Shown here one piece after another: positions 1-51,069 of a DNA stretch of 51,069 nt (positions are counted from its first letter, which is position 1; each line of letters begins with the position of its first letter). Source of the DNA: an uncultured Bacilli bacterium. Lineage in GTDB: Bacteria; Bacillota_I; Bacilli_A; RFN20; CAG-288. The translations under genes were made by a program, and so were the position numbers. The notes below the pieces were generated by a model. It made no database searches. It was not told the origin of the DNA and worked only from the letters and a program-made list of their open reading frames with translations. Location: positions 1 through 51,069 of the forward strand of contig CALVYN010000004.1 of NCBI GenBank assembly GCA_944372245.1, in the 5' to 3' direction.

Positions 1-2676
1 AGCACTGGTGGCGGCCAGGGCGGCTCCAGCGGTTCCGGCGGCGGAACCGCTGAGAAGGCCAATGGCGCTTTCAACTATCTGGCTAAGAGCTACGACGAGC
101 GCGCTGAGATCCTGGGTGCTCTCGAGAGCTATGCGATCACCAACCACCTGACTGGTATCCCCATGTTCGACGATGGCGGCGAGGGCATCTACAGCCAGCG
201 TCTCATCTTCCCCACCGAGAACTACGTCAACGGTTACGGCTGGGGTATGCTGCGCGAGGGTAAGATCAATCCCAACGGCGTGATGCTCCCCGACGGCACC
301 ACCCTCGTGGACACCGATGATCCTTCTCGCAGGTACTATGACTACCTGCACTACATGCAGGATGAGAACCCCGTCACCATCAACGGCGCGGACTCTCAGG
401 ATACTGTCGGTTCCAACTATGACAGCTATGCGCACGTCGGTCTGTTTGGCACCAGGCTGAAGACCGATGCCAACGGCGACTACCTCGAGGAGTACGAGTG
501 GTACCCCGTCCTGGCCAAGACCTTCCCCAAGCCTGAGAAAGGCATCATCGAGGGTGGCGACGGCGAGCAGACTCTGGCTTCCACCTATCGCTTCTACGTC
601 AAGACCGGTGCGGATGGCGTCAAGTATTCCACCCTGTCCACCGATCGTGAGATCAGCCCCTTCAACGGCCGCGATGTCCAGGCTGAGGACTACGAGTTCG
701 CCATGCGCATGCTGCTCTCGGGCGACATCAACTACTACCGTGCCTCCCAGTACATCGACACCACCCCTCTGGTCGGCGCAGCCAACTACTTCAACGTCTC
801 GCAGCAGTACGGCTGGTACTCCAAGGAAGCCGATGCGGCCTGGGAGGGTGTGGGCTATCACGTCGGCCACGACCAGCAGGGCGACTACGTCGAGGTGACC
901 TATCAGGTCCCCACCAACGAGTTCTACGCCATGTACCAGATCACCTCCTTAACCACCCCTGTCCCCCAGGAGTTCTTCGAGACCGTCTGCCACTTCGACG
1001 CGGCGCACCCCGAGACCGCCAACTACCTGGCCTACGGCAACGTTGACGGCAACCGAACCCCCGTGGACACCTACCTGTCCATCGGCCCTTACACCATTGA
1101 GACCTGGCAGACCGGTAACGGCATCTTCACCTTCAAGCAGAACCCTGACTGGTGGGAGGTCAAGGAGGGTGCCTATCAGATCAAGGGCATCAAGTACACG
1201 ACCGACCGCAAAATAAAGGACGATCCCAATGCGGTCATCACCGCCTTCTTCAAAGGCCGGACCGATTCGGCTTCCGTCACCGCCAACTTCTACGATCAGT
1301 GCCACAATGCTCAGAACGAGAGTCTGGTCAAGCAGACTCCCGGTTCCACCACCTTCAAGTGGAATGTGAACTCCTGCGACGATGCGATGTGGGAACAGCT
1401 CTTCGGCCCCAACGGCACCATCGTCCAGACCCCCGAGAGCGGCAAGTGGGAGCTCAAGCCTGCGATGTCCAACGATGACTTCCTCAACGGTCTGTTCGTC
1501 GCGACCGACCGCGATGCCATCGCCGACCAGACCCACTCCAACGCTGCCTACGAGTACTTCACCGACGAGTACCTGATCGATCCCGAGAACGGTGGCGTCT
1601 ACAACGAGACCGAGGCTCACAAAGCCGCTGTCGCTGCCTACTACCCCGAGACCAACGGCTACAACCGCGCCGCGGCTGAGACCCTGTTCACCAGGGCTAT
1701 CCACACCTTCATCGAGTCCGGTGCCTACCAGGCGGATTCCACCATCAGGATCTCCGCGATCCAGATGCTGCAGTCCGAGCTCGACACCTGGGGCAGCCTG
1801 TGGGAGTCCAGCGTCGAGAGCATCTTCAACAGCGCGGCCGACGCTGCCGGCTATCCCGACATGACTCTGGACATCGTCCAGGAGGCTGTCGCCAACCAGA
1901 TGGACGTCTACGACAAGCACCTGAATGTCGGTCAGTTCGACCTGTGCATGGGCGCCATCTCCGGTTCGACCCTCGATCCTCTGGGCTTCATGGAGTGCCT
2001 CAAGTCCGACAACTCCTCCGGCTTCACCCTGAGCTGGGGTACCGACACCTCTCTGGATGATGGCACCCTGCAGTACGACGGCAAGTCCTGGTCCTACGAT
2101 GCGCTCTGGAGTGCGGCCAACGAGGGTGCCCTCGTCAGCAACGGCGAGATGGCTGAGCCCTACCTCTACCTCGAGAGCACCGCGAAGAAGACCGTCATCA
2201 ATACCGATGGCGAGCAGCATGTCGCCCTGCAGCTGTCCTTCGAGGTCAACGCTGACCTCTGCGCGGCGGCTGGCATCGACCTGACTGTCGATCCCGAGAC
2301 CGGCGTGCCCGCCGGCATCGCTGGCGTGAGCGTGACCGCCTCCTACTACGACGCCGACTCCACCCTGATGGTCGACGGCCAGCTCTACAGCTCCTTCAAG
2401 TTCACCAGCAGCGCTGACCAGATCACCTACGATGAGGCGACCAAGACCCTGACTGTCTACATCGACCTCAACCTGGCTACCGACCCCAAGACCGTCACCA
2501 CCGACGACGCTGAGCAGACAGCCTACCTGGAGAAGTTCATCGATGTCTTCTCCGGCGGCGAGGGCTCCAACCCCGTCTCCTTCAGCGTCTCCTTCTCCTC
2601 CAACATGGAGATCAACGGCGTCCCCTCGACCGGCGACAGCGTCACCATCTTCTCCTCCTCGATCGCGAACGCTTAA
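1..2676 (+). CDS. oppA: Oligopeptide ABC transporter substrate-binding protein (family 5 SBP), 5' truncated by the window; apparently circularly permuted, with an extra C-terminal domain
   Basis: Frame is open from base 1 (STGGGQGGSSGSGGGTAEK...), so the ATG at 163 is internal. SBP5-type motifs: YPVLAKTFP...TYRFYVK...NGRDVQAEDYEFAMR, SIGPYTIETW, KQNPDWW, GQFDL. Lies directly upstream of oppBCDF. Confidence 0.88.
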   Translation, partial: STGGGQGGSSGSGGGTAEKANGAFNYLAKSYDERAEILGALESYAITNHLTGIPMFDDGGEGIYSQRLIFPTENYVNGYGWGMLREGKINPNGVMLPDGTTLVDTDDPSRRYYDYLHYMQDENPVTINGADSQDTVGSNYDSYAHVGLFGTRLKTDANGDYLEEYEWYPVLAKTFPKPEKGIIEGGDGEQTLASTYRFYVKTGADGVKYSTLSTDREISPFNGRDVQAEDYEFAMRMLLSGDINYYRASQYIDTTPLVGAANYFNVSQQYGWYSKEADAAWEGVGYHVGHDQQGDYVEVTYQVPTNEFYAMYQITSLTTPVPQEFFETVCHFDAAHPETANYLAYGNVDGNRTPVDTYLSIGPYTIETWQTGNGIFTFKQNPDWWEVKEGAYQIKGIKYTTDRKIKDDPNAVITAFFKGRTDSASVTANFYDQCHNAQNESLVKQTPGSTTFKWNVNSCDDAMWEQLFGPNGTIVQTPESGKWELKPAMSNDDFLNGLFVATDRDAIADQTHSNAAYEYFTDEYLIDPENGGVYNETEAHKAAVAAYYPETNGYNRAAAETLFTRAIHTFIESGAYQADSTIRISAIQMLQSELDTWGSLWESSVESIFNSAADAAGYPDMTLDIVQEAVANQMDVYDKHLNVGQFDLCMGAISGSTLDPLGFMECLKSDNSSGFTLSWGTDTSLDDGTLQYDGKSWSYDALWSAANEGALVSNGEMAEPYLYLESTAKKTVINTDGEQHVALQLSFEVNADLCAAAGIDLTVDPETGVPAGIAGVSVTASYYDADSTLMVDGQLYSSFKFTSSADQITYDEATKTLTVYIDLNLATDPKTVTTDDAEQTAYLEKFIDVFSGGEGSNPVSFSVSFSSNMEINGVPSTGDSVTIFSSSIANA

Positions 2677-2690
2677 AAAAGCTGTTTCAG

Positions 2691-2730
2691 CAAGGAAAAA
2701 AGAGGGTGATATACACCCTCTTTTTCCTTG
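2691..2730 (+). terminator. Stem-loop between oppA and oppB (terminator or mRNA-stabilising hairpin)
   Basis: CAAGGAAAAAAGAGGGTG-atata-CACCCTCTTTTTCCTTG inverted repeat immediately after the oppA stop. Confidence 0.75.
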
Positions 2731-2804
2731 ATTTATATTAAAATTCATTATTGTGCACCTCTGCACTTTTTTCGAGACGACCTTAGAGATACGAGGCAGA
2801 ACAA

Positions 2805-3848
2805 ATGGGAAAACTAAAGTATGTTCTCGAGAGACTTCTGCTGGCGTTCATTACTGGTTTCATCATCCTCACCATCACCTTCATCCTCGTCAAGCTCCTG
2901 CCCGAGGCGAAACCGGCCGGTGACGTCGGCGCACAGCTCTCCTACTACAACAACCAGGTCCGACTTGGCTACTACACCTCCAGCCCCTTCTTCATGGCTG
3001 ATCTCGGCGATCCCACCTGGACTTACACCGCCGATGACGGCACGATGATGTACTTCTACAAGCTGCCGATCATGACCCAGTATGGCAACTGGCTCAGGAA
3101 CGTGTTTACCAAGTGGGATTGGGGAACCTCAAGCAGCATCGACCGAAACCGTGATGTCTTCATCATGATCGGCGAAAGATTGCCCCCCACCATCGTCGTC
3201 AACGTCATCACCTTCGCCCTCGCGGTGCCTCTGGGTATCGCTCTGGGCATCTGGTCCGCCCTCAAGCGGAACAAGCCCACCGATCGGGTCATCTCCGTCC
3301 TGGTCATGGTCTTCATCTCCATCCCCTCCTTCGTCTTCATCTCGCTGCTGATCATCATCTTCGGCTACACGCTCAACTGGCTGCCAGTCCGCTGGCCGGC
3401 GACCACCGCCACCCTGGGAACCAGGGCGGCCGGTCTGGTCATCCCCGTCCTAGCGGGCGCCTTCGGTTCGATCTGCGGCTATGAGCGTCTGGTCAGAGGC
3501 GAGCTGATCGAGGCCCTCTCCTCCGACTACCTGCTCCTGGCCCGCACCAAGGGTCTGACCAAGGGTCAGTCCGTCGTGCGCCACGCCCTGCGCAACGCCA
3601 TGGTCCCCATCCTCCCCTCCATCCTCGCGCAGATCGTCGGTATCCTCGGCGGCTCGGCCATCCTCGAGCAGATCTACTCCATCCCCGGTATCGGACAGCT
3701 GTTCATCCTTTCAATCAAGACGATGGATATCAACGTCATGCTGGCGGATATGACCGTCTTCACGATGATCGGCCTGCTGGCTGGCATCGTCCTCGACCTG
3801 TCCTACGGTTTCCTCGACCCCCGCATCAGGATGGGAGAAAGGAAGTGA
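2805..3848 (+). CDS. oppB: Oligopeptide ABC transporter permease OppB
   Basis: N-terminal KYVLERLLLAFIT..., DWGTS, several TM helices, EAA loop SSDYLLLARTKGL...HALRNA, C-terminal YGFLDPRIR. Confidence 0.95.
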   Translation: MGKLKYVLERLLLAFITGFIILTITFILVKLLPEAKPAGDVGAQLSYYNNQVRLGYYTSSPFFMADLGDPTWTYTADDGTMMYFYKLPIMTQYGNWLRNVFTKWDWGTSSSIDRNRDVFIMIGERLPPTIVVNVITFALAVPLGIALGIWSALKRNKPTDRVISVLVMVFISIPSFVFISLLIIIFGYTLNWLPVRWPATTATLGTRAAGLVIPVLAGAFGSICGYERLVRGELIEALSSDYLLLARTKGLTKGQSVVRHALRNAMVPILPSILAQIVGILGGSAILEQIYSIPGIGQLFILSIKTMDINVMLADMTVFTMIGLLAGIVLDLSYGFLDPRIRMGERK

Positions 3849-3854
3849 TCGCGC

Positions 3855-5870
3855 ATGGAAAATAACGAGTTCTCCTTCGCGCCGCAGACCCCTGCGGTCG
3901 CGGCCGACGGCTTCACCTCCGAGGACTTCAAGTTTGTCCAGCTCGACAAGAGCATCCACGACCAGAGGTTCCAGGGCCGCTCCACCACCTACCTCAGGGA
4001 TATCGTTCGCCGCTTCGTCAAGAACAAGACCTCGGTCTTTGGCTTCTGCCTGTTCGGCCTGTTGATCCTCCTGGCGATCGGCTTTGCCCTGTTCCTGCCC
4101 GGTAACGCCGACAAGACCTCCCCCACCCCCGCTGAGAAGCAGCTGCCGCCCAAGCTCTTTGCGGCCGGCACCGGCTTCTGGGATGGCACCCGCAAGTACG
4201 AGGAGTACCTGTTCGACACCGAGACCGGCCAGCCGGTCCTGGGCAGCCTCGAGCAGGACGCCATCCTCCAGGACACCCTGGTGACCTACGCGGGCACCTA
4301 CGACTCCGAGACCCCCTACGGCCATGGCGGCTACGTCGTCATCGACCCCTCGGCCCAGCTGCGCAGCCCCGTCCTCGAGATGTCGCTGGCGGATGACGGC
4401 AGCGCCTACCAGGGCGAGTACAGCCTGACCTTCGACCACCTCACCTACGGCCTGGACACCTCCTACACCTCCACTCCCACCTACGCCATCTGGTTCCAGG
4501 GCATCGACAACTCCGGCGCCACCATGAGCAACGTCCAGCTGGTCAGCGGCCTGACAATCGACACCAGCCTGGAGCAGACTACCGTCGACCTGAGCGCCTA
4601 TGTCGACGCTATCCAGGCCAACGCCTCTGGCGAGCTGCCCGCGCGCGGCCGCTTCATCGTTCAGGCTGCCGATGCCCCCATCTTCTTCGAGGGCATCAGC
4701 CTGAGCTCCAGCGAGGTCGACTGGAGCGGGACGGGCATCGACGATGCCTCCGACGATCTGATGATCACCCGCTACAACGAGACCTCCGACACCGGCGACG
4801 ACATCGAGGGCTACGAGAACTGGTGGACCCGCTCCTCCTCGCAGTCCGTCCACGGCTACCGTGTCCCCGTCACCTACTGCGACTTCACCTACGACCCCTA
4901 CGAGGAGGTCTACGGCATCTCCACCGTCAGCATGACCCCCGGCACCCTCAACGATCTCAAGACCCGCGGCGCCATCGACTACCAGCTCGATGAGGATGGC
5001 GTCATCATCATCGACTCCCTGGTCGAGCTGAGCGAAGAGAACTATCTGATCATCGGCGACAGCGAGTACCCCATGGAGCTGAAGATCTCCTCCGGTATCG
5101 CCGGCACCACCTGGACCCTCGAGGCCTACCAGATCACCTACAAGAATCCGACCTTCGGCTATACCTCGATGCCAATCCACATCTTCGGTACCGACGTCAA
5201 CGGACTGGACATGCTCAAACTCGTCTCCATCGGTATGCTCTACTCCCTGTTGATCGGTATCGCCGTCTCCGCCATCTGCTTCCTCATCGGTCTGGCCTGG
5301 GGTTCCTTCTCCGGCTATCAGGGCGGTCTGGTCGACCTGGGCATGGAGCGCGTGGTCGACGTCCTCTCCTACATCCCCGGCATGGTCGTCATCACCCTGT
5401 TCATCCTCAACTGGGGCCACACCTTCTGGGTCTTCATGCTGGCGATGTGCGTGACCGGATGGATCTCGACCTCGGCCCTGACGCGCACTCAGTTCTACCG
5501 CTTCAAGCGGCGCGAATACGTCCTCGCCTCGCGGTCGCTGGGCGCTTCCGACGGGCGCTTGATCTACCGCCACATCCTGCCCAACGGCCTGGGAACCATC
5601 ATCACCTCCTCGGTTCTGATGATCCCCTCGGTCATCTACTCCGAGGCCTCTCTGGCCTATCTGGGTCTGGGTCTGCAGGACATCACCTCGCTGGGCACCA
5701 TCATCCAGAACAACCAGAGCACCATCACCACCGCGGGCGGCAACCCCGACCTGACCTACCTGATCATCTTCCCCTCGGTGGTCCTCGCTCTGCTATTGAT
5801 CTGCTTCGAGCTGTTCGGCCAGGGTCTGCGCGATGCGGTCAACCCCAACACCAAGGGTATGGACGACTAG
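3855..5870 (+). CDS. oppC: Oligopeptide ABC transporter permease OppC with a large extracellular insertion
   Basis: OppC N-terminus (YLRDIVRRFVKNK + TM1), then ~360 acidic residues, then HIFGTDVNGLD, EAA loop REYVLASRSLGAS...HILPN, and GQGLRDAVNP. Confidence 0.93.
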   Translation: MENNEFSFAPQTPAVAADGFTSEDFKFVQLDKSIHDQRFQGRSTTYLRDIVRRFVKNKTSVFGFCLFGLLILLAIGFALFLPGNADKTSPTPAEKQLPPKLFAAGTGFWDGTRKYEEYLFDTETGQPVLGSLEQDAILQDTLVTYAGTYDSETPYGHGGYVVIDPSAQLRSPVLEMSLADDGSAYQGEYSLTFDHLTYGLDTSYTSTPTYAIWFQGIDNSGATMSNVQLVSGLTIDTSLEQTTVDLSAYVDAIQANASGELPARGRFIVQAADAPIFFEGISLSSSEVDWSGTGIDDASDDLMITRYNETSDTGDDIEGYENWWTRSSSQSVHGYRVPVTYCDFTYDPYEEVYGISTVSMTPGTLNDLKTRGAIDYQLDEDGVIIIDSLVELSEENYLIIGDSEYPMELKISSGIAGTTWTLEAYQITYKNPTFGYTSMPIHIFGTDVNGLDMLKLVSIGMLYSLLIGIAVSAICFLIGLAWGSFSGYQGGLVDLGMERVVDVLSYIPGMVVITLFILNWGHTFWVFMLAMCVTGWISTSALTRTQFYRFKRREYVLASRSLGASDGRLIYRHILPNGLGTIITSSVLMIPSVIYSEASLAYLGLGLQDITSLGTIIQNNQSTITTAGGNPDLTYLIIFPSVVLALLLICFELFGQGLRDAVNPNTKGMDD

Positions 5871-5887
5871 GAAAGGAGGTCTGAAGT

Positions 5888-7765
5888 ATGAGTGAAGAGA
5901 AGCAGCAGACCTCCGGTGAGGTCATCCTCTCCGTCAGGGATCTGACCATCGACTTCCGCTCCGACGAGGGCTTCACCCAGGCGGTGCGCGGCGTCTCCTT
6001 CGACCTGAAGAAGGGCGAGACGCTGTGCATCGTCGGCGAGTCCGGCTCGGGCAAATCCGTCTCCTGCAAGACCATCATGGGCATCCTGCCCGGCTCGGCC
6101 ATCATCCGCAAGGGTTCGGTCATGTACCGCGGCGAGGATCTGACCAAGATCTCCGAGGAGGAGTTCCATCGCATCCGCGGCAACCTCATCGGCATGATCT
6201 TCCAGGATCCCCTCTCCGCCCTCGACCCCATCGTCAGGATCGGCAAGCAGATCACCGAGTCGATGATGGTCAACGCCAACCGCCTGAAGATCAGGCGCGA
6301 CAACCTGACCCTCAGGGAGCTTTCCCACTACAACTCCATCGTCTCCGAGGTCAAGAAGGCCAAGGCAGCCATCAAGGTCCTCAAGGCTGACAGGGCCGAG
6401 ATCAAGAAGTTCAAGGAGACCTCGGCGGTCAACATCGACTACAGGGTCGACGACCTCCACGCCGCTAACGCCGAGCGCCTCGCCCTCCACCCCGAGGAGA
6501 AGGAGGCTCTGGAGCGCCAGGAGCGCGAGCTCCGGGCCCAGCTGAGCGCTGAGCGCCAGGCTGAGATCGAGAAGCGCCTGGCCTCCCTCAAGGAGCGCAA
6601 GGCCCAGGCCAAGGCCAACTACCGCCAGGTCAAGAAGGCCTCCAAGGCCCCCAAACGCGAGGCCGCCAAGGCCCTGCGCGCGGCCCGGAAGCGGGCCAAT
6701 GCCGAGATACGCACCTTCAAGCGCGACTCCATCGCCGAGTACAAGCACCAGCGCGACCTGATCGAGTCCCGCTACCCCAAGGAGGAGATCGAGGCTGAAT
6801 ACAGGAAGGCCAAGAAGGCCTTCGAGGCCGAGGCCCGCCGTATCGAGAGCGAGCGCAAGGTCGAGCTGGCCAAGATCTCCGCTAAGCGCGCCCTTAGAAA
6901 CAGCGGTCTAGCCGCCGAGCGCAAGGAGGTCAACATCGCCTTCGACCAGAAGCGCAAGGAGGCCTACGAGCGCCTGCTCAAGGCCGCGGAGGACCGCCAC
7001 AACGAGCGCCAGGCCAAGCTGGATGAGAACTTCTTCCACAACTACTGCGAGAAGATCCGCTACACCCGCCGCTACGCCAAGGCCCGCGCCATCGAGGTCA
7101 TGACCGAGGTCGGCATCCCCCAGGCCGAGAAGCGCTTCCGCCAGTACCCCTTCGAGTTCTCCGGCGGCATGCGCCAGCGCATCGTCATCGCCATCGCCCT
7201 GACCGCCAACCCCGAGATCCTCATCTGCGACGAGCCCACCACCGCGCTCGACGTCACCATCCAGGCCCAGATCCTCGAGCTGATCAACCGCCTGAAGAAG
7301 GAGCGCAACATGTCGGTCATCTTCATCACCCACGACATGGGTGTCGTGGCCGAGATGGCTGACCGCATCTGCGTCATGTACGCGGGTAAGATCGTCGAGT
7401 TCGGCACTGCTTACGACATCTTCTACAACCCCAAGCACCCCTACACCTGGGCGCTGCTCTCCTCCATCCCCGACCTCGACTCCAAGGAGAAGCTGGAGGC
7501 CATCCCCGGCACCCCTCCCAACATGAACTTCCCGCCCGAGGGCGACGCCTTCGCGCTGCGCTCCAAGTACGCCATGGCCATCGACTTCAAGCAGATGCCT
7601 CCCTTCTTCAAGGTCTCCAAGACCCACTATGCCGCCACCTGGCTGCTCGATCCTCGCGCCCCCAAGGCCGAGATGCCTAGGATCGTCTCGCGCAGGATCG
7701 AGATCTCACTCAATAAGGCAGGAGTAACGTATGAGCAACTTGAAAGACAGGAAGAATCTGATTGA
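5888..7765 (+). CDS. oppD: Oligopeptide ABC transporter ATP-binding protein OppD with a long basic helical insertion
   Basis: Walker A GESGSGKS, Q-loop IFQDP, signature FSGGMRQR, Walker B ILICDEPTTALD, H-loop ITHD, HPYT oligo_HPY tail. RBS GGAGG upstream. Confidence 0.95.
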   Translation: MSEEKQQTSGEVILSVRDLTIDFRSDEGFTQAVRGVSFDLKKGETLCIVGESGSGKSVSCKTIMGILPGSAIIRKGSVMYRGEDLTKISEEEFHRIRGNLIGMIFQDPLSALDPIVRIGKQITESMMVNANRLKIRRDNLTLRELSHYNSIVSEVKKAKAAIKVLKADRAEIKKFKETSAVNIDYRVDDLHAANAERLALHPEEKEALERQERELRAQLSAERQAEIEKRLASLKERKAQAKANYRQVKKASKAPKREAAKALRAARKRANAEIRTFKRDSIAEYKHQRDLIESRYPKEEIEAEYRKAKKAFEAEARRIESERKVELAKISAKRALRNSGLAAERKEVNIAFDQKRKEAYERLLKAAEDRHNERQAKLDENFFHNYCEKIRYTRRYAKARAIEVMTEVGIPQAEKRFRQYPFEFSGGMRQRIVIAIALTANPEILICDEPTTALDVTIQAQILELINRLKKERNMSVIFITHDMGVVAEMADRICVMYAGKIVEFGTAYDIFYNPKHPYTWALLSSIPDLDSKEKLEAIPGTPPNMNFPPEGDAFALRSKYAMAIDFKQMPPFFKVSKTHYAATWLLDPRAPKAEMPRIVSRRIEISLNKAGVTYEQLERQEESD

Positions 7766-9719
7766 TCAGGTGGGGGTGACCGCCCCCCTGTCGGTGCTCT
7801 CCTGCCGGGAGATCACCGAGCGCAACGCTGCGCGGGTCCGCCGCGCCAGCGTGCGGGTCGTCCACCTGGCCGAGGTCGATGCGCTGATCAAGGCCTCGCT
7901 CAAGGACCGCCAGCCTCGGGTTGAGAAACACGAGGCTGCCAGTGAGACCTCTGTAGCTTCCAATCCTGTGGCTACCTCCGAGGTTGCCCCTGAGGTCAAG
8001 GTCGAGGTCAAGGCTGAGACCGTCGAGGAGGCGCCTGCGGCTCAGGCTGAAGCGCCTGTGGCCGAGGCGGCTTCCGCGGCTGTGACCGAGACTGAGACTA
8101 AGACTGCGCCTGCAGCTGAGTCGGCGCCGGCTGCGCCCGCGGTTATCACCGCCGCGATGCGCCGCCCCGCCTACTGGTATCAGGGTGCGCTCCAGGCCTG
8201 GGATGAGGTCTGCAGCCAGATGAGGGCGAGCGACATCGAACCCGCCTACTGGTTCCACCACGCCCAGCAGGTCAACGCCCACGGCCGCGCCTACAAGTCT
8301 CTGGCTCAGGAGCATCGCGAGATGCCCGAGTGGGAGAAGCAGAAGCTGTCCCGCACTACCTTCGATCAGAAGCTGATCGACGACGATGTGATCCTCTCCG
8401 TCCGCCACCTCAAGAAGTTCTTCACCCTCGGCTCCGGCCTCAGCAAGGACAAGCTCAAGGCCGTCCACGACGTCTCCTTCGACGTCCACAAGGGTGAGGT
8501 CTTCGGTCTGGTCGGCGAGTCCGGCTGCGGCAAGACCACGACCGGACGCACCCTGATCAGGCTCCACGCCCCCACCTCCGGCTCGGTCTACTTCATGGGC
8601 TACAGGATCGCCGCCGGCGACCGCTGGAACCAGAAGGAGATCAAGTGGAAGCGCAAGCGCGGGCGCGCCATGATCAAGAAGCTCAAGCGCGACCGCCGCG
8701 CCGAGCTGACCGAGGCCAAGGCCGATGCTGCCAAGCGCGGCAGCATCCCCGAGATCAAGAGCCTGTACAGCCAGCACATCGCTGAGTCCCGGGCCCAGAT
8801 CAAGGCGACCATCGCCGAGCAGAAGGCCAAGATCAAGCAGATCCACTACGATGAGAGGCACGTCGACAAGCACCTGCTGACCAAGATGCAGATGATCTTC
8901 CAGGACCCCATCGACTCCCTCGACCCCCGCATGACCGTCCAGGACATCATCGCTGAAGGTCTGAAGATCCAGCACTACGGCCGCCGCATGACCGAGCGCC
9001 TGGAGCGCGAGCGCGACGACAACATCGCCAGGCTGAAGGCTTCCAACCTGCCCGCCAGCATGAAGGCTGACAAGGAAGCGTTCATCTGCGAGGACTATCG
9101 CCGCCGCATCGCCAAGGTCCAGGACTACAAGGGCCTGGTGGCCGACGTCCTGGCCAAGGTCGGCCTCATCCCCGAGTACGCCTCCCGCTATCCCCACGAG
9201 TTCTCCGGCGGTCAGCGCCAGCGTATCGGCATCGCCCGCGCCCTGGTCATGAACCCCGAGCTGATCGTGGCCGACGAGCCCATCTCCGCGCTGGATGTCT
9301 CCATCCGCGCCCAGATCATCAACCTGCTCAACGACCTCAGGGACGAGATGGGTCTGACCATCGTCTTCATCGCCCACGACCTCTCCGTCGTCAAGTACTT
9401 CTGCGAGCGCATCGCGGTCATGTACTTCGGCAACCTGGTCGAGCTGGCCACCTCCGACGAGCTGTTCAAGCACCCGCTCCACCCCTACACCAAGTCGCTC
9501 CTCTCCGCCATCCCCAAGCCCGATCCCCTCTCCGAGAAGACCCGTGTCCGCATCAAGTACAACCCTGCTGAGGACCACGACTACTCCCGCCAGGAGCCCA
9601 CGCTCCAGGAGATCGAGCCCGGTCACTTCGTCCTGGCTAACGACGCCGAGATGGAGAAGTACCGCAAGGAGATCGAGGAGGACGACCGCCTCGAGACTGA
9701 GAAGCAGCTCTCCGAGTAG
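7731..9719 (+). CDS. oppF: Oligopeptide ABC transporter ATP-binding protein OppF with N-terminal extension and insertions
   Basis: Walker [49 protein letters not shown] just upstream of ATG 7731; overlaps the oppD end by 35 nt. Confidence 0.92.
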
Positions 9720-9740
9720 CTCCCTTCAAAACTGAGATAG

Positions 9741-9765
9741 ACAGACCTCGAAAGAGGTCTGTTTT
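9741..9765 (+). terminator. Rho-independent terminator of the opp operon
   Basis: ACAGACCTC-GAAA-GAGGTCTGT followed by TTT. Confidence 0.8.
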
Positions 9766-9870
9766 CGTTTGAAAACTCCAGTTGAAGAGTAGCTTTAGAG
9801 CTCGGTGATCAGTTACTAAAAGGAGACATCAATGGAGGAAAACTAAAGGTTGCCAACTCCATTGAACATG

Positions 9871-9900
9871 AAAAAAAGCTCGAGCTTGATGCCCGAGCTT
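9871..9900 (-). terminator. Rho-independent terminator of the Ig-domain lipoprotein gene
   Basis: Minus strand AAGCTCGGGC-atcaa-GCTCGAGCTT followed by a T-run. Confidence 0.7.
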
Positions 9901-9916
9901 CTTTCAGCTGTCAGAT

Positions 9917-12900
9917 CTAGTAGTTGCTGTTGAACGAGGCGGAGAAGGTGTAGCTGTTGGCGATGGGGTTGAAGGTGAAGTAGGCGGTGGTGCCATAGTC
10001 GTAGAAGGGGCAGCTGACCGTCTCATCCCAGGAGGCGGTGAACTCGGCCTCGCCGATGTTGGTGAAGGTCAGGGTGCCGCTGTTGTAGGTGTAGTTGAAG
10101 GTGGCTCTCTCGAGCTCCTCGCGGCTGTTGTAGTCCTTGAGGATGAAGACGCCGGTACCATCCTCATTGAACTCGACACCGAGGTAGTGAGGAGCCTCGT
10201 TATAGGTGACATAGGCATCGCTGTAGGTGTACTTCAGAACGGGGTTGGCGTAGTGCTTGGTGAAGGTGACCGACTCGGAGTTGGTGTAGCCCATGCGGAC
10301 GAGGTTGACGGCGAGGCTCTCGTAATCCAGGGCGGCATCGATGGACAGATCGGTGCGGATGTAGCCGAAGTAGGGGTCGTAGTGGCCCGCGCCGGGATCG
10401 GTGGTGGGGGTCTGACCGATTGCGATATAGGTGCCGGTCATGCCGGTGACCTCAGTGCCGCCGGTCAGGGTGAGGACGCCGTCGGTCAGGGTGTAGCTCA
10501 GGGTGTCGACATACTCGACATCGCCGTTGTTCTGGGTGATGGTCATGGTGCTGGCATCGGTATCGAAGGAGATGTGCGCACCCATGTACTCGCTGCCGTA
10601 GTCCCAGCTCTGGCTCAGGACGTTCTCGATGATGTCGTCGTTCGTTCTGGGCGGCAGGACCTCGATGGTGTAGGTCTCGGTCGTGACCAGGTCGTAGTCG
10701 GCGAAGCCGATCTTGAAGGTGTACTTGCCCTCCTTCAGACCGCGGATGACATAGCCCGCGGTGCCCTCGATGGTGGAGGAGGGACGGCGCAGCTCCAGCG
10801 CGCCGTCGGCGGGCTGACCCTGCTCGTCCTTGATGTCCTTGAGGACGAAGTTGTAGCCGTCAGGGTTGTCGGGAGTCGCGTTGATGAAGAAGCGGGCGGT
10901 GTCGGTGCCGAAGAGGATCTGACCGAAGTCGGTGGGGTGGTCAACGCGGATGGAGGCGGGCTCGCCGAAGTCGGTGTAGCGGATGATGAAGGATTTGGTC
11001 ACACCTTTGGAGGTGGTGAAGGTGACCAGGGACTTGCCCTTCACGGAGTTGCCCTGGTTGGTGAAGCTGTTGGCGACGATATAGATGTCGCTTCTAAGGT
11101 TGTTGACGGTGCAGACGGGGAGAGGAACCTCGGGGGTCACATCGCTCTCATCTCCCTGGTTGGCCAGGATGGTGTACTCGATGGGGGTGACCTTGACGGA
11201 GATGTCATCCAGCAGGACGCTGCCCGAGCCGGTCAGGCGCAGGGCAAAGCTCATGTTCGGGGTCATCGTGTAGACGGGATACCTCTGGCCCTCGTACTCC
11301 TCATAGTCAGGAATGTCCTTGGAGAGGTACTTGGTGTCATCGGTGAAATCGTACTGGTCGCTCTTCTGGCCGAACATGTTGTTGACATCGAGATAGCTGA
11401 CCAGCAGGTTGTCGATGACGATGCGGTTCTGGTAGCTCGTATCGGCGGTCTTGGTGCCGTAGGTCAGTTCGGCGGTCTCGCTCACGTAGTTGATGACCTT
11501 GGAGTCCTCTAGGACCACGGAGCTGAAGGCGTAGTAGGTCAGGCTGCCCTTACCATCGAACGCCAGGGTCAGAGAGATGGAGTTATCCAGGGTGGTGCCG
11601 AAGTTGTCGATGCTGGTGAAGACGGAGGTGATGCCGATGGCGTGGTCGGTGGAACGCACGACCATGTTGCGCTTGGCGGCGCTGTTGGCGATGGCGGGCG
11701 CACCCATGTAATCGGTGCTGGTCAGGATCTCGATAGCGTTGTTGACCAGGCCGTAGGTAGAACCATCGTCGTAGTTGAAGGCTAGGTTGGCATTCTGCTC
11801 ATATCCAGTCGCAGCGCTCTTGCTATAGACATCGTTGACATTTGTATTGCCGTAGTTGCTGGTATAGCTGAAGTTGTAGTAGCGCTCGTTCTGGATGCCG
11901 GAGTAGGCGTTGGTGACATTAATGTTGCTTCCGGTGTTGGTAGTTACGGGCTCGGTGATCGTGGTGTAGACCGCATCGGTAAAGTAATCGTACTGGATGG
12001 TCTTGTCCGAGGTCTCGGTGACATCGGTGTAGACGGGGTCGCCGGAATCATCGAAGCTGGTCTCGGTGGTGACGGTCTTGGTCGAGCGGCTGACCGTGGC
12101 CGAGGTGGCGCTCTCAGCCTCGGCGCTGACCGCGGCGGTCAGCTTTTCAGCCAGGGCGTCGATCGCCTCCTGGTTGGCGTCCTTGATCTGCAGCTTGAGC
12201 TCGCCGTAGACATACTCGGTCTGGGAGATGGGATAGCCGACCTGGAGGGTCAGAACCACATCATCCAGAGGCATCAGAACCTCGCAGACGCCGGTGGCGC
12301 GATCGACATCCACATAGCTCTCATAGGAGACGCCGGAGGTGTCGGGCAGCAGGCGGTAGAAGACGTCGCCCACAGGGGCGATGGGGTTCTCCACATCCAG
12401 GTTGTAGAGGACGTGGAAGGTCGAGTAGACATCGACGGTGTAGATGCCGCTCTCCTGGTCGAAGGTGGCCTCCTCCGCATCGATGTAGGGCAGGACCTTG
12501 GTGGGGACGTTCTTGACGGCGGAGACGGCGACCGTCCAGGTCGCGGTCTTGGCCGGATCGACGGTGGAGGCCGCCTGGATGGTGGCAGAGCCCTCCGCCA
12601 GTCCGGTCACGCAGCCGGTCTGGTCGACGCTGGCGATCTCGGGGGTCAGCGAGGTCCAGGTGACCCGGTTCTCGGGGTCACCCTCCACGCCGGCAGTCAG
12701 GGTGATCGACTGGCCCACGTTGACCGAGGTGGGACCCAGGATGCTCACGCTGGTGATGACCAGCTCCTGGCTGGAGCTCGAGTCCGAACTCGAGCTGGAC
12801 GAGGTGGAATCGGGCAGCTGAGTGCTAGGGGTCGAGGAGACAGGAGAGGAGGAGCTGTTGCCCTGCTCACCGGGGGTGCAGGCCGCGAGCGGCAGGACGA

Positions 12901-12940
12901 TTGTCGAGAGAAGACTCAACAGAAAATAGGGCTTTTTCAT
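9917..12940 (-). CDS. Large surface lipoprotein (~1007 aa) with a bacterial Ig-like (Big_2-type) domain
   Basis: Start moved to MKKPYF (ATG 12940, RBS GAAAGGA). Lipobox LPLAA-C, Ser-rich linker, then Big_2-like SVNVGQSITLTAGV...VTWTSLTPEIASVDQTGCVTGLAEGSATIQAAS. The rest is beta-rich and acidic. Confidence 0.85.
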   Translation of the reverse strand: MKKPYFLLSLLSTIVLPLAACTPGEQGNSSSSPVSSTPSTQLPDSTSSSSSSDSSSSQELVITSVSILGPTSVNVGQSITLTAGVEGDPENRVTWTSLTPEIASVDQTGCVTGLAEGSATIQAASTVDPAKTATWTVAVSAVKNVPTKVLPYIDAEEATFDQESGIYTVDVYSTFHVLYNLDVENPIAPVGDVFYRLLPDTSGVSYESYVDVDRATGVCEVLMPLDDVVLTLQVGYPISQTEYVYGELKLQIKDANQEAIDALAEKLTAAVSAEAESATSATVSRSTKTVTTETSFDDSGDPVYTDVTETSDKTIQYDYFTDAVYTTITEPVTTNTGSNINVTNAYSGIQNERYYNFSYTSNYGNTNVNDVYSKSAATGYEQNANLAFNYDDGSTYGLVNNAIEILTSTDYMGAPAIANSAAKRNMVVRSTDHAIGITSVFTSIDNFGTTLDNSISLTLAFDGKGSLTYYAFSSVVLEDSKVINYVSETAELTYGTKTADTSYQNRIVIDNLLVSYLDVNNMFGQKSDQYDFTDDTKYLSKDIPDYEEYEGQRYPVYTMTPNMSFALRLTGSGSVLLDDISVKVTPIEYTILANQGDESDVTPEVPLPVCTVNNLRSDIYIVANSFTNQGNSVKGKSLVTFTTSKGVTKSFIIRYTDFGEPASIRVDHPTDFGQILFGTDTARFFINATPDNPDGYNFVLKDIKDEQGQPADGALELRRPSSTIEGTAGYVIRGLKEGKYTFKIGFADYDLVTTETYTIEVLPPRTNDDIIENVLSQSWDYGSEYMGAHISFDTDASTMTITQNNGDVEYVDTLSYTLTDGVLTLTGGTEVTGMTGTYIAIGQTPTTDPGAGHYDPYFGYIRTDLSIDAALDYESLAVNLVRMGYTNSESVTFTKHYANPVLKYTYSDAYVTYNEAPHYLGVEFNEDGTGVFILKDYNSREELERATFNYTYNSGTLTFTNIGEAEFTASWDETVSCPFYDYGTTAYFTFNPIANSYTFSASFNSNY

Positions 12941-12973
12941 GTGTAAAACTTTCCTTTCGCTTCGACGCGATAG

Positions 12974-13002
12974 ATTATGCAACCACAGCATTTTCTTGTC
13001 AA
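12974..13002 (-). promoter_or_regulatory. Sigma-A type promoter of the Ig-domain lipoprotein gene
   Basis: Minus strand TTGACA-17 nt-CATAAT. An inverted repeat TTGTC-aaagc-GACAA (12996-13010) overlaps the -35 box. Confidence 0.7.
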
Positions 13003-13104
13003 AGCGACAATGTTTGTGTAGTGGAGGACGGGTTTAATTCGAAAGGCAATCTTTCACTAGCAAAGTAGGATTGGAAAACTAAATATCTTTATATATCTGC
13101 AAAC

Positions 13105-13130
13105 GAAAGAAGCCAGCTCGCGCTGGCTTC
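13105..13130 (-). terminator. Terminator ending the four-gene protease/lipoprotein operon
   Basis: Minus strand GAAGCCAGC-GCGA-GCTGGCTTC-TTT right after the stop at 13136. Confidence 0.75.
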
Positions 13131-13135
13131 AGAGC

Positions 13136-15139
13136 TCAGGCCTGAGCCTGAGAGAGGTACTCCTCCAGCTCAGCGACCTGAGCGTGGCCCAGATCGAAGT
13201 AGGAGAAGCTGGTCATCATCATGTTGCCGGAGGGGTCGCTGAGGTAGAGGTAGGCGGTGAGCTTGTTCATCTTGGTGGAGGGGTCATCGCCCTGCAGGCT
13301 GGTGCGGAAGCCCAGAGCGTAGGGGGTCAGGGCCTGACCGCCATAGTTGAAGATGGAGAAGTAATCGACCACCCAGGCGTTGAAGGTGGGGTCGGTATTG
13401 ACCCACATGGGCAGGCCGTAGTCGTCGAAGAGGATGTAGTTATCCAGGTCGTACATGGCCGCCCTTACCGCCTCGGTCTGGTCGCTGAAGGTGGGGTGCG
13501 AGAGGTAGCTCAGATCGTCGCTGGCGCCGTAGTACTCGCCGGTGCCGGGCAGGACGATGTCGGCCGCGTTGCCGACGCTCACCTCGCCCGTGCCATCGAT
13601 CCGGATGTCGACCACGTGGCCATCCTCGAGGAGGAAGCCGTAGTCCGAGCCGCCATAGGACTGGTTGGCGTAGCTGGCGTAGTAGTACTCGGGCGTGTAG
13701 ATGGTCTCGCTCATGTAGAGCTGGCCCAGGCCGTACTGGGCGTAGCGGCCGGTCTCGAACAGCTCCAGGGCCCGGCCGAACTCGGCCTTGTCCTGGGTGG
13801 CGGCATCGTCGCCCTCATAGAGCAGGCGGTCTACCGGGGTGTTCACGGTGCTGTTGAGATCCTTGAAGGTGACGAAGGCCGAACCCAGCTGCTGGCTGGT
13901 GGTCAGGGTCTCGTAGGGAAACTCGACGGTGAAGCTGTGGCTGTCCCAGTCGTCGATGGTGATGAGGATCTCATCGACGTGGAAGGTGTCGTCGTAGCCG
14001 ACGTTGGACAGGTTGGCGATGGCCGAGATCAGCTGGGTGTTGCTGAGGTGGTAGACAGTCTCCCCATCCTCCTCGGTCATGTAGCCCATCAGGGAGGAGG
14101 CAGTCAGATTGAGGAAGCTCTGGCCGATCTCCTGAGCCCACAGGTCGGTCATGGCCGTGCCGGAGGCGTCGGCCGCAGCGATGGCCCCGAAGACGACATC
14201 GCTGTTGTCGTCGACCTTGTAGCCCACGACGGTGTTCATATATTGGACGTAGCCCGAGCCCTCGGTGATGTCGTCGACATAGCTGAACTCAGCCTCGTCG
14301 GTGAAGAGCTTGGTGTACTTAGGCGAGGAGATGCCGGAGGACTGGACCTGGCTCAGGTCGACCTCGACGGTGTAGTTGGTCGAGGCCAGATAGGGCAGCA
14401 TGAAGGCCACGAAGCGGTCGGAGACGTAGTCCTTGGCGGTGCCGCCCTCATCCAGGAAGGTCCTCACCAGGGACAGCTCGGTGGTGCCTACCTGGGTGAA
14501 GGTCGCGCTGACGGTATCCTGGTGGCCGCCTTCGTAGACCAGGCCGACGCCCTCGCTCTGCAGGGCGTTGCCGACTGCGCGGAACCTCAGGGAGGTGGGG
14601 TTGGAGGAGCCCTCGGTGTAGAGCATGCACATCTCGCGCATGATGGCGTCGTTGGCCTCGCTCACGCCGAACTGGTAGGTGTACCAGCCATCCTCGTCCG
14701 CCTGGGCGGGCAGCGCATCCAGGTCGATGTCCTTGAAGGTCGTGCGGAAGTCGGTGATGTCGGTGTAGCGCATGCCGGTGAAGGAGTCGATCGAGGGGGC
14801 CTGGGACTCGACGTGGCGGTCCTGGTTGGCGCCCTCGTAGGTGTAGGGGAAGATCAGGCCGTCGCCCTGGGCGACAGCGTTGAAGCCGAAGTAGCCATCG
14901 GTCTCGATGGCGTAGTCGGTGTAGTAGGTGTGCTGGGTGTAGTCTCTGGCCGCCCCGGCGTAGGAGAGGTCGTACTCCGCGGTGAAGTTGCCCTGGGCGA
15001 GGTTTTGAAACACCCGCTGCAGGGAGTTCAGCTCGGCGGTCTCCGCCTGTCTGACAGGGGTCTCAACGCCCTGGGTCAGGGTCGAGCAGCCGGTGGCGAG
15101 AAACAGGGCGGGCAGGGCGAGAAGCAGATATCTCTTCAT
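13136..15139 (-). CDS. Uncharacterised lipoprotein (667 aa), three internally repeated modules
   Basis: Lipobox MKRYLLLALPALFLATG-C; RBS GGAGG; 2 nt from the upstream stop; coding-type codon bias; repeated NF/YT...GTT-like modules. Confidence 0.85.
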   Translation of the reverse strand: MKRYLLLALPALFLATGCSTLTQGVETPVRQAETAELNSLQRVFQNLAQGNFTAEYDLSYAGAARDYTQHTYYTDYAIETDGYFGFNAVAQGDGLIFPYTYEGANQDRHVESQAPSIDSFTGMRYTDITDFRTTFKDIDLDALPAQADEDGWYTYQFGVSEANDAIMREMCMLYTEGSSNPTSLRFRAVGNALQSEGVGLVYEGGHQDTVSATFTQVGTTELSLVRTFLDEGGTAKDYVSDRFVAFMLPYLASTNYTVEVDLSQVQSSGISSPKYTKLFTDEAEFSYVDDITEGSGYVQYMNTVVGYKVDDNSDVVFGAIAAADASGTAMTDLWAQEIGQSFLNLTASSLMGYMTEEDGETVYHLSNTQLISAIANLSNVGYDDTFHVDEILITIDDWDSHSFTVEFPYETLTTSQQLGSAFVTFKDLNSTVNTPVDRLLYEGDDAATQDKAEFGRALELFETGRYAQYGLGQLYMSETIYTPEYYYASYANQSYGGSDYGFLLEDGHVVDIRIDGTGEVSVGNAADIVLPGTGEYYGASDDLSYLSHPTFSDQTEAVRAAMYDLDNYILFDDYGLPMWVNTDPTFNAWVVDYFSIFNYGGQALTPYALGFRTSLQGDDPSTKMNKLTAYLYLSDPSGNMMMTSFSYFDLGHAQVAELEEYLSQAQA

Positions 15140-15141
15140 GA

Positions 15142-16929
15142 TTAGCGTGCCTCCGTATCGGTCAGCGCGGCGAAGGTCTCATCCAGCGCGCTGACGCTGG
15201 TGGTCCCGATCTGGGAGATGGCCATGTTCATCTGGACCTGGTTAGCGGGATCCTCGGGGTTGTTGGCGTACAGGCGGATGTCGCACCCGTCGATGGCCTG
15301 GTCCGCGCCGCGGTGGATGATGGTCTCGCCGCGGGTGACGTCGCTGACCCAGGAGTCGCCGGGGACGAAGCCGAAGCCGAACAGGCCGTAGCCCAGGGTG
15401 GAGAGGACCGAGGCGTCGGTGGTGTAGTAGGTATCCGCCGCCTTGGGATCCTTCTCCATGTAGAAGCGGGCGATGTGGCCGATGGTGGCGGCCGAGGTGT
15501 AGAAGGTGGCGCTGTTGGTGATGTAGAAGTCGGAGACATCGTCGTACCAGTCGGTGTAGGGCGTGAAGCCGTAGGTGTCGTTGACCGCGTCGATGACCGT
15601 CCACTGGTAGGCGACGTTCTCCGCGGTGACGATGTAGAGCCAGCCCTCATGGCGCTGCTCCTCGGGCAGGGCCATGAGCTCCTCCTTGGTGTCGACCTGG
15701 ACGAACTTGACCGTGTCTGTCTCGTTGGGTCCGAGGCGGGAGATGAAGTGGGGCTGGCCGTCGACGAAGTCGAAGTCGTAACAGGCGGAGTAGGGGACCG
15801 AGGTCACCTCGCTGGGGGCGTAGGTGCCATCAGCCTGCCTGGTCTCCAGCTGGATCTCGACCCCGGCGGGGACGAACATGTAGCCGAAGTCGGTGTAGCC
15901 CTGCTGGTTGTAGGTATCGGTGTAGTCGATCAGGAAGTAGTTCTCCGTCAGCTGGGCATCGAAGGTGGAGAAGGTGCCGCCCTGGTTGGTCACGGTGGGG
16001 TGGATGGTGTAGTTATCCTGGTTCAGCATGCCCTCGTACAGGGTGACGATATCCTGATAGTAGGGCACGCCCTGAATCGTTCCATCCTCCAGCGCCTGGT
16101 CCAGGTCGTCATACTCGGTCTCCATCAGGGGCGTGAAGTCGGAGACGATTGAGCCGCGGTCGCCCAGACCGATGGTGACGCGGAAGCTGTTGGTGTAGGG
16201 GTCGGTGATGGTCAGGCGGCACTCGGTCATCAGCGAGGCGATGGACGAGCCCATCTGGGTCATGAACTGGAAGATCGTGTAGGTCGAGGAGGAGGTGATG
16301 AGGTATTCGGTCTCGCTCAGCTTGATGCCGGTCAGCTCGTCCAGGGTGGTGTCGGAGATGTTGTTCAGGCCCGCGATGCCGAAGACGCCGTAGAGGTCGG
16401 TCATCGGCTCGGGCTCATCGCCGGTGTAGTCGACGTACTCATACAGGGAGGCGCGGTAGCGGTCCAGGCCCTCCTGATCCTCGTCCACATAGAAGCGGAA
16501 GACGTTCTTATCGGCGCCATCCGCCTCCTCGGCCAGGCCGAAGCTGGCGGCGGGGTCGGTCAGGTTCTCCTCGTAGAAGTAGTGTTCGCCGTAGTGGTCG
16601 ACCACCTGGGAGGTCGCTCCGTCGATGTTGTAGGTGGTGGCGTAGGTGTAGGTCCTGAGATCCTTAAAGCCTTCGAGCAGGGTCTTCAGAGCCGAGACGT
16701 CGGTCATATCGACCTCGGCCTCGTCGTCGTACTGGCCGCCGCCCAGCTCGTCCTCACCCACCGGGGGCAGGTCGGGGTCGGGGGTGGAGGAGGAAGAAGA
16801 CGAGGAAGAGCTCGCGCCGGTGGAGACGGGAGTGGAGGAGGAAGAGGAGGTGTGGGAGGTCTGGCCTCCGGGCTGGCAGGAGGCGACGACGATCAGGGGC
16901 AACAGCAGCAGAAGTCTCTTGTTTCGCAT
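15142..16929 (-). CDS. Uncharacterised lipoprotein (595 aa), two related modules
   Basis: Lipobox MRNKRLLLLLPLIVVAS-C, poly-Ser linker, RBS GGAGG; operonic spacing of 2 nt. Confidence 0.85.
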   Translation of the reverse strand: MRNKRLLLLLPLIVVASCQPGGQTSHTSSSSSTPVSTGASSSSSSSSSTPDPDLPPVGEDELGGGQYDDEAEVDMTDVSALKTLLEGFKDLRTYTYATTYNIDGATSQVVDHYGEHYFYEENLTDPAASFGLAEEADGADKNVFRFYVDEDQEGLDRYRASLYEYVDYTGDEPEPMTDLYGVFGIAGLNNISDTTLDELTGIKLSETEYLITSSSTYTIFQFMTQMGSSIASLMTECRLTITDPYTNSFRVTIGLGDRGSIVSDFTPLMETEYDDLDQALEDGTIQGVPYYQDIVTLYEGMLNQDNYTIHPTVTNQGGTFSTFDAQLTENYFLIDYTDTYNQQGYTDFGYMFVPAGVEIQLETRQADGTYAPSEVTSVPYSACYDFDFVDGQPHFISRLGPNETDTVKFVQVDTKEELMALPEEQRHEGWLYIVTAENVAYQWTVIDAVNDTYGFTPYTDWYDDVSDFYITNSATFYTSAATIGHIARFYMEKDPKAADTYYTTDASVLSTLGYGLFGFGFVPGDSWVSDVTRGETIIHRGADQAIDGCDIRLYANNPEDPANQVQMNMAISQIGTTSVSALDETFAALTDTEAR

Positions 16930-16931
16930 CT

Positions 16932-18548
16932 CTAGTGCACCTCCGTGAGGTCCTCGACCGTGACGGTCGCAGACAGGGTTGAACCGTCGTTGAGGGTGTC
17001 CTCGTTCAGGAAGAAGTCGGCATACGTGGCGAAGGAGAAGGTGTCGCCCTCGCCGAAGTAGGAGCGGGCGGTCTGGAAGCCGCCGGTGGAGAAGGTGTTC
17101 TTGCCCTCGGCCTCGATCAGGCGGATTTCGTCGTAGGGGAAGACCTCAATGTCGAGGTTGAGGTCGTAGTAGTACTGGTTGTAGTCGACCGAGTTGGTGA
17201 TGGGGAGGATGAAGCCCTCGCCCTCGCTCAGCTCGGTGCCCTGGGCCTCGGTGGTCACATACTGGCGGGCGATCTCGTCGTAGCGGGTCACGAAGCGGCG
17301 GTTGTCGATATGGTAGATGCGCACGCCGGCTCTTTCGGGAGGCAGGGGGCGCTGGGCCACGGGGTACTCCCGGTCGAGAGCGTTGACGCCGGTGGGGGAG
17401 TACAGCTCGATGAGGATGTACTCGCTGAAGGGGTCGAAGACGCCATCCTCGACGGTCTGACCATCGGGCAGGAGGACGATGAAGCTGTTCTCCTGGTCCG
17501 CGGTCAGGGTGATGGTGGCGTCGCCCGAGACTACGTAGGGCTTCTCCCAGCCCAGCAGCATCTTGGTGTAGGCGTTGTGGTCGCCGATGTTGCCATCCAT
17601 CATGTCGACCTTGCCGACGGGGTTGTAGAAGGAGCGGTCGGAGTAGTAGTCGTTCAGGCCGAGGAAGTGGCCGGTCTCGTGGATGTAGGTGTGGGCGTCG
17701 GGATGGTCCTCGTAGGTGTCGTACATGAAGTCGTAGGAGGCCCAGCCGAAGAGGTTGTAGGCGTACTGGTTCAGATCGGGGTTGGGCGTGACCGACTGGT
17801 TGCCCCAGGAGGTGTAGGCCCAGAAGTTCTGGTCGTCGGTCATCGGGCCGTTGCGGCTGTAGTCCTCGGCCGAGTAGATGACCCAGATGCCGTCGTAGAA
17901 GCCATCCTTGTCGCTGTCGAAGTCCCGGCGGGACAAATGGTAGGTCTTGAAGGCCCAGCTGACCGCATCCTGGACTAGGTCGTAGGTCGCATCGATGGTG
18001 ACCTGGGCAGAGGCGGTGATGCCGGAGAGAGAGGCGTCGTACCAGTCGGTCACGGTGCCCGAGAGGCGCAGCTGGCCGTGGGAGGACTCCTCGTAGAAGG
18101 AGGCGACGGAGTGGATGCCCTCGGCGGTCTCCTCGCCGAAGAAGGCCTGCTCGATGTCGCTCTTGACCGCCGCCTGCTTCTCCTCCTGGGAGAGGGTGGC
18201 GGGCAGATCGGCCTCGGCGAAGCTCTTGTAGTCGGGCATCAGCACGGGGATGACCAGCAGGTTGACATCGCCCTTGGAGGGCAGGACCTGGGTGTTGTAG
18301 AAGCGGTCGTCCTCGATGGAGTGGAGGTCGTCGGCCAGGGTCACCTCATCCGGGGAGAGGACCTGTCCGCCCTCGGCTCCATCGATGCGGATGGTGGCTG
18401 AGTCGGCCGTAGGCTGGACGACGCTGCTGGAGGACGACGAGGAGGAAGAGGAGGTGGCGGAGGAGCTGCTGTCACCCTTGCTCGCCTGGCAGGAAGCCAG
18501 AGCCAGAGGCAGGGCCAGCAGCCCGATTAGATAGCTCTTTCGATTCAT
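16932..18548 (-). CDS. M6 family (immune inhibitor A-like) zinc metalloprotease lipoprotein
   Basis: Lipobox LALAS-C, poly-Ser linker, LPSKGDVNLLVIPV, SVASFYEESSHG, DSDKDGFYDG, zinc motif HETGHFLGLNDYY, Met-turn DMMD. Confidence 0.9.
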   Translation of the reverse strand: MNRKSYLIGLLALPLALASCQASKGDSSSSATSSSSSSSSSSVVQPTADSATIRIDGAEGGQVLSPDEVTLADDLHSIEDDRFYNTQVLPSKGDVNLLVIPVLMPDYKSFAEADLPATLSQEEKQAAVKSDIEQAFFGEETAEGIHSVASFYEESSHGQLRLSGTVTDWYDASLSGITASAQVTIDATYDLVQDAVSWAFKTYHLSRRDFDSDKDGFYDGIWVIYSAEDYSRNGPMTDDQNFWAYTSWGNQSVTPNPDLNQYAYNLFGWASYDFMYDTYEDHPDAHTYIHETGHFLGLNDYYSDRSFYNPVGKVDMMDGNIGDHNAYTKMLLGWEKPYVVSGDATITLTADQENSFIVLLPDGQTVEDGVFDPFSEYILIELYSPTGVNALDREYPVAQRPLPPERAGVRIYHIDNRRFVTRYDEIARQYVTTEAQGTELSEGEGFILPITNSVDYNQYYYDLNLDIEVFPYDEIRLIEAEGKNTFSTGGFQTARSYFGEGDTFSFATYADFFLNEDTLNDGSTLSATVTVEDLTEVH

Positions 18549-18555
18549 GATCTGC

Positions 18556-20370
18556 TTACTCCTTCAGAGTGGTCACATCGACGGTGAAGGGGAGGTTCTG
18601 ACCGCCGTTATAGGTGTAGCTGCCGTTGAAGAACTGCATGGCGAAGCCGGCGATGGAGAAGGGCTCGGTCGCGGGGGTGAACAGGGTGTCCTCGGTCATG
18701 GGCTGACCCATCTCGAAGGTGTTCACCCGGGTCGCTTCCAGAAGGCGGAGCTGGTCGAAGCTGTTGAAGCTGATACCCAGCTGCATGCCCAGGCTGGAGT
18801 CGACATCGATGTTGCCGGTGCCGACGGCGTTGGTGATGGGCATGAAGATGGCCTGGTTATTCTCCAGCTGCTCGCCCTCCCAGATGTAGTCCTGGTTGTT
18901 GAACAGGATGTTCTGCTGGCCGGTGATGGTCTCCTGGATCGTGCACTTGAAGATGCGGGAGTCGACGTGGTAGATGCGCACGCCGGTCGCCTCGGGGCCG
19001 GACTGGCGGGCGTTGAGGATATCCTCGCCGATGTCTCTCCCGTTCAGCCCATCGGGGGTGTACAGGTCGATCATGATGTACTCGCTGAAGGGGTTGAACT
19101 CGATCTTGATCTCGTCGGGGTCGTAGCCGTCGTCCAGCTGGGCCTTGACCTGGTCGTTGATCTCCTCGTAGTTCGCGGGGATGACGATGACCTGATGGTC
19201 GTTGACCTGGCTGCCCTGGAGGAGGATCTGGGAGGGACCATAGGCCACGTAGGGGGTGACCCAGCCCAGGACCATCTTGGAGTAGGAGTCCAGGTCGCCG
19301 ACGTTCTGGTCCATCATCGTGAACTGGCCCGCGGGGCGGTAGGTCGCCGAGTCGGTGGCGTAGTAGTCCTCCAGACCCAGGAGGTGTCCGGTCTCGTGGA
19401 TGAAGGTGTGGGAGTCGACGGGAATCGAGGCATAGTCATCCAGATCGGGCACATCGTTGGGCAGCATCTCGCAGTAGCCGGTGTAGAGGGAGGAGAAGGA
19501 GGCCCAGGAGAAGGCCGAGGTGCCGTGGCCCCACTCGATCTGCTCCTGGATGTCCTCCTTGGACTTGTAGGAGTCGTAGTCCCAGGAGGTCATGTTCCAC
19601 CAGGTGTTGTCGATGTCGCTGGTCCCGTCGATCGCGTTCTGGGAGTAGGTGTCCAGCTTGTCGTAGACCAGCCAGATGCCATCGATGTAGCCGTCGGCAT
19701 CGTAGTCGTAGTTATCGAGATCGATGCCCTGAGTATCGACCGCCCAGCCGACCGCGGCGCGCAGGATCTCCTGAATCCCCGCGTTGCGATTGGCGGAGAG
19801 CTGCTCGGTGGACTGGATCGAGGTGTGGGCCGCCACGTCGAACCAGTCGGTGACCTCGCCGCAGAAGTTCAGCTTCCCGAAGGAGGCCTGGCGGTAGTAC
19901 TCCGCGAGGGAGGGATATCCCAGGCGGGCATCGTTCTCGTCGCCGAAGAAGGCGCTCTCGATATCCTGGCGCACCTGCTCGGTGTTATTGGTCTCGCCGG
20001 GCAGGTGGACGGGGATGACAAGCAGGTTGACGTCGCCGATGGAGGGGCAGACGGTCTGGTTGTTGCTGAGGGTGCCAGACAGGGTCTGGTAGGACAGGTT
20101 CACGCTGACGTTGCGAGGGGCGATGTAGCACTCGTCCAGCGCGCTGTCCTCGCTGCGGAAGATGCGGACGGTGGCCGTGCCGTCATCCTCGGCGGTGATT
20201 ACGGGCGCCTCGCCGGTGCTCGAGGAGCTGGACGAGCTGGATGATGAGGAGCTGTCCACCGGGGTGGAGCTGCTGTCGGAGCTGGAGGATCCTTCTCCAG
20301 GGTTGCCCTGACAGCCGACCTGGATCAGGCCGATGGTCGAGAGCAGGAGTGGAAGCAGATTCTTTCTCAT
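18556..20370 (-). CDS. M6 family (immune inhibitor A-like) zinc metalloprotease lipoprotein, paralogue
   Basis: Lipobox IQVG-C, poly-Ser linker, PSIGDVNLLVIPV, SLAEYYRQASFG, DYDADGYIDG, HETGHLLGLEDYY, TMMD. RBS AAGGAG. Confidence 0.9.
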   Translation of the reverse strand: MRKNLLPLLLSTIGLIQVGCQGNPGEGSSSSDSSSTPVDSSSSSSSSSSSSTGEAPVITAEDDGTATVRIFRSEDSALDECYIAPRNVSVNLSYQTLSGTLSNNQTVCPSIGDVNLLVIPVHLPGETNNTEQVRQDIESAFFGDENDARLGYPSLAEYYRQASFGKLNFCGEVTDWFDVAAHTSIQSTEQLSANRNAGIQEILRAAVGWAVDTQGIDLDNYDYDADGYIDGIWLVYDKLDTYSQNAIDGTSDIDNTWWNMTSWDYDSYKSKEDIQEQIEWGHGTSAFSWASFSSLYTGYCEMLPNDVPDLDDYASIPVDSHTFIHETGHLLGLEDYYATDSATYRPAGQFTMMDQNVGDLDSYSKMVLGWVTPYVAYGPSQILLQGSQVNDHQVIVIPANYEEINDQVKAQLDDGYDPDEIKIEFNPFSEYIMIDLYTPDGLNGRDIGEDILNARQSGPEATGVRIYHVDSRIFKCTIQETITGQQNILFNNQDYIWEGEQLENNQAIFMPITNAVGTGNIDVDSSLGMQLGISFNSFDQLRLLEATRVNTFEMGQPMTEDTLFTPATEPFSIAGFAMQFFNGSYTYNGGQNLPFTVDVTTLKE

Positions 20371-20504
20371 ATCTATCTCCTTGACTTAAAAAAGGGATTT
20401 GCACGCGATTCGGGCCTGAGTTGAGCGCAGTGGGTCCCCAGCGCTTCGCCTCAGCTTTCCCAGTGTGGAAAAAAACATAAATTCCGAATCGGACAAGAAT
20501 ATAA

Positions 20505-20537
20505 ATAAAGAAGGGATGGGTTTCAAACCCCATCCCT
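20505..20537 (-). terminator. Terminator downstream of mscS
   Basis: Minus strand GGGATGGG-loop-CCCATCCC followed by TTCTTTATTT. Confidence 0.7.
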
Positions 20538-20561
20538 CGGTATACGGTTTCAAAGATGCTA

Positions 20562-21575
20562 TCAATCCTTCTTCGCGCCGTCCATCTCGGCCTGGATCCG
20601 GTCGGCAGCCAGGGCGCGGTCGTCGGCGATGTGGACATCGATATCGCCCCGGCCGACAGTGATACCGACCTTCTTGAGCTCGACCACGACCGCCTCGTTG
20701 AGCTCCCAGCCCAGGTTCCAGTAGCTCTCGCTCTTGGTGTAGGCGCGGATCTGCAGGGCCATCGAGCGGTCCTGGATGCCGGTGACCAGCAGAACGGGCT
20801 CGGGGTCGGGTAGGGTGCGGGGATTGGCCTTGGCCGCATCCAGCACGGTCTTTCTGACCAGCTCCATGTCGGCGGTGGTGGGCACGGTGAAGTTGACCCT
20901 AGCCACCATCACGGGCACGGCGGAGGTGTTGATGACGGAGCCCTTGCCGATGATGTTGTTGGGGATGAAGACTCTTTCCTTGGGGACGGTGATCAGGACG
21001 GTGGTCAACAGGTTGACCTTCTCCACCGTGCCCTCCGTCCCATCCTTGAGCATGATGTAGTCACCGATCTGGAACTCGTGGGTGGTGAGGATGATGACGC
21101 CGTAGGCGAAGGAGGAGATGACGTCCTGCAGTGACAGGGAGATGCCGGCGACCGCACCGGCGAGGATGGTGCCAAGACCGGTGAAGTCCAGGCCGAACAT
21201 CGCCAGGATGATGACGAAGACCGCGATGTATAAGCAGGTTCTAATCAGGGCCTGGACGAAATAGATGATGCTGACGTTGACCGGCCCGCGAGGCTTCTTT
21301 CCCTTGGCTTCCAACTTCTTGTTGACGGCCTTGGTGCGCGAGAGGCCCTTATAGATTAACCAGTTGATCAGCTTGACCAGATAGTGGCAGAGGATGATAA
21401 GGAGAATCGCCAGGACAATCTTGATCGCCACATCCGCCAGATTGGCCGGCGAGAAGAAGGACTTGATCGACTCCCAGAGCTGAGCGAACCACTCGCTGGC
21501 GTTGGCCGGGGGCTGCCCGGTTACACCGGACGAGGTTCCGACAGAGGAAGTCGCATCGGCTAGAAATTGGAACAT
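20562..21575 (-). CDS. mscS: Small-conductance mechanosensitive channel
   Basis: TM helices followed by GISLSLQDVISSFAYGVIILTTHEFQIGDYI...GTVEKVNLLTT...IPNN, the MscS TM3/beta-domain signature. RBS GGAGG. Confidence 0.92.
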   Translation of the reverse strand: MFQFLADATSSVGTSSGVTGQPPANASEWFAQLWESIKSFFSPANLADVAIKIVLAILLIILCHYLVKLINWLIYKGLSRTKAVNKKLEAKGKKPRGPVNVSIIYFVQALIRTCLYIAVFVIILAMFGLDFTGLGTILAGAVAGISLSLQDVISSFAYGVIILTTHEFQIGDYIMLKDGTEGTVEKVNLLTTVLITVPKERVFIPNNIIGKGSVINTSAVPVMVARVNFTVPTTADMELVRKTVLDAAKANPRTLPDPEPVLLVTGIQDRSMALQIRAYTKSESYWNLGWELNEAVVVELKKVGITVGRGDIDVHIADDRALAADRIQAEMDGAKKD

Positions 21576-21753
21576 CTATCTACCTCCATCGTTTCACTGA
21601 GATTAATTATAGGGATAAAGGGCTTCTCTCACATCTTTTCGAGATGGAGACGGAGTTATGGGAGTGAGAAGCTGATGGGAAAAGCGGAGAGTCTCTTTAA
21701 AACATTTGTGTTTGCATAAAAGTTGCTTATAAGCAAAACAAATCTTTTAATGC

Positions 21754-22053
21754 TTAATTTCCGAGCATAAATGCTTCCACCAGCAAGAGTGTGAAGCAGA
21801 TTGCACTGACGGCTAGAAGGATTCCCAAAACCCATCCCCGAGACTTGTCCTTCGTCTTCCAGCTGATGACTCCGAGGCAGATGCCATAGATCAGGCAGAG
21901 GATTCCGATGGCGTGGATGGGAATCAGAGCGGCAGCCAGAGGAGTCGACTGACCCTTGAGAGCGGCGGCGATGGGGACGGCAGCAATCGAGGTGGCGAGC
22001 TGGATGGCCTCGGCGATGATCGTCTTTACCGTATAGCCGAGAGGTTTAGCCAT
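21754..22053 (-). CDS. Small membrane protein (99 aa, ~3 TM) at the end of the mevalonate operon
   Basis: Start placed at MAKPLGY (ATG 22053, GGAG upstream), overlapping the fni stop by 8 nt; three hydrophobic segments. Confidence 0.65.
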   Translation of the reverse strand: MAKPLGYTVKTIIAEAIQLATSIAAVPIAAALKGQSTPLAAALIPIHAIGILCLIYGICLGVISWKTKDKSRGWVLGILLAVSAICFTLLLVEAFMLGN

Positions 22054-23083
22054 GGCGGACGCTCCGCTGCTCAGCGAACTCTCTGAGCTTGCCGTGCAGG
22101 ACATATTCGACCTTCTTTGCATCGTTGATTCTCTGGCAGCCGAAGAGGCAGAGGAGGACTCTGAGCTCCTCGATGAAGCGGGCTAGATAGGCTCTGCAGC
22201 CCTCCTCGCCTTCCTGCTTTAGAACCTTCAGGACGCTGCCTGCCATCCCGACGAGGTTGGCTCCTCCCACGAGGCACTTGAGGGTATCCAAGGGAGTGCG
22301 GATGCCGCCGGAGGCGATGATGTTGATACCCTTGATACCCCTGAGGTCCATCAGCGACTCGGCGGTGGTCAGACCGAGGTCAGCCAGGGTGGAGAGATGA
22401 TTGTCATTCCCACCGCGCTCGAGCTCGATCTGTGCGAAGTTCGTGCCGCCCTTTCCTCCGATATCGAAGGTGTCGACACCGATCTCAACGAGCCTCTGGA
22501 CCGAGCGGCGGTCGAGGCCGAATCCCACCTCCTTGACGATGATGGGGCAGGGGCAGGACATCCGGATGTTCCCGATGTGCTCGAGCCAGGTCAGGTCCCT
22601 GTCACCCTCGGCCATCGCCATCTCCTGGACGGCGTTGAGGTGAATCTGGAGGGCATCGGCCCGCATGCCTTTAACCGTCTTTCTGATGGCTCGCACCGGA
22701 GTGGTGGGCGAGCAGTTGGCGAACAGAAGTCCTTTTCTATTCACCTTGCGCGCGATGGTGAACGAGCTGAGGGACTCAGGGCTCTTTTCGACAATCGAAC
22801 AGGACCCGAGAGCTAGGCCGATTCCCAGGTCCCTAGCAATCCTGGAGAGTGCCTCATTGATCTTGGCAGCCTCATCCGTGCCCCCAGTCATCGCCTCGAT
22901 GAGGATGGGGGCCTTCAATTCGTGCGCGAGAAAGCTCGTGCTCAGGTCGACCTGGCTGAGCTTGGTCTCGGGCAGGGCCGGACGGATCAGCTCCATCTCG
23001 TCGAAGCCGTTATCTCCGTCGGTCTGTTTCATGGCGAGCTCTAGGTGCTCGCGCTTGCGCTTGGCTCTCTCTTCGTCTGCCAT
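22046..23083 (-). CDS. fni: Type 2 isopentenyl-diphosphate delta-isomerase (FMN-dependent)
   Basis: RKREHL, EAMTGG, QIHLNAVQE, VKEVGFG, GKGGTNFAQIE, ASGGIRTPLD. Start moved to MADEERAKRK (23083). Confidence 0.95.
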   Translation of the reverse strand: MADEERAKRKREHLELAMKQTDGDNGFDEMELIRPALPETKLSQVDLSTSFLAHELKAPILIEAMTGGTDEAAKINEALSRIARDLGIGLALGSCSIVEKSPESLSSFTIARKVNRKGLLFANCSPTTPVRAIRKTVKGMRADALQIHLNAVQEMAMAEGDRDLTWLEHIGNIRMSCPCPIIVKEVGFGLDRRSVQRLVEIGVDTFDIGGKGGTNFAQIELERGGNDNHLSTLADLGLTTAESLMDLRGIKGINIIASGGIRTPLDTLKCLVGGANLVGMAGSVLKVLKQEGEEGCRAYLARFIEELRVLLCLFGCQRINDAKKVEYVLHGKLREFAEQRSVRHG

Positions 23084-23087
23084 AAAC

Positions 23088-24098
23088 CTAGATATTGAAC
23101 TTGGCAGGAGCAAACTCCAGCCTCAGGGGCTCGATGCCCGCCTTCTCCCACTCGGCGCAGACCGCCTCGATCTGCTCCTGGCTGTCGCAGATGGCATAGC
23201 CGCAGTCGCCACCCCAGGAGCCAGAGGGCTTGGCGGTGGCGCCGTAGCGCTCGGCCAGCTTGACCAGCTTGTTCAGCTTCTTGGTGTAGAGCGACATCTC
23301 GGCCGCGTTGGAGAAGGCTCTGACGGCATCGCGCGAGAGGCGGATCGCCTCGCAGATCCGGGCGGAATCGCCGCGGTCCAGCGCCTTTCTAAACATCGAT
23401 GCAGCCTGATTGGAAGCATCGATAAAAGTTTGGAACTCTTTCTTTTTCTTAGTTTTAGCAACTTTAAACTTCTTCACTAAAGATGATGTTGAGGCCTCCT
23501 CCCTGGTCCAGCCTAGAAGCAGGTGGAGGTTAGCCGGCCAGGGGTAGCGGGTCGCAGTGACGGTGGGCCATCTCGACTCCACCAGGGCTCTGACCGGGGT
23601 GGTGGCGATGTGGCTGCCCAGCCAGTCGGAGTCGATGGGGCTGTACTCGAAGAAGCCGCCGCAGGCTGCAGCCGCCACGTCTCCGAAGGAGCCATCGGGC
23701 TGAATGTTGGCCTCGGCGATGGAGGCCAGGCGGTAGAGCAGGCTGACCGATGGCTCGATGCTGTGAGCCTTCAAGATGGCGTGGACCACCGCGGCGCAGA
23801 TGGCGCCGGAGGAGCCCAGGCCGATCTTGTGGCCCTCGGCATCGACCAGGCCGTTGACCAGGCTGATGCTCCCCTCTTTGAAGGGGATGTTGCCCTCGGT
23901 GACATAGGCCCTGGCGGTGGCGATGGCCGAGCTGACTAGTTCGCCCTCGGGCTCGCCCTTCTCACCCAGGCGATAGGTCGCCTCGACGCCGCGGTCGAGG
24001 GCGGCGATGAAAGCGGGGCAGCCCTCCAGCACGGAGTACTCTCCAATCAGAAAGATCTTTCCGGGGGCTGAGGCTTTGAATTCTCTCTCGTCAGGCAT
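23088..24098 (-). CDS. mvaK2: Phosphomevalonate kinase (GHMP family)
   Basis: APGKIFLIGEYSVL, KIGLGSSGA, GSFGDVAA, KPSGSWGGDCG; lies between mvaD and fni. Confidence 0.93.
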   Translation of the reverse strand: MPDEREFKASAPGKIFLIGEYSVLEGCPAFIAALDRGVEATYRLGEKGEPEGELVSSAIATARAYVTEGNIPFKEGSISLVNGLVDAEGHKIGLGSSGAICAAVVHAILKAHSIEPSVSLLYRLASIAEANIQPDGSFGDVAAAACGGFFEYSPIDSDWLGSHIATTPVRALVESRWPTVTATRYPWPANLHLLLGWTREEASTSSLVKKFKVAKTKKKKEFQTFIDASNQAASMFRKALDRGDSARICEAIRLSRDAVRAFSNAAEMSLYTKKLNKLVKLAERYGATAKPSGSWGGDCGYAICDSQEQIEAVCAEWEKAGIEPLRLEFAPAKFNI

Positions 24099-25047
24099 GT
24101 CTCACCTCCAATCCTGGACCGGGTCCAGCGATGATCGTCTCGACGTCGAATCGGCTGTGCACCCGCTGCGCTATCAGCGGGGCGAACTGCTCCTGGGTGA
24201 TGAGGAAGGCGTTGGCGCCCGCGTCGTTGGTGTACCAGCAGGCGATGCCCTCCTCCCGCAGCTGCTTGGCCAGCTCGCAGATCATCTCCGTCTTCTCCCT
24301 GGGGTAGATCAGGGGAGGTCTAGCCGTCTGATTGACCCGGTTCATTGCCAGGGTATTTCTCTCGGTGATGTCGCCCAGGGTGCTGAGGTCACCGAGCCTC
24401 AGGGCGGTGCAGGCCTCCTTGAAATCCCGGTGGCACTGGTAGATGAAATCCTCGTACAGGGGCGAGGACTGCGCCATCCTCATACCCAGGCGGGAGGGGA
24501 TGGACTTGAACTCGCGGCTGACCAGGCAGATGACCACGCTGATATCCTCCAGCAGGGGGCTTTCCAGAGGTTGGGCCACAGAGGTCTGATCGTCACCCTC
24601 GACCCAGGCGGCAAAGCCTTCGTAAACGCTCCGGCAGGCCGAACCCGAGCCGTGCCTTGCCAGCCTGGAGATTGCTGGCAGGGAGAGGTTCTTCCCGCTG
24701 AGGCCGACCAGTGCCCCGGCCATGGCGGCGCAGCTGGAGGCCGAGGAGGCCAGACCTGCTGCCTGGGGGAAGTGGTTGACCGACCGGACGATGACCCCAC
24801 TTTCAAGGCCCAGCTCCGCCTTCAAAAAGCGTAGATAGTTGAGGTCCCGCTCGCTCTCGGTCTTCTCTCCATCGATAAAGACCGCATCCTCCCCGGTGGT
24901 GCTGCCCTCCGCCACGCAGGTGGTGCTCAGGGCATCGAGAGTCAGAGAGAGGCTGGGGCTCCTAGGCAGGATGAGATCCTCATCGCTCTTGCCCCAGTAT
25001 TTGACCAGGGCGAGGTTGGCGTGTGCGCTGGCCAGGCTCAGGTTCAC
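24091..25047 (-). CDS. mvaD: Diphosphomevalonate decarboxylase
   Basis: ANLALVKYWGK, PQAAGLASSAS, ARHGSGSACRS, DAGAN. GTG 25047 is preferred as start (GGAGGG RBS, GTGA overlap with the mvk stop). Confidence 0.94.
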   Translation of the reverse strand: MNLSLASAHANLALVKYWGKSDEDLILPRSPSLSLTLDALSTTCVAEGSTTGEDAVFIDGEKTESERDLNYLRFLKAELGLESGVIVRSVNHFPQAAGLASSASSCAAMAGALVGLSGKNLSLPAISRLARHGSGSACRSVYEGFAAWVEGDDQTSVAQPLESPLLEDISVVICLVSREFKSIPSRLGMRMAQSSPLYEDFIYQCHRDFKEACTALRLGDLSTLGDITERNTLAMNRVNQTARPPLIYPREKTEMICELAKQLREEGIACWYTNDAGANAFLITQEQFAPLIAQRVHSRFDVETIIAGPGPGLEVRHA

Positions 25048-26054
25048 AGATCGACCCTCCACGCGTCCCTGCCCAGAATCTTGAGCTGAGCGATGGCTCT
25101 CTCGGCCGTCTGCTCGTCACTGTAGAGACCGATGGCGATGCCGCCACAGCCGCCGCCGGAGAGCTTGGCGCCCAGGGCACCGGTGCTATGCATGCTGTCG
25201 ATCAGCTGATCCAGCTCGGGCGTGGAGAGCCCCAGCGAGGCCAGGTGGGTCTGGGCCTCATCCATGAGGGCGCCGATCCTTCTAGCTTCCTCGCGCAGCC
25301 AGATCCTTCGCGCCTCCTCCGCCAGGCGGCTCAGGGCGGTCATGGCCGCCACGGCCGCCTGGTCGTTCCTATCGAGGCGCTGCCTGACCTTGACGATGGC
25401 ATCCTTGGTGTTCTTGTCCTTTCCCGTGTCGGCGATGACGAGGCTGAGGCCGAGGCTCGGGAGGGGCAGACCCAGCGTCTCCGCCAGGACCAGAGAGTCG
25501 AAGGTCCGCTCGTCCGCCACGGAGAACTCCTGGCGGCTGGCCCGGTGGAAGAAGCGGGTGACCGAGGAGCAGACGCCGCACTGATCCAGGCCCGAGGCCG
25601 AGCCGTGGACCGCGTCCTCGCAGGCGCGGACAATCGTAAAAATCTGGCTCCGGGGAACCGGGTTGGTAAGCTTTGAATCACACAGGCACTCCGCATTTCT
25701 AAACATGTTGTGGAGCGCGTTGGTCATCGCCTGGGCCACCGCAGCGGAGGAGCCTAACCCCCTCGAGGTCGGAATGTTGGATTCGGTGGAGAGGGAGATC
25801 GAGTAGCCCTCGGGGCAGGGAAAGTGGCTCAGGGCGGTGTACACCCCGGGATAGAAGCGCGCCAGCTCCTCGAGGCCGACCCGGCGCTGGGACATGACAA
25901 ACTCGGCGGGCGTGCCCCCGTTGAAGGTCGCCGTGGCGGTGACCCTCAGCTGGGGCACGGGCACGACGATGGCTGAGCCGCCGTAGACGATCGAGTGCTC
26001 TCCGAAGAGGATCGCCTTGGCGTGAGCGGTATAGCTGGCAGATGTGATTTCCAT
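25044..26054 (-). CDS. mvk: Mevalonate kinase
   Basis: AKAILFGEHSIVYG, PTSRGLGSSAA, HGSASGLD, KLSGGGCGG. Start uncertain (26054 or 26078). Confidence 0.92.
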   Translation of the reverse strand: MEITSASYTAHAKAILFGEHSIVYGGSAIVVPVPQLRVTATATFNGGTPAEFVMSQRRVGLEELARFYPGVYTALSHFPCPEGYSISLSTESNIPTSRGLGSSAAVAQAMTNALHNMFRNAECLCDSKLTNPVPRSQIFTIVRACEDAVHGSASGLDQCGVCSSVTRFFHRASRQEFSVADERTFDSLVLAETLGLPLPSLGLSLVIADTGKDKNTKDAIVKVRQRLDRNDQAAVAAMTALSRLAEEARRIWLREEARRIGALMDEAQTHLASLGLSTPELDQLIDSMHSTGALGAKLSGGGCGGIAIGLYSDEQTAERAIAQLKILGRDAWRVDL

Positions 26055-26088
26055 ACGCGGATATTTTAATCCATACATCGAAGGATAG

Positions 26089-26119
26089 AAAAAGCGCCCG
26101 GCGCGAGGCGCGGGCGCTT
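26089..26119 (-). terminator. Terminator downstream of ppdK
   Basis: AAGCGCCCG-loop-CGGGCGCTT with a minus-strand T-run. Confidence 0.75.
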
Positions 26120-26144
26120 CTTCTATCAGCGGATGGCGAGAGGA

Positions 26145-28910
<2,766 letters not shown>

Positions 28911-28979
28911 TTGATCCTCCTGATGAATCAGCTGTTTACCTACAACAAGCAAAACAAAACTCGCCGTAAGCGCACGCAA

Positions 28980-28988
28980 AGTATAGCA
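28980..28988 (-). promoter_or_regulatory. Extended -10 promoter element for ppdK
   Basis: Minus strand TGcTATACT, ~70 nt upstream of the ppdK start. Confidence 0.5.
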
Positions 28989-29034
28989 CGCGCGGGCGAG
29001 CTTCTCTCTAGGTTGCTAGCGTTGTCTTACAGCC

Positions 29035-30282
29035 TCAATCCAGCACCAGCCGCCCCTTCTGATAGACGGTGCGGGTGCTGCGGTTGCCCAGGGGGTCGAT
29101 GCTCTCGCCGACGATGCACAGGTCGGGAGCGTACACGGGCAGGCTCAGCCGGGTGTAGGCCTGGTTGAGGCCGTGGGAGATGCGCTCGCTCCGGTCCATC
29201 AGCTCGGAGCCGGCCAGGCTGTCGGCGCTGCTCTGGCCCAGGCAGAGGGCGACGGGGCTGGCCATGTTCAGCTCGTTGCACCCCAAACCGGCCAGGCGCT
29301 GCCTGGGACCCGCGGGGAAGGCGGAGATGGTCAGGATGCCGGGCCGCCTGGCCGAGACGTCCTGGATGAAGGCGTTCAGAGCCTCGGCGCCGGTCTCGGC
29401 GGTCGCCTCGACGACCTCGCCGTTTCTGAAGGTCAGCCGCGCGCCGGCGATCCTCTCTCCATAGAGGTATAGGGGCGCGGTGACCGCGAGGACGCCATCG
29501 GTCCCGTGGGAGTGGGTCGAGGTGTAGATCCCGCCCGAGGGGATGTAGCTGACGAAGGTCTCCTGGCGGGTGGTGTCGGTGCGGACGGCCGAGCGCCAGA
29601 AGCCCTTTAAGGGCAGCTGGACGGTCAGGTCGGTGCCGACGCTGGGCACGGTCAGGTGCAGGCGGTAGAGGTTTCTCCGGTTCATCGCCGCCTCGGCCCG
29701 GTCGACCTGGCTGAAGTGGCTCATGATCGCCTCGTCGTTTCTCACCTCGGCCAGTTCGAGGGCGGCAAAGAGCTGCTGCCACATGTGGTCCAGAGCCTGG
29801 GAGGGGGTCAGATCGGGATACATCTCCGCCGCCCAGTCGCGGGTCGGAACGACCGCGCGCACGTGCTTGATCCTATCGGTGGCGTAGGCGAGGAAGTACT
29901 GGTAGGAGTCGGAGAGGGCCTGGAAGGTCGCCATGAGCTTGTTGGGGGAGAAGCGCTTGAGGGAGTGGAAGTCCCTTCCGACCAGATCGACCAGGATCAT
30001 GTTCTCCCGGGCGTAGCCGGCCACCCGCTCGGCCAAGTTGGTCACGGCGGCGGGGATCCTAGTCTCCGGCGTGTTGTTCACCCACTGGCGGGTGATGTCC
30101 TGGTCGTGGTAGACGACCTGGACGCGGCGCACCTTGGCCTTGTAGAGCTCGCCCACGAGGTAGCGGACGAAGACGCTCATATCCACATCAGCGTAGATGA
30201 CGACGTCCTGCCGCAAGACCGAATGCATGCCCACCTCGATGAGGAAGTCGGCATATCTCTTCATCATCCTGACCTTTTGCAC
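29035..30282 (-). CDS. M29 (AmpS/PepS/AmpT-like) aminopeptidase homologue lacking metal ligands
   Basis: N-terminus KRYADFLIEVG...ELYKAKVRRVQVVYHDQDITR and overall length match M29; catalytic motifs are degenerate. GTG start with GGAGG RBS. Confidence 0.8.
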   Translation of the reverse strand: MQKVRMMKRYADFLIEVGMHSVLRQDVVIYADVDMSVFVRYLVGELYKAKVRRVQVVYHDQDITRQWVNNTPETRIPAAVTNLAERVAGYARENMILVDLVGRDFHSLKRFSPNKLMATFQALSDSYQYFLAYATDRIKHVRAVVPTRDWAAEMYPDLTPSQALDHMWQQLFAALELAEVRNDEAIMSHFSQVDRAEAAMNRRNLYRLHLTVPSVGTDLTVQLPLKGFWRSAVRTDTTRQETFVSYIPSGGIYTSTHSHGTDGVLAVTAPLYLYGERIAGARLTFRNGEVVEATAETGAEALNAFIQDVSARRPGILTISAFPAGPRQRLAGLGCNELNMASPVALCLGQSSADSLAGSELMDRSERISHGLNQAYTRLSLPVYAPDLCIVGESIDPLGNRSTRTVYQKGRLVLD

Positions 30283-30413
30283 TGCGGTTTCCTCCAGCTC
30301 TTGGCAACGGAGGGCTCACCCCTATCCACCGGGCGTGGAAGATGGAGCCCAATGAAATGTTTTTGGCTTTTGGTTTAGGATAACCGAAAATAGATTGTTT
30401 TTGGGAGGTTTTT

Positions 30414-31274
30414 ATGCTGACAGCTACCCTAAACCTTACTTCCGGGCTCGTTTCCAACCCTGGAGAAGGTGTAAATCTCAATCTGGACTGGCCCGCCGAC
30501 CGTCCCGTCCCTCTCGCCCAGCTCGACGAGCTGGCCAGCCAGCTGCGCCAGCAGGGCGTCACCGACCTGGTCGCCATCGGTGCCCACATCCAGATCGAGG
30601 AGGCCAAGGCCGTGGCCCTGGGCCTGCGCTACGCCGGCCCTCTGGCCGACCTGGCCAAGGCCAAGGTCGAACCCTACTCGGCCGCAAATCTCTCGGTCGT
30701 CCTGGCCGGCACCTGCGGCGGGAGCGAGCTGATCCCCCAGTGCTCCTTCTTCGATTCCGAGAGGGGCTTCCTCCGCAGCGTGAGGATGCCCAGATGCGAT
30801 ATCACCTATATTGACCGTGCGGAGCTGAATGCGGCCGTCGGCACCGGCTTCTCCTGCCTCATCCGCCTTTTAGAGCTCTCCGTCGCTCCGGGTGTGCCCG
30901 CCGGCCTTAGAGCCTGCTCGCGCGCCCTCTTTGACCAGGGGGCCATGGGGACTCTCGCGCTGGATGAGGTGGCCTGGCAGGGGGCCAACCTCATCGGGCT
31001 GATTCACCGCCTGAGCCGGCCCCAGCTCCCTCTGACCTACATCGCTCAGATCGCCGCGGCCAAGGGCCGGGAGGGCAACCTCGATGCGGCCTACCTCCTC
31101 GCGGCCCAGCTCCTCTTTTCCGAAGATGCTTCCACCCTGACTGAGATCGCCCAGAGGGCTGGGGTCAGACCTTTGAAACTGACCCCGGCGAGCGAAAAGC
31201 AGATCGTAGATAAGGTAGCGGGGCTTCGTCTGTCTTATACTCTTAACCCGCTAGGAGGAAAACTTCATGGCTGA
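30414..31274 (+). CDS. Degenerate iron-containing alcohol dehydrogenase-fold protein
   Basis: LRQQGVTDLVAIGAHIQIEEAKAVALG, LAGTCGGSE, TYIDRAE and TGFSCLIRLLE follow the order of Fe-ADH motifs (GGGS.ID.AK, PTTAGTGSE, I.DP.L, TG.DA..H..E). RBS GGAGG. Confidence 0.6.
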   Translation: MLTATLNLTSGLVSNPGEGVNLNLDWPADRPVPLAQLDELASQLRQQGVTDLVAIGAHIQIEEAKAVALGLRYAGPLADLAKAKVEPYSAANLSVVLAGTCGGSELIPQCSFFDSERGFLRSVRMPRCDITYIDRAELNAAVGTGFSCLIRLLELSVAPGVPAGLRACSRALFDQGAMGTLALDEVAWQGANLIGLIHRLSRPQLPLTYIAQIAAAKGREGNLDAAYLLAAQLLFSEDASTLTEIAQRAGVRPLKLTPASEKQIVDKVAGLRLSYTLNPLGGKLHG

Positions 31275-32529
31275 AAACGAACAGCGCCCGGAAGTGTCCA
31301 CCACCGGCTCGACCCAGACCGGCGTGGGCACTCCCTCCAAGAGAGCCGTCCAGATGATCGACGAGATGAAGAAGCCGACCAAGCCGCTCCCCATCCTCAA
31401 GAAGAACTGGGCCTGGCCTTTCTTCATCCTCGTGATGGGCTTCATCGTGGGTATCGCGGTGGGCTCGATGCAGGATGGCATCGTCAGCGACAACTCGACT
31501 GCGGCCTCCCGCGTCGGCTTCCTCATCGCCGTCTTCTTCCTCGGCTCGCTCCTGGGTGTCATCGTCTACAACATCGGCAAGACGATCGGCGCCTACCTGG
31601 CGGGCTACCGCCTGTCCTATCTGTGCATCTCCGGCGTGTGCTGGGATGCTTCCCGCCCTGCGAAGCGGCTCTACTTCGACGGATCCCAGTTCCTAGAGAT
31701 CCACTCCCGCTATGCGCCCAAGGACGATGACCTGAACCGCAACCCCATCGCGATGTTCCTGGGCGGCTTCGCCTTCTGGGCGATCGTCTTCGCCGTCGTG
31801 ATGGCTGTCGCCTTCACCGCCGTCCCCAGCCAGTCGATCGTCCGCTCCGGCATGATCTGGGGCGCGGCCTTCTCCGGCGACTACATCATCTACCAGCTCT
31901 GCCCCTTCCGTCAGGACTACGCCGCCGACATGTTCTCCCTGGTCTCCACCCGCAACGCTGAGGACCGCCGGGCCTTCAACCTCTACTACTACAACCGCGG
32001 CAACGAGTTCGCCGACAGGGAGATGCTGGTCCCCGACTTCACCGCCTACGACAGCTATTGGAAGGCCAAGACGATGATCTACCTCTTCCGCAGCCACCTC
32101 TACACCAAGGGCGAGATCGACCAGGCCCTGGAGACCTTCCCCCGCATCCACGAGGTCAGCGCCTACCTCAACGACGAGGAGAAGGCCCAGGTCGCCGGCG
32201 AGCGCATCTTCGTCCTGCTCCTGCTGAACGACCGCGCGGGCGCGGACAACCTCTTCATCGAGCTGTCCAAGACCGTCAAGGGCGAGGTCATCCGCGGCAA
32301 CAACCTCGGCTCGATGCGCACCGCCCTGCTGGTCTCCGGTGCCATCGTCGGCCGCGAGGACACCACCGTGGACAACGTCAAGTCCATGAAGGCTCTGATG
32401 GTCAAGAACCCCACCTCCCACAAGCTCCAGACCGAGCAGTCCTACTACCGCCTGGCCTACGCCAAGGTCAAGGAGATCAAGCCCGGCTTCAACCTCCCCG
32501 CCCTGCCCGAGGCGGCCGAGCAGAACTGA
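31267..32529 (+). CDS. Membrane protein resembling M50 (site-2 protease) family without HExxH, with a C-terminal helical domain
   Basis: Four or more TM segments; VIVYNIGKTIGAYLAGYRL sits at the HExxH position; MFLGG and QLCPFRQDYAAD match the ..GG.. and NxxP..DG positions. RBS AGGAGG; 8-nt overlap with the upstream gene. Confidence 0.7.
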   Translation: MAENEQRPEVSTTGSTQTGVGTPSKRAVQMIDEMKKPTKPLPILKKNWAWPFFILVMGFIVGIAVGSMQDGIVSDNSTAASRVGFLIAVFFLGSLLGVIVYNIGKTIGAYLAGYRLSYLCISGVCWDASRPAKRLYFDGSQFLEIHSRYAPKDDDLNRNPIAMFLGGFAFWAIVFAVVMAVAFTAVPSQSIVRSGMIWGAAFSGDYIIYQLCPFRQDYAADMFSLVSTRNAEDRRAFNLYYYNRGNEFADREMLVPDFTAYDSYWKAKTMIYLFRSHLYTKGEIDQALETFPRIHEVSAYLNDEEKAQVAGERIFVLLLLNDRAGADNLFIELSKTVKGEVIRGNNLGSMRTALLVSGAIVGREDTTVDNVKSMKALMVKNPTSHKLQTEQSYYRLAYAKVKEIKPGFNLPALPEAAEQN

Positions 32530-32549
32530 TAGGCTCTAAACCAAGTTAC

Positions 32550-32586
32550 AAAAAGTGCTGCCCACCATTCGGTGGGCAGCATTTTT
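32550..32586 (+). terminator. Rho-independent terminator
   Basis: TGCTGCCCACC-attc-GGTGGGCAGCA followed by TTTTT. Confidence 0.85.
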
Positions 32587-32747
32587 ATGAAGAAAATTCT
32601 TGCGGGATACACTTATGGATGACATATATTCCCTCTCTTCACACTGTCTGAGAGGCACGAGTCTCAAAATGTTGCACAAGCTGATCAGAGAGGGTTTGAG
32701 GGATTATCGAACAGGAGCCACGCCTCTCTCATCCAGGTTAATTTATG

Positions 32748-32777
32748 TTGAAACAATAATGCGCGTAGGGATAAAAT
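32748..32777 (+). promoter_or_regulatory. Putative sigma-A promoter of yebC
   Basis: TTGAAA-18 nt-TAAAAT, ~60 nt upstream of the ATG. Confidence 0.5.
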
Positions 32778-32839
32778 ACCGCCTGCACTCTGCGTATCGT
32801 TTTTGCGCGCAGCAGTAATAAATAGAGAGGTATATCGGC

Positions 32840-33586
32840 ATGGGAAGAGCACATGAGGTTCGCGCCAAGAAGATGGCCGCGACCAACGCCGCGAAGTCGG
32901 CGCTTTACAACCGCGCCAGCAAGGAGATCTACCTTGCGGCCAAGTCTGGTGTCCCCGACCCCAACTCCAACCTCTCGCTGAGAGCGGCAATCGAGAAGTT
33001 CAAGGGCCAGGGTGTCACCCGTGACGTCATCGACCGCGCCATCAAGAAGGCGGCCGGCGGCGACGCCACCACCTACATCTCCGGTCGCTATGAGGGCTTC
33101 GGCCCCGGCAGTGTCGCTATCATCGTCGACACCCTAGCCGATAACGACAAGAGAGCCTTCGCGTCCGTGCGCGCCGTCTTCAACCACAAGGGCGGCCACA
33201 TCGGCAACACCGGCTCGGTCATGTTCCTGTTCAAGGAGCTGGGCGACTTCATCTTCGAGGCCAAGCCCGAGGACCAGGAGAACATCGAGATGGCTCTGAT
33301 CGAGGCCGACATCGAGGAGACCGCCACCTACAACGAGGAGGACGGCACCCTCGAGATCACTGTCGACCGCAAGGACTTCGCCAAGGCTCACGACATCATC
33401 CAGAGCCAGGGCGTGACTGAGTTCCTCAAGTCGGAGATCGCCTGGGTTCCCAACGAGAAGAAGCACCTCGAGGGCGAGGATAAGCGGAAGCTGATCAACT
33501 TCGTCAACGAGCTGAACAAGATCGAGGACGTGCAGAACGTCTACACCGACGCCGACTTCGACCCCAACAACGAGGACGCTGAGTAG
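32840..33586 (+). CDS. yebC: YebC/PmpR family protein
   Basis: MGRAHEVR, GVPDPNSNLSLR, YEGFGPGSVAIIVDTL.DN, GSVMFLF, EDVQNVYTD. Confidence 0.95.
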   Translation: MGRAHEVRAKKMAATNAAKSALYNRASKEIYLAAKSGVPDPNSNLSLRAAIEKFKGQGVTRDVIDRAIKKAAGGDATTYISGRYEGFGPGSVAIIVDTLADNDKRAFASVRAVFNHKGGHIGNTGSVMFLFKELGDFIFEAKPEDQENIEMALIEADIEETATYNEEDGTLEITVDRKDFAKAHDIIQSQGVTEFLKSEIAWVPNEKKHLEGEDKRKLINFVNELNKIEDVQNVYTDADFDPNNEDAE

Positions 33587-33594
33587 GAAGCGGG

Positions 33595-33621
33595 GCCCAC
33601 GCGTCAGGCGTGGGCTTTTTT
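33595..33621 (+). terminator. Terminator after yebC
   Basis: GCCCACGC-gtcag-GCGTGGGC followed by TTTTTT. Confidence 0.8.
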
Positions 33622-33638
33622 CATCGGAGGTTATCCCT

Positions 33639-34127
33639 ATGCACAAGGTGAGGCTCTACATCGCCTGCTCCTGGTTCAATCCTGAGCAGGTCGCCAACAT
33701 GGAGCGGGCGCACGCCCTGCTCAAGAAGAATCCCAGCGTCGACTGGGAGGGCTCCTACCGGCCTGTCGAGCACCAGTGGGGCGGCCACGTCTTCGGTCAG
33801 GACCCCGAAGAGGACGAGCGCTGGTACAACAACCGCGACTGGCAGGCGCACACCTACTACGAGGACCTGCTCGGGCTCAACCGCTCGGAGATGTGCCTCT
33901 TCGTCCAGTGCGACTTCAACGAGGACCCCGGTCAGGCCTTTGAGCTGGGCTACGCCGTGGCTCAGCACAAGCCCTGCGTCATGGCCCTCATCGACCCCAC
34001 CTGCAAGGACCACCCCCTCAACCTGATGCTGGCGGTCTCGCCCGACAGGTTCATCGCCATCGATGACCTGGACACCTTCGACTTCAACAACTTCGGCTAT
34101 GAGTACTGCCCCGGCAAGGTCTACTAG
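33639..34127 (+). CDS. Nucleoside 2'-deoxyribosyltransferase
   Basis: LYIACSWF, TYYEDL, DPGQAFELGYAVA.HKP (catalytic Glu), NLML and a C-terminal Tyr, as in Lactobacillus-type NDT. RBS GGAGG. Confidence 0.88.
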   Translation: MHKVRLYIACSWFNPEQVANMERAHALLKKNPSVDWEGSYRPVEHQWGGHVFGQDPEEDERWYNNRDWQAHTYYEDLLGLNRSEMCLFVQCDFNEDPGQAFELGYAVAQHKPCVMALIDPTCKDHPLNLMLAVSPDRFIAIDDLDTFDFNNFGYEYCPGKVY

Positions 34128-34163
34128 AGGTAAAACCCTCCTGGGTCGTGTATCATCTCTCAC

Positions 34164-34646
34164 ATGGAAATGAAGGAAATGAAGGACCGGCTCAAAGCCG
34201 GCTGCCGGAAGGCGTGGGATTATCTCTCAGCCCGCTTTAAGAAGTTCACCGTCATGCGCTGGATCGGCTGCATCTTCTCTCTCCTGGTCGCGGTGCTCTG
34301 CATCATGTATGCGATCATGTTCACCATCGACCGCGCCAAGGGTCTCCCCTTCTTCACCGACAGCGAGGGCAACGCGATGCACACCTACGAGATCCTGGTG
34401 ACCATCGTCTTCTACCTCGTGGGTCTCTTCCTCCTGGGCACCTGGGTCTATGAGACCTTCATCGCTCCCATCAAGCCCAAGTACTCCGGCCCGGCGAAGG
34501 ATATCGTCGGCGGCCGCGTCATCGAGATCCCCCGGGCTTCGACCGCAGAGGACCAGGCAGCAACCCAAGAAGCAGATAAAAAGGATGCTTCCGGCGAAAA
34601 TAAAGACGAAACCCCTAAAGAATCGGAAGATAAGAAGTCTGAATAG
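34164..34646 (+). CDS. Hypothetical membrane protein (2 TM, charged C-terminal tail)
   Basis: Two hydrophobic helices, coding-type codon bias, followed by a terminator. Confidence 0.75.
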   Translation: MEMKEMKDRLKAGCRKAWDYLSARFKKFTVMRWIGCIFSLLVAVLCIMYAIMFTIDRAKGLPFFTDSEGNAMHTYEILVTIVFYLVGLFLLGTWVYETFIAPIKPKYSGPAKDIVGGRVIEIPRASTAEDQAATQEADKKDASGENKDETPKESEDKKSE

Positions 34647-34651
34647 CTCAT

Positions 34652-34684
34652 GCAAAAAGCGCTGGCCTGACCCAGCGCTTTTGC
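34652..34684. terminator. Bidirectional terminator between convergent genes
   Basis: GCAAAAAGCGCTGG-cctgac-CCAGCGCTTTTGC. Confidence 0.8.
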
Positions 34685-34698
34685 TTTGGCTCTAAGAT

Positions 34699-35919
34699 TT
34701 AATCCCTCTTAAGATGGCAGGTGTGGTAGGGCCCGACCTCGACCTTATCCTTCCTCTCGATGTCGATATCCGCCCAGAAGAGCGAGCGCTTGGGAGCCAT
34801 GTGGTTGCGACCGTGGAAGACGTAGACGAGGCGGTCGCCGACCTCCACGATCGAGCCGTGGCCGGTGGAGTAGATATCCTCCTCGGGCTTCTGGTGGATG
34901 ATGGGGTTAGCCTGGTACTTGGTGTAGGTGCCCAGCGGGCTGTCGGCGAAGGCGAGACCGACGCCGTAGGCGGGGGACTCGAAGAAGTTGGCAGAGTAGG
35001 TCAGGCAGTAGGTGCGCTTGCCGTCGATCTCTCTCACGAAGGTCGTGGAGCCCTCGCTCCAGCGGCGGTCCTTGCGCTGGCCGTGATACTTGCTGTAGTC
35101 GTCGACGTGGTAGAGCTCCCAGCTCTGGGGCTGGAGATCGTAGCCCACGATGTTGACGAAGCCGTCCTTGCGCACGCCAGGATAGCGCTGGTCGTCGTGA
35201 TTAGCATCGAAGAAGCGCGGGGCGATGGTCGGCATTGTCCTACCCTCTGGGTCGGTGAACCAGGTCGGGTCGAGCTCGACGCCGGAGATGTCGCTCTGTT
35301 CCACGAACTTTCCGAGGCTCTCATCCCAGATCCAGTTGGGATAGGCGCAGCGGGAGAAGTACATGTACTGCCGGCCGTCATCGTCGAAGAAGATGTTCAC
35401 GTCGATGAGCGAGGAGAAGACGCCCCTGGGCGCCTTCTCGCTCTCCTTGAGGGAGCAGGGTTTCATCAGATCGGCCTGGCCCATGAGCTGGTTGAGGTCG
35501 GGCTGCGTGCGGTTATAGGGGAAGTAGTCGATGGGCCGCGCCTCGAGGTTGATGAAGGGCCCCTCGGGCGAGTCGGAGGTGGCCACACCGAACTTGGCGC
35601 ACTCGATGAAGTCCGCTCGGCCGAAGTTCTCGGCGATCTTTTCGGGATAGACGCGGGCGGAGTAGAAGAGGAAATACCTGTGAGAGTAGGGAGAGTAGTA
35701 GCACTCGGGCGCCCAGAACCAGTCGCGGCCCCAGCGCTTCTCATCCTTCTTCAGCGCCTTGCCGCAGTAGCGCCACTCCTCGAGGTCATCCGAGACATAG
35801 ATGTTGAAGGCCCAGTCCTGATCCTCGTCGTCCTCGCCCGTGCAGTAGGAGTAGTAGTGGCCGCTGACGGGGTCCTTCATCACGTGCGGGTCGGCGCCGA
35901 TGACGATTCCTCTCTCCAT
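34699..35919 (-). CDS. Glycoside hydrolase family 43 protein (no signal peptide)
   Basis: GADP (base), WAPE, LIDVNIFFDDDG (pKa modulator), SEGS (acid), STGHGS. Start moved to MERGIV (35919, RBS GGAGGAG). Confidence 0.9.
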   Translation of the reverse strand: MERGIVIGADPHVMKDPVSGHYYSYCTGEDDEDQDWAFNIYVSDDLEEWRYCGKALKKDEKRWGRDWFWAPECYYSPYSHRYFLFYSARVYPEKIAENFGRADFIECAKFGVATSDSPEGPFINLEARPIDYFPYNRTQPDLNQLMGQADLMKPCSLKESEKAPRGVFSSLIDVNIFFDDDGRQYMYFSRCAYPNWIWDESLGKFVEQSDISGVELDPTWFTDPEGRTMPTIAPRFFDANHDDQRYPGVRKDGFVNIVGYDLQPQSWELYHVDDYSKYHGQRKDRRWSEGSTTFVREIDGKRTYCLTYSANFFESPAYGVGLAFADSPLGTYTKYQANPIIHQKPEEDIYSTGHGSIVEVGDRLVYVFHGRNHMAPKRSLFWADIDIERKDKVEVGPYHTCHLKRD

Positions 35920-35985
35920 AACGATCTCCTCCAGTCTTCGATTCAGGGCATAATTGTCGCCTTTCGAGGCTAAAAGTTTCAGGTT

Positions 35986-35999
35986 AAATAACGTTATTT
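35986..35999. promoter_or_regulatory. Perfect 14-bp palindrome, LacI-family operator-like
   Basis: AAATAACGTTATTT with central CG, ~67 nt upstream of the GH43 start. Confidence 0.45.
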
Positions 36000-36030
36000 T
36001 TAATGGAGGACAAAATACTCTTTTGAAAAC

Positions 36031-36060
36031 AAACAACCCTTCGGCAAACCGAAGGGTTTT
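36031..36060. terminator. Terminator hairpin downstream of the TrmH-family gene
   Basis: AACCCTTCGG-caaa-CCGAAGGGTT flanked by A/T runs. Confidence 0.7.
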
Positions 36061-36115
36061 AACTCTAATAGAGCACTGAATTCAAGAGAAGATATTCGCT
36101 GCTGAACCTCTGGCT

Positions 36116-36844
36116 CTATCCCCTCTTGATCCGATAGCGGAAGTCGTGGAGAGCCACGGCGATCGAGGTGGTCAGATTCAGGCTGTCGACCTCGTCCGAC
36201 TGCTCGATCCTGATGGCATCAGGGGTGCGGAAACCCTCGGGTAGGCCAGTTCCCTCGTTGCCGAAGACCAGGGCTATCGGCTCGGCCGGAACTCTCTCGA
36301 TCTTGGAGAGGAAGCGGTCGGTCTGGAGCACGAAAGGATAGAAGGTGCGAGGATAGGCGCTTATATACTCCTCGAAGGAGGAAAAGTGGGCGATGCGGAT
36401 AGAGAAGAAGGCGCCCATGGATGCCCGAATCGCCTTGGGGTTGAAGCAGTCGGCACAGGGAGTGATGAGAGCCAGGTCCTTGTAGCCGAATGCCAGCATC
36501 GTGCGCATGGCGTTGCCCACATTGCCCATATCCATCGGATTGACCATCACCAGGTGGTCGCCCTCGGGGTCCAGAGCCTGCTCTTCAGGGATGTTGAAGA
36601 CTCCGATGACGTGGTCGTTGCCCTTGGAGCCGAGCTTTGCCACTGCCTCGTCGGAGATGATGACTTTAGATTTATCTACTAGGCTAAGGATTCTATCTAA
36701 CCCCTCAGTTCCCACCGCATCCTTTGAGGCGTAGACCAGCCTCAGAAGCTCCGGCTTACGCTGGATGAGACACAGGGTGGGGAAGAAGCCCGCCGTGTAG
36801 GAGAAGCCGCATCCGCGGCTGTAACGCTGAATCTTTGCTGCCAT
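36116..36844 (-). CDS. TrmH/SpoU family RNA 2'-O-methyltransferase
   Basis: NPMDMGNVGNAMRT, KAIRASMGA, VFGNEGTGL, VDSLNL SPOUT motifs. Confidence 0.92.
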   Translation of the reverse strand: MAAKIQRYSRGCGFSYTAGFFPTLCLIQRKPELLRLVYASKDAVGTEGLDRILSLVDKSKVIISDEAVAKLGSKGNDHVIGVFNIPEEQALDPEGDHLVMVNPMDMGNVGNAMRTMLAFGYKDLALITPCADCFNPKAIRASMGAFFSIRIAHFSSFEEYISAYPRTFYPFVLQTDRFLSKIERVPAEPIALVFGNEGTGLPEGFRTPDAIRIEQSDEVDSLNLTTSIAVALHDFRYRIKRG

Positions 36845-36944
36845 AACTCAGAAAGTATAACTGCATCAAAAAACGCCGCAAACGCTAAATTGCAGTAAGC
36901 GCAAATCGGCACCTGCCAGAGTAGGTACAAGTTTTCACTGGCAG

Positions 36945-36980
36945 TTGCACTTAGTCTGGCAATTTGCACTTAGTCTGACA
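36945..36980 (-). repeat. Tandem copies of the dispersed motif TTGCACTTAGTCTG(G/A)CA
   Basis: Copies start at 36945 and 36964 (19-nt period). The reverse complement of 36945-36964 matches 51041-51060 at 19/20 positions. Confidence 0.85.
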
Positions 36981-37091
36981 GTCCGCGGCTGAGAGCGAGA
37001 GTTCTCTGAAGAATTGTTAAATTAGATGTTAATAAAGAGAACAATTACCTAATCCAAGAAAGTCATTCCCATTTCATATAAAGTTGGAAAC

Positions 37092-37115
37092 AAAAAACAC
37101 CGGCATCTGCCGGTG
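37092..37115 (-). terminator. Terminator of rpsF-ssb-rpsR
   Basis: CACCGGCA-loop-TGCCGGTG with a minus-strand T6 run. Confidence 0.8.
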
Positions 37116-37142
37116 CTTACAAGGTGTCTCTCGCGGTGAAGA

Positions 37143-37370
37143 CTACTCGACCACGAAGGGCAGCAGGGCCATGTAGCGCGCGTTCTTGATCGCCTTGGCG
37201 AGCATGCGCTGGTAGCGGGCCGAAGTGCCGGTGGTGGAGCGAGGAGTGATCTTGCCGTTGGGGCTGATGAACTTCTTCAGCAGCTCGACATCCTTGTAGT
37301 CGATCCACTCGATGTGGTTTTTGGTGAAGTAGCACACCTTGCGGCGGGGCTTGAACTTCCTGTTGAACAT
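37143..37370 (-). CDS. rpsR: 30S ribosomal protein S18
   Basis: RRKVCYF...[44 protein letters not shown]. Confidence 0.98.
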
Positions 37371-37400
37371 CTTTGAAAATCCTTTCCTGACAGTTACAGA

Positions 37401-37817
37401 CTAGAAGGGCAAATCATCGTCGGCGGAATCGATGGATTCGATGGGCTCGTCCGCAGAGGGTTCGGCAACCGCGGAGATGCTGGTGCTCTCCTGGCTTCCC
37501 TTCCTCTCCAGGAACTGAACCTTGTCGCAGATGACCTCGACGATCGAGCGCTTGCTACCATCCCTTCCCTCGTAGCTGCGCTGGGACAGGCGGCCGTCGA
37601 TGGCCACCAGGCTGCCCTTGTGGCAGTACTGGCAGACGTTATCGGCGGTCTTGGTCCAAGCTTGGCAGGAGATGAAGGAGGTGGAGTTGCCCCCGTCTCT
37701 GCGCGGGGGATTGTCGACGGCGAGGGTGAAGCTGCAGACGTTGGATCCCGAGGTGAGAGTCCTCTTCTCGGGGTCCCTGGTCATCCTACCGATCAGGATG
37801 ACGCGATTGATTGCCAT
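37401..37817 (-). CDS. ssb: Single-stranded DNA-binding protein
   Basis: INRVILIGRMTRDPE, FTLAVD, KGSLVAIDGRL, acidic tail DDDLPF. Confidence 0.98.
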   Translation of the reverse strand: MAINRVILIGRMTRDPEKRTLTSGSNVCSFTLAVDNPPRRDGGNSTSFISCQAWTKTADNVCQYCHKGSLVAIDGRLSQRSYEGRDGSKRSIVEVICDKVQFLERKGSQESTSISAVAEPSADEPIESIDSADDDLPF

Positions 37818-37838
37818 AGTTACTCCTTTTCGTGATCA

Positions 37839-38168
37839 CTAGGCGTTCTGACGAGGCGCCTGAGCGACCTCATCGTGACCCTTGGTGACCAGGTAGCGGA
37901 GAACGTTAGCATCCAGCCTGACGATGCGGCCGAACTCATCCAGAGCCTTGGTGGACTCGCCGAGCTCGAAGTTGAGGATGACGTAGTAGCCCTTCCTCTC
38001 CTTCTTGATCTCGTAGGCCAGGTCCCTCAGACCCCACTCGGTGGTCTTGGTGATGGTCGCACCATTGTCGGTCAGGATCTTGGCCAGCTTGGCATTCTCA
38101 GCCTTGTAGGCCTCCTGATCGAGAGTGGGCTTGACGATGTACATGATCTCGTACTTTCTCATGGGCAT
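37839..38168 (-). CDS. rpsF: 30S ribosomal protein S6
   Basis: RKYEIMYIVKP...EWGLRDLAYEIKK...GYY...VLRYLV. Start is 38168 or 38162. Confidence 0.97.
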   Translation of the reverse strand: MPMRKYEIMYIVKPTLDQEAYKAENAKLAKILTDNGATITKTTEWGLRDLAYEIKKERKGYYVILNFELGESTKALDEFGRIVRLDANVLRYLVTKGHDEVAQAPRQNA

Positions 38169-38172
38169 TATG

Positions 38173-38237
38173 CCTCCCTTCGGTCATCGGCTGCGGGCAG
38201 CTCTCACGAGGCGCGCAGCAGAGAGCTTTGCCAAGAG
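38173..38237 (-). ncRNA. S6:S18 ribosomal protein leader (autoregulatory cis-RNA)
   Basis: Minus strand CTCTTGGC...GCCG-atgaccg-AAGGGAGG. The 5' pyrimidines can pair with the SD and a CCG sits in the internal loop, as in the Firmicute S6:S18-binding motif. Confidence 0.6.
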
Positions 38238-38270
38238 AAAAACCAGCGTATTCTCTTTCAAAGCCAAAAG

Positions 38271-38299
38271 ATTATAGAAGAGGAGCCGGGGCCTGTCAA
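38271..38299 (-). promoter_or_regulatory. Consensus sigma-A promoter of the rpsF operon
   Basis: Minus strand TTGACA-17 nt-TATAAT. Confidence 0.88.
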
Positions 38300-38364
38300 A
38301 GCCTGTCAACGCTCTCCAAACATAACTATCCACAGAAGAATATATATGAGAGCGATATGAACTT

Positions 38365-38397
38365 AAAAAGTGAGGCACGGATTGCCGTGCCTCACTT
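38365..38397 (-). terminator. Terminator of the P-type ATPase gene
   Basis: AAGTGAGGCACGG-loop-CCGTGCCTCACTT with a minus-strand T-run. Confidence 0.85.
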
Positions 38398-38418
38398 CGA
38401 TTCGGGATGGATTTCTTC

Positions 38419-41523
<3,105 letters not shown>

Positions 41524-41657
41524 GCCGATTCCTTTCCGTAATTCCCACGCGTGTGCGCTTGCGCGTGCACACGAAATATATGTGGAAACGACGGGATATA
41601 CTTTAGCAAATTTCCACTGCCATTTTCCTTGAATCCCGGTCTTTTTAACTGGGTGTG

Positions 41658-41686
41658 TTGAAATGCTTTCGGCCCGTGGGTATAAT
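41658..41686 (+). promoter_or_regulatory. Sigma-A promoter of tRNA-Gln
   Basis: TTGAAA-17 nt-TATAAT, 13 nt before the tRNA. Confidence 0.8.
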
Positions 41687-41699
41687 TCACTTTCGCAAT

Positions 41700-41774
41700 T
41701 GGGGATTAGCCAAGTGGTAAGGCTCTGGTCTCTGAAACCAGCATGCGGTGGTTCGAATCCACCATCCCCAGCCA
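41700..41774 (+). tRNA. tRNA-Gln (anticodon CTG)
   Basis: Acceptor TGGGGAT/ATCCCCA, D-arm GCC-AAGTGGTAA-GGC, anticodon arm CTGGT-CT[CTG]AA-ACCAG, T-arm GGTGG-TTCGAAT-CCACC, encoded CCA. Confidence 0.97.
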
Positions 41775-41784
41775 CGATTAAGAG

Positions 41785-41815
41785 ATACCTGCGCTGAGAG
41801 GCACAGGTATTTTTT
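41785..41815 (+). terminator. Terminator after tRNA-Gln
   Basis: ATACCTG...CAGGTAT followed by a T-run. Confidence 0.7.
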
Positions 41816-41977
41816 GTAATCACGTCAGATTTTTGAAATCATTTCAGGCTTGAATCTATGAATGCTTAGCTCTCTAACAAAAAGTTGTTTGTGATTGAAA
41901 GATGGACGGTAAACAAGAAATTTAAAGCTGATAAATCAATCGTGTGTAGCAGATATCAACCGGGGATTCCAACCCAC

Positions 41978-42022
41978 GAAAAATGCCTGACCCCATCCGC
42001 GATGCTGGGATGGAATCAGGCA
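41978..42022 (-). terminator. Terminator after tRNA-Pro
   Basis: TGCCTGA..CCATCC-loop-GGATGG..TCAGGCA with a minus-strand T-run. Confidence 0.6.
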
Positions 42023-42035
42023 GGTTCTCTCTAAA

Positions 42036-42112
42036 TGGTCGGAGATGCGGGGTTTGAACCCGCGACCTCTTGGTCCCGAACCAAGCGCGCTACCAAACTG
42101 CGCCAATCCCCG
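42036..42112 (-). tRNA. tRNA-Pro (anticodon CGG)
   Basis: Reverse complement CGGGGATTGGCGCAGTTTGGTAGCGCG-CTTGG-TT[CGG]GA-CCAAG-AGGTC-GCGGG-TTCAAAC-CCCGC-ATCTCCG-ACCA. Confidence 0.97.
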
Positions 42113-42156
42113 AGGCGTTGAATAATATACTAGGTTTTAGCGATTTTTGGCTTCTC

Positions 42157-42636
42157 CTATTTGTGATAGGTCTCCCCGCGGTTGATCTTGAAGGCGCGAT
42201 AGACCTGCTCCATGCTGACCAGCAGCGCCAGCGGGTGCGTGAAGGTCAGAGTCGAGAGGCGCCAGAGGTAGTCGGCCCGCTGGCGAATCCTGGGGCTGAT
42301 GCCGTAGGAGCTGCCGACGATGAAGACCAGATTGGCGCTCTGCTCGCTGAGCTTTGAGAACTCTCTGGCGAAGGTCTCGCTGTCGCTCTCGGTGCCCTTT
42401 AAGTCCAGCGCGATGACGCAGTCGGTCCTCCCGATGGTCTTCAGGACGGCCTCCGCCTCGTCGTCGAGAGCCTTCTGAATCTGGCTGGGGGAGGGGCGCT
42501 CGGGGAGCTTGACCTCGCGGGCGTACTCGACTTTGGTATCAGCGTACTTTAAAAGGCGCTTGCGATAGTCCTCATAGAGGTTCTCGAGCTCGGGAGAGTG
42601 GGGCTTGCCCACCAGGATGAAGCGCAGGCGTCCCAT
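42157..42636 (-). CDS. rlmH: 23S rRNA (pseudouridine-1915-N3) methyltransferase
   Basis: ILVGK...EDYRKRL...FIVGSSYG...LSTLTFTHPL...EQVYRAFKINRGETYHK. Start moved to MGRLRF (42636, TGATG coupling). Confidence 0.95.
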   Translation of the reverse strand: MGRLRFILVGKPHSPELENLYEDYRKRLLKYADTKVEYAREVKLPERPSPSQIQKALDDEAEAVLKTIGRTDCVIALDLKGTESDSETFAREFSKLSEQSANLVFIVGSSYGISPRIRQRADYLWRLSTLTFTHPLALLVSMEQVYRAFKINRGETYHK

Positions 42637-43409
42637 CAGTTGATGGTATCCCCGCCCCCGACCGGCGTCTTCGCGTCGAGGGTCTTCAAAGTCAAATCGG
42701 GCACCTTGCCAAACTGGGCTATGAAGGCATCCTTGAAGGTGTCCAGCGCCATCTGGGGCGTGTTGCACTCGTGGGAGAGGTGAGCCAGCGCTACCTCCTT
42801 GGTCCGCTTGCCGACCATGAGGGTCAGATAGTGGGCGCACTGCTGGTTGGACAGGTGGCCCTTGTCGCTTAAGATGCGCATCTTCAGCCAGTTGTTGCGG
42901 TCGGAGCGCATCAGGGTCTCAGGGTCGTGGTTGCTCTCCAGGAGATAGAAGTCGCAGTCGTGGCAGTAGTCCAGATCCTTGAAGGGGATATATCCGGTAT
43001 CCGTCATGTACATCAGCCGGCGGCCGTTGGCTAGATCCTCCAGGAGATACCCCATCGAATCCGGGGCATCGTGGGAGGTCGGCAGGGCGGTGATCGCCAG
43101 GCCAGCGATCTCGATCCGCTGAAAACTCTTTAAAACATTCGTAGATTGGTATTGCTTATCAATTACGCCAGCATCGCCACTATATGTGCGTTCCTTCAAA
43201 GTGGCGAACGAGTCGATGTGCGCCGTGTGATCCTTGTGGCGGTGGGTGATGAGCAGGGCGTTGACATCGTCGAGGCTGCGCCCGATCGATCGGAGGCAAT
43301 CCACCACCCGCTTGCGGCTGACCCCGCAGTCGATGAGGATGGTCGCCTGGGCCGTGTAGATGATGGTGGAATTGCCCGTGGAGCCGGAACCGACATTGAG
43401 GTATCTCAT
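42636..43409 (-). CDS. yycJ: MBL-fold metallo-hydrolase, YycJ/WalJ type
   Basis: SGSTGN, IDCG, THRHKDH (HxHxDH), SHDA, TDTG, LESNHD, GHLSN, AHLS; adjacent to rlmH as in Bacilli. Confidence 0.88.
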   Translation of the reverse strand: MRYLNVGSGSTGNSTIIYTAQATILIDCGVSRKRVVDCLRSIGRSLDDVNALLITHRHKDHTAHIDSFATLKERTYSGDAGVIDKQYQSTNVLKSFQRIEIAGLAITALPTSHDAPDSMGYLLEDLANGRRLMYMTDTGYIPFKDLDYCHDCDFYLLESNHDPETLMRSDRNNWLKMRILSDKGHLSNQQCAHYLTLMVGKRTKEVALAHLSHECNTPQMALDTFKDAFIAQFGKVPDLTLKTLDAKTPVGGGDTIN

Positions 43410-43412
43410 GCT

Positions 43413-44891
43413 CTAGTTCCCTTCGCCGGCCCCGTACTGGTTCTCGTCGGCGATCTCGGTGAAGATGCAGCGGGGCTTATCGAAGCTCATCGTCAGCTTG
43501 CCCGTGGGGCCGTTGCGGTTCTTGGCGATGTTGATGATGGTCTGGGAGATGGGCTGGTTGACCTGGAGGTCCTTCTGGCCGTCCTCATCCTTGCTCTTGC
43601 CGTCATCGTAGTAGTCGGGGCGGTAGAGCAGGTAGATTTGGTCCGCGTCCTGCTCGATGTTACCCGAGTCGCGCAGGTCGGAGATGGTCGGCTCGTGGTG
43701 GCCGGTGCGCTTGTCCGGGTCGCGGGAGAACTGGGAGAGGACCAGAAGGGGGATGGACATGTCGCGGGCGACGTTCTTCAGGGCGCGGGAGATGTCGCCG
43801 ACCACGGTCGCGCGGCTGTCCTGCGAGTTCACCTTGGCGCCGGCGGAGACGATCATGGTCAGGTAGTCGATGACGACCAGACCCAGGGTCGGGACCTTGG
43901 TCTGGAGCTGGTGGATCTTGTTGCGGATGACGTTGACGGTCGTGCCGGGGCGGTCGTCGATGTAGATCTCGCGCTGGCGCAGGTCCGCCAGGCCCTTCTG
44001 GAGGAAGCTCATGTGGCTCAGGGCATCGGGGTCGGTGCGCTTGCTGGGCGGGAGGGTGAAGACGTGGCGCCCGCGCTCGTCGGTGCTCGAGACCAGATCC
44101 AGGTCGCGAACCTCGTCGGCCGAGAGGTAGGAGGTGTTGGAGAGCATGCGGCGGATGATGCTGATCGCATCCATCTCCAGCGAGAAGAAGGCCACGGGGA
44201 CGTTCTTGGCCGCGTTGAGGGCCATGTTGATGGCCAGCGCGGTCTTACCGACCGAGGGGCGGGCGCCCATGATGATCAGCTCGCCCTTGTGGAAGCCGGA
44301 GGTGATGCGGTCGAAGTCACGGTAGCCGGAGGAGACGCCGGTGACGTAGTAGTCGGTCCCCTTCTCGCGGCGGAGCCGGCTCTCCTCCTCGTAGCCGCCC
44401 AGGACCGCATCGAGCATCTGGCTGACCGAGCGGAAGCCGCCGACCTGCTGCTTCTCGGCCACCTCGGCGATCATGTTGCGACTGTTGCTGATGAACTCGG
44501 GGATGTTGTCGATGCCACCCTTCTTGATCTGGTCGGTGATCTTGTGGCAGGCCTCATCCAGGCGGCGCAGGGAGGAGCGCTCGCGGATGACGGTGATGTA
44601 GTCGCGGTAGTTGGCGATGTCGTCGACGTTGGCCACCAGGTTCTTGACGAAGCCCACGCCGCCGACCGACTCCAGGGTGTGGTCGCCATTGAGGATCTCG
44701 ATCACGTCGACCGCATCGCCCGAGGTGCCCCGCTCCGCCGCCCGCTTGATCGCGCGAAAGACCAGCTGGGTCGCCTTGGTCGAGAAATCCTCCTCGGTGA
44801 GGATGCTGGTGGAATCCAGCATGGAGTCGCGATCCATCATGCATATGCCCAGGACCGCCCGCTCGGCATACACGGCAGAATCAACGTTCAT
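43413..44891 (-). CDS. dnaB: Replicative DNA helicase
   Basis: AERAVLG, GARPSVGKT, FSLEM, IDYL, LSQFSR, SDLRDSGNIEQDAD, AKNRNGPTG. Confidence 0.97.
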   Translation of the reverse strand: MNVDSAVYAERAVLGICMMDRDSMLDSTSILTEEDFSTKATQLVFRAIKRAAERGTSGDAVDVIEILNGDHTLESVGGVGFVKNLVANVDDIANYRDYITVIRERSSLRRLDEACHKITDQIKKGGIDNIPEFISNSRNMIAEVAEKQQVGGFRSVSQMLDAVLGGYEEESRLRREKGTDYYVTGVSSGYRDFDRITSGFHKGELIIMGARPSVGKTALAINMALNAAKNVPVAFFSLEMDAISIIRRMLSNTSYLSADEVRDLDLVSSTDERGRHVFTLPPSKRTDPDALSHMSFLQKGLADLRQREIYIDDRPGTTVNVIRNKIHQLQTKVPTLGLVVIDYLTMIVSAGAKVNSQDSRATVVGDISRALKNVARDMSIPLLVLSQFSRDPDKRTGHHEPTISDLRDSGNIEQDADQIYLLYRPDYYDDGKSKDEDGQKDLQVNQPISQTIINIAKNRNGPTGKLTMSFDKPRCIFTEIADENQYGAGEGN

Positions 44892-44914
44892 GCGCCTACC
44901 TCCCTCGTATTAAA

Positions 44915-44936
44915 TGGGGACCTTCACAGGTCCCCA
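44915..44936 (-). terminator. Hairpin between rplI and dnaB (weak terminator/attenuator)
   Basis: TGGGGACCT-tcac-AGGTCCCCA with a short minus-strand T tail. Confidence 0.5.
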
Positions 44937-44962
44937 ATGCTATCTGACGGATAGATTTTAAC

Positions 44963-45424
44963 CTACTTCTTCGCGCTGGCCTTGGGTTCGACGAGAACGT
45001 TCATAATTCCGTATACACCCTTGTACAGCTCGACCTTGACGTGGGACATGCCGAAGGCGTTGACGATGTTGTGCTCGGGGAAATCCTCCTTGTCCACGCT
45101 GACGTTGAGCTTCTCCCTCAGGGCCTTCTTCAGCTCCTTGATGGAGATGGTGCCGATCATGGCGCCGCGGTTGCCCACCGGCGCCTCGAAGCGGAAGACG
45201 ATATCCTCGAGCTTCTTGGCGATGGCCTGGGCCTCCGCGGTCCTCTTGGCCTTCTCCTGGGCGATGGCTAAGAGCTCCTTCTCGCGCACCTTGACCGCCT
45301 CCTTGGTGTAGAGGACGCCCAGGCCCTGCGGGATGATGAAGTTCGCTCCGTAACCGTCCGAAACCTCGACGACATCGCCGGCCTTGCCGACCTTTCTCAC
45401 GTCCTTCTTGAGCAGAATCTTCAT
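44963..45424 (-). CDS. rplI: 50S ribosomal protein L9
   Basis: MKILLKKDVRKVGKAGDVVEVSDGYGANFIIPQGL; lies between gdpP and dnaB. Confidence 0.97.
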   Translation of the reverse strand: MKILLKKDVRKVGKAGDVVEVSDGYGANFIIPQGLGVLYTKEAVKVREKELLAIAQEKAKRTAEAQAIAKKLEDIVFRFEAPVGNRGAMIGTISIKELKKALREKLNVSVDKEDFPEHNIVNAFGMSHVKVELYKGVYGIMNVLVEPKASAKK

Positions 45425-45458
45425 GCTGTTGACCTCACTTTCTGCTGCTGGCGCGCTC

Positions 45459-47486
45459 TCAGGAGTTCGTCCGCGTCAGCGTACGCCTCCTATTATCCGT
45501 TTTTTTGCTGGGCTCGGGTGCATAATCGCCATCGTTGAGCACGGCGATCAGCTGCTGCTTGACCGCCTCCAGGTCGGTCGAGACGACGGTGGCCGCGGCC
45601 GAGGAGAAGTGGCCGCCGCCCCCGAAGGCCTTGACGATCTTCTCGACGTTGAACTTGGGGTTGGAGCGGGCCGAGATGCCGATCTTCTCGGGCGAGATGC
45701 GCCCGATGGCGAAGGCGGCATCGTTGCCGGCGATGGTCATCGCCTGGCTGGCCACCATGGCCAGCATCGTGGTATCGACGATCTCGTCGGAATCGGGATC
45801 GACCGCGATGCAGATGTTCTCGGCGTAGTTGGAGGCGTTCTTGAGGAACTTGATCTTGGTCTTGAACTGCTCGTAGTTCTCGCGGGTCATCGAGGTCGCC
45901 ACCTTGGGCGAGGCCCGGCGGTTGAGCAGGTAGGACATGGCCTTGTAGGTGGGCTCGGCCACCTTGGAGCGGAAGCGGGTCGTGTCCACCATGGTGCCGG
46001 CCAGCATCATCGTGGCCGCCCCGTCGATCATGTTGATGGGGATGGGCGAGGCCTCGATGTATTCCGCCAGGAGCTCGCAGGCCGAGGAGGCCGAGGAGTC
46101 AGAGCCGTTGAAGACCACGTGCTTGAAGGTGCGCTCGGACTGGCGGTGGTGGTCGATCAGGGCGACCCGGACGTCGGAGTCGTAGCTGATGAAGTTGGGG
46201 TAGACCAGCCGCTCGGGGGCGGAGACGTCCACCAGGACCACCAGGGTCTTCGAGCTGATGGCATCGAGGGCGTCCGCGCAGTCGATGGTCAGCTCGTCGA
46301 GGTGGTCGCGATACTGGTCCTCGAAGGCCTTGCGGCACTCCTGTTCGGTGTTCTCGGGCACGTAGACGATGCGGCACTTCACCCCGAGGGTGTTGCAGAT
46401 GCTCTTGACGCCCAGGCAGGCGCCGATGCTGTCGAAGTCGGCGTAGGTGTGGCCCATGGTCAGGACCAGCTCCGACTCTTGGATGGCGGCGATCAGCTCC
46501 TTGGACAGCAGCCTGATGCGGGCGCGGTTGATCGTGGCCTTGGACTCGGTGGTGCCGCCGACGTATCTGGCCGCCTTGCCGAACTCGCTGATCAGGGCCT
46601 GGTCGCCGCCGCGGGCACCGGCCAGCTCGACGTTGCTGTAGGCTTCCTCGCAGGCCGAGGCCAGGTCGGGGAAATTTCTTGCAACTCCAACGGAGATGGT
46701 CGAGATGGAATTATTCATCTCGCGCACCTCGCGCACGATGGAGAGCTCGTTGTCGACCTGCTCCAGGGGCTGGTCGTTCTCGCCGATGATGATGTAGGTA
46801 TCATCGCGCACGGAGCGGATGACGTAGCGGCCCTCGCCGATGCCGTAGAGGGTGGTGGACAGCTGGTTCATCCACTTGGCGACCGCCACCTCGCCCACGG
46901 CGGTGATGCGGTCGGCGTAGTTGTCCACGCGGGCGAAGGCGACGAAGGGGGCCGCGTTGCGATAGTCCCGCTGCCGCCCTCTGAGCTCGGACTCATCCTT
47001 GAGGATGAAGAGCCCGGCGCTCTTGACCAGCTCGACATCGAAGCTGTGGTTGTTGAAGTCGATCCGGTTGTTGGTGATGCCGGACTCGAACATGGTGCCC
47101 AGCTGGGGCGTGACCTCTCCGATGGGCTTCTCCAGGGCGGCCACCCCGACCTTGGCCATGTAGTCGCTCTGATAGGTGACGATCCCCTTCTCGTCCACCA
47201 GGATCAGACCCACGCGGCAGCGCTCCAGGGCGTGGCTGATCTGGGGGCCGTAGACGTCGGTCAGGCTCATGTCGCCCGCATCGGAGACGTGGCGGATGCG
47301 CCAGTAGAAGAACCAGCCCGTCAGCAGGGTGGCTAAGACTAGGCTCAGCCCCACGGCCAGACCGACGGCCCAGTAGTAGTCGAAGGGGACCAGCAGGATG
47401 CAGACCAGGATGACTATGGCGGCGACGGCGGAGATGCCGCACAGGATGCCGGCGGCGGTCACCATTCTCTTGGCTATCTTGTTCAC
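45459..47486 (-). CDS. gdpP: c-di-AMP phosphodiesterase GdpP (2 TM, PAS-like, degenerate GGDEF, DHH/DHHA1)
   Basis: RGGDQ, MGHTYADFDSIGA, LVDV, IDHHR, ASSACEL, GTMVDT, ISARS, FGGGGHFSSAA; canonical gdpP-rplI-dnaB synteny. GTG start. Confidence 0.93.
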   Translation of the reverse strand: MNKIAKRMVTAAGILCGISAVAAIVILVCILLVPFDYYWAVGLAVGLSLVLATLLTGWFFYWRIRHVSDAGDMSLTDVYGPQISHALERCRVGLILVDEKGIVTYQSDYMAKVGVAALEKPIGEVTPQLGTMFESGITNNRIDFNNHSFDVELVKSAGLFILKDESELRGRQRDYRNAAPFVAFARVDNYADRITAVGEVAVAKWMNQLSTTLYGIGEGRYVIRSVRDDTYIIIGENDQPLEQVDNELSIVREVREMNNSISTISVGVARNFPDLASACEEAYSNVELAGARGGDQALISEFGKAARYVGGTTESKATINRARIRLLSKELIAAIQESELVLTMGHTYADFDSIGACLGVKSICNTLGVKCRIVYVPENTEQECRKAFEDQYRDHLDELTIDCADALDAISSKTLVVLVDVSAPERLVYPNFISYDSDVRVALIDHHRQSERTFKHVVFNGSDSSASSACELLAEYIEASPIPINMIDGAATMMLAGTMVDTTRFRSKVAEPTYKAMSYLLNRRASPKVATSMTRENYEQFKTKIKFLKNASNYAENICIAVDPDSDEIVDTTMLAMVASQAMTIAGNDAAFAIGRISPEKIGISARSNPKFNVEKIVKAFGGGGHFSSAAATVVSTDLEAVKQQLIAVLNDGDYAPEPSKKTDNRRRTLTRTNS

Positions 47487-49678
47487 TTTGACTCGTCCTC
47501 CTCATCCTCGTCCTCGTCGGTGGGAGCCTCGGGCTCGATAGCGGGCTTATCGACTGCGACCTCGTCCAGCTCGTGCTCCTCGCTCTCCAGCTCGGGATAG
47601 GGGTCCTTCGCCCCCAGAGCGCGGGCGATGGCGGAGATCAGGTGGCGGCGAACCTCCTCCAGGTCGTCGGATTCCACCCGGGCCAGCGTGCGCTCGCCGT
47701 GGGTGGTGGTGTGGCGGGACAGCTGGTGCATGATCTGGGGGATGGGCAGCGCCCCGTCGCCCCGGCCGGCCACGGAGATCTCCTGATCCCCGCTGCGGGA
47801 GAGGGCGAAGGCGGCCGAGATGTGGGCGACGTTGAGCGCGTCGTTGAGGGCCGCATCCAGAGCCTCGGAGGAGAGAGTGGTCTTGCGCCAGTCGGGGTCG
47901 TAGCAGACCAGGACGCCAGGGAAGGGGATATCGGAGGTGTTGAGGATGTCCATCCTGGCGCGGAACTCCTCGCTGGTCTCCTTGAGCATGTCCAGGGCGT
48001 TCTCGTTCTCCGCGCCCTGGCGCTCTAGGAAGGCGGCCGAGAGGAAGGTGTTGGCCCTGGTTTTGACCGTGAAGCTCTGGGTCGCACCGAGGATTCCGGT
48101 ATAGAGGAGGGTCGCCACGAAGGTGGGCAGGTGGAGGCTGGACATCGTCGTCTCGATCATCCCGGCTACCAGCTCGGAGAAGCAGGAGGCCTGGCCGATA
48201 TCCAGGGTCAGGACCGGATGGGTGAAGGTGGTGGGCACGGGGTCCCGCCCCTTGATGATGATGGTGCGCAGGCTCTCCTCGCCCTGGAAGAGGCTGGGGG
48301 CGCAGGAACCCTCGGGCGTGGAGAAGCCGACGCAGATCATCAGAGTCTCGGGCCGGATATCCCTCTTGGCGGCCTGGGCGCGCTTGGCGGAGCCGTTCTC
48401 CTGGGCGTGGGTGCACCAGCGGGAGGGGCCGCTGCGGGCCCGCTCCTGGAGCGAGTCGATATCGAAGACCCAGAAGCATGGGATGCCGGTGGAGGTGACC
48501 ATCTCGTTGAGGGCGATGGTGGCCGCCAGCTCGTCGAAGCCGCTGCTGGCGGGCGGCACGATGATGACGTTGGGGGACTTGCGCACCTCGGCCAGCAGGC
48601 TCTGGCACCACTCGGAGAGGATCGCACGCGTCGAGAACTGGATGGAGTTGTCCCCGCCGGTCACCAGGTTGCCCTCGGGGGTCGAGACGATCAGCTGGTC
48701 GCCGCCGCGGGAGTTGCACAGGCCCAGCGCCTCGGTGGCGTGCTTGGACAGCTCGACGAAGGAGGTGTAGCCCCAGGCGATGGCCACCGAGATGGTCACG
48801 GTGCCGTCCATGCGCCTCTTCAGCTCCGAGCAGAGGGGATAGCCGTCGGCTCGGATCTTATCCAGGCACGACTTCTCGCCCAGGAGGATGAAGGTGGAGT
48901 CGGAGCTCTGGCCGATGTAGACGCGATAGCGGTTGGCAAAGTCGGTCAGGATGTCCCTGACCTTGCCGATCGTCTCGGCAATCTGGATCTCCGCCTGGGT
49001 GGCCGTTTTAGCATTCTTTCCGTATTCAGAGAAATTGTCTATCTGTATAAAGCCCAGAATCGAGGACTCTTCCTCGATCGTCTCATTGAGGCACACTATC
49101 CTCGTAATATCCTGGACGAAGAAGCAGTAGTCCGCGGAGGAATACCAGGCGCGGAAGCTGCGGTTCTCCCTCTTGAAGACCGTGGGATGGTCGGTGTCCC
49201 GCCCCTTGATGACCGCGTCGCGCAGCTCGGGCGCGATGACCTCGACGCCCTCGCCCACGCCGGTGAAGCCGTTGTCGACCAGATAGGAGCTGATCCAGAC
49301 GATCCGGTCATCCTGGTCGATGGCGATCACGCCGCACTGGCCGATGGCCGCGGCCTCGACCGCGCCGACGGAGAGGATCATGTTGGCGTTGTTCTCCTCG
49401 CGGATGCGCGAGCGCTTGAGGGCGACGGCGAAGCCGCAGATGATGGCCAGGCCGATGAGCACGAAGACGGTGACCAGGATCCAGCCCGCACTCCAGAAGT
49501 GGCCATGGTCCATCGCAGCGGCGCAGATGAAGAACAGGCCCAGCGCCACCAGGGCTGCGCCCGCGTATATCCAGAGGGTCAAACGCATCCACCTCATGAG
49601 GATCTGGACCTGGGAGGCGCCGAAGCGCCTACGCGGCCTCTCGCTCCACATCTTCAGTATTTTCTCTTTGATGCTCAT
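47483..49678 (-). CDS. GdpP paralogue with a degenerate DHH/DHHA1 active site
   Basis: Same architecture as GdpP (2 TM, IQIDNF, SRGGDQ, ASCFSELVA, ATLLYTGI, TFLSAAFL), but IKGRD replaces IDHHR and there is no GGGH. Start is 49678 or 49687. Confidence 0.85.
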   Translation of the reverse strand: MSIKEKILKMWSERPRRRFGASQVQILMRWMRLTLWIYAGAALVALGLFFICAAAMDHGHFWSAGWILVTVFVLIGLAIICGFAVALKRSRIREENNANMILSVGAVEAAAIGQCGVIAIDQDDRIVWISSYLVDNGFTGVGEGVEVIAPELRDAVIKGRDTDHPTVFKRENRSFRAWYSSADYCFFVQDITRIVCLNETIEEESSILGFIQIDNFSEYGKNAKTATQAEIQIAETIGKVRDILTDFANRYRVYIGQSSDSTFILLGEKSCLDKIRADGYPLCSELKRRMDGTVTISVAIAWGYTSFVELSKHATEALGLCNSRGGDQLIVSTPEGNLVTGGDNSIQFSTRAILSEWCQSLLAEVRKSPNVIIVPPASSGFDELAATIALNEMVTSTGIPCFWVFDIDSLQERARSGPSRWCTHAQENGSAKRAQAAKRDIRPETLMICVGFSTPEGSCAPSLFQGEESLRTIIIKGRDPVPTTFTHPVLTLDIGQASCFSELVAGMIETTMSSLHLPTFVATLLYTGILGATQSFTVKTRANTFLSAAFLERQGAENENALDMLKETSEEFRARMDILNTSDIPFPGVLVCYDPDWRKTTLSSEALDAALNDALNVAHISAAFALSRSGDQEISVAGRGDGALPIPQIMHQLSRHTTTHGERTLARVESDDLEEVRRHLISAIARALGAKDPYPELESEEHELDEVAVDKPAIEPEAPTDEDEDEEDESK

Positions 49679-49754
49679 CCGTGCCACCGCCTATCTGATG
49701 GATTATATTCTAGGTTTCCTATGAGGGTGAATCGCCCGAGAGGAGGAGATATCT

Positions 49755-50366
49755 ATGCAGAGATTGACTTTCGCCGATATCCCGGCGGCCGCCGCGATCC
49801 TAAAGCGGGGCGGCCTGGTGGCCTTTCCCACCGAGACGGTGTACGGCCTGGGCTGCCGCTTCGACGACTGCCTGGCCTACGACCGCCTCGTCTCGGTCAA
49901 GCGGCGGCCGGCCGACAAGCCCTTCACGATGATGTTGGCCGACCCCTCCCGCATCGGGGAATACGCCCTGGTCGATGCGCGCCAGCAGCGCTTGATCGCG
50001 CGCTTCATGCCCGGCGAGGTGACCTTCATCCTCAAACGGCGGGACACCATCCCCGACAGGGTCGCCCTCGGTGGTCCGACCATCGGGATCCGCGTGCCCG
50101 CGCATCCGGACCTTCTAGAGCTTCTCAGAGCGGTGGATGTTCCCCTCCTAGTCCCCTCCTGCAACCGCTCGGGCGAGCCCCCCGCCCCCGATGCGGATGC
50201 CATCGAGAGGATCTTCCACGATGAGATCGACGCGGTCATCGACGGCCCGCTGGGCGACTCGATCCCCTCGACCGTCGTCCTCCTCACCGGGGCGGAGCCC
50301 AAGATCCTCAGGCAGGGGAAGGTTGCAGCGGAGGCGATCATGAGAGAATGGAACAGGGAGGAATAG
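49755..50366 (+). CDS. tsaC: L-threonylcarbamoyladenylate synthase (YrdC/TsaC, short form)
   Basis: VAFPTETVYGLG, KRRPADKP, GIRVP, PSCNRSG, PSTVV, ILRQG. RBS AGGAGG. Confidence 0.93.
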   Translation: MQRLTFADIPAAAAILKRGGLVAFPTETVYGLGCRFDDCLAYDRLVSVKRRPADKPFTMMLADPSRIGEYALVDARQQRLIARFMPGEVTFILKRRDTIPDRVALGGPTIGIRVPAHPDLLELLRAVDVPLLVPSCNRSGEPPAPDADAIERIFHDEIDAVIDGPLGDSIPSTVVLLTGAEPKILRQGKVAAEAIMREWNREE

Positions 50367-50368
50367 AT

Positions 50369-50809
50369 ATGGCGAGAATTTCCATCGCGTCGGATCACGG
50401 CGGCTTCGAGGCCAAGAAGGCCGTCATCGCGCACCTTGCGGAGCGCGGCTACGAGGTTGTCGACCAGGGGACCAAGTCCCTGGACTCCTGCGACTATCCC
50501 ATCTTCGGCGAGAGGACGGCCCGCGATGTGGCCGAGGGCCGGGCCGATCTCGGCATCCTGATCTGCAGCTCGGGCGAGGGCATGTGCATGGTGGCCAACA
50601 AGGTCCATGGCATCCGCGCGGCGCTCCTCTATAACGATGAGGTCGCCCAGCTGGCCCGCCAGCACAACGACGCCAACGTGATCTGTTTTGGCGCCAAGTT
50701 CATGCCGGTGGCGGATATCATCCGCCGCATCGACCTCTTTCTGGCCTCCTCCTTCGAAGGTGGCCGACACCAGCGCCGGGTCGATGAGCTGAACGCAATC
50801 CAGGGCTGA
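50369..50809 (+). CDS. rpiB: Ribose-5-phosphate isomerase B
   Basis: ASDHGG, DYP, ICSSGEGMCMVANK, ARQHNDANV, FEGGRHQRRV. Start moved to 50369 (RBS GGAGG). Confidence 0.93.
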   Translation: MARISIASDHGGFEAKKAVIAHLAERGYEVVDQGTKSLDSCDYPIFGERTARDVAEGRADLGILICSSGEGMCMVANKVHGIRAALLYNDEVAQLARQHNDANVICFGAKFMPVADIIRRIDLFLASSFEGGRHQRRVDELNAIQG

Positions 50810-50829
50810 ACTCAAGTATCTATATATAG

Positions 50830-50860
50830 AAATGAGGGGACTTCCCTCATTTTTATTTTT
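50830..50860 (+). terminator. Terminator after rpiB
   Basis: AAATGAGGG-gactt-CCCTCATTT followed by T-rich sequence. Confidence 0.75.
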
Positions 50861-51000
50861 CTATCTTTTACGCGTACGCATATGCGAGCACATGTGCGCA
50901 TATGTTTACCCATGTGTCTTTAGGCCTGGTTATTTATAGGTGAGAGGCAGCTTTGAGGGCCCGGAGAGCCACCTCTCAAAAAAAGTTTGCGAATTTCGAT

Positions 51001-51060
51001 AATTGACAAACTAAGTGCAAGTTTTAAGGGTTTCAAACTAAATTGACAGACTAAGTGCAA
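51001..51060 (+). repeat. Two direct copies of AATTGACA(A/G)ACTAAGTGCAA at 40-nt period
   Basis: 51001-51020 and 51041-51060 differ at one base; same motif as 36945-36980 in the opposite orientation. Confidence 0.85.
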
Positions 51061-51069
51061 TTTTGAGCC

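Follow-up and report, generated by a model that had tools for sequence, protein, structure and literature searches.

Family-5 substrate-binding proteins are among the commonest bacterial receptors. Their fold is closed at the extreme C-terminus by a unit of ~65 residues, formed by one long helix followed by short strands. The window analysed here, a stretch of 51,069 nucleotides from an uncultured Bacilli bacterium, opens inside a binding-protein gene in which a segment resembling this unit stands at the other end of the chain. This raises the question of whether the receptor is a natural circular permutant, as the original prediction proposed, with its new C-terminus freed to carry an added domain. 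Our analysis indicates that this presumably lipid-anchored, Opp/Dpp-type receptor is very probably a true circular permutant of the family-5 (cluster C) fold. This reading rests on the order of the chain segments, on homology between the moved unit and the canonical one, on a core that aligns without change of order, on a fold predicted with confidence, and on a conserved linkage to oppB.

Results

The binding-protein gene and its operon

The gene of the substrate-binding protein, a predicted lipoprotein, occupies an open reading frame at 1..2676 of the plus strand (891 aa), uninterrupted from base 1 to a stop codon at 2674-2676, with its 5′ end cut at the contig edge. The motifs on which the original prediction was built were all found in frame 1 and in the expected places. 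The features of the locus are as follows.

1..63 (aa 1-21), plus strand: final part of the lipoprotein's Gly/Ser tether, whose start lies beyond the contig edge together with the lipobox Cys and the signal peptide
64..270 (aa 22-90), plus strand: putatively relocated unit, homologous to the canonical family-5 C-terminal helix-strand unit
88..246 (aa 30-82), plus strand, frame 1: segment SYDER...GYGWG
271..336 (aa 91-112), plus strand: variable, indel-rich junction of the old C-terminus and old N-terminus (conservation 0.22; indels in the alignment)
337..2130 (aa 113-710), plus strand: family-5 (cluster C) core in canonical order, from the first strand through helix WSYDALWSAANEG
aa 123-128, plus strand, frame 1: motif NPVTIN
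aa 168-175, plus strand, frame 1: motif YPVLAKTF
aa 225-233, plus strand, frame 1: motif DVQAEDYEF
aa 644-648, plus strand, frame 1: motif GQFDL
aa 659-665, plus strand, frame 1: motif DPLGFME
2095..2127 (aa 699-709), plus strand, frame 1: motif YDALWSAANEG
2131..2676 (aa 711-891), plus strand: predicted added C-terminal beta-sandwich domain and stop codon (AlphaFold2 model; Ig-like matches)
2697..2725, plus strand: stem-loop (12 pairs) in the intergenic gap ahead of oppB, from a consensus scan alone, the number found being not above that in shuffles
2805..3848, plus strand: oppB permease, 347 aa (NCBIfam Opp3B, 3.2e-59)
3855..5870, plus strand: oppC permease, 671 aa (NCBIfam Opp3C, 3.8e-68)
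5888..7765, plus strand: oppD ATPase, 625 aa, with a long Lys/Glu-rich insert (NCBIfam MMSYN1_0167, 3.4e-133)
7731..9719, plus strand: oppF ATPase, 662 aa (Pfam ABC_tran, 2.3e-28; oligo_HPY, 1.9e-9)

The genes oppB, oppC, oppD and oppF thus follow the binding-protein gene on the same strand, a linkage of the Opp/Dpp type, and an oppB homologue follows the family gene in 9/9 of the relatives' loci. The stem-loop is a candidate intercistronic attenuator. In OppC, Pfam OppC_N (aa 45-99) and BPD_transp_1 (aa 479-666) were detected, the permease domain being separated from the OppC_N helix by ~380 residues.

The true N-terminus

The 5′ end of the gene is missing because the window begins at base 1 of its contig, and a search of the 61-contig assembly found it on none of the other contigs. 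Relatives have the corresponding end: P0002 (93% identical) and P0003 (90%) both show a signal peptide, a lipobox Cys, a Gly/Ser tether and then the unit, and 21 further relatives have the same layout. The window frame opens inside the Gly/Ser run, which in P0002 is preceded by the lipobox-bearing signal peptide MANKKFLSLGVLPILSVFLLAGC. A 941-aa open frame in a same-genus genome (G002) likewise has its unit immediately preceded by lipobox and tether. Since full-length relatives with up to 93% identity run from signal peptide through lipobox and tether to unit, the unit-first layout represents the true N-terminus, not the trailing end of some gene further upstream.

Among 168 family proteins surveyed, the unit lay upstream of the core in 161 and at the C-terminal end in 2, the remaining 5 records being N-terminally cut; no protein carried it at both ends. 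A strict rule counted 159 proteins, and in 147 of these a simple pattern detected a lipobox-like signal peptide within the first 70 residues. These counts show that the unit is no leftover end of another binding protein encoded ahead of it.

Homology of the N-terminal unit

The unit (aa 22-90) runs through a strand (22-24), a helix (31-47) and two strands (53-57 and 60-64) and closes with a conserved stretch (Y75, Y79-G80-x-G82, E86-G87). Mean top-residue frequency was highest in the unit (0.56), followed by the core (0.46), the junction (0.22) and the C-terminal domain (0.15).

The segment was expected to match the canonical C-terminal helix-strand unit, and hhalign found this match in a sister clade of canonical proteins, whose profile was built from just 7 sequences. 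The segment profile (aa 28-86) aligned with positions 817-874 of 902 (P 6.8e-6), and reciprocally the sister-clade unit matched aa 26-90 with a probability of 92.4% (P 5.1e-7). With full profiles the homologous blocks came in swapped order: aa 111-685 aligned with 87-765 (E 4.6e-46) and aa 25-90 with 814-878 (P 3.3e-4), the pattern of a natural circular permutant. When the HMM of the sister-clade C-terminal unit was searched against the 168 family proteins and 8,283 decoy ORFs, it gave 115 matches: 111 just N-terminal of the core, none C-terminal, 1 inside and 3 in decoys. The unit therefore holds one position in 111/112 matched family proteins; the window protein's own match had E 0.037. The two hhalign P-values and this constancy of position indicate that the resemblance exceeds chance.

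The segment-alone test was positive against the sister clade, whereas it was negative against the more distant canonical clade and PDB sequences. Between the unit profile and the distant L003-like clade (111 proteins), hhalign found no C-terminal match in either direction. The plain unit HMM gave weak E-values (0.018 to 2.9) on 4/7 sister-clade proteins, and the segment HMM, searched against 123 canonical proteins and 8,284 ORF translations, matched one canonical protein, at the L011 C-terminus (E 0.13). A phmmer search of the unit alone against the PDB returned nothing relevant and one irrelevant match (E 1.3). The family profile matched PDB chains above threshold in the core alone; a sub-threshold match of the unit (-1.9 bits) occurred once, pairing profile 71-111 with residues 485-525 at the C-terminal end of the 6npo chain.

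The core and its predicted structure

The core was aligned in the usual order with canonical family-5 proteins (aa 120-670 to 36-497, E 6.1e-20). The window protein itself matched nothing in the PDB (phmmer), in Pfam at E up to 1, which covers PF00496 and its gathering score, or in NCBIfam at E up to 0.1. Family members P0006, P0007, P0015 and P0023 do match PF00496 (E 2.5e-19 to 9e-29), and a precomputed PF00496 match exists for 18/22 homologues; no PF00496 protein was found in the window's own genome. The ESM Atlas held no structure for P0004, and its feature search returned SBP_bac_5 clusters only.

The AlphaFold2 model (pLDDT 92.9, pTM 0.91) reached 96-98 over the moved unit and fell below 50 in the tether at aa 1-13. 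It has a three-domain OppA-like fold, with Foldseek E-values down to 2.2e-18 and VIA Z-scores of 22.1-17.1 over 409-476 aligned residues. The top match in both was 8qlh, a domain-swapped dimer of pneumococcal AliC. The core superposed on OppA, AmiA and DppE at Z 21-22, and the alignments stopped 50-60 residues before the chain ends (1ola, 1..461 of 517; 1dpp, 1..449 of 507). Among the 50 VIA matches listed, the aligned part of the model began at residues 65-115 and ended at 707-713, and none reached helix 31-47. In 1ola, 3tcf and 4toz it began at residues 85-86, paired with chain residues 1-27, so that in some superpositions the junction lies over the N-terminal arm found in mature OppA of Gram-negative bacteria. 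Together, the confident model and the complementary alignment ranges suggest that the moved unit would occupy the three-dimensional place of the canonical unit.

The added C-terminal domain

The new C-terminus was predicted to bear an extra domain, and a beta-sandwich was indeed modelled at aa 711-891. In the full model aa 711-850 had pLDDT of about 85-95, dropping towards the end, where a helix (836-851) precedes two strands (859-871 and 874-886). Folded alone, the region (pLDDT 72.7) was a generic beta-sandwich with a best Z of 6.7, and 0/48,161 chains reached Z 8; a structural search found generic Ig-like matches and no specific relative. A downstream equivalent of the unit would have spoken against permutation, and in profile comparison aa 696-891 did not resemble the canonical C-terminal unit.

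The ligand site

An Asp of OppA/DppA binds the alpha-amino group of the peptide. In B. subtilis OppA this Asp lies in GWLGDF, the family consensus has an Asn at the aligned position, and the window protein has Ser656 in place of this conserved residue of OppA/DppA proper. Across 138 family proteins the column holds Asn (90), Ser (20), Met (12), Gly (5) and Asp (4), whereas the canonical L003-like clade has Asp in 111/111.

Distribution of the two chain orders

A search for representatives of the family returned at least 469 clusters at 50% identity, of which the best 150 all had E below 1e-164. In a quick tree, the permuted family formed a single clade (SH-aLRT 96), sister to a canonical clade with joint support of 99. 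The sister clade (L011, L013, L024, L025, L026, L029 and L031; about 800-980 aa) aligned in order with ordinary PF00496 proteins up to and including the C-terminal unit, 389-857 being paired with 168-593 of 611 (E 6.7e-25), and matched solved OppA-type chains (E 2.4e-20). By these alignments, it keeps the canonical order.

Two proteins nested in the permuted family, P0051 and P0072, have the order core, beta domain, unit, with no N-terminal copy, and their C-terminal unit matched the family's own unit HMM (E about 1e-26). The relatives also include a second, independent permuted clade (L002-like); over the core, L002 has 46% identity to L003. For L008 and L009 there was a weak hint of permutation (P 0.053). 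Judged from primary structure, both chain orders occur in nature.

Discussion

In the window protein the unit comes first, directly behind the predicted lipobox and the tether. The whole core follows in its usual order and stops once it has passed the helix that stands ahead of the unit in canonical proteins. This order places the putative cut in the loop between the last two canonical helices. The old C-terminus would be joined almost directly to the old N-terminus. The rearrangement may have arisen by tandem duplication, in-frame fusion and trimming. The protein would still be a Venus-flytrap receptor that passes its ligand to OppBC. The rewiring may shift the point at which the lipid tether enters the fold, presumably from lobe I to a helix on lobe III if the domain boundaries of Salmonella OppA apply. 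It would also leave a free C-terminus, to which a variable beta-sandwich domain could have been added.

Our results favor circular permutation over three other explanations: the hhalign blocks are swapped, the model is confident, and neither a preceding binding protein nor a downstream equivalent of the unit was found. The N-terminal segment could be an unrelated look-alike, the true unit having been lost and replaced structurally by the C-terminal beta domain. The terminal helix and two strands of that domain fit such a replacement, as does the lack of significant similarity between the unit and distant canonical clades or PDB chains. However, the reciprocal matches to the sister-clade unit are significant and its position is all but invariant, while the C-terminal region, folded by itself, gives a generic beta-sandwich, does not resemble the unit in profile comparison, and is the least conserved part of a protein whose N-terminal segment is the most conserved. 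Moreover, in P0051 and P0072 the beta domain is present and the same unit comes behind it; the two thus coexist and are not alternatives. We consider a look-alike quite improbable.

An even less probable arrangement is that the unit is homologous but acts in trans, with a long tether allowing a domain-swapped dimer or oligomer such as that crystallised for pneumococcal AliC. The top structural match being that dimer, family-5 proteins can evidently swap elements, but the monomer is modelled with confidence, its unit being packed at high pLDDT, and the junction is short (a median of 9 residues from the unit HMM match to the core envelope in family proteins). The chance that the contig edge conceals a complete upstream binding-protein gene or a tandem fusion, of which the segment is the tail, is negligible: the window does open inside the gene and its 5′ end is absent from the assembly, but P0002, P0003 and the G002 frame have lipobox and tether directly before the unit, most family proteins start with a lipobox-like sequence, and none has a unit at both ends.

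Beyond the circular permutation of the window protein, a wider scenario can be offered as a speculation that we hold to be rather unlikely. The closing unit may be a relocatable module in tethered lipoproteins of gut Bacillota that has moved at least three times (in the window family, in the return of P0051/P0072, and in the L002-like clade), selected for a changed attachment of tether and accessory domain. The receptor would be re-oriented on OppBC, and the beta-sandwich might dock on the extracytoplasmic insert of ~380 residues in OppC, giving a permanently engaged receptor.

Our full-text literature search found no published description of a circularly permuted family-5 binding protein; one match to "permut" (PMC8461474) was rejected, as it concerns a mutarotase domain. 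A large family with rotated family-5 order seems to have been overlooked until now, perhaps because Pfam models just the middle of the fold. The receptor of an ordinary peptide-type importer thus offers a natural example of rewiring in a common protein fold. Matched pairs of both topologies (L002/L003, and P0051/P0072 within the permuted family) provide material for studies of folding and evolution. For annotation, programs that assume the canonical order will mis-model such proteins. For engineering, the new termini mark sites that tolerate cutting and fusion, which is useful for biosensors built from binding proteins.

The window protein can be compared with several known systems. With canonical cluster C (PF00496) proteins (OppA of Salmonella, 1OLA; DppE and OppA of B. 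subtilis, 8AZB and 8ARE; AmiA and AliB of pneumococcus, 8A42 and 8QLJ) it shares the fold (about 440-476 aligned residues, Z 21-22), the oppBCDF partners and probably, as in Gram-positive members, lipoprotein anchoring. It differs from them in its rotated chain order, with the last ~65-residue unit placed first, its extra C-terminal beta-sandwich, its very divergent sequence with no Pfam match, and the replacement by Ser of the Asp that binds the alpha-amino group of the peptide. The sister clade contains the closest relatives of the core (E 4.6e-46), and the window's N-terminal unit finds its best match in the C-terminal unit of this clade; unlike in the window family, however, this unit stays C-terminal and no beta-sandwich domain is present at the C-terminus. 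Mycoplasma-type Opp (MMSYN1_0165 to MMSYN1_0168) resembles the transporter part: OppB, OppC and OppD match MMSYN1 models, all below the curated cut-offs, and OppD, whose best match is MMSYN1_0167 (3.4e-133), has in common an ATPase with a long insert. In contrast, the binding protein here has no NCBIfam model match and the genome has 60% G+C.

A precedent for the topology is Tp0684 (TpMglB-2) of Treponema pallidum, a glucose-binding lipoprotein of cluster B that is circularly permuted and has a solved crystal structure (PMC4990184). Like the window protein, it is a natural circular permutation in a binding lipoprotein of an ABC transporter. Unlike the window protein, it belongs to cluster B and not C, places three N-lobe strands near the C-terminus and needs an extra hinge crossing, according to the same account. 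Its homologues are described there as occurring mostly in organisms with tethered binding proteins, and the authors suggest that the topology may have evolved to suit anchoring. With the family described here, the idea raised there for TpMglB-2, in which permutation fits binding proteins to a lipid tether, takes a testable form.

Results

The binding-protein gene is open in frame 1 (+) from base 1 to a stop codon at 2674-2676 and encodes 891 aa. Because the window begins at contig base 1 (bases 1-51069 of contig C4; assembly of 1.12 Mb, 61 contigs, ~90% complete, 60% G+C), the 5' end of this gene lies beyond the contig edge; it was not found on the other contigs of the assembly. The contig break falls inside the Gly/Ser-coding tether (window 1-51), and the assembler was probably halted by this low-complexity coding repeat. 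Every motif quoted in the original prediction was located at the position given. The following features lie downstream of the gene.

2697-2725 (+), 12-pair stem-loop between the binding-protein gene and oppB, with no long T run
2805-3848 (+), oppB
3855-5870 (+), oppC
5888-7765 (+), oppD
7731-9719 (+), oppF

The stem-loop may attenuate read-through into oppBCDF, and oppB follows the binding-protein gene in 9/9 loci from related genomes. In OppC (671 aa), ~380 residues without a family match separate the OppC_N helix (aa 45-99) from the permease domain (aa 479-666), and this large insert is presumably extracytoplasmic. Long Lys/Glu-rich inserts interrupt the ABC domain of both OppD (625 aa) and OppF (662 aa); the best match of OppD was the minimal-Mycoplasma model MMSYN1_0167, despite the 60% G+C genome. 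The window also encodes a protein of 1024 aa that contains a Big_2 Ig-like domain (9917-12991, -) and several further lipoprotein-like starts with signal peptide, Cys and Ser-rich tether (~16786-16929, 18396-18545 and 20212-20316, -).

The 5' context was recovered from relatives, of which a word-index search returned 22. In P0002 (93% identical, 925 aa) and P0003 (90%, 924 aa), the chain opens with a signal peptide and lipobox (LAGC), followed by a Gly/Ser tether and then the flagged segment NYLAKSYDERAEILG..., a layout common to all 22 relatives, with Ig-like inserts within the tether in some. In an exhaustive profile search, 2,001 cluster representatives passed E 1e-3 and 469 passed E 1e-30; E was below 1e-164 for each of the best 150, most of which matched from profile position ~1. 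The position of the helix-strand unit, which is C-terminal in canonical family-5 proteins, was then counted in 168 family proteins.

Position of the unit in family proteins
Upstream of the core: 161/168 (159 by a strict rule, P0028 and P0162 by inspection)
At the C-terminal end: 2/168
No unit: 5/168 (N-terminally cut or mis-started records)
At both ends: 0/168

A lipobox-like start was present in 147/159 proteins of the strict-rule count. The flagged segment could have been the tail of a preceding binding protein; this reading is excluded by the lipobox starts of the relatives and by the lack of any family protein with a unit at both ends in the census. The segment is thus a genuine N-terminus. 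In some members (loci L020, L021 and L022; columns 60-190 of alignment A1), an Ig-like domain of ~80-100 residues lies between lipobox and relocated unit, and in P0023 the core is instead followed by fibronectin type III repeats.

The window protein had no Pfam, NCBIfam or PDB sequence match. Its nearest canonical relatives, encoded in related genomes, are seven long family-5 proteins (L011, L013, L024, L025, L026, L029 and L031) that form a clade and keep the unit C-terminal. This sister clade aligned with ordinary PF00496 proteins in the usual order, closing helix and strands included (389-857 to 168-593 of 611, E 6.7e-25), and matched solved OppA-type chains (E 2.4e-20). Its profile matched the window protein in swapped order, in agreement with the predicted relocation of the canonical C-terminal unit to the N-terminus.

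Profile matches between the window protein or its family and the sister clade
Window core aa 111-685 to sister-clade 87-765: E 4.6e-46
Window aa 25-90 to sister-clade 814-878: P 3.3e-4
N-terminal segment alone to sister-clade 817-874: P 6.8e-6
Sister-clade C-terminal unit to whole family profile, landing on aa 26-90: probability 92.4%, P 5.1e-7

The expectation that the segment alone would hit the C-terminus of family-5 proteins therefore held for the sister clade, but not for 111 L003-like (more distant canonical) proteins, whose C-terminus gave no match in either direction, nor for the PDB, where nothing relevant was found. In the reverse test, an HMM of the sister-clade unit was run against a pool of the 168 family proteins and 8,283 decoy ORF translations (E up to 10). 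It matched 115 sequences: 111 just N-terminal of the core, none C-terminal, one inside the core and three decoys (best E 3.3e-5; window protein 0.037). A second unit downstream would have spoken against relocation; aa 696-891 of the window protein, after the core, showed no similarity to the unit.

An AlphaFold2 model built on an 85-sequence alignment was confident (pLDDT 92.9, pTM 0.91; moved unit 96-98), with the unit predicted to comprise a strand (22-24), a helix (31-47) and two further strands (53-57, 60-64). The top Foldseek matches were all cluster C binding proteins (AliC, Listeria OppA, AliB, AmiA and DppE; E from 2e-18). Across the 50 VIA-align rows listed (Z 22.1-17.1), the core superposed sequentially; all ended at model residue 707-713 and none started before residue 65, so that helix 31-47 was never reached, while the last 50-60 residues of the solved chains were left unaligned (1ola 1..461 of 517, 1dpp 1..449 of 507). 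These ranges, obtained with the predicted model, are what a permutant is bound to produce in a sequential alignment. Several Gram-negative OppA chains begin at model residue 85-86; therefore, the old C-terminus appears joined almost directly to the old N-terminus.

A domain added at the new C-terminus was also borne out. Residues 711-891 are the least conserved (0.15; core 0.46, unit 0.56), were predicted, when folded alone, as a beta-sandwich that includes a single long helix (pLDDT 72.7), and have no counterpart in the sister clade. Their neighbours were generic Ig-like only (Foldseek best, Kir7.1 channel chain 9nms_A, E 5e-4, TM 0.33; VIA best Z 6.7, with 0/48,161 chains reaching Z 8).

Core regions (53 rows) were placed in a quick IQ-TREE, in which the 16 rows of the window's family formed a single clade (support 96), sister to the 7-row canonical clade (joint support 99). 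In two members, P0051 (911 aa) and P0072 (1045 aa), the core comes first, then the beta domain, and the unit closes the chain at its extreme C-terminus; neither has an N-terminal copy. In a FastTree (171 cores, sister clade as root), the two were sisters (support 1.0) placed 15 nodes deep, within clades of 50, 107 and 160 rows (support 0.991, 0.965 and 0.974).

A second permuted group comprised the L002 protein and 9/120 closest homologues of the canonical L003 protein (P0172, P0174, P0175, P0176, P0178, P0180, P0212, P0257 and P0273). These belong to an ordinary PF00496 clade (~600 aa). The 90-100 residues that normally close the chain stand first, at 43-54% identity in both blocks, and the cut point differs, lying one helix before that of the window's family.

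L002:1429-3318 (-), permuted binding protein
L003:1195-3027 (+), canonical binding protein
L002 aa 141-611 to L003 aa 36-506: 46% identity, E 8e-137
L002 aa 32-130 to L003 aa 512-610: 43% identity, E 3e-22

The L002-type proteins were nested in the canonical L003-like clade (IQ-TREE). Elsewhere, binding proteins of 724 and 736 aa (L008:1465-3636, -; L009:1474-3681, -) have a PF00496 match almost to the C-terminus and an N-terminal region resembling the canonical closing helices (weak hhalign hint, P 0.053); judged from sequence, they may be a third permuted clade.

Discussion

The original prediction described an OppA-type protein that is circularly permuted. The observation was confirmed, and the profile matches in swapped order, the census and the predicted model support the interpretation of the window protein as a circular permutation of the family-5 fold. 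The fold is a known one in a new topological variant, which has become fixed across a large family of Bacillota lipoproteins that carry an added C-terminal domain.

The family and its relatives show evidence of repeated permutation. The L002-type permutation is independent of that in the window's family. For P0051 and P0072, the simplest account is that a gene already permuted was permuted again, an outcome that tandem duplication, fusion and trimming would yield.

Membership in the family-5 fold and linkage to oppBCDF were shown, and we infer that the window protein is a Venus-flytrap receptor for this importer. In OppA and DppA, the alpha-amino group of the peptide is bound by the Asp of the GW..D motif, which is invariant in the canonical L003-like clade (111/111). 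The window protein has Ser656 in its place, and the family column holds Asn 90, Ser 20, Met 12, Gly 5 and Asp 4 (n=138). By the domain boundaries of Salmonella OppA, the helix of the unit would be part of lobe III and the strands part of lobe I, in which case the lipid tether would now enter the fold on the opposite lobe.

No report of a circularly permuted family 5 / cluster C binding protein was found in the freely readable full-text literature. One published account describes Treponema pallidum TpMglB-2 as a cluster B binding lipoprotein with a natural circular permutation and a solved structure, and its authors suggested a link between permutation and tethering (PMC4990184).

Follow-up and report, generated by a model that had tools for sequence, protein, structure and literature searches.

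Do five surface lipoproteins and the oligopeptide importer encoded beside them make up a single machine for feeding on protein? The question arises in a 51,069-nucleotide stretch of DNA (GCA_944372245.1 CALVYN010000004.1:1-51069; here, the window) from an uncultured small-genome gut bacterium of the Bacilli that is related to mycoplasmas. Uncultured Bacilli with small genomes like this one are frequent in the gut metagenomes of animals and humans. An earlier note on the window had proposed an analogue of a polysaccharide-utilisation locus (PUL) for protein, in which lipoproteins would capture and cleave protein at the surface and hand peptides to a linked, enlarged Opp transporter. The gene map reproduced the arrangement behind that proposal: five lipoprotein genes on the minus strand, in the order M6a, M6b, LpU1, LpU2 and BigLp (together, the cassette), converge on plus-strand oppABCDF, and the first four are tightly coupled, with gaps of 7, 2 and 2 nt, followed by 195 nt to BigLp. 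The oppF/BigLp junction is spanned by contigs from two independent studies (X3 record 12, 9225-14140; X7 record 22, 9212-10732). Window DNA was found in animal-gut metagenomes, with no RNA run among the 13 runs listed.

The cassette proteins have the features of lipoproteins that the earlier note ascribed to them. All five have a signal peptide followed by a cysteine (IQVGC, LASC, VASC, ATGC and LAAC); two of these lipoboxes are non-textbook at position -3, lipoboxes are clear in homologues from relatives, and an LspA gene is present in the genome. Serine runs follow the cysteine in four of the five, LpU2 being the exception. All five are strongly acidic (pI 4.05-4.16), a property that is not specific to the cassette because OppA (pI 4.20) and OppC (pI 4.31) are equally acidic.

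The fifth gene, BigLp (9917..12940, minus strand; 1007 aa, counted from MKKPYF), does encode the immunoglobulin-type lipoprotein that had been described (Big_2 match, E 5.9e-11); a single Big_2 domain follows the Ser stalk, and the remaining ~850 aa are without a family. When the BigLp profile was aligned to those of LpU1 and LpU2, the match was confined to the signal peptide or to 36 columns and showed no relation. Transcription signals set BigLp somewhat apart from the four-gene unit. Upstream of M6a, the MscS terminator overlaps a promoter-like site (TTGAAA-17-TATATT; 20498..20538, minus strand), and an AAGGAG ribosome site lies ahead of the M6a ATG at 20370. LpU2 is followed by a hairpin and T-run (13109..13130, minus strand; -17.6 kcal/mol, z -3.2), which may act as a partial terminator separating BigLp from the four genes upstream, and a consensus scan assigned BigLp a promoter-like site of its own (TTGACA-17-CATAAT; 13002-12974, minus strand). 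Because of this site and the preceding hairpin, co-transcription of all five genes is not assured here. Hairpins with U-runs past the BigLp stop (9876..9905, minus strand; -21.1 kcal/mol, z -4.6) and past the oppF stop (9739..9770, plus strand; -18.3 kcal/mol, z -4.5) would end the cassette and opp transcripts, respectively; both were absent from the consensus-scan list and were found separately.

Comparison with relatives revealed how stable the cassette is. Of 27 related loci, all from other species, 25 had the five genes in identical order and on the same strand, and two were truncated, starting within M6b at a contig end; the genes in these cassettes are closely spaced or overlap. LpU1 and LpU2 always occurred together with the M6 genes, so that this half of the neighbourhood conservation predicted by the earlier note held. 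The five genes form one conserved unit and are inherited together. Their distribution is patchy and accessory: the cassette was present in 8 of 60 relatives, and when 400 genomes of the order were sampled, an LpU1 profile matched 33 (~8%), each with one copy, spread over 12 of 70 genera.

We compared the cassette with a housekeeping reference, PPDK, expressing each genome's protein as percent identity to that of the window. For genomes G002, G003, G007, G042 and G051, PPDK identities were 89, 78, 68, 62 and 61, those of M6a were 46, 47, 65, 63 and 52, and those of LpU1 were 31, 31, 47, 41 and 31. G002 and G003 belong to the window's own genus, yet carry the most distant cassettes. These identities indicate that the history of the cassette differs from that of the genome, and they suggest that the cassette has probably been exchanged horizontally; the discordance could also arise without transfer, if ancient paralogous types of cassette had been lost differentially. 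GC content is 0.586-0.635 in the cassette, in line with the contig, so any acquisition was not recent. Literature searches on M6 or immune inhibitor A lipoproteins, Mollicutes and lipoprotein operons found no description of this cassette. In its accessible part, a genomic study of RF39/Tenericutes (PMC7301438) mentions oligopeptide uptake and does not mention the five genes.

The M6 zinc-binding and catalytic motif is HEXXH, in its extended form HEXXHXXGXXD. M6a (18556..20370, minus strand; 604 aa) carries its lipobox cysteine at residue 20, a Ser-rich stalk and HETGHLLGLED at residue 325; its paralogue M6b (16932..18548, minus strand; 538 aa; 34% identity) has HETGHFLGLND at residue 290. Both exceeded the gathering score of PF05547 (Peptidase_M6; 29.6 and 26.7 bits against 22), a match also precomputed on most close homologues, which bears out the protease pair named in the earlier note. 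Neither reached the NCBIfam M6 cut-off of TIGR03296 (110.8 bits), at 80.3 bits (E 2e-22) for M6a and 95.4 bits (E 6e-27) for M6b, and these scores point to divergent members of the family. The motif HEXXHXXGXX[DE] was intact in 26 of 26 M6a and 27 of 27 M6b cassette copies that cover the site, and both proteases look catalytically active. Searches against sequences of solved structures gave only two weak low-complexity matches for M6a alone (E 0.34 and 0.59) and no match for the M6b profile. A single cluster of M6a homologues holds 1476 member sequences. The pair shares the PF05547 domain and the extended motif with Bacillus InhA and Vibrio PrtV; however, those enzymes are secreted, whereas M6a and M6b are shorter, predicted to be lipid-anchored through a Ser stalk (M6b included), and always come as a paralogous pair, accompanied by three lipoproteins that are not enzymes. 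A further difference is that they fall under the TIGR03296 cut-off and lack a sequence-level match to solved structures.

Bacillus InhA acts against insect antibacterial peptides, and membership of the M6 family raises the possibility that the cassette serves defence against the host or competitors. The M6 pair would destroy antimicrobial peptides, immunoglobulins, mucins or host proteins, and the barrels of LpU1 and LpU2 (see below) and BigLp would capture these targets. A patchy accessory spread with an exchange-like history is typical of niche factors, the animal-gut origin of the DNA suits such a role, and the search of the 90%-complete genome found no PBP transpeptidase, so the membrane may be exposed. 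However, Pfam and PDB searches showed no similarity to known immunoglobulin-binding or -cleaving systems, and a nutritional role fits the genomic data equally well. We consider defence a rather unlikely explanation.

What accompanies the proteases is less familiar. LpU1 (15142..16929, minus strand; 595 aa) and LpU2 (13136..15139, minus strand; 667 aa) had no match in Pfam or NCBIfam at E values up to 5 and would represent two protein families without any annotation. Profile-profile comparison with hhalign (probability 96.9%, E 1.8e-10) points to the two being distant paralogues. The family is small, with 55 clusters in 1.84 billion representatives; a word-indexed protein search with the LpU2 profile returned at least 10 matches, a count that is not a family size. 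HMMs of both proteins found no extra members among all ORFs of the genome, and atlas look-ups with LpU2 and BigLp returned hypothetical Bacillota clusters only. An atlas match to DUF6612 (score 0.88) serves as a lead only.

Predicted models (pLDDT 76.7 for LpU1 and 80.5 for LpU2) place a disordered Ser stalk at residues 1-72 of LpU1, followed by an open barrel resembling LolA and LprG at 73-285 and beta-rich domains onward to the C-terminus; LpU2 has no Ser stalk, two such barrels (~36-219 and ~235-439) and a beta-rich C-terminal part. With VIA-align, LpU1 73-285 matched LprF 4qa8 (Z 9.4, rmsd 4.0, 172 aligned), LprG (Z 9.1) and LppX (Z 8.9), and LpU2 235-439 matched LprF (Z 9.5, rmsd 4.0, 174 aligned), LprG (Z 9.3) and LppX (Z 7.7); many LolA entries scored Z 5-7 against the barrels. 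By the tool's own account Z values of 7-8 are common, and the LpU matches lie modestly above them. Foldseek on the same models returned LolA 1iwl and BFA1, each with probability 1.0. The barrels are thus predicted to have the LolA/LprG-like fold, an open antiparallel beta-barrel with an N-terminal helix. Their best structural neighbours, mycobacterial LppX, LprG and LprF together with LolA, LolB and RseB (Z 8.9-9.5, 151-177 aligned, rmsd 4.0-5.0), are lipoproteins too, but the LpU proteins share only 9-13% identity with these families, have no Pfam match, and are three times longer, with barrels in tandem.

A shared barrel fold says nothing on LpU function. Lipid binding is usual for such barrels and, by analogy, would fit a non-proteolytic role of LpU1 and LpU2 equally well. 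One such role would be the harvesting of lipids or lipoprotein particles, in which a cell auxotrophic for fatty acids would use the barrels to bind them, or sterols or acylated molecules, while the M6 proteases strip protein from membranes or lipid-protein particles. The closest structural neighbours are indeed lipid-binding proteins, lipoprotein tethering would place the barrels at the membrane surface, and the ketoacyl synthase domain PF00109 was not found in the 90%-complete genome by a search that matched 14 of 14 control genomes. Yet lipid dependence is presumably general in the order, where the cassette is confined to those 33 of 400 genomes; the fold similarity is modest (Z ~9) and indicates no ligand; and the constant presence of two proteases would go unexplained. 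Lipid harvesting therefore strikes us as improbable. LolA-like folds also handle lipoprotein acyl chains in other bacteria, and the genome encodes many Ser-stalk lipoproteins (seen as weak N-terminal matches on several contigs), so the M6 pair might instead act on lipoproteins of the cell itself, processing or shedding them while the barrels shield or present substrates anchored by acyl chains. A housekeeping task of this sort fits poorly with a cassette carried by ~8% of the sampled order and with a history discordant from that of the genome, and we regard such surface maintenance as highly improbable.

Another precedent casts the barrels as partners of the enzymes. In the accessible part of a report on Clostridioides difficile (bioRxiv 10.1101/2021.06.21.449279), the zinc amidase CwlD is bound and allosterically activated by GerS, a LolA-like lipoprotein. 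Such a pairing of a LolA-like lipoprotein with a zinc hydrolase in a member of the Bacillota offers, by analogy, a possible reason why barrels accompany the M6 pair. The likeness is by fold only: as described there, GerS consists of one domain-swapped barrel, against several in LpU1 and LpU2, and CwlD is an amidase whereas M6a and M6b are predicted proteases.

We then asked of the importer what the cassette had shown, namely whether its features and neighbours recur. The operon has what an Opp-type importer comprises, with two permeases (BPD_transp_1, OppC_N) and two ATPases with an oligo_HPY C-terminal region. OppA (1..2676, plus strand), probably a very divergent family-5 peptide-binding lipoprotein, has at least 891 aa; its N-terminus is missing because the contig begins within a Gly/Ser linker. 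It was without a match in Pfam or NCBIfam at E values up to 5, and on its own gave nothing useful against sequences of solved structures; a profile of 17 homologues matched AliD, OppA and 6npo structures colinearly (E 1.7e-7 to 9.6e-7). The earlier note had called OppA permuted, which this colinearity does not support (query 282-698 aligned to AliD 8qlc chain residues 112-490, E 1.7e-7). OppB (2805..3848, plus strand) is a permease by Pfam and NCBIfam. OppC (3855..5870, plus strand; 671 aa) has an insert of ~340 aa between OppC_N (45-99) and the permease core (441-666), OppD (5888..7765, plus strand; 625 aa) a charged helical insert, and OppF (7731..9719, plus strand; 662 aa) an N-terminal extension of ~200 aa together with an insert. 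The large sizes of OppA, OppC, OppD and OppF are therefore real.

These additions resemble those of Mycoplasma-type Opp (JCVI-syn1 MMSYN1_0165-0168). OppD and OppF matched the M. mycoides syn1 models best, inserts included (NF043079, E 3.4e-133; NF043078, E 1.2e-122), both below the equivalog cut-offs; however, the syn1 OppC model covers only residues 441-666 and leaves the OppC insert outside, and OppA here is without a family match. Among relatives, OppA proteins are lipoproteins of 770-1016 aa, and both an enlarged OppA and an insert-sized OppC (637-733 aa) were found in 16 of 16 opp loci; the OppF extension is kept in G002 (39.5% identity over residues 1-328). Enlargement of the Opp subunits is a lineage trait, unrelated to the cassette.

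The strongest form of the earlier proposal is that the cassette and the enlarged Opp are one PUL-like locus for using protein, perhaps a single complex that hands peptides to OppA. Adjacency is real in this species, as the contigs from two studies attest; all five cassette genomes tested carry an Opp-type permease somewhere; surface proteases recur beside opp; and the unexplained extracytoplasmic extra parts of OppA and OppC could dock partners. However, matches to OppA, OppB or OppC were absent from flanks of up to 10 kb at all 27 cassette loci, which is where the predicted neighbourhood conservation failed. In the eight cassette genomes among the 60 relatives, Opp genes lie on other contigs or ~190 kb away, and OppA homologues are present in 30 of the 60. 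The inserts in Opp occur whether or not a cassette is present, and the two gene sets run convergently, each to its own hairpin terminator. Synteny argues in the same direction: G002 has fni-MscS-SDR-oppFDCBA-small membrane protein-S8 where the window has fni-MscS-cassette-oppFDCBA, and the interval between MscS and oppF is a variable slot, occupied here by the cassette. Bacteroidota PULs (SusC/D utilisomes) likewise co-localise surface lipoproteins, both binding proteins and enzymes, but the window has no SusC/SusD pair and no outer membrane, and its transporter is uncoupled from the cassette. The integrated locus is largely refuted at the genomic level, and we hold it to be very unlikely. The cassette lies beside opp in this lineage only, so the link is incidental, and a single built-in machine is improbable. 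Reading the window as a PUL for protein was attractive but is unsupported. The cassette may still be loosely associated in function with peptide uptake, because surface proteases recur near opp in the clade, with an M6 homologue near one of 16 opp loci and an S8 protease near six.

If the cassette is not the habitual neighbour of opp, an S8 subtilase may be. In those six loci an S8/PA subtilase gene precedes oppA, and homologues of a 149-aa membrane protein lie directly upstream of oppA in six of the 16. The subtilase of relatives is a large S8/PA/Fn3 protein of the lactocepin type, and the small membrane-protein gene comes next after it. The window's own genome encodes an S8+PA+fn3_5 subtilase of 1295 aa at the end of contig C6 (C6:34536-38432), and the 149-aa membrane ORF also lies there. 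On the basis of synteny, the end of C6 probably joins the start of the window (contig C4); the oppA start is not within the C6 end, and the contig break separates S8 from oppA. Lactic acid bacteria feed through PrtP/lactocepin, Opp and intracellular peptidases, as set out in the accessible parts of two sources (PMC7783315, PMC3587842). The Opp importer, a cytoplasmic M29 aminopeptidase (29035-30282) and the subtilase resemble this system, and S8 together with Opp would, by analogy, be a familiar protease-plus-Opp feeding system. It differs here in the mycoplasma-type inserts of the Opp subunits and in an S8 gene that lies off the window, its join to oppA being inferred; the M6 cassette has no counterpart there.

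The apparent single system is thus resolved into a familiar protease-plus-Opp system and an undescribed five-lipoprotein operon that is stable across species. Our preferred reading, to which we give an even chance, is that two independent modules abut in this lineage: the ordinary Opp of the clade and an accessory, probably exchanged operon for surface proteolysis. oppABCDF would be the ordinary oligopeptide importer of a mycoplasma-like clade with lineage-typical inserts, and the five genes would build a membrane-tethered proteolytic unit at the cell surface, whose activity, association and substrate we infer. The two intact paralogous M6 zinc endopeptidases would form its catalytic part. That the two zinc proteases are strictly co-inherited with a pair of LolA-like multi-barrel lipoproteins suggests the hypothesis that the barrels are protease partners; LpU1 and LpU2 may be dedicated to this task, either as receptors for substrates or ligands or as activators in the manner of GerS for CwlD. 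BigLp may serve as an outward-reaching binding or scaffold arm. Released peptides could feed Opp, and nothing in the genomes ties the cassette to Opp. A bolder version, which we judge unlikely, would see in the cassette a new class of protease-receptor complex, marked by two new protein families and horizontally mobile among possibly wall-less gut Bacilli: the barrels would be obligate partners of a heteromeric M6 pair, as receptors or activators, the Big_2 arm would take hold of lipid-protein particles or proteins of the host, and proteolysis would be coupled to extraction of lipids or peptides at the membrane. On either version of the two-module reading, the cassette supplies candidates for structural and biochemical study.

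A third M6 paralogue is encoded elsewhere in the genome, on contig C12. Comparing its neighbours with the LpU profiles was blank in four of five cases, and the fifth gave a weak C-terminal hint of similarity (probability 38%, E 3.3e-4).

The window is contig C4 of the G000 assembly (1.12 Mb, 61 contigs, 60% GC, 90% complete) in its entirety and opens within oppA (1..2676, plus strand), whose N-terminus is cut off by the contig start within a Gly/Ser linker. Downstream on the same strand follow oppB, oppC (671 aa), oppD (625 aa) and oppF (662 aa). Convergent with oppF is a cassette of five minus-strand lipoprotein genes: the M6 protease genes M6a (20370..18556) and M6b (18548..16932), separated by 7 nt; LpU1 (16929..15142), 2 nt after M6b; LpU2 (15139..13136), 2 nt after LpU1; and BigLp (12940..9917), which starts 195 nt past LpU2 and encodes a 1007-aa protein with a Big_2 domain. 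All five proteins have a signal peptide with a terminal Cys and a pI of 4.05-4.16, and four carry Ser runs after the Cys. The earlier note was thus correct in its description of gene order, gaps, lipoprotein features, acidity and convergence on opp. The adjacency of oppF and BigLp is also genuine and not an assembly artefact, because contigs from two independent studies span the junction. Another contig, X3 record 9, runs on for 10.9 kb past the window start. Strains in other metagenomes carry in-frame indels of 3, 6 and 9 nt in the tracts that encode the Ser stalks of LpU1 and M6b (16786-16793 and 18422-18428); stalk length differs among strains. Adjoining the cassette (20562-30282) are genes for MscS, type-2 IPP isomerase, three mevalonate-pathway GHMP kinases/decarboxylase, pyruvate phosphate dikinase (PPDK) and an M29 aminopeptidase, which are ordinary housekeeping genes in an order syntenic with that of the same-genus genome G002.

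The cassette is a conserved unit. Near-full-length homologues of LpU1 were found in 8 of 60 relatives (the remaining matches covered the signal peptide and Ser stalk only), and the order M6a-M6b-LpU1-LpU2-BigLp was kept in those eight genomes, with one locus truncated by a contig end. A wider scan using one genome per species yielded 27 cassette loci, 8 of them identical to the earlier contigs; the related loci come from MAGs titled as uncultured Bacilli or Mollicutes, which may belong to the order RF39. All five genes were matched in the same order in 25/27 loci, bearing out conservation across related MAGs; the other two loci begin inside M6b at a contig end, and LpU2 is seemingly split in two loci (two ORFs in L030, two matches in L046). 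The M6 motif HEXXHXXGXX[DE] was retained wherever the site was covered (M6a, 26/26; M6b, 27/27). Among 400 genomes sampled from the order, an LpU1 profile found a single copy in 33, distributed over three families (f1, 7/66; f3, 21/265; f7, 5/31; others, 0/38) and 12 of 70 genera. Against 1.84 billion representative proteins, the same profile matched only 55 clusters (E ≤ 0.001), the longest being no more than 636 aa, which indicates that there are no fused forms.

The earlier note had read the cassette and an enlarged Opp importer together as a protein counterpart of a polysaccharide-utilization locus. We found this reading to be unsupported. OppA, OppB and OppC were absent from the flanks (up to 10 kb) of all 27 cassette loci, where weak matches to generic ABC ATPase domains occurred in five. 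OppA homologues were found in 30 of the 60 relatives. Five of these carry the cassette, always on a different contig from the OppA homologue, and in the remaining three cassette genomes an OppC_N permease lies on another contig or ~190 kb off. Within the window, opp and the cassette each terminate in their own strong hairpin with a U-run, and M6a is preceded by a promoter-like site and a ribosome-binding site of its own, past the MscS terminator. Furthermore, the gene order is fni-MscS-cassette-oppFDCBA here versus fni-MscS-SDR-oppFDCBA in G002, whose cassette sits on a separate contig from its opp genes. The cassette occupies a variable slot beside opp in this lineage only. Identities to the window for PPDK, used as a housekeeping reference, were 89% in G002 and 78% in G003, both of the same genus as the window, and 68%, 62% and 61% in the relatives G007, G042 and G051. 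The corresponding values, in the same order, were 46, 47, 65, 63 and 52% for M6a and 31, 31, 47, 41 and 31% for LpU1. Because the cassette identities disagree with those of PPDK, the cassette has a history of its own, as a result of transfer or because old cassette types were differentially lost.

The neighboring opp genes are those of an importer typical of the clade. A long OppC (637-733 aa) and a lipoprotein OppA (770-1016 aa) occur in 16/16 opp loci of relatives, and the Opp inserts are thus a clade trait. The best models for OppD and OppF were those of Mycoplasma mycoides syn1. OppA had been called permuted, a claim that does not hold over the aligning part, since its alignment with family-5 binding proteins is colinear; we take it to be a very divergent member of that family. 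In 6 of the 16 opp loci, an S8 subtilase with a PA domain (1295-1439 aa; four checked in Pfam, all six by tblastn) lies directly upstream of oppA, as do homologues of a 149-aa membrane ORF, also in 6/16 loci. In G000, an S8 subtilase and the 149-aa ORF that follows it are encoded outside the window on contig C6 (C6:34536-39144, locus L065). This lactocepin-like orthologue (1295 aa, S8+PA+fn3_5) is 55% identical to that of G002 and lies 700 nt from the contig end. Because this gene pair directly precedes oppA in relatives, the end of C6 probably joins the window start. Together with Opp and a cytoplasmic M29 aminopeptidase (29035-30282), the subtilase would reproduce the scheme of lactic acid bacteria, in which a proteinase, Opp and intracellular peptidases act in succession, as outlined in the available text of PMC7783315 and PMC3587842. 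An M6 homologue was found near opp in 1/16 loci. Surface protease genes do tend to cluster near opp in this clade, whereas the five-gene cassette does not.

LpU1 and LpU2 matched no family in Pfam or NCBIfam searches. The two profiles align to one another along roughly the first 250-300 residues (probability 96.9%, E 1.8e-10, with the signal peptide supplying part of the score). In AlphaFold models from 9-row alignments (pLDDT 76.7 and 80.5, respectively), LpU1 residues 73-285 were nearest to the mycobacterial lipoproteins LprF, LprG and LppX (Z 9.4, 9.1 and 8.9), followed by many LolA/LolB/RseB entries, while LpU2 residues 235-439 were nearest to LprF and LprG (Z 9.5 and 9.3) and residues 36-219 were LolA-like (Z 5-6.4); these values exceed the tool's stated background only modestly. 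Foldseek matched LolA (probability 1.0), RseB/MucB, the two-barrel BFA1 (probability 1.0) and TbpB-like surface lipoproteins, all with low TM-scores. We read the predicted structures of LpU1 and LpU2 as tandem open beta-barrel lipoproteins. The BigLp profile showed no relation to either past the signal peptide, and BigLp is classed simply as a Big_2 lipoprotein.

The nearest folds of LpU1 and LpU2 bind lipids, which would fit lipid harvesting by the cassette. Also in its favor, neither a PBP transpeptidase (PF00905) nor a ketoacyl synthase (PF00109) was found in the 90%-complete assembly while LspA is encoded, which hints that this 60%-GC organism lives like a mycoplasma, without a wall and as a fatty-acid auxotroph; the GC content of cassette-bearing relatives ranges from 24 to 55%. 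We nevertheless consider lipid harvesting improbable. For two M6 proteases, an InhA-like role in proteolysis directed at the host or serving defence can also be envisaged, which we regard as unlikely. We give about even odds to the cassette being a membrane-tethered proteolytic unit, in which two M6 endopeptidases, predicted to be active, would be held on Ser stalks, the paralogous barrel lipoproteins LpU1 and LpU2 would serve as their dedicated partners, and BigLp would act as an arm for binding or scaffolding. That the paralogues come as 2+2 and are strictly co-inherited suggests that these proteins may form heteromers. A precedent for partnership between a barrel lipoprotein and a zinc hydrolase comes from C. 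difficile: in the available text of a preprint (bioRxiv 10.1101/2021.06.21.449279), the LolA-like lipoprotein GerS activates CwlD, a zinc amidase, by binding to it.

Each part of the cassette is of a known kind (M6 peptidase, LolA-like fold or Big_2); what is new is their invariant five-gene combination and the two unannotated families, LpU1 and LpU2. No published description of the operon was found in the literature searched, including the available text of PMC7301438. The well-supported outcome is a new accessory operon beside an ordinary peptide-feeding locus.

Further features accompany both loci. In OppC (3855-5870), a ~340-aa extracytoplasmic insert (residues ~100-440) separates OppC_N from the permease core. 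The insert is without family, conserved in size in 16/16 relatives and outside the Mycoplasma mycoides OppC model, and the lipoprotein OppA might dock there. OppF has a ~200-aa Ala/Glu/Val-rich N-terminal extension (residues 1-200, 7731-8330) shared with G002 (39.5% identity); in other relatives the OppF match starts only at about query residue 200, in ORFs of 433-540 aa stop-to-stop. A sixth large lipoprotein family flanks the cassette in 11/27 loci (10 listed individually: L029, L030, L032-L038 and L043), directly upstream of M6a or downstream of BigLp. Its members span 654-1073 aa in stop-to-stop frames, some with an InlB B-repeat/Flg_new_2 domain, and a search of G000 found no homologue. 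Finally, a further locus of G000 (C12:13239-19350, L064) begins with a gene for another M6-like lipoprotein with a Ser stalk, the third in the genome and 27% identical to M6b. After it come three ORFs without family (497, 429 and 547 aa), each for a secreted protein or a lipoprotein. The 497-aa ORF has weak C-terminal similarity to LpU1 (LFGYG...DFGTT; hhalign probability 38%), and the locus may be a second, looser cluster of an M6 protease plus partner.

Follow-up and report, generated by a model that had tools for sequence, protein, structure and literature searches.

Pseudoenzymes are well studied in eukaryotic signalling and poorly charted in bacteria. Among proteins built on membrane-protease folds, iRhoms are described (PMC3149277; PMC5106787) as having an intramembrane-protease fold without catalytic residues and as being long conserved, and the plant site-2 protease (S2P) homologue EGY3 is presented in PMC10978774 as a pseudoprotease that stabilises other proteins. 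For the two other folds that concern us here, our literature search found no paper on M29 pseudoenzymes, and for iron alcohol dehydrogenase (Fe-ADH) pseudoenzymes it returned nothing beyond one title, on microcompartment loci. The NCBIfam family ‘alcohol dehydrogenase-like regulatory protein ErcA’ occurs among the matches of relatives of the Fe-ADH-like gene analysed below, and its name alone shows that a non-enzymatic annotation exists within this fold.

Here we describe three adjacent genes from an uncultured bacterium of the chicken gut that match Pfam or structural families of M29 aminopeptidases, Fe-ADHs and M50 site-2 proteases. Like iRhoms and other retained pseudoenzymes, they have lost catalytic residues and show long-term conservation; they differ from iRhoms in fold and in domain of life, and it is for the comparators that retention as regulators or scaffolds is described. 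The M50-like protein shares with EGY3 the absence of HExxH, but it is bacterial, and its eroded form is limited to three families of one order. We favour the reading that all three are genuine genes whose translated products descend from three metalloenzymes, have no catalytic function and are maintained by selection, and that they lie in an old inherited neighbourhood; we regard this reading as the probable one.

Layout of the locus

The locus lies in a 51,069-nt stretch of DNA (the window). The genome from which it comes has a size of 1.12 Mb and a GC content of 60%, and spurious long ORFs are frequent in it. We read three ORFs at the locus and annotated the region as follows, with the basis of each feature in brackets.

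29035..30282, minus strand: gene 1, predicted pseudo-aminopeptidase of the M29 family, 415 aa (PF02073, six EEHYHD positions replaced, synteny, tree)
30283..30413, no strand: divergent intergenic region of 131 bp with the ribosome-binding sites (RBSs) of genes 1 and 2 (sequence, strain indels)
30414..31274, plus strand: gene 2, shortened YqhD/BdhA-type Fe-ADH homologue without catalytic residues, 286 aa (position, alignment, model and Foldseek)
31267..32529, plus strand: gene 3, 420 aa, membrane protein resembling M50 site-2 proteases, TPR-like at its C-terminus (model, profile, Atlas)
31411..31896, plus strand: membrane core of gene 3, residues ~49-210, with four helices and a beta-hairpin region (model secondary structure, VIA-align of 78-237, motif alignments)
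31903-31929, plus strand: PFRQD..D motif of gene 3, residues 213-221 (motif alignments)
31948..32526, plus strand: helical-repeat (TPR-like) C-terminal domain of gene 3, residues ~228-420 (VIA-align, Atlas structure)
32556..32581, no strand: terminator-like GC-rich hairpin with an 11-bp stem, directly 3' of gene 3 (consensus scan)

A preliminary description had reported a divergent unit with a 131-bp gap, an overlap between the second and third genes, good RBSs and no stop codons, and the sequence confirmed this layout. The end of gene 2 and the start of gene 3 have 8 nt in common, and Shine-Dalgarno-like motifs precede all three starts (GGAGG for gene 1, GGGAGG for gene 2 and AGGAGG for gene 3). 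The open frames are far longer than expected by chance: the probability of encountering no stop is 2e-4 to 4e-6 in the window and 1e-8 to 9e-13 in a relative with 39% GC. Strains differ by single-base indels in the divergent gap, at 30354, 30359 and 30366 (runs X8, X2 and X3), and neither a sigma-70-like consensus (simple scan) nor an Rfam match was found in 30283..30413. The scan reported the hairpin at 32556..32581 on the minus strand, and its overall count was not above the shuffled expectation, so that the annotation is a weak one.

Gene 1 is an M29 homologue without the M29 catalytic residues

The catalytic and metal-binding residues of M29 enzymes go under the name EEHYHD in PMC7023490. 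Gene 1 matched Pfam Peptidase_M29 (PF02073) with an E-value of 3.2e-58 and 197.9 bits (cut-off 27) over positions 4-404 of 406, and it matched the solved M29 enzymes AmpS (1ZJC), AmpT (2AYI) and PepS (4ICQ) at E-values of 2e-28 to 9e-26, with full-length homology and equal length. In alignments to AmpS 1ZJC, AmpT, PepS and canonical relatives, however, the EEHYHD columns of gene 1 read G, I, A, S, R and S, so that none of the six residues is retained. Given this loss despite homology over the whole domain, we regard gene 1 as an M29 homologue rather than a functional member of the family.

The other three members of the genus have 1, 2 or 0 of these residues left, in a mosaic in which the second Glu remains in one species and one His plus the Asp in another. 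This pattern fits relaxation after a single initial inactivation. An M29 tree built from 36 rows placed the proteins of the four genus members in one clade (SH-aLRT 100), nested among the M29s of their own family, with a stem of 1.22 and tips of 0.51-1.19 as against a median tip of 0.24. By position and by tree, gene 1 is orthologous to the canonical M29 found in related genera, from which it is set apart by branches several-fold longer and by new clade-specific motifs: 15 positions are newly fixed in the dead clade, including NTPxT and HSHG. The first 70 N-terminal residues are 56% conserved in this clade versus 50% in canonical M29s. Within the order, M29 is present in 174 of 201 genomes. 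The four genus members match at E-values of 1e-58 to 1e-92 and nearly all other genomes at ~1e-130 to 1e-171, the exceptions outside the genus being two partial matches (~1e-17) and a short subfamily in family f2 (~1e-50) that has kept its ligands.

Gene 2 is a shortened Fe-ADH homologue

Gene 2 passes no NCBIfam or Pfam cut-off, and its direct match to Pfam Fe-ADH is weak (E-value 0.003, below the cut-off). We assign it to the YqhD/BdhA-type Fe-ADHs by homology, on three further lines of evidence. It occupies the place of full-length Fe-ADH genes in 18 of 20 loci, and these positional orthologues match TM0820 (1VLJ) at an E-value of 3e-71; an intermediate form, a 308-aa relative, matches Fe-ADH at 1.5e-12; and a structure model (pLDDT 75.5), whose input alignment included real Fe-ADHs, matched YugJ, BdhA and YqhD in Foldseek at ~1e-9. 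Gene 2 thus resembles YqhD/BdhA/YugJ-type enzymes in model fold, in locus position and in the block after the GGGS position, and differs from them in being about 100 residues shorter and in the replacement of GGGS and of three of the four ligands.

We take the Fe-ADH site to consist of the GGGS nucleotide-binding motif and an Asp/His/His/His metal site, whose columns were placed by conservation and by the 1VLJ alignment. Aligned with Fe-ADHs, gene 2 has GAHI in place of GGGS, R for Asp and E for His in the D..H motif, and A in place of the last His; one metal-ligand column, the first His of HxxEH, is His in the window species only. The fold lacks roughly its first 60 residues, and the nucleotide-binding domain has no start; homologues in all four genus members are 275-308 aa long compared with ~360-400 aa for a full-length Fe-ADH. 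When aligned, the genus homologues of gene 2 are 14-38% identical; K65, Y73, D79, P87, G103, E105 and P126 are invariant, and a block, AKA..L.LRYAGPLSD..K.KV.PYSA, is conserved. YqhD-type Fe-ADHs matching at an E-value of 1e-50 or below occur in 152 of the 201 genomes of the order and in none of the four of the genus.

The preliminary description had proposed a lineage-wide tendency towards pseudoenzymes from a GdpP paralogue, and the wider comparison backed it. A GdpP paralogue without DHH motifs is found in the window's genome and in one genus relative, and the motifs missing from gene 2 are also missing from the ADH half of AdhE in all three genus genomes where AdhE was found. With this half stripped as well, the genus appears to have dropped iron-ADH chemistry while keeping the proteins.

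Gene 3 has an M50-like membrane core and a TPR-like domain

Gene 3 had no direct Pfam match and no match to PDB sequences. Four lines of evidence, all indirect, each moderate and all concordant, assign its core to the M50 fold. Residues 78-237 of the model (pLDDT 85.3) align in VIA-align with the site-2 proteases RseP (7w6z, Z 8.1; 9j83, Z 7.0), SpoIVFB (8vjl, Z 7.7) and MjS2P (3b4r, Z 6.1), with which gene 3 shares a similar membrane core. Residues 40-235 fall with Peptidase_M50 clusters in the ESM Atlas (score 0.94). The profile of the gene 3 family, third, has matches (E-values of 1e-8 to 1e-26) in 12 of 265 genomes from beyond the order; HExGH is present in all ten of the homologues examined there, and these distant relatives also carry N..P...NDG. 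Fourth, all ten match PF02163 at 4e-4 or below, four of them above the cut-off.

Gene 3 differs from these site-2 proteases in carrying a TPR-like C-terminal domain instead of PDZ or CBS, and YNIGK (residues 101-105) in place of HExxH. At Z 7.0-7.5 (VIA-align), the C-terminal domain aligned with TPR proteins including ComR, Rap and Rgg, without discrimination among them, and its Atlas structure has TM scores of 0.52-0.60 to TPR clusters. The four predicted helices and the Lys-rich N-terminus would place this domain in the cytoplasm.

The family, whose proteins of ~330-430 aa combine the M50 membrane domain with the TPR-like domain, is present in 144 of the 201 genomes of the order (62/66 in family f1, 53/65 in f3, 28/31 in f7 and 0/38 in five other families). 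A full HExxH was found in none of the 19 order members examined. By family, the zinc motif reads xExxH in one, YE..K/R in a second and YN..K in that of the window; the catalytic Glu has become N, G or F across f1, and ExxH is retained in f3. D221, the Asp of the LDG-type motif, is invariant in all 19 members and falls in the same column as the NDG/LDG motif of those homologues that carry HExGH, and the Gly that follows it is gone in f1. In the window's own genome gene 1 is the only M29 homologue, and a separate canonical RseP-like M50 with HEAGH and LDG lies elsewhere.

Both the folds and the residue losses agree with the earlier claim of intact genes from three metalloenzyme families, each without its metal-binding residues, and these missing residues by themselves suggest that all three proteins are inactive. 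It is quite unlikely that one or more of them is still an enzyme, working through other residues or a different chemistry, such as HSHG in the M29-like protein or an Asp with Lys/Tyr in the M50-like one. The fixation of HSHG and NTPxT in all four genus M29-like proteins, the invariant D221 together with the ExxH of f3, and the single ligand-column His of gene 2 would be compatible with such an activity. However, gene 1 has 0/6 catalytic residues and the lost set varies by species, gene 2 is without GGGS and part of its nucleotide-binding domain and its His is not conserved in the genus, and in f1 even the catalytic Glu of the HExxH motif is replaced by N, G or F.

The gene order appears older than two of the three losses

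In the neighbourhood, PPDK is followed by M29 on one strand, then by Fe-ADH and the M50/TPR gene on the other, and then by YebC. Linkage is found in relatives as well. In 18 of 20 loci examined in relatives (three families), Fe-ADH immediately precedes gene 3 on its strand, at spacings of -29 to +130 nt and 40-60 nt in most; M29 adjoins the pair in 7 of the same 20 loci and, by coordinates, in at least 10 more genomes, which belong to two families. At the same positions, orthologues from other genera retain GGGS and four ligands (Fe-ADH) and EEHYHD (M29). Judging from these comparisons, the order M29 <> Fe-ADH-M50/TPR is an ancestral synteny, and most relatives have predicted active enzymes at these positions. 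The three inactivations differ in age: the M50-like HExxH has eroded order-wide, and the M29 and Fe-ADH sites have been lost only in the genus (4/4 species), apparently in one event each.

This history does not suit a purpose-built module of pseudoenzymes, of the kind that the preliminary description had suggested as an example, since the arrangement is inherited, relatives have catalytically complete M29 and Fe-ADH, and the losses lie at different depths. We also find it distinctly improbable that the three proteins are physically joined in a single membrane-anchored, non-catalytic complex whose task is to sense or hold peptides or metabolites. Such a complex would be in keeping with the conservation of the M29/Fe-ADH/M50-TPR linkage in two families, with an M29 gene that adjoins a distant HExxH-bearing gene 3 homologue in one of ten loci outside the order, with the TPR-like domain as a typical protein- or peptide-binding fold, and with the inactivation of genes 1 and 2 in the same genus. 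It is at odds with the position of M29, which is located elsewhere in the genome in genus g7 and family f3, and with the presence of Fe-ADH in families without gene 3, which means that this pairing is not obligatory. Moreover, these residues have also disappeared from AdhE in this genus, which gives the loss of Fe-ADH chemistry a genome-wide rather than a local cause.

Signs of purifying selection on the three genes

The three frames are intact in all four species of the genus (GC 0.39-0.60), and no indels were found within genes 1-3 in four strains from four studies; strain indels lay only between genes, barring a 12-nt in-frame deletion in the PPDK tail. Strain SNPs were taken from the best 40 of 197 positions, chosen for support, which is a small and partial sample. 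In these best 40 of 197 positions, synonymous to non-synonymous SNPs were 4:3 in gene 1, 6:2 in gene 2 and 6:0 in gene 3, and in genes 1 and 2 pooled, 5 of 15 were non-synonymous (10 synonymous) as against a fraction of 0.74 expected under neutrality (p = 0.001).

Between species, genes 1 and 2 have retained 35-43% amino-acid identity (blastp E-values 4e-124 and 6e-42) with synonymous sites near saturation. Their dN to the nearest species is 0.61 and 0.71, compared with 0.075-0.15 for neighbouring genes. Their NG86 omega is high, at ~0.6, and this is an upper bound because fourfold sites differ by 58-69% between species and the method saturates. Among 235 ORF pairs (median identity 62%), genes 1 and 2 rank at about the 10th and 5th percentile of identity, which is fast and not extreme for the genus; apparently functional mevalonate-pathway kinases are 44-57% identical. 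GC content has drifted strongly in the genus (0.39-0.60), which raises amino-acid change overall.

Intact frames, the lack of indels, the synonymous excess and the identity kept at saturated sites argue that genes 1-3 are not decaying and are held by purifying selection, in line with the earlier suggestion of repurposing rather than decay. Slow decay of genes 1 and 2 as pseudogenes in a shrinking genome, their frames open by chance at high GC or through slow deletion, appears very unlikely. The small genome (1.12 Mb), the high dN with omega ~0.6, the mosaic of M29 ligand loss among species, the shrinkage of gene 2 from ~360-400 aa to 275-308 aa and the frequency of spurious long ORFs at 60% GC would all accommodate it. 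Decay does not account for frames of 415 and 275-308 codons open in 4/4 species, one of them at 39% GC, for proteins 35-43% identical though their fourfold sites are 58-69% different, or for a dead M29 clade with its own fixed motifs. Nor does it account for strain indels that avoid the genes and SNPs that, in the best 40 of 197 positions, are mainly third-position synonymous.

For gene 2, selection could act on the frame and not on the protein if the gene were mainly a translated leader, with ribosomes that end gene 2 starting gene 3. The 8-nt overlap with AGGAGG inside the end of gene 2, the same-strand gaps or overlaps of -29 to +130 nt in 18/20 loci, and a dN that is the highest of the locus in a progressively shortened gene speak for it. 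We nevertheless hold it to be unlikely: the genes are 40-60 nt apart in most loci, so coupling by overlap is not general, and gene 2 carries a protein-level signal in its invariant residues and conserved AKA..L.LRYAGPLSD block, with 6 synonymous to 2 non-synonymous SNPs in the best 40 of 197 positions.

Possible roles of the three proteins

On the reading we favour, selective maintenance of non-catalytic descendants, the loss of catalytic residues in genes that selection keeps intact makes non-enzymatic jobs probable. The M50 zinc site of gene 3 would have eroded stepwise within the order while the Asp zinc ligand, and the gene itself, were retained across most of these three families. Such a history suggests that gene 3 encodes an ancient pseudoprotease, which probably serves at the membrane for binding or as a scaffold. 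Genes 1 and 2, which are the only orthologues of, respectively, a housekeeping M29 aminopeptidase and a YqhD/BdhA-type aldehyde reductase, would have lost their sites in the genus ancestor and have evolved several-fold faster since then, still under purifying selection; they may persist for binding or structural roles. We suspect that gene 2 is co-transcribed with gene 3, with translational coupling probable, and could serve as a cytoplasmic partner of the M50/TPR protein, and that the well-conserved N-terminal domain of gene 1 may be the part through which this protein works.

A bolder and, to our minds, improbable version is that a whole genus of gut Bacilli with reduced genomes turned its sole orthologues of several core metalloenzymes (M29, both iron-ADH proteins and the duplicated GdpP of one sublineage) into conserved proteins without catalysis, and that the descendants of M29 and Fe-ADH now join the ancient M50/TPR pseudoprotease in an assembly that is anchored in the membrane and serves for sensing or scaffolding.

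An automated pipeline would label the three genes ‘aminopeptidase’, ‘hypothetical protein’ and ‘hypothetical protein’, and models of metabolism would assign to the species activities that are almost certainly absent. The locus draws attention to a widespread M50+TPR family of gut Bacilli that has gone unannotated. It also offers a clean separation in time between the order-wide, stepwise erosion of the M50 zinc site and two genus-level losses in sole orthologues, and, since active orthologues occupy the same positions in sister genera, natural controls are available. What preserves dead M29 and Fe-ADH proteins, together with an M50/TPR pseudoprotease, in a gene-shedding genome of 1.1 Mb is thus a testable question. 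If the joint sensing or scaffolding assembly were real, it would be a bacterial counterpart to pseudoprotease biology of the iRhom/EGY3 type, with three different dead enzymes as its building blocks.

Organization of the locus

The three genes lie between those for pyruvate phosphate dikinase (PPDK) and YebC, in a genome of 1.12 Mb (61 contigs, about 90% complete, 60% GC). Sequencing runs with near-identical DNA carry the labels chicken gut, bird or simply metagenome. For the chicken gut, 61 metatranscriptomic samples are reported in PMC13155120.

Features of the three-gene region (coordinates, strand, product)
26145-28979, -, PPDK, flanking the region
29035-30282, -, gene 1, M29-like protein, 415 aa, GTG start
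30414-31274, +, gene 2, truncated iron-containing alcohol dehydrogenase (Fe-ADH)-like protein of the YqhD/BdhA type, 286 aa
31267-32529, +, gene 3, M50-like protein with a TPR-like domain, 420 aa
32840-33586, +, YebC, flanking the region

Genes 1 and 2 diverge across a 131-bp gap; genes 2 and 3 share an 8-nt overlap. The preliminary description credited all three with good ribosome-binding sites, and a GGAGG-type site indeed precedes each start; that of gene 3 sits inside gene 2. An Rfam scan of 28900-32900 returned a sub-threshold CRISPR-repeat match and nothing else. Elsewhere in the window, two adjoining ORFs (16932-18548 and 18556-20370, both on the minus strand) gave weak matches to Peptidase_M6 (immune inhibitor A), with E-values of 4e-6 and 5e-7.

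Gene 1 encodes an M29 homologue that lacks the catalytic set

Gene 1 matched the Pfam Peptidase_M29 model over nearly the whole profile (E 3.2e-58) and the solved AmpS, AmpT and PepS at E 2e-28 to 9e-26. Six catalytic and metal residues, EEHYHD, are given as the set common to M29 enzymes in an excerpt of PMC7023490. In canonical relatives these align within PTEEV, LGEVAL, CHLALG..Y and HVD; the same places in gene 1 read PSGGI, PGILTI, VALCLG..S and RLS, so that none of the six residues is kept. Across the four species of the genus the ligand loss is mosaic, with the second Glu kept in one species and one His and the Asp in another, as expected from relaxation after one ancestral inactivation.

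Conservation in this dead clade is unevenly spread. Fixed positions make up 78 of 407 columns, and at 15 of them the residue is not the canonical one (NTPxT at 70-74, HSHG at 257-260). Over the first 70 residues conservation is 56%, versus 50% among canonical M29s; the half that once held the catalytic site is less conserved (32-40% versus 53%). Gene 1 is the only M29 homologue in its own genome, and a scan of genome contigs with gene 1 gave no matches.

Gene 2 derives from a YqhD-type alcohol dehydrogenase

On its own, gene 2 is nearly an orphan. A word-index search found one protein, 98% identical, and HMMER run in full against 1.84 billion representatives gave five at E <= 0.001, three of them 33-36% identical and 279-284 aa long; the Pfam Fe-ADH match reached only E 0.003, below the cut-off. 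We assigned its origin from genomic context, since at 18 of 20 loci from three families of the order the gene 3 homologue is immediately preceded by a same-strand Fe-ADH gene. Outside the genus, the ORFs at this position encode 359-429 aa. The ten such proteins scanned exceeded the Pfam cut-off for each of the two Fe-ADH domains, their best NCBIfam model was YqhD-type (below its equivalog cut-off), and one matched butanol dehydrogenase TM0820 (1VLJ) at E 3e-71. All positional Fe-ADHs outside the genus keep the GGGS motif and the D..H, H, H ligand columns in our Fe-ADH alignment (A3).

Within the genus the proteins are 286, 289, 308 and 275 aa long and the motifs are gone. In gene 2, GAHI replaces GGGS, and three of the ligand columns hold R, E and A; the His at its fourth ligand column is absent from the genus relatives. 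The fold first proposed for gene 2 was recovered by Foldseek, in which its model (pLDDT 75.5) matched YugJ, BdhA and YqhD at E about 1e-9, from an input alignment that included true Fe-ADHs. Residues 56-110 form a conserved patch. In the genus member with 39% GC, a 189-aa ORF (L024:4438-5007, +) lies between the M29-like and truncated Fe-ADH-like genes.

Gene 3 belongs to an S2P-like family with an eroded zinc motif

Pfam gave no meaningful match for gene 3 and ten relatives (11 proteins), and no Pfam model detects the M50+TPR family to which they belong. An AlphaFold model built from an 11-sequence alignment is confident (pLDDT 85.3, pTM 0.84). Its membrane part, at about residues 49-210, comprises four helices with a beta-hairpin region, and helical repeats make up a second domain at about 221-404. 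Using VIA-align, a search independent of Foldseek, we matched residues 78-237 to RseP (7w6z, Z 8.1; 9j83, Z 7.0), SpoIVFB (8vjl, Z 7.7) and MjS2P (3b4r, Z 6.1, rank 23), although Z values of this magnitude do not decide the matter by themselves. Residues 40-235 fell with Peptidase_M50 clusters in the ESM Atlas (score 0.94, 202 shared features, 22 of 30 hits), with structure matches at TM 0.67-0.82. Foldseek found nothing in the PDB at E <= 0.001 with the gene 3 model (MjS2P ranked 18, E 0.9), and the 19-member family profile (A4) gave weak TPR-like rows and no S2P against PDB sequences. For the C-terminal half, the VIA-align matches were TPR-type proteins with Z about 7; RRNPP-type peptide receptors and generic TPR proteins both scored Z 7.0-7.5 and could not be told apart. 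A scan of metagenome contigs with gene 3 gave 126 pattern matches, with no relative among them; genome contigs scanned with a gene 3 alignment (A2) did yield related records.

Of 265 Bacilli genomes from outside the order, 12 contain homologues detected by profile A4. All ten that we fetched carry HE.GH and N..P...ND(G/A) at the aligned places and match PF02163 at E <= 4e-4, four of them above the curated cut-off. At the position of HExxH, members of the order carry xExxH in family f3 (5/5 examined), YE..K/R or YQ..K in f7 (4/4), and Y[NG]..K in nine of ten f1 proteins and WF..K in the other, f1 being the family of the window genome. D221, which aligns with the Asp of the LDG/NDG motif, is invariant in all 19 family members. 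By these alignments, gene 3 lost its zinc site early and stepwise within the order.

Loss of catalytic residues in intact frames, as originally proposed, thus holds for each gene: all six positions in gene 1, GGGS and three ligands in gene 2, and HExxH in gene 3, which reads YNIGK. Residual or new catalysis in these proteins, to which the remaining His of gene 2 and the invariant D221 might be taken to point, is improbable in our judgement.

Site loss in genes 1 and 2 apparently dates to the genus ancestor

We sampled 201 genomes from the eight families of the order (f1-f8). Gene 3 homologues occur in 144 of them, in three families only (f1 62/66, f3 53/65, f7 28/31, others 0/38). M29 proteins occur in 174; nearly all score E of about 1e-130 to 1e-171, but the four genus genomes only 1e-58 to 1e-92. 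The M29s of f2 (L101-L105) are very divergent (about 1e-50 with Pfam, about 368-391 aa), but these short proteins keep every metal ligand checked and are therefore not a second dead lineage; weak M29 scores by themselves do not mark dead enzymes. YqhD-type Fe-ADHs (E <= 1e-50) were found in 152 of the 201 genomes and in none of the four genus genomes. At this threshold they also occur without gene 3 in f4, f5, f6 and f8, which rules out strict co-occurrence of the two.

In a quick IQ-TREE analysis of 36 M29 proteins (L033, L060, L061, L065 and L102-L104 were excluded as duplicates or near-copies of included rows), the four genus proteins grouped as a single clade (SH-aLRT 100) that nests with the family's own canonical M29s (100). 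The stem of this clade measures 1.22 substitutions per site; its tips span 0.51-1.19, where the median tip is 0.24. When 19 Fe-ADH proteins were analysed with FastTree, the four from the genus likewise fell on one side of a branch (97), subject to a long-branch warning. Judged from these trees and alignments, the M29 and Fe-ADH sites were each apparently lost once, in the ancestor of the genus.

The neighbourhood is older than the inactivations

The three other genus members have the same succession of genes: PPDK, M29 (-), Fe-ADH (+), gene 3 (+), YebC. The linkage first noted in the window persists in these relatives. More widely, M29 adjoins the Fe-ADH/gene 3 pair at 7 of 20 loci and, by coordinates, in no fewer than ten additional genomes (G132, G099, G059, G182, G198, G023, G002, G119, G032 and G086) from five f1 genera and two f7 genera. 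In genus g7 and family f3 the M29 gene is located elsewhere. A true three-protein complex, with which the shared gene order would fit, is accordingly given little credence here. At ten loci outside the order that carry HExGH homologues, an Fe-ADH neighbour was never found and an M29 neighbour once. At that locus (L141, a Bacilli genome), an M29 gene (3842-5083, +) directly follows the HExGH-bearing gene 3 homologue (2309-3292, +), a pair that echoes the M29/M50-TPR linkage of the order.

Since the linkage extends to loci beyond the genus, the neighbourhood is older than the inactivations. The preliminary description suggested a module of pseudoenzymes; as a purpose-built unit this is not supported, as the neighbourhood was not assembled from pseudoenzymes.

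The genes evolve fast and remain under constraint

All three frames are intact in 4/4 species of the genus, with locus GC from 39% to 62%; the chance of such stop-free frames is 2e-4 to 9e-13. Against the nearest species, fourfold sites in genes 1-3 are 58-69% different, near saturation, and protein identity is 43% for gene 1 and 36-38% for gene 2. Nei-Gojobori dN is 0.61 and 0.71 for genes 1 and 2, compared with 0.075 for PPDK and 0.12-0.15 for YebC and deoxyribosyltransferase. The corresponding omega is 0.64 for gene 1 and 0.58 for gene 2, both upper bounds because synonymous sites saturate, and 0.25 for gene 3. Median identity to the nearest relative over 235 ORF pairs is 62%, and genes 1 and 2 stand near the 10th and 5th percentile; they are fast but not unique outliers. 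The same-locus GC span in the genus (window and L022-L024, 0.39 to about 0.62) indicates strong compositional drift, which inflates amino-acid divergence genome-wide.

Strain variation was read from contigs of four runs, each from a different study, with a divergence of about 1.5-1.9%. Indels lie between genes (30354, 30359, 30366, 32816 and 33616) and none within genes 1-3; those at 30354-30366 are single-base, in T/A runs of the divergent intergenic region. PPDK has a 12-nt in-frame deletion at 26177, in its Lys/Ala-rich C-terminal tail. Among the 40 of 197 differing positions listed, synonymous to non-synonymous SNPs number 4:3 in gene 1, 6:2 in gene 2, 6:0 in gene 3, 8:0 in YebC and 1:4 in PPDK. 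With genes 1 and 2 pooled, 5 of the 15 SNPs listed are non-synonymous, where the fraction expected under neutrality is 0.74 (one-sided p 0.001). Plain decay, which the rapid divergence of genes 1 and 2 might suggest, is very improbable given frames intact in 4/4 species, genes free of strain indels and mainly synonymous SNPs among those listed; the original view that the genes are not decaying stands.

Further apparently inactive enzymes in the genus

Besides gene 2, the genome has one Fe-ADH match, in the ADH half of AdhE (865 aa; contig C3, L042:79-2676, +). Its aldehyde dehydrogenase half is well conserved; in the ADH half, aligned to a solved AdhE and relatives, GGGS has become GGDD and the D..H and His columns are replaced. 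Two other genus genomes show the same loss, one of them also lacking the Cys of the aldehyde dehydrogenase ICASEQ motif, whereas AdhE keeps all motifs in two sister-genus genomes. The remaining genus genome, which is 87% complete, yielded no AdhE. AdhE is thereby ruled out as a source of an active Fe-ADH paralogue and, with gene 2 also stripped, we found no intact iron-ADH site in the genome. The genus seems, from these sequences, to have given up iron-ADH chemistry while keeping both proteins. The search for active paralogues thus yielded no other M29, no intact iron-ADH and, for M50, a normal RseP-like protein (HEAGH, NLLPIPGLDG) encoded elsewhere in the genome.

The GdpP-like ORF (47483-49687, -) is colinear with the adjoining canonical GdpP (45459-47486, -) at 21% identity (E 1e-37), has KGR in place of DHH, and is without recognisable DHH/DHHA1 motifs. 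Among 41 family genomes, two tandem copies occur in our genome and its nearest relative only. We classify this ORF as a putative duplication-derived pseudoenzyme. The lineage tendency suspected at the outset gains from both cases: the ADH half of AdhE is stripped in all three genus genomes where AdhE was found, and the GdpP paralogue is without DHH.

Proposed roles and significance

We consider it probable that the locus is a dead, maintained three-gene set with non-catalytic roles; most weight falls on the homology, site loss, ancestry, timing and continued constraint observed here. The specific partner roles that follow are tentative and judged less likely than not. Gene 3 would encode a scaffold anchored in the membrane, its TPR part probably facing the cytoplasm and built on a dead S2P core. 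It would be comparable in principle to the plant S2P pseudoprotease EGY3, which an excerpt of PMC10978774 describes as without HExxH and stabilising other proteins. Gene 2 may be kept through a job with or for gene 3, as the two are predicted to be co-transcribed, the gene 3 ribosome-binding site is embedded in gene 2, and the 56-110 patch is conserved. That embedded site would also suit a gene 2 that is merely a translated leader for gene 3, an unlikely reading beside the protein's conserved patch. In the preferred reading, the N-terminal domain of gene 1 would be the centre of a binding or assembly function that keeps this gene.

Pseudoenzymes form an established category, which includes intramembrane pseudoproteases. 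A search combining M29, aminopeptidase and pseudoenzyme found no publication, and the only match pairing iron-containing ADH with pseudoenzyme concerns microcompartment loci. The locus brings together an order-wide bacterial S2P-like pseudoprotease family and genus-level, selection-maintained dead M29 and Fe-ADH orthologues. Active orthologues in sister genera serve as ready-made controls, and the locus, its roles so far predicted, would be useful as a natural experiment.
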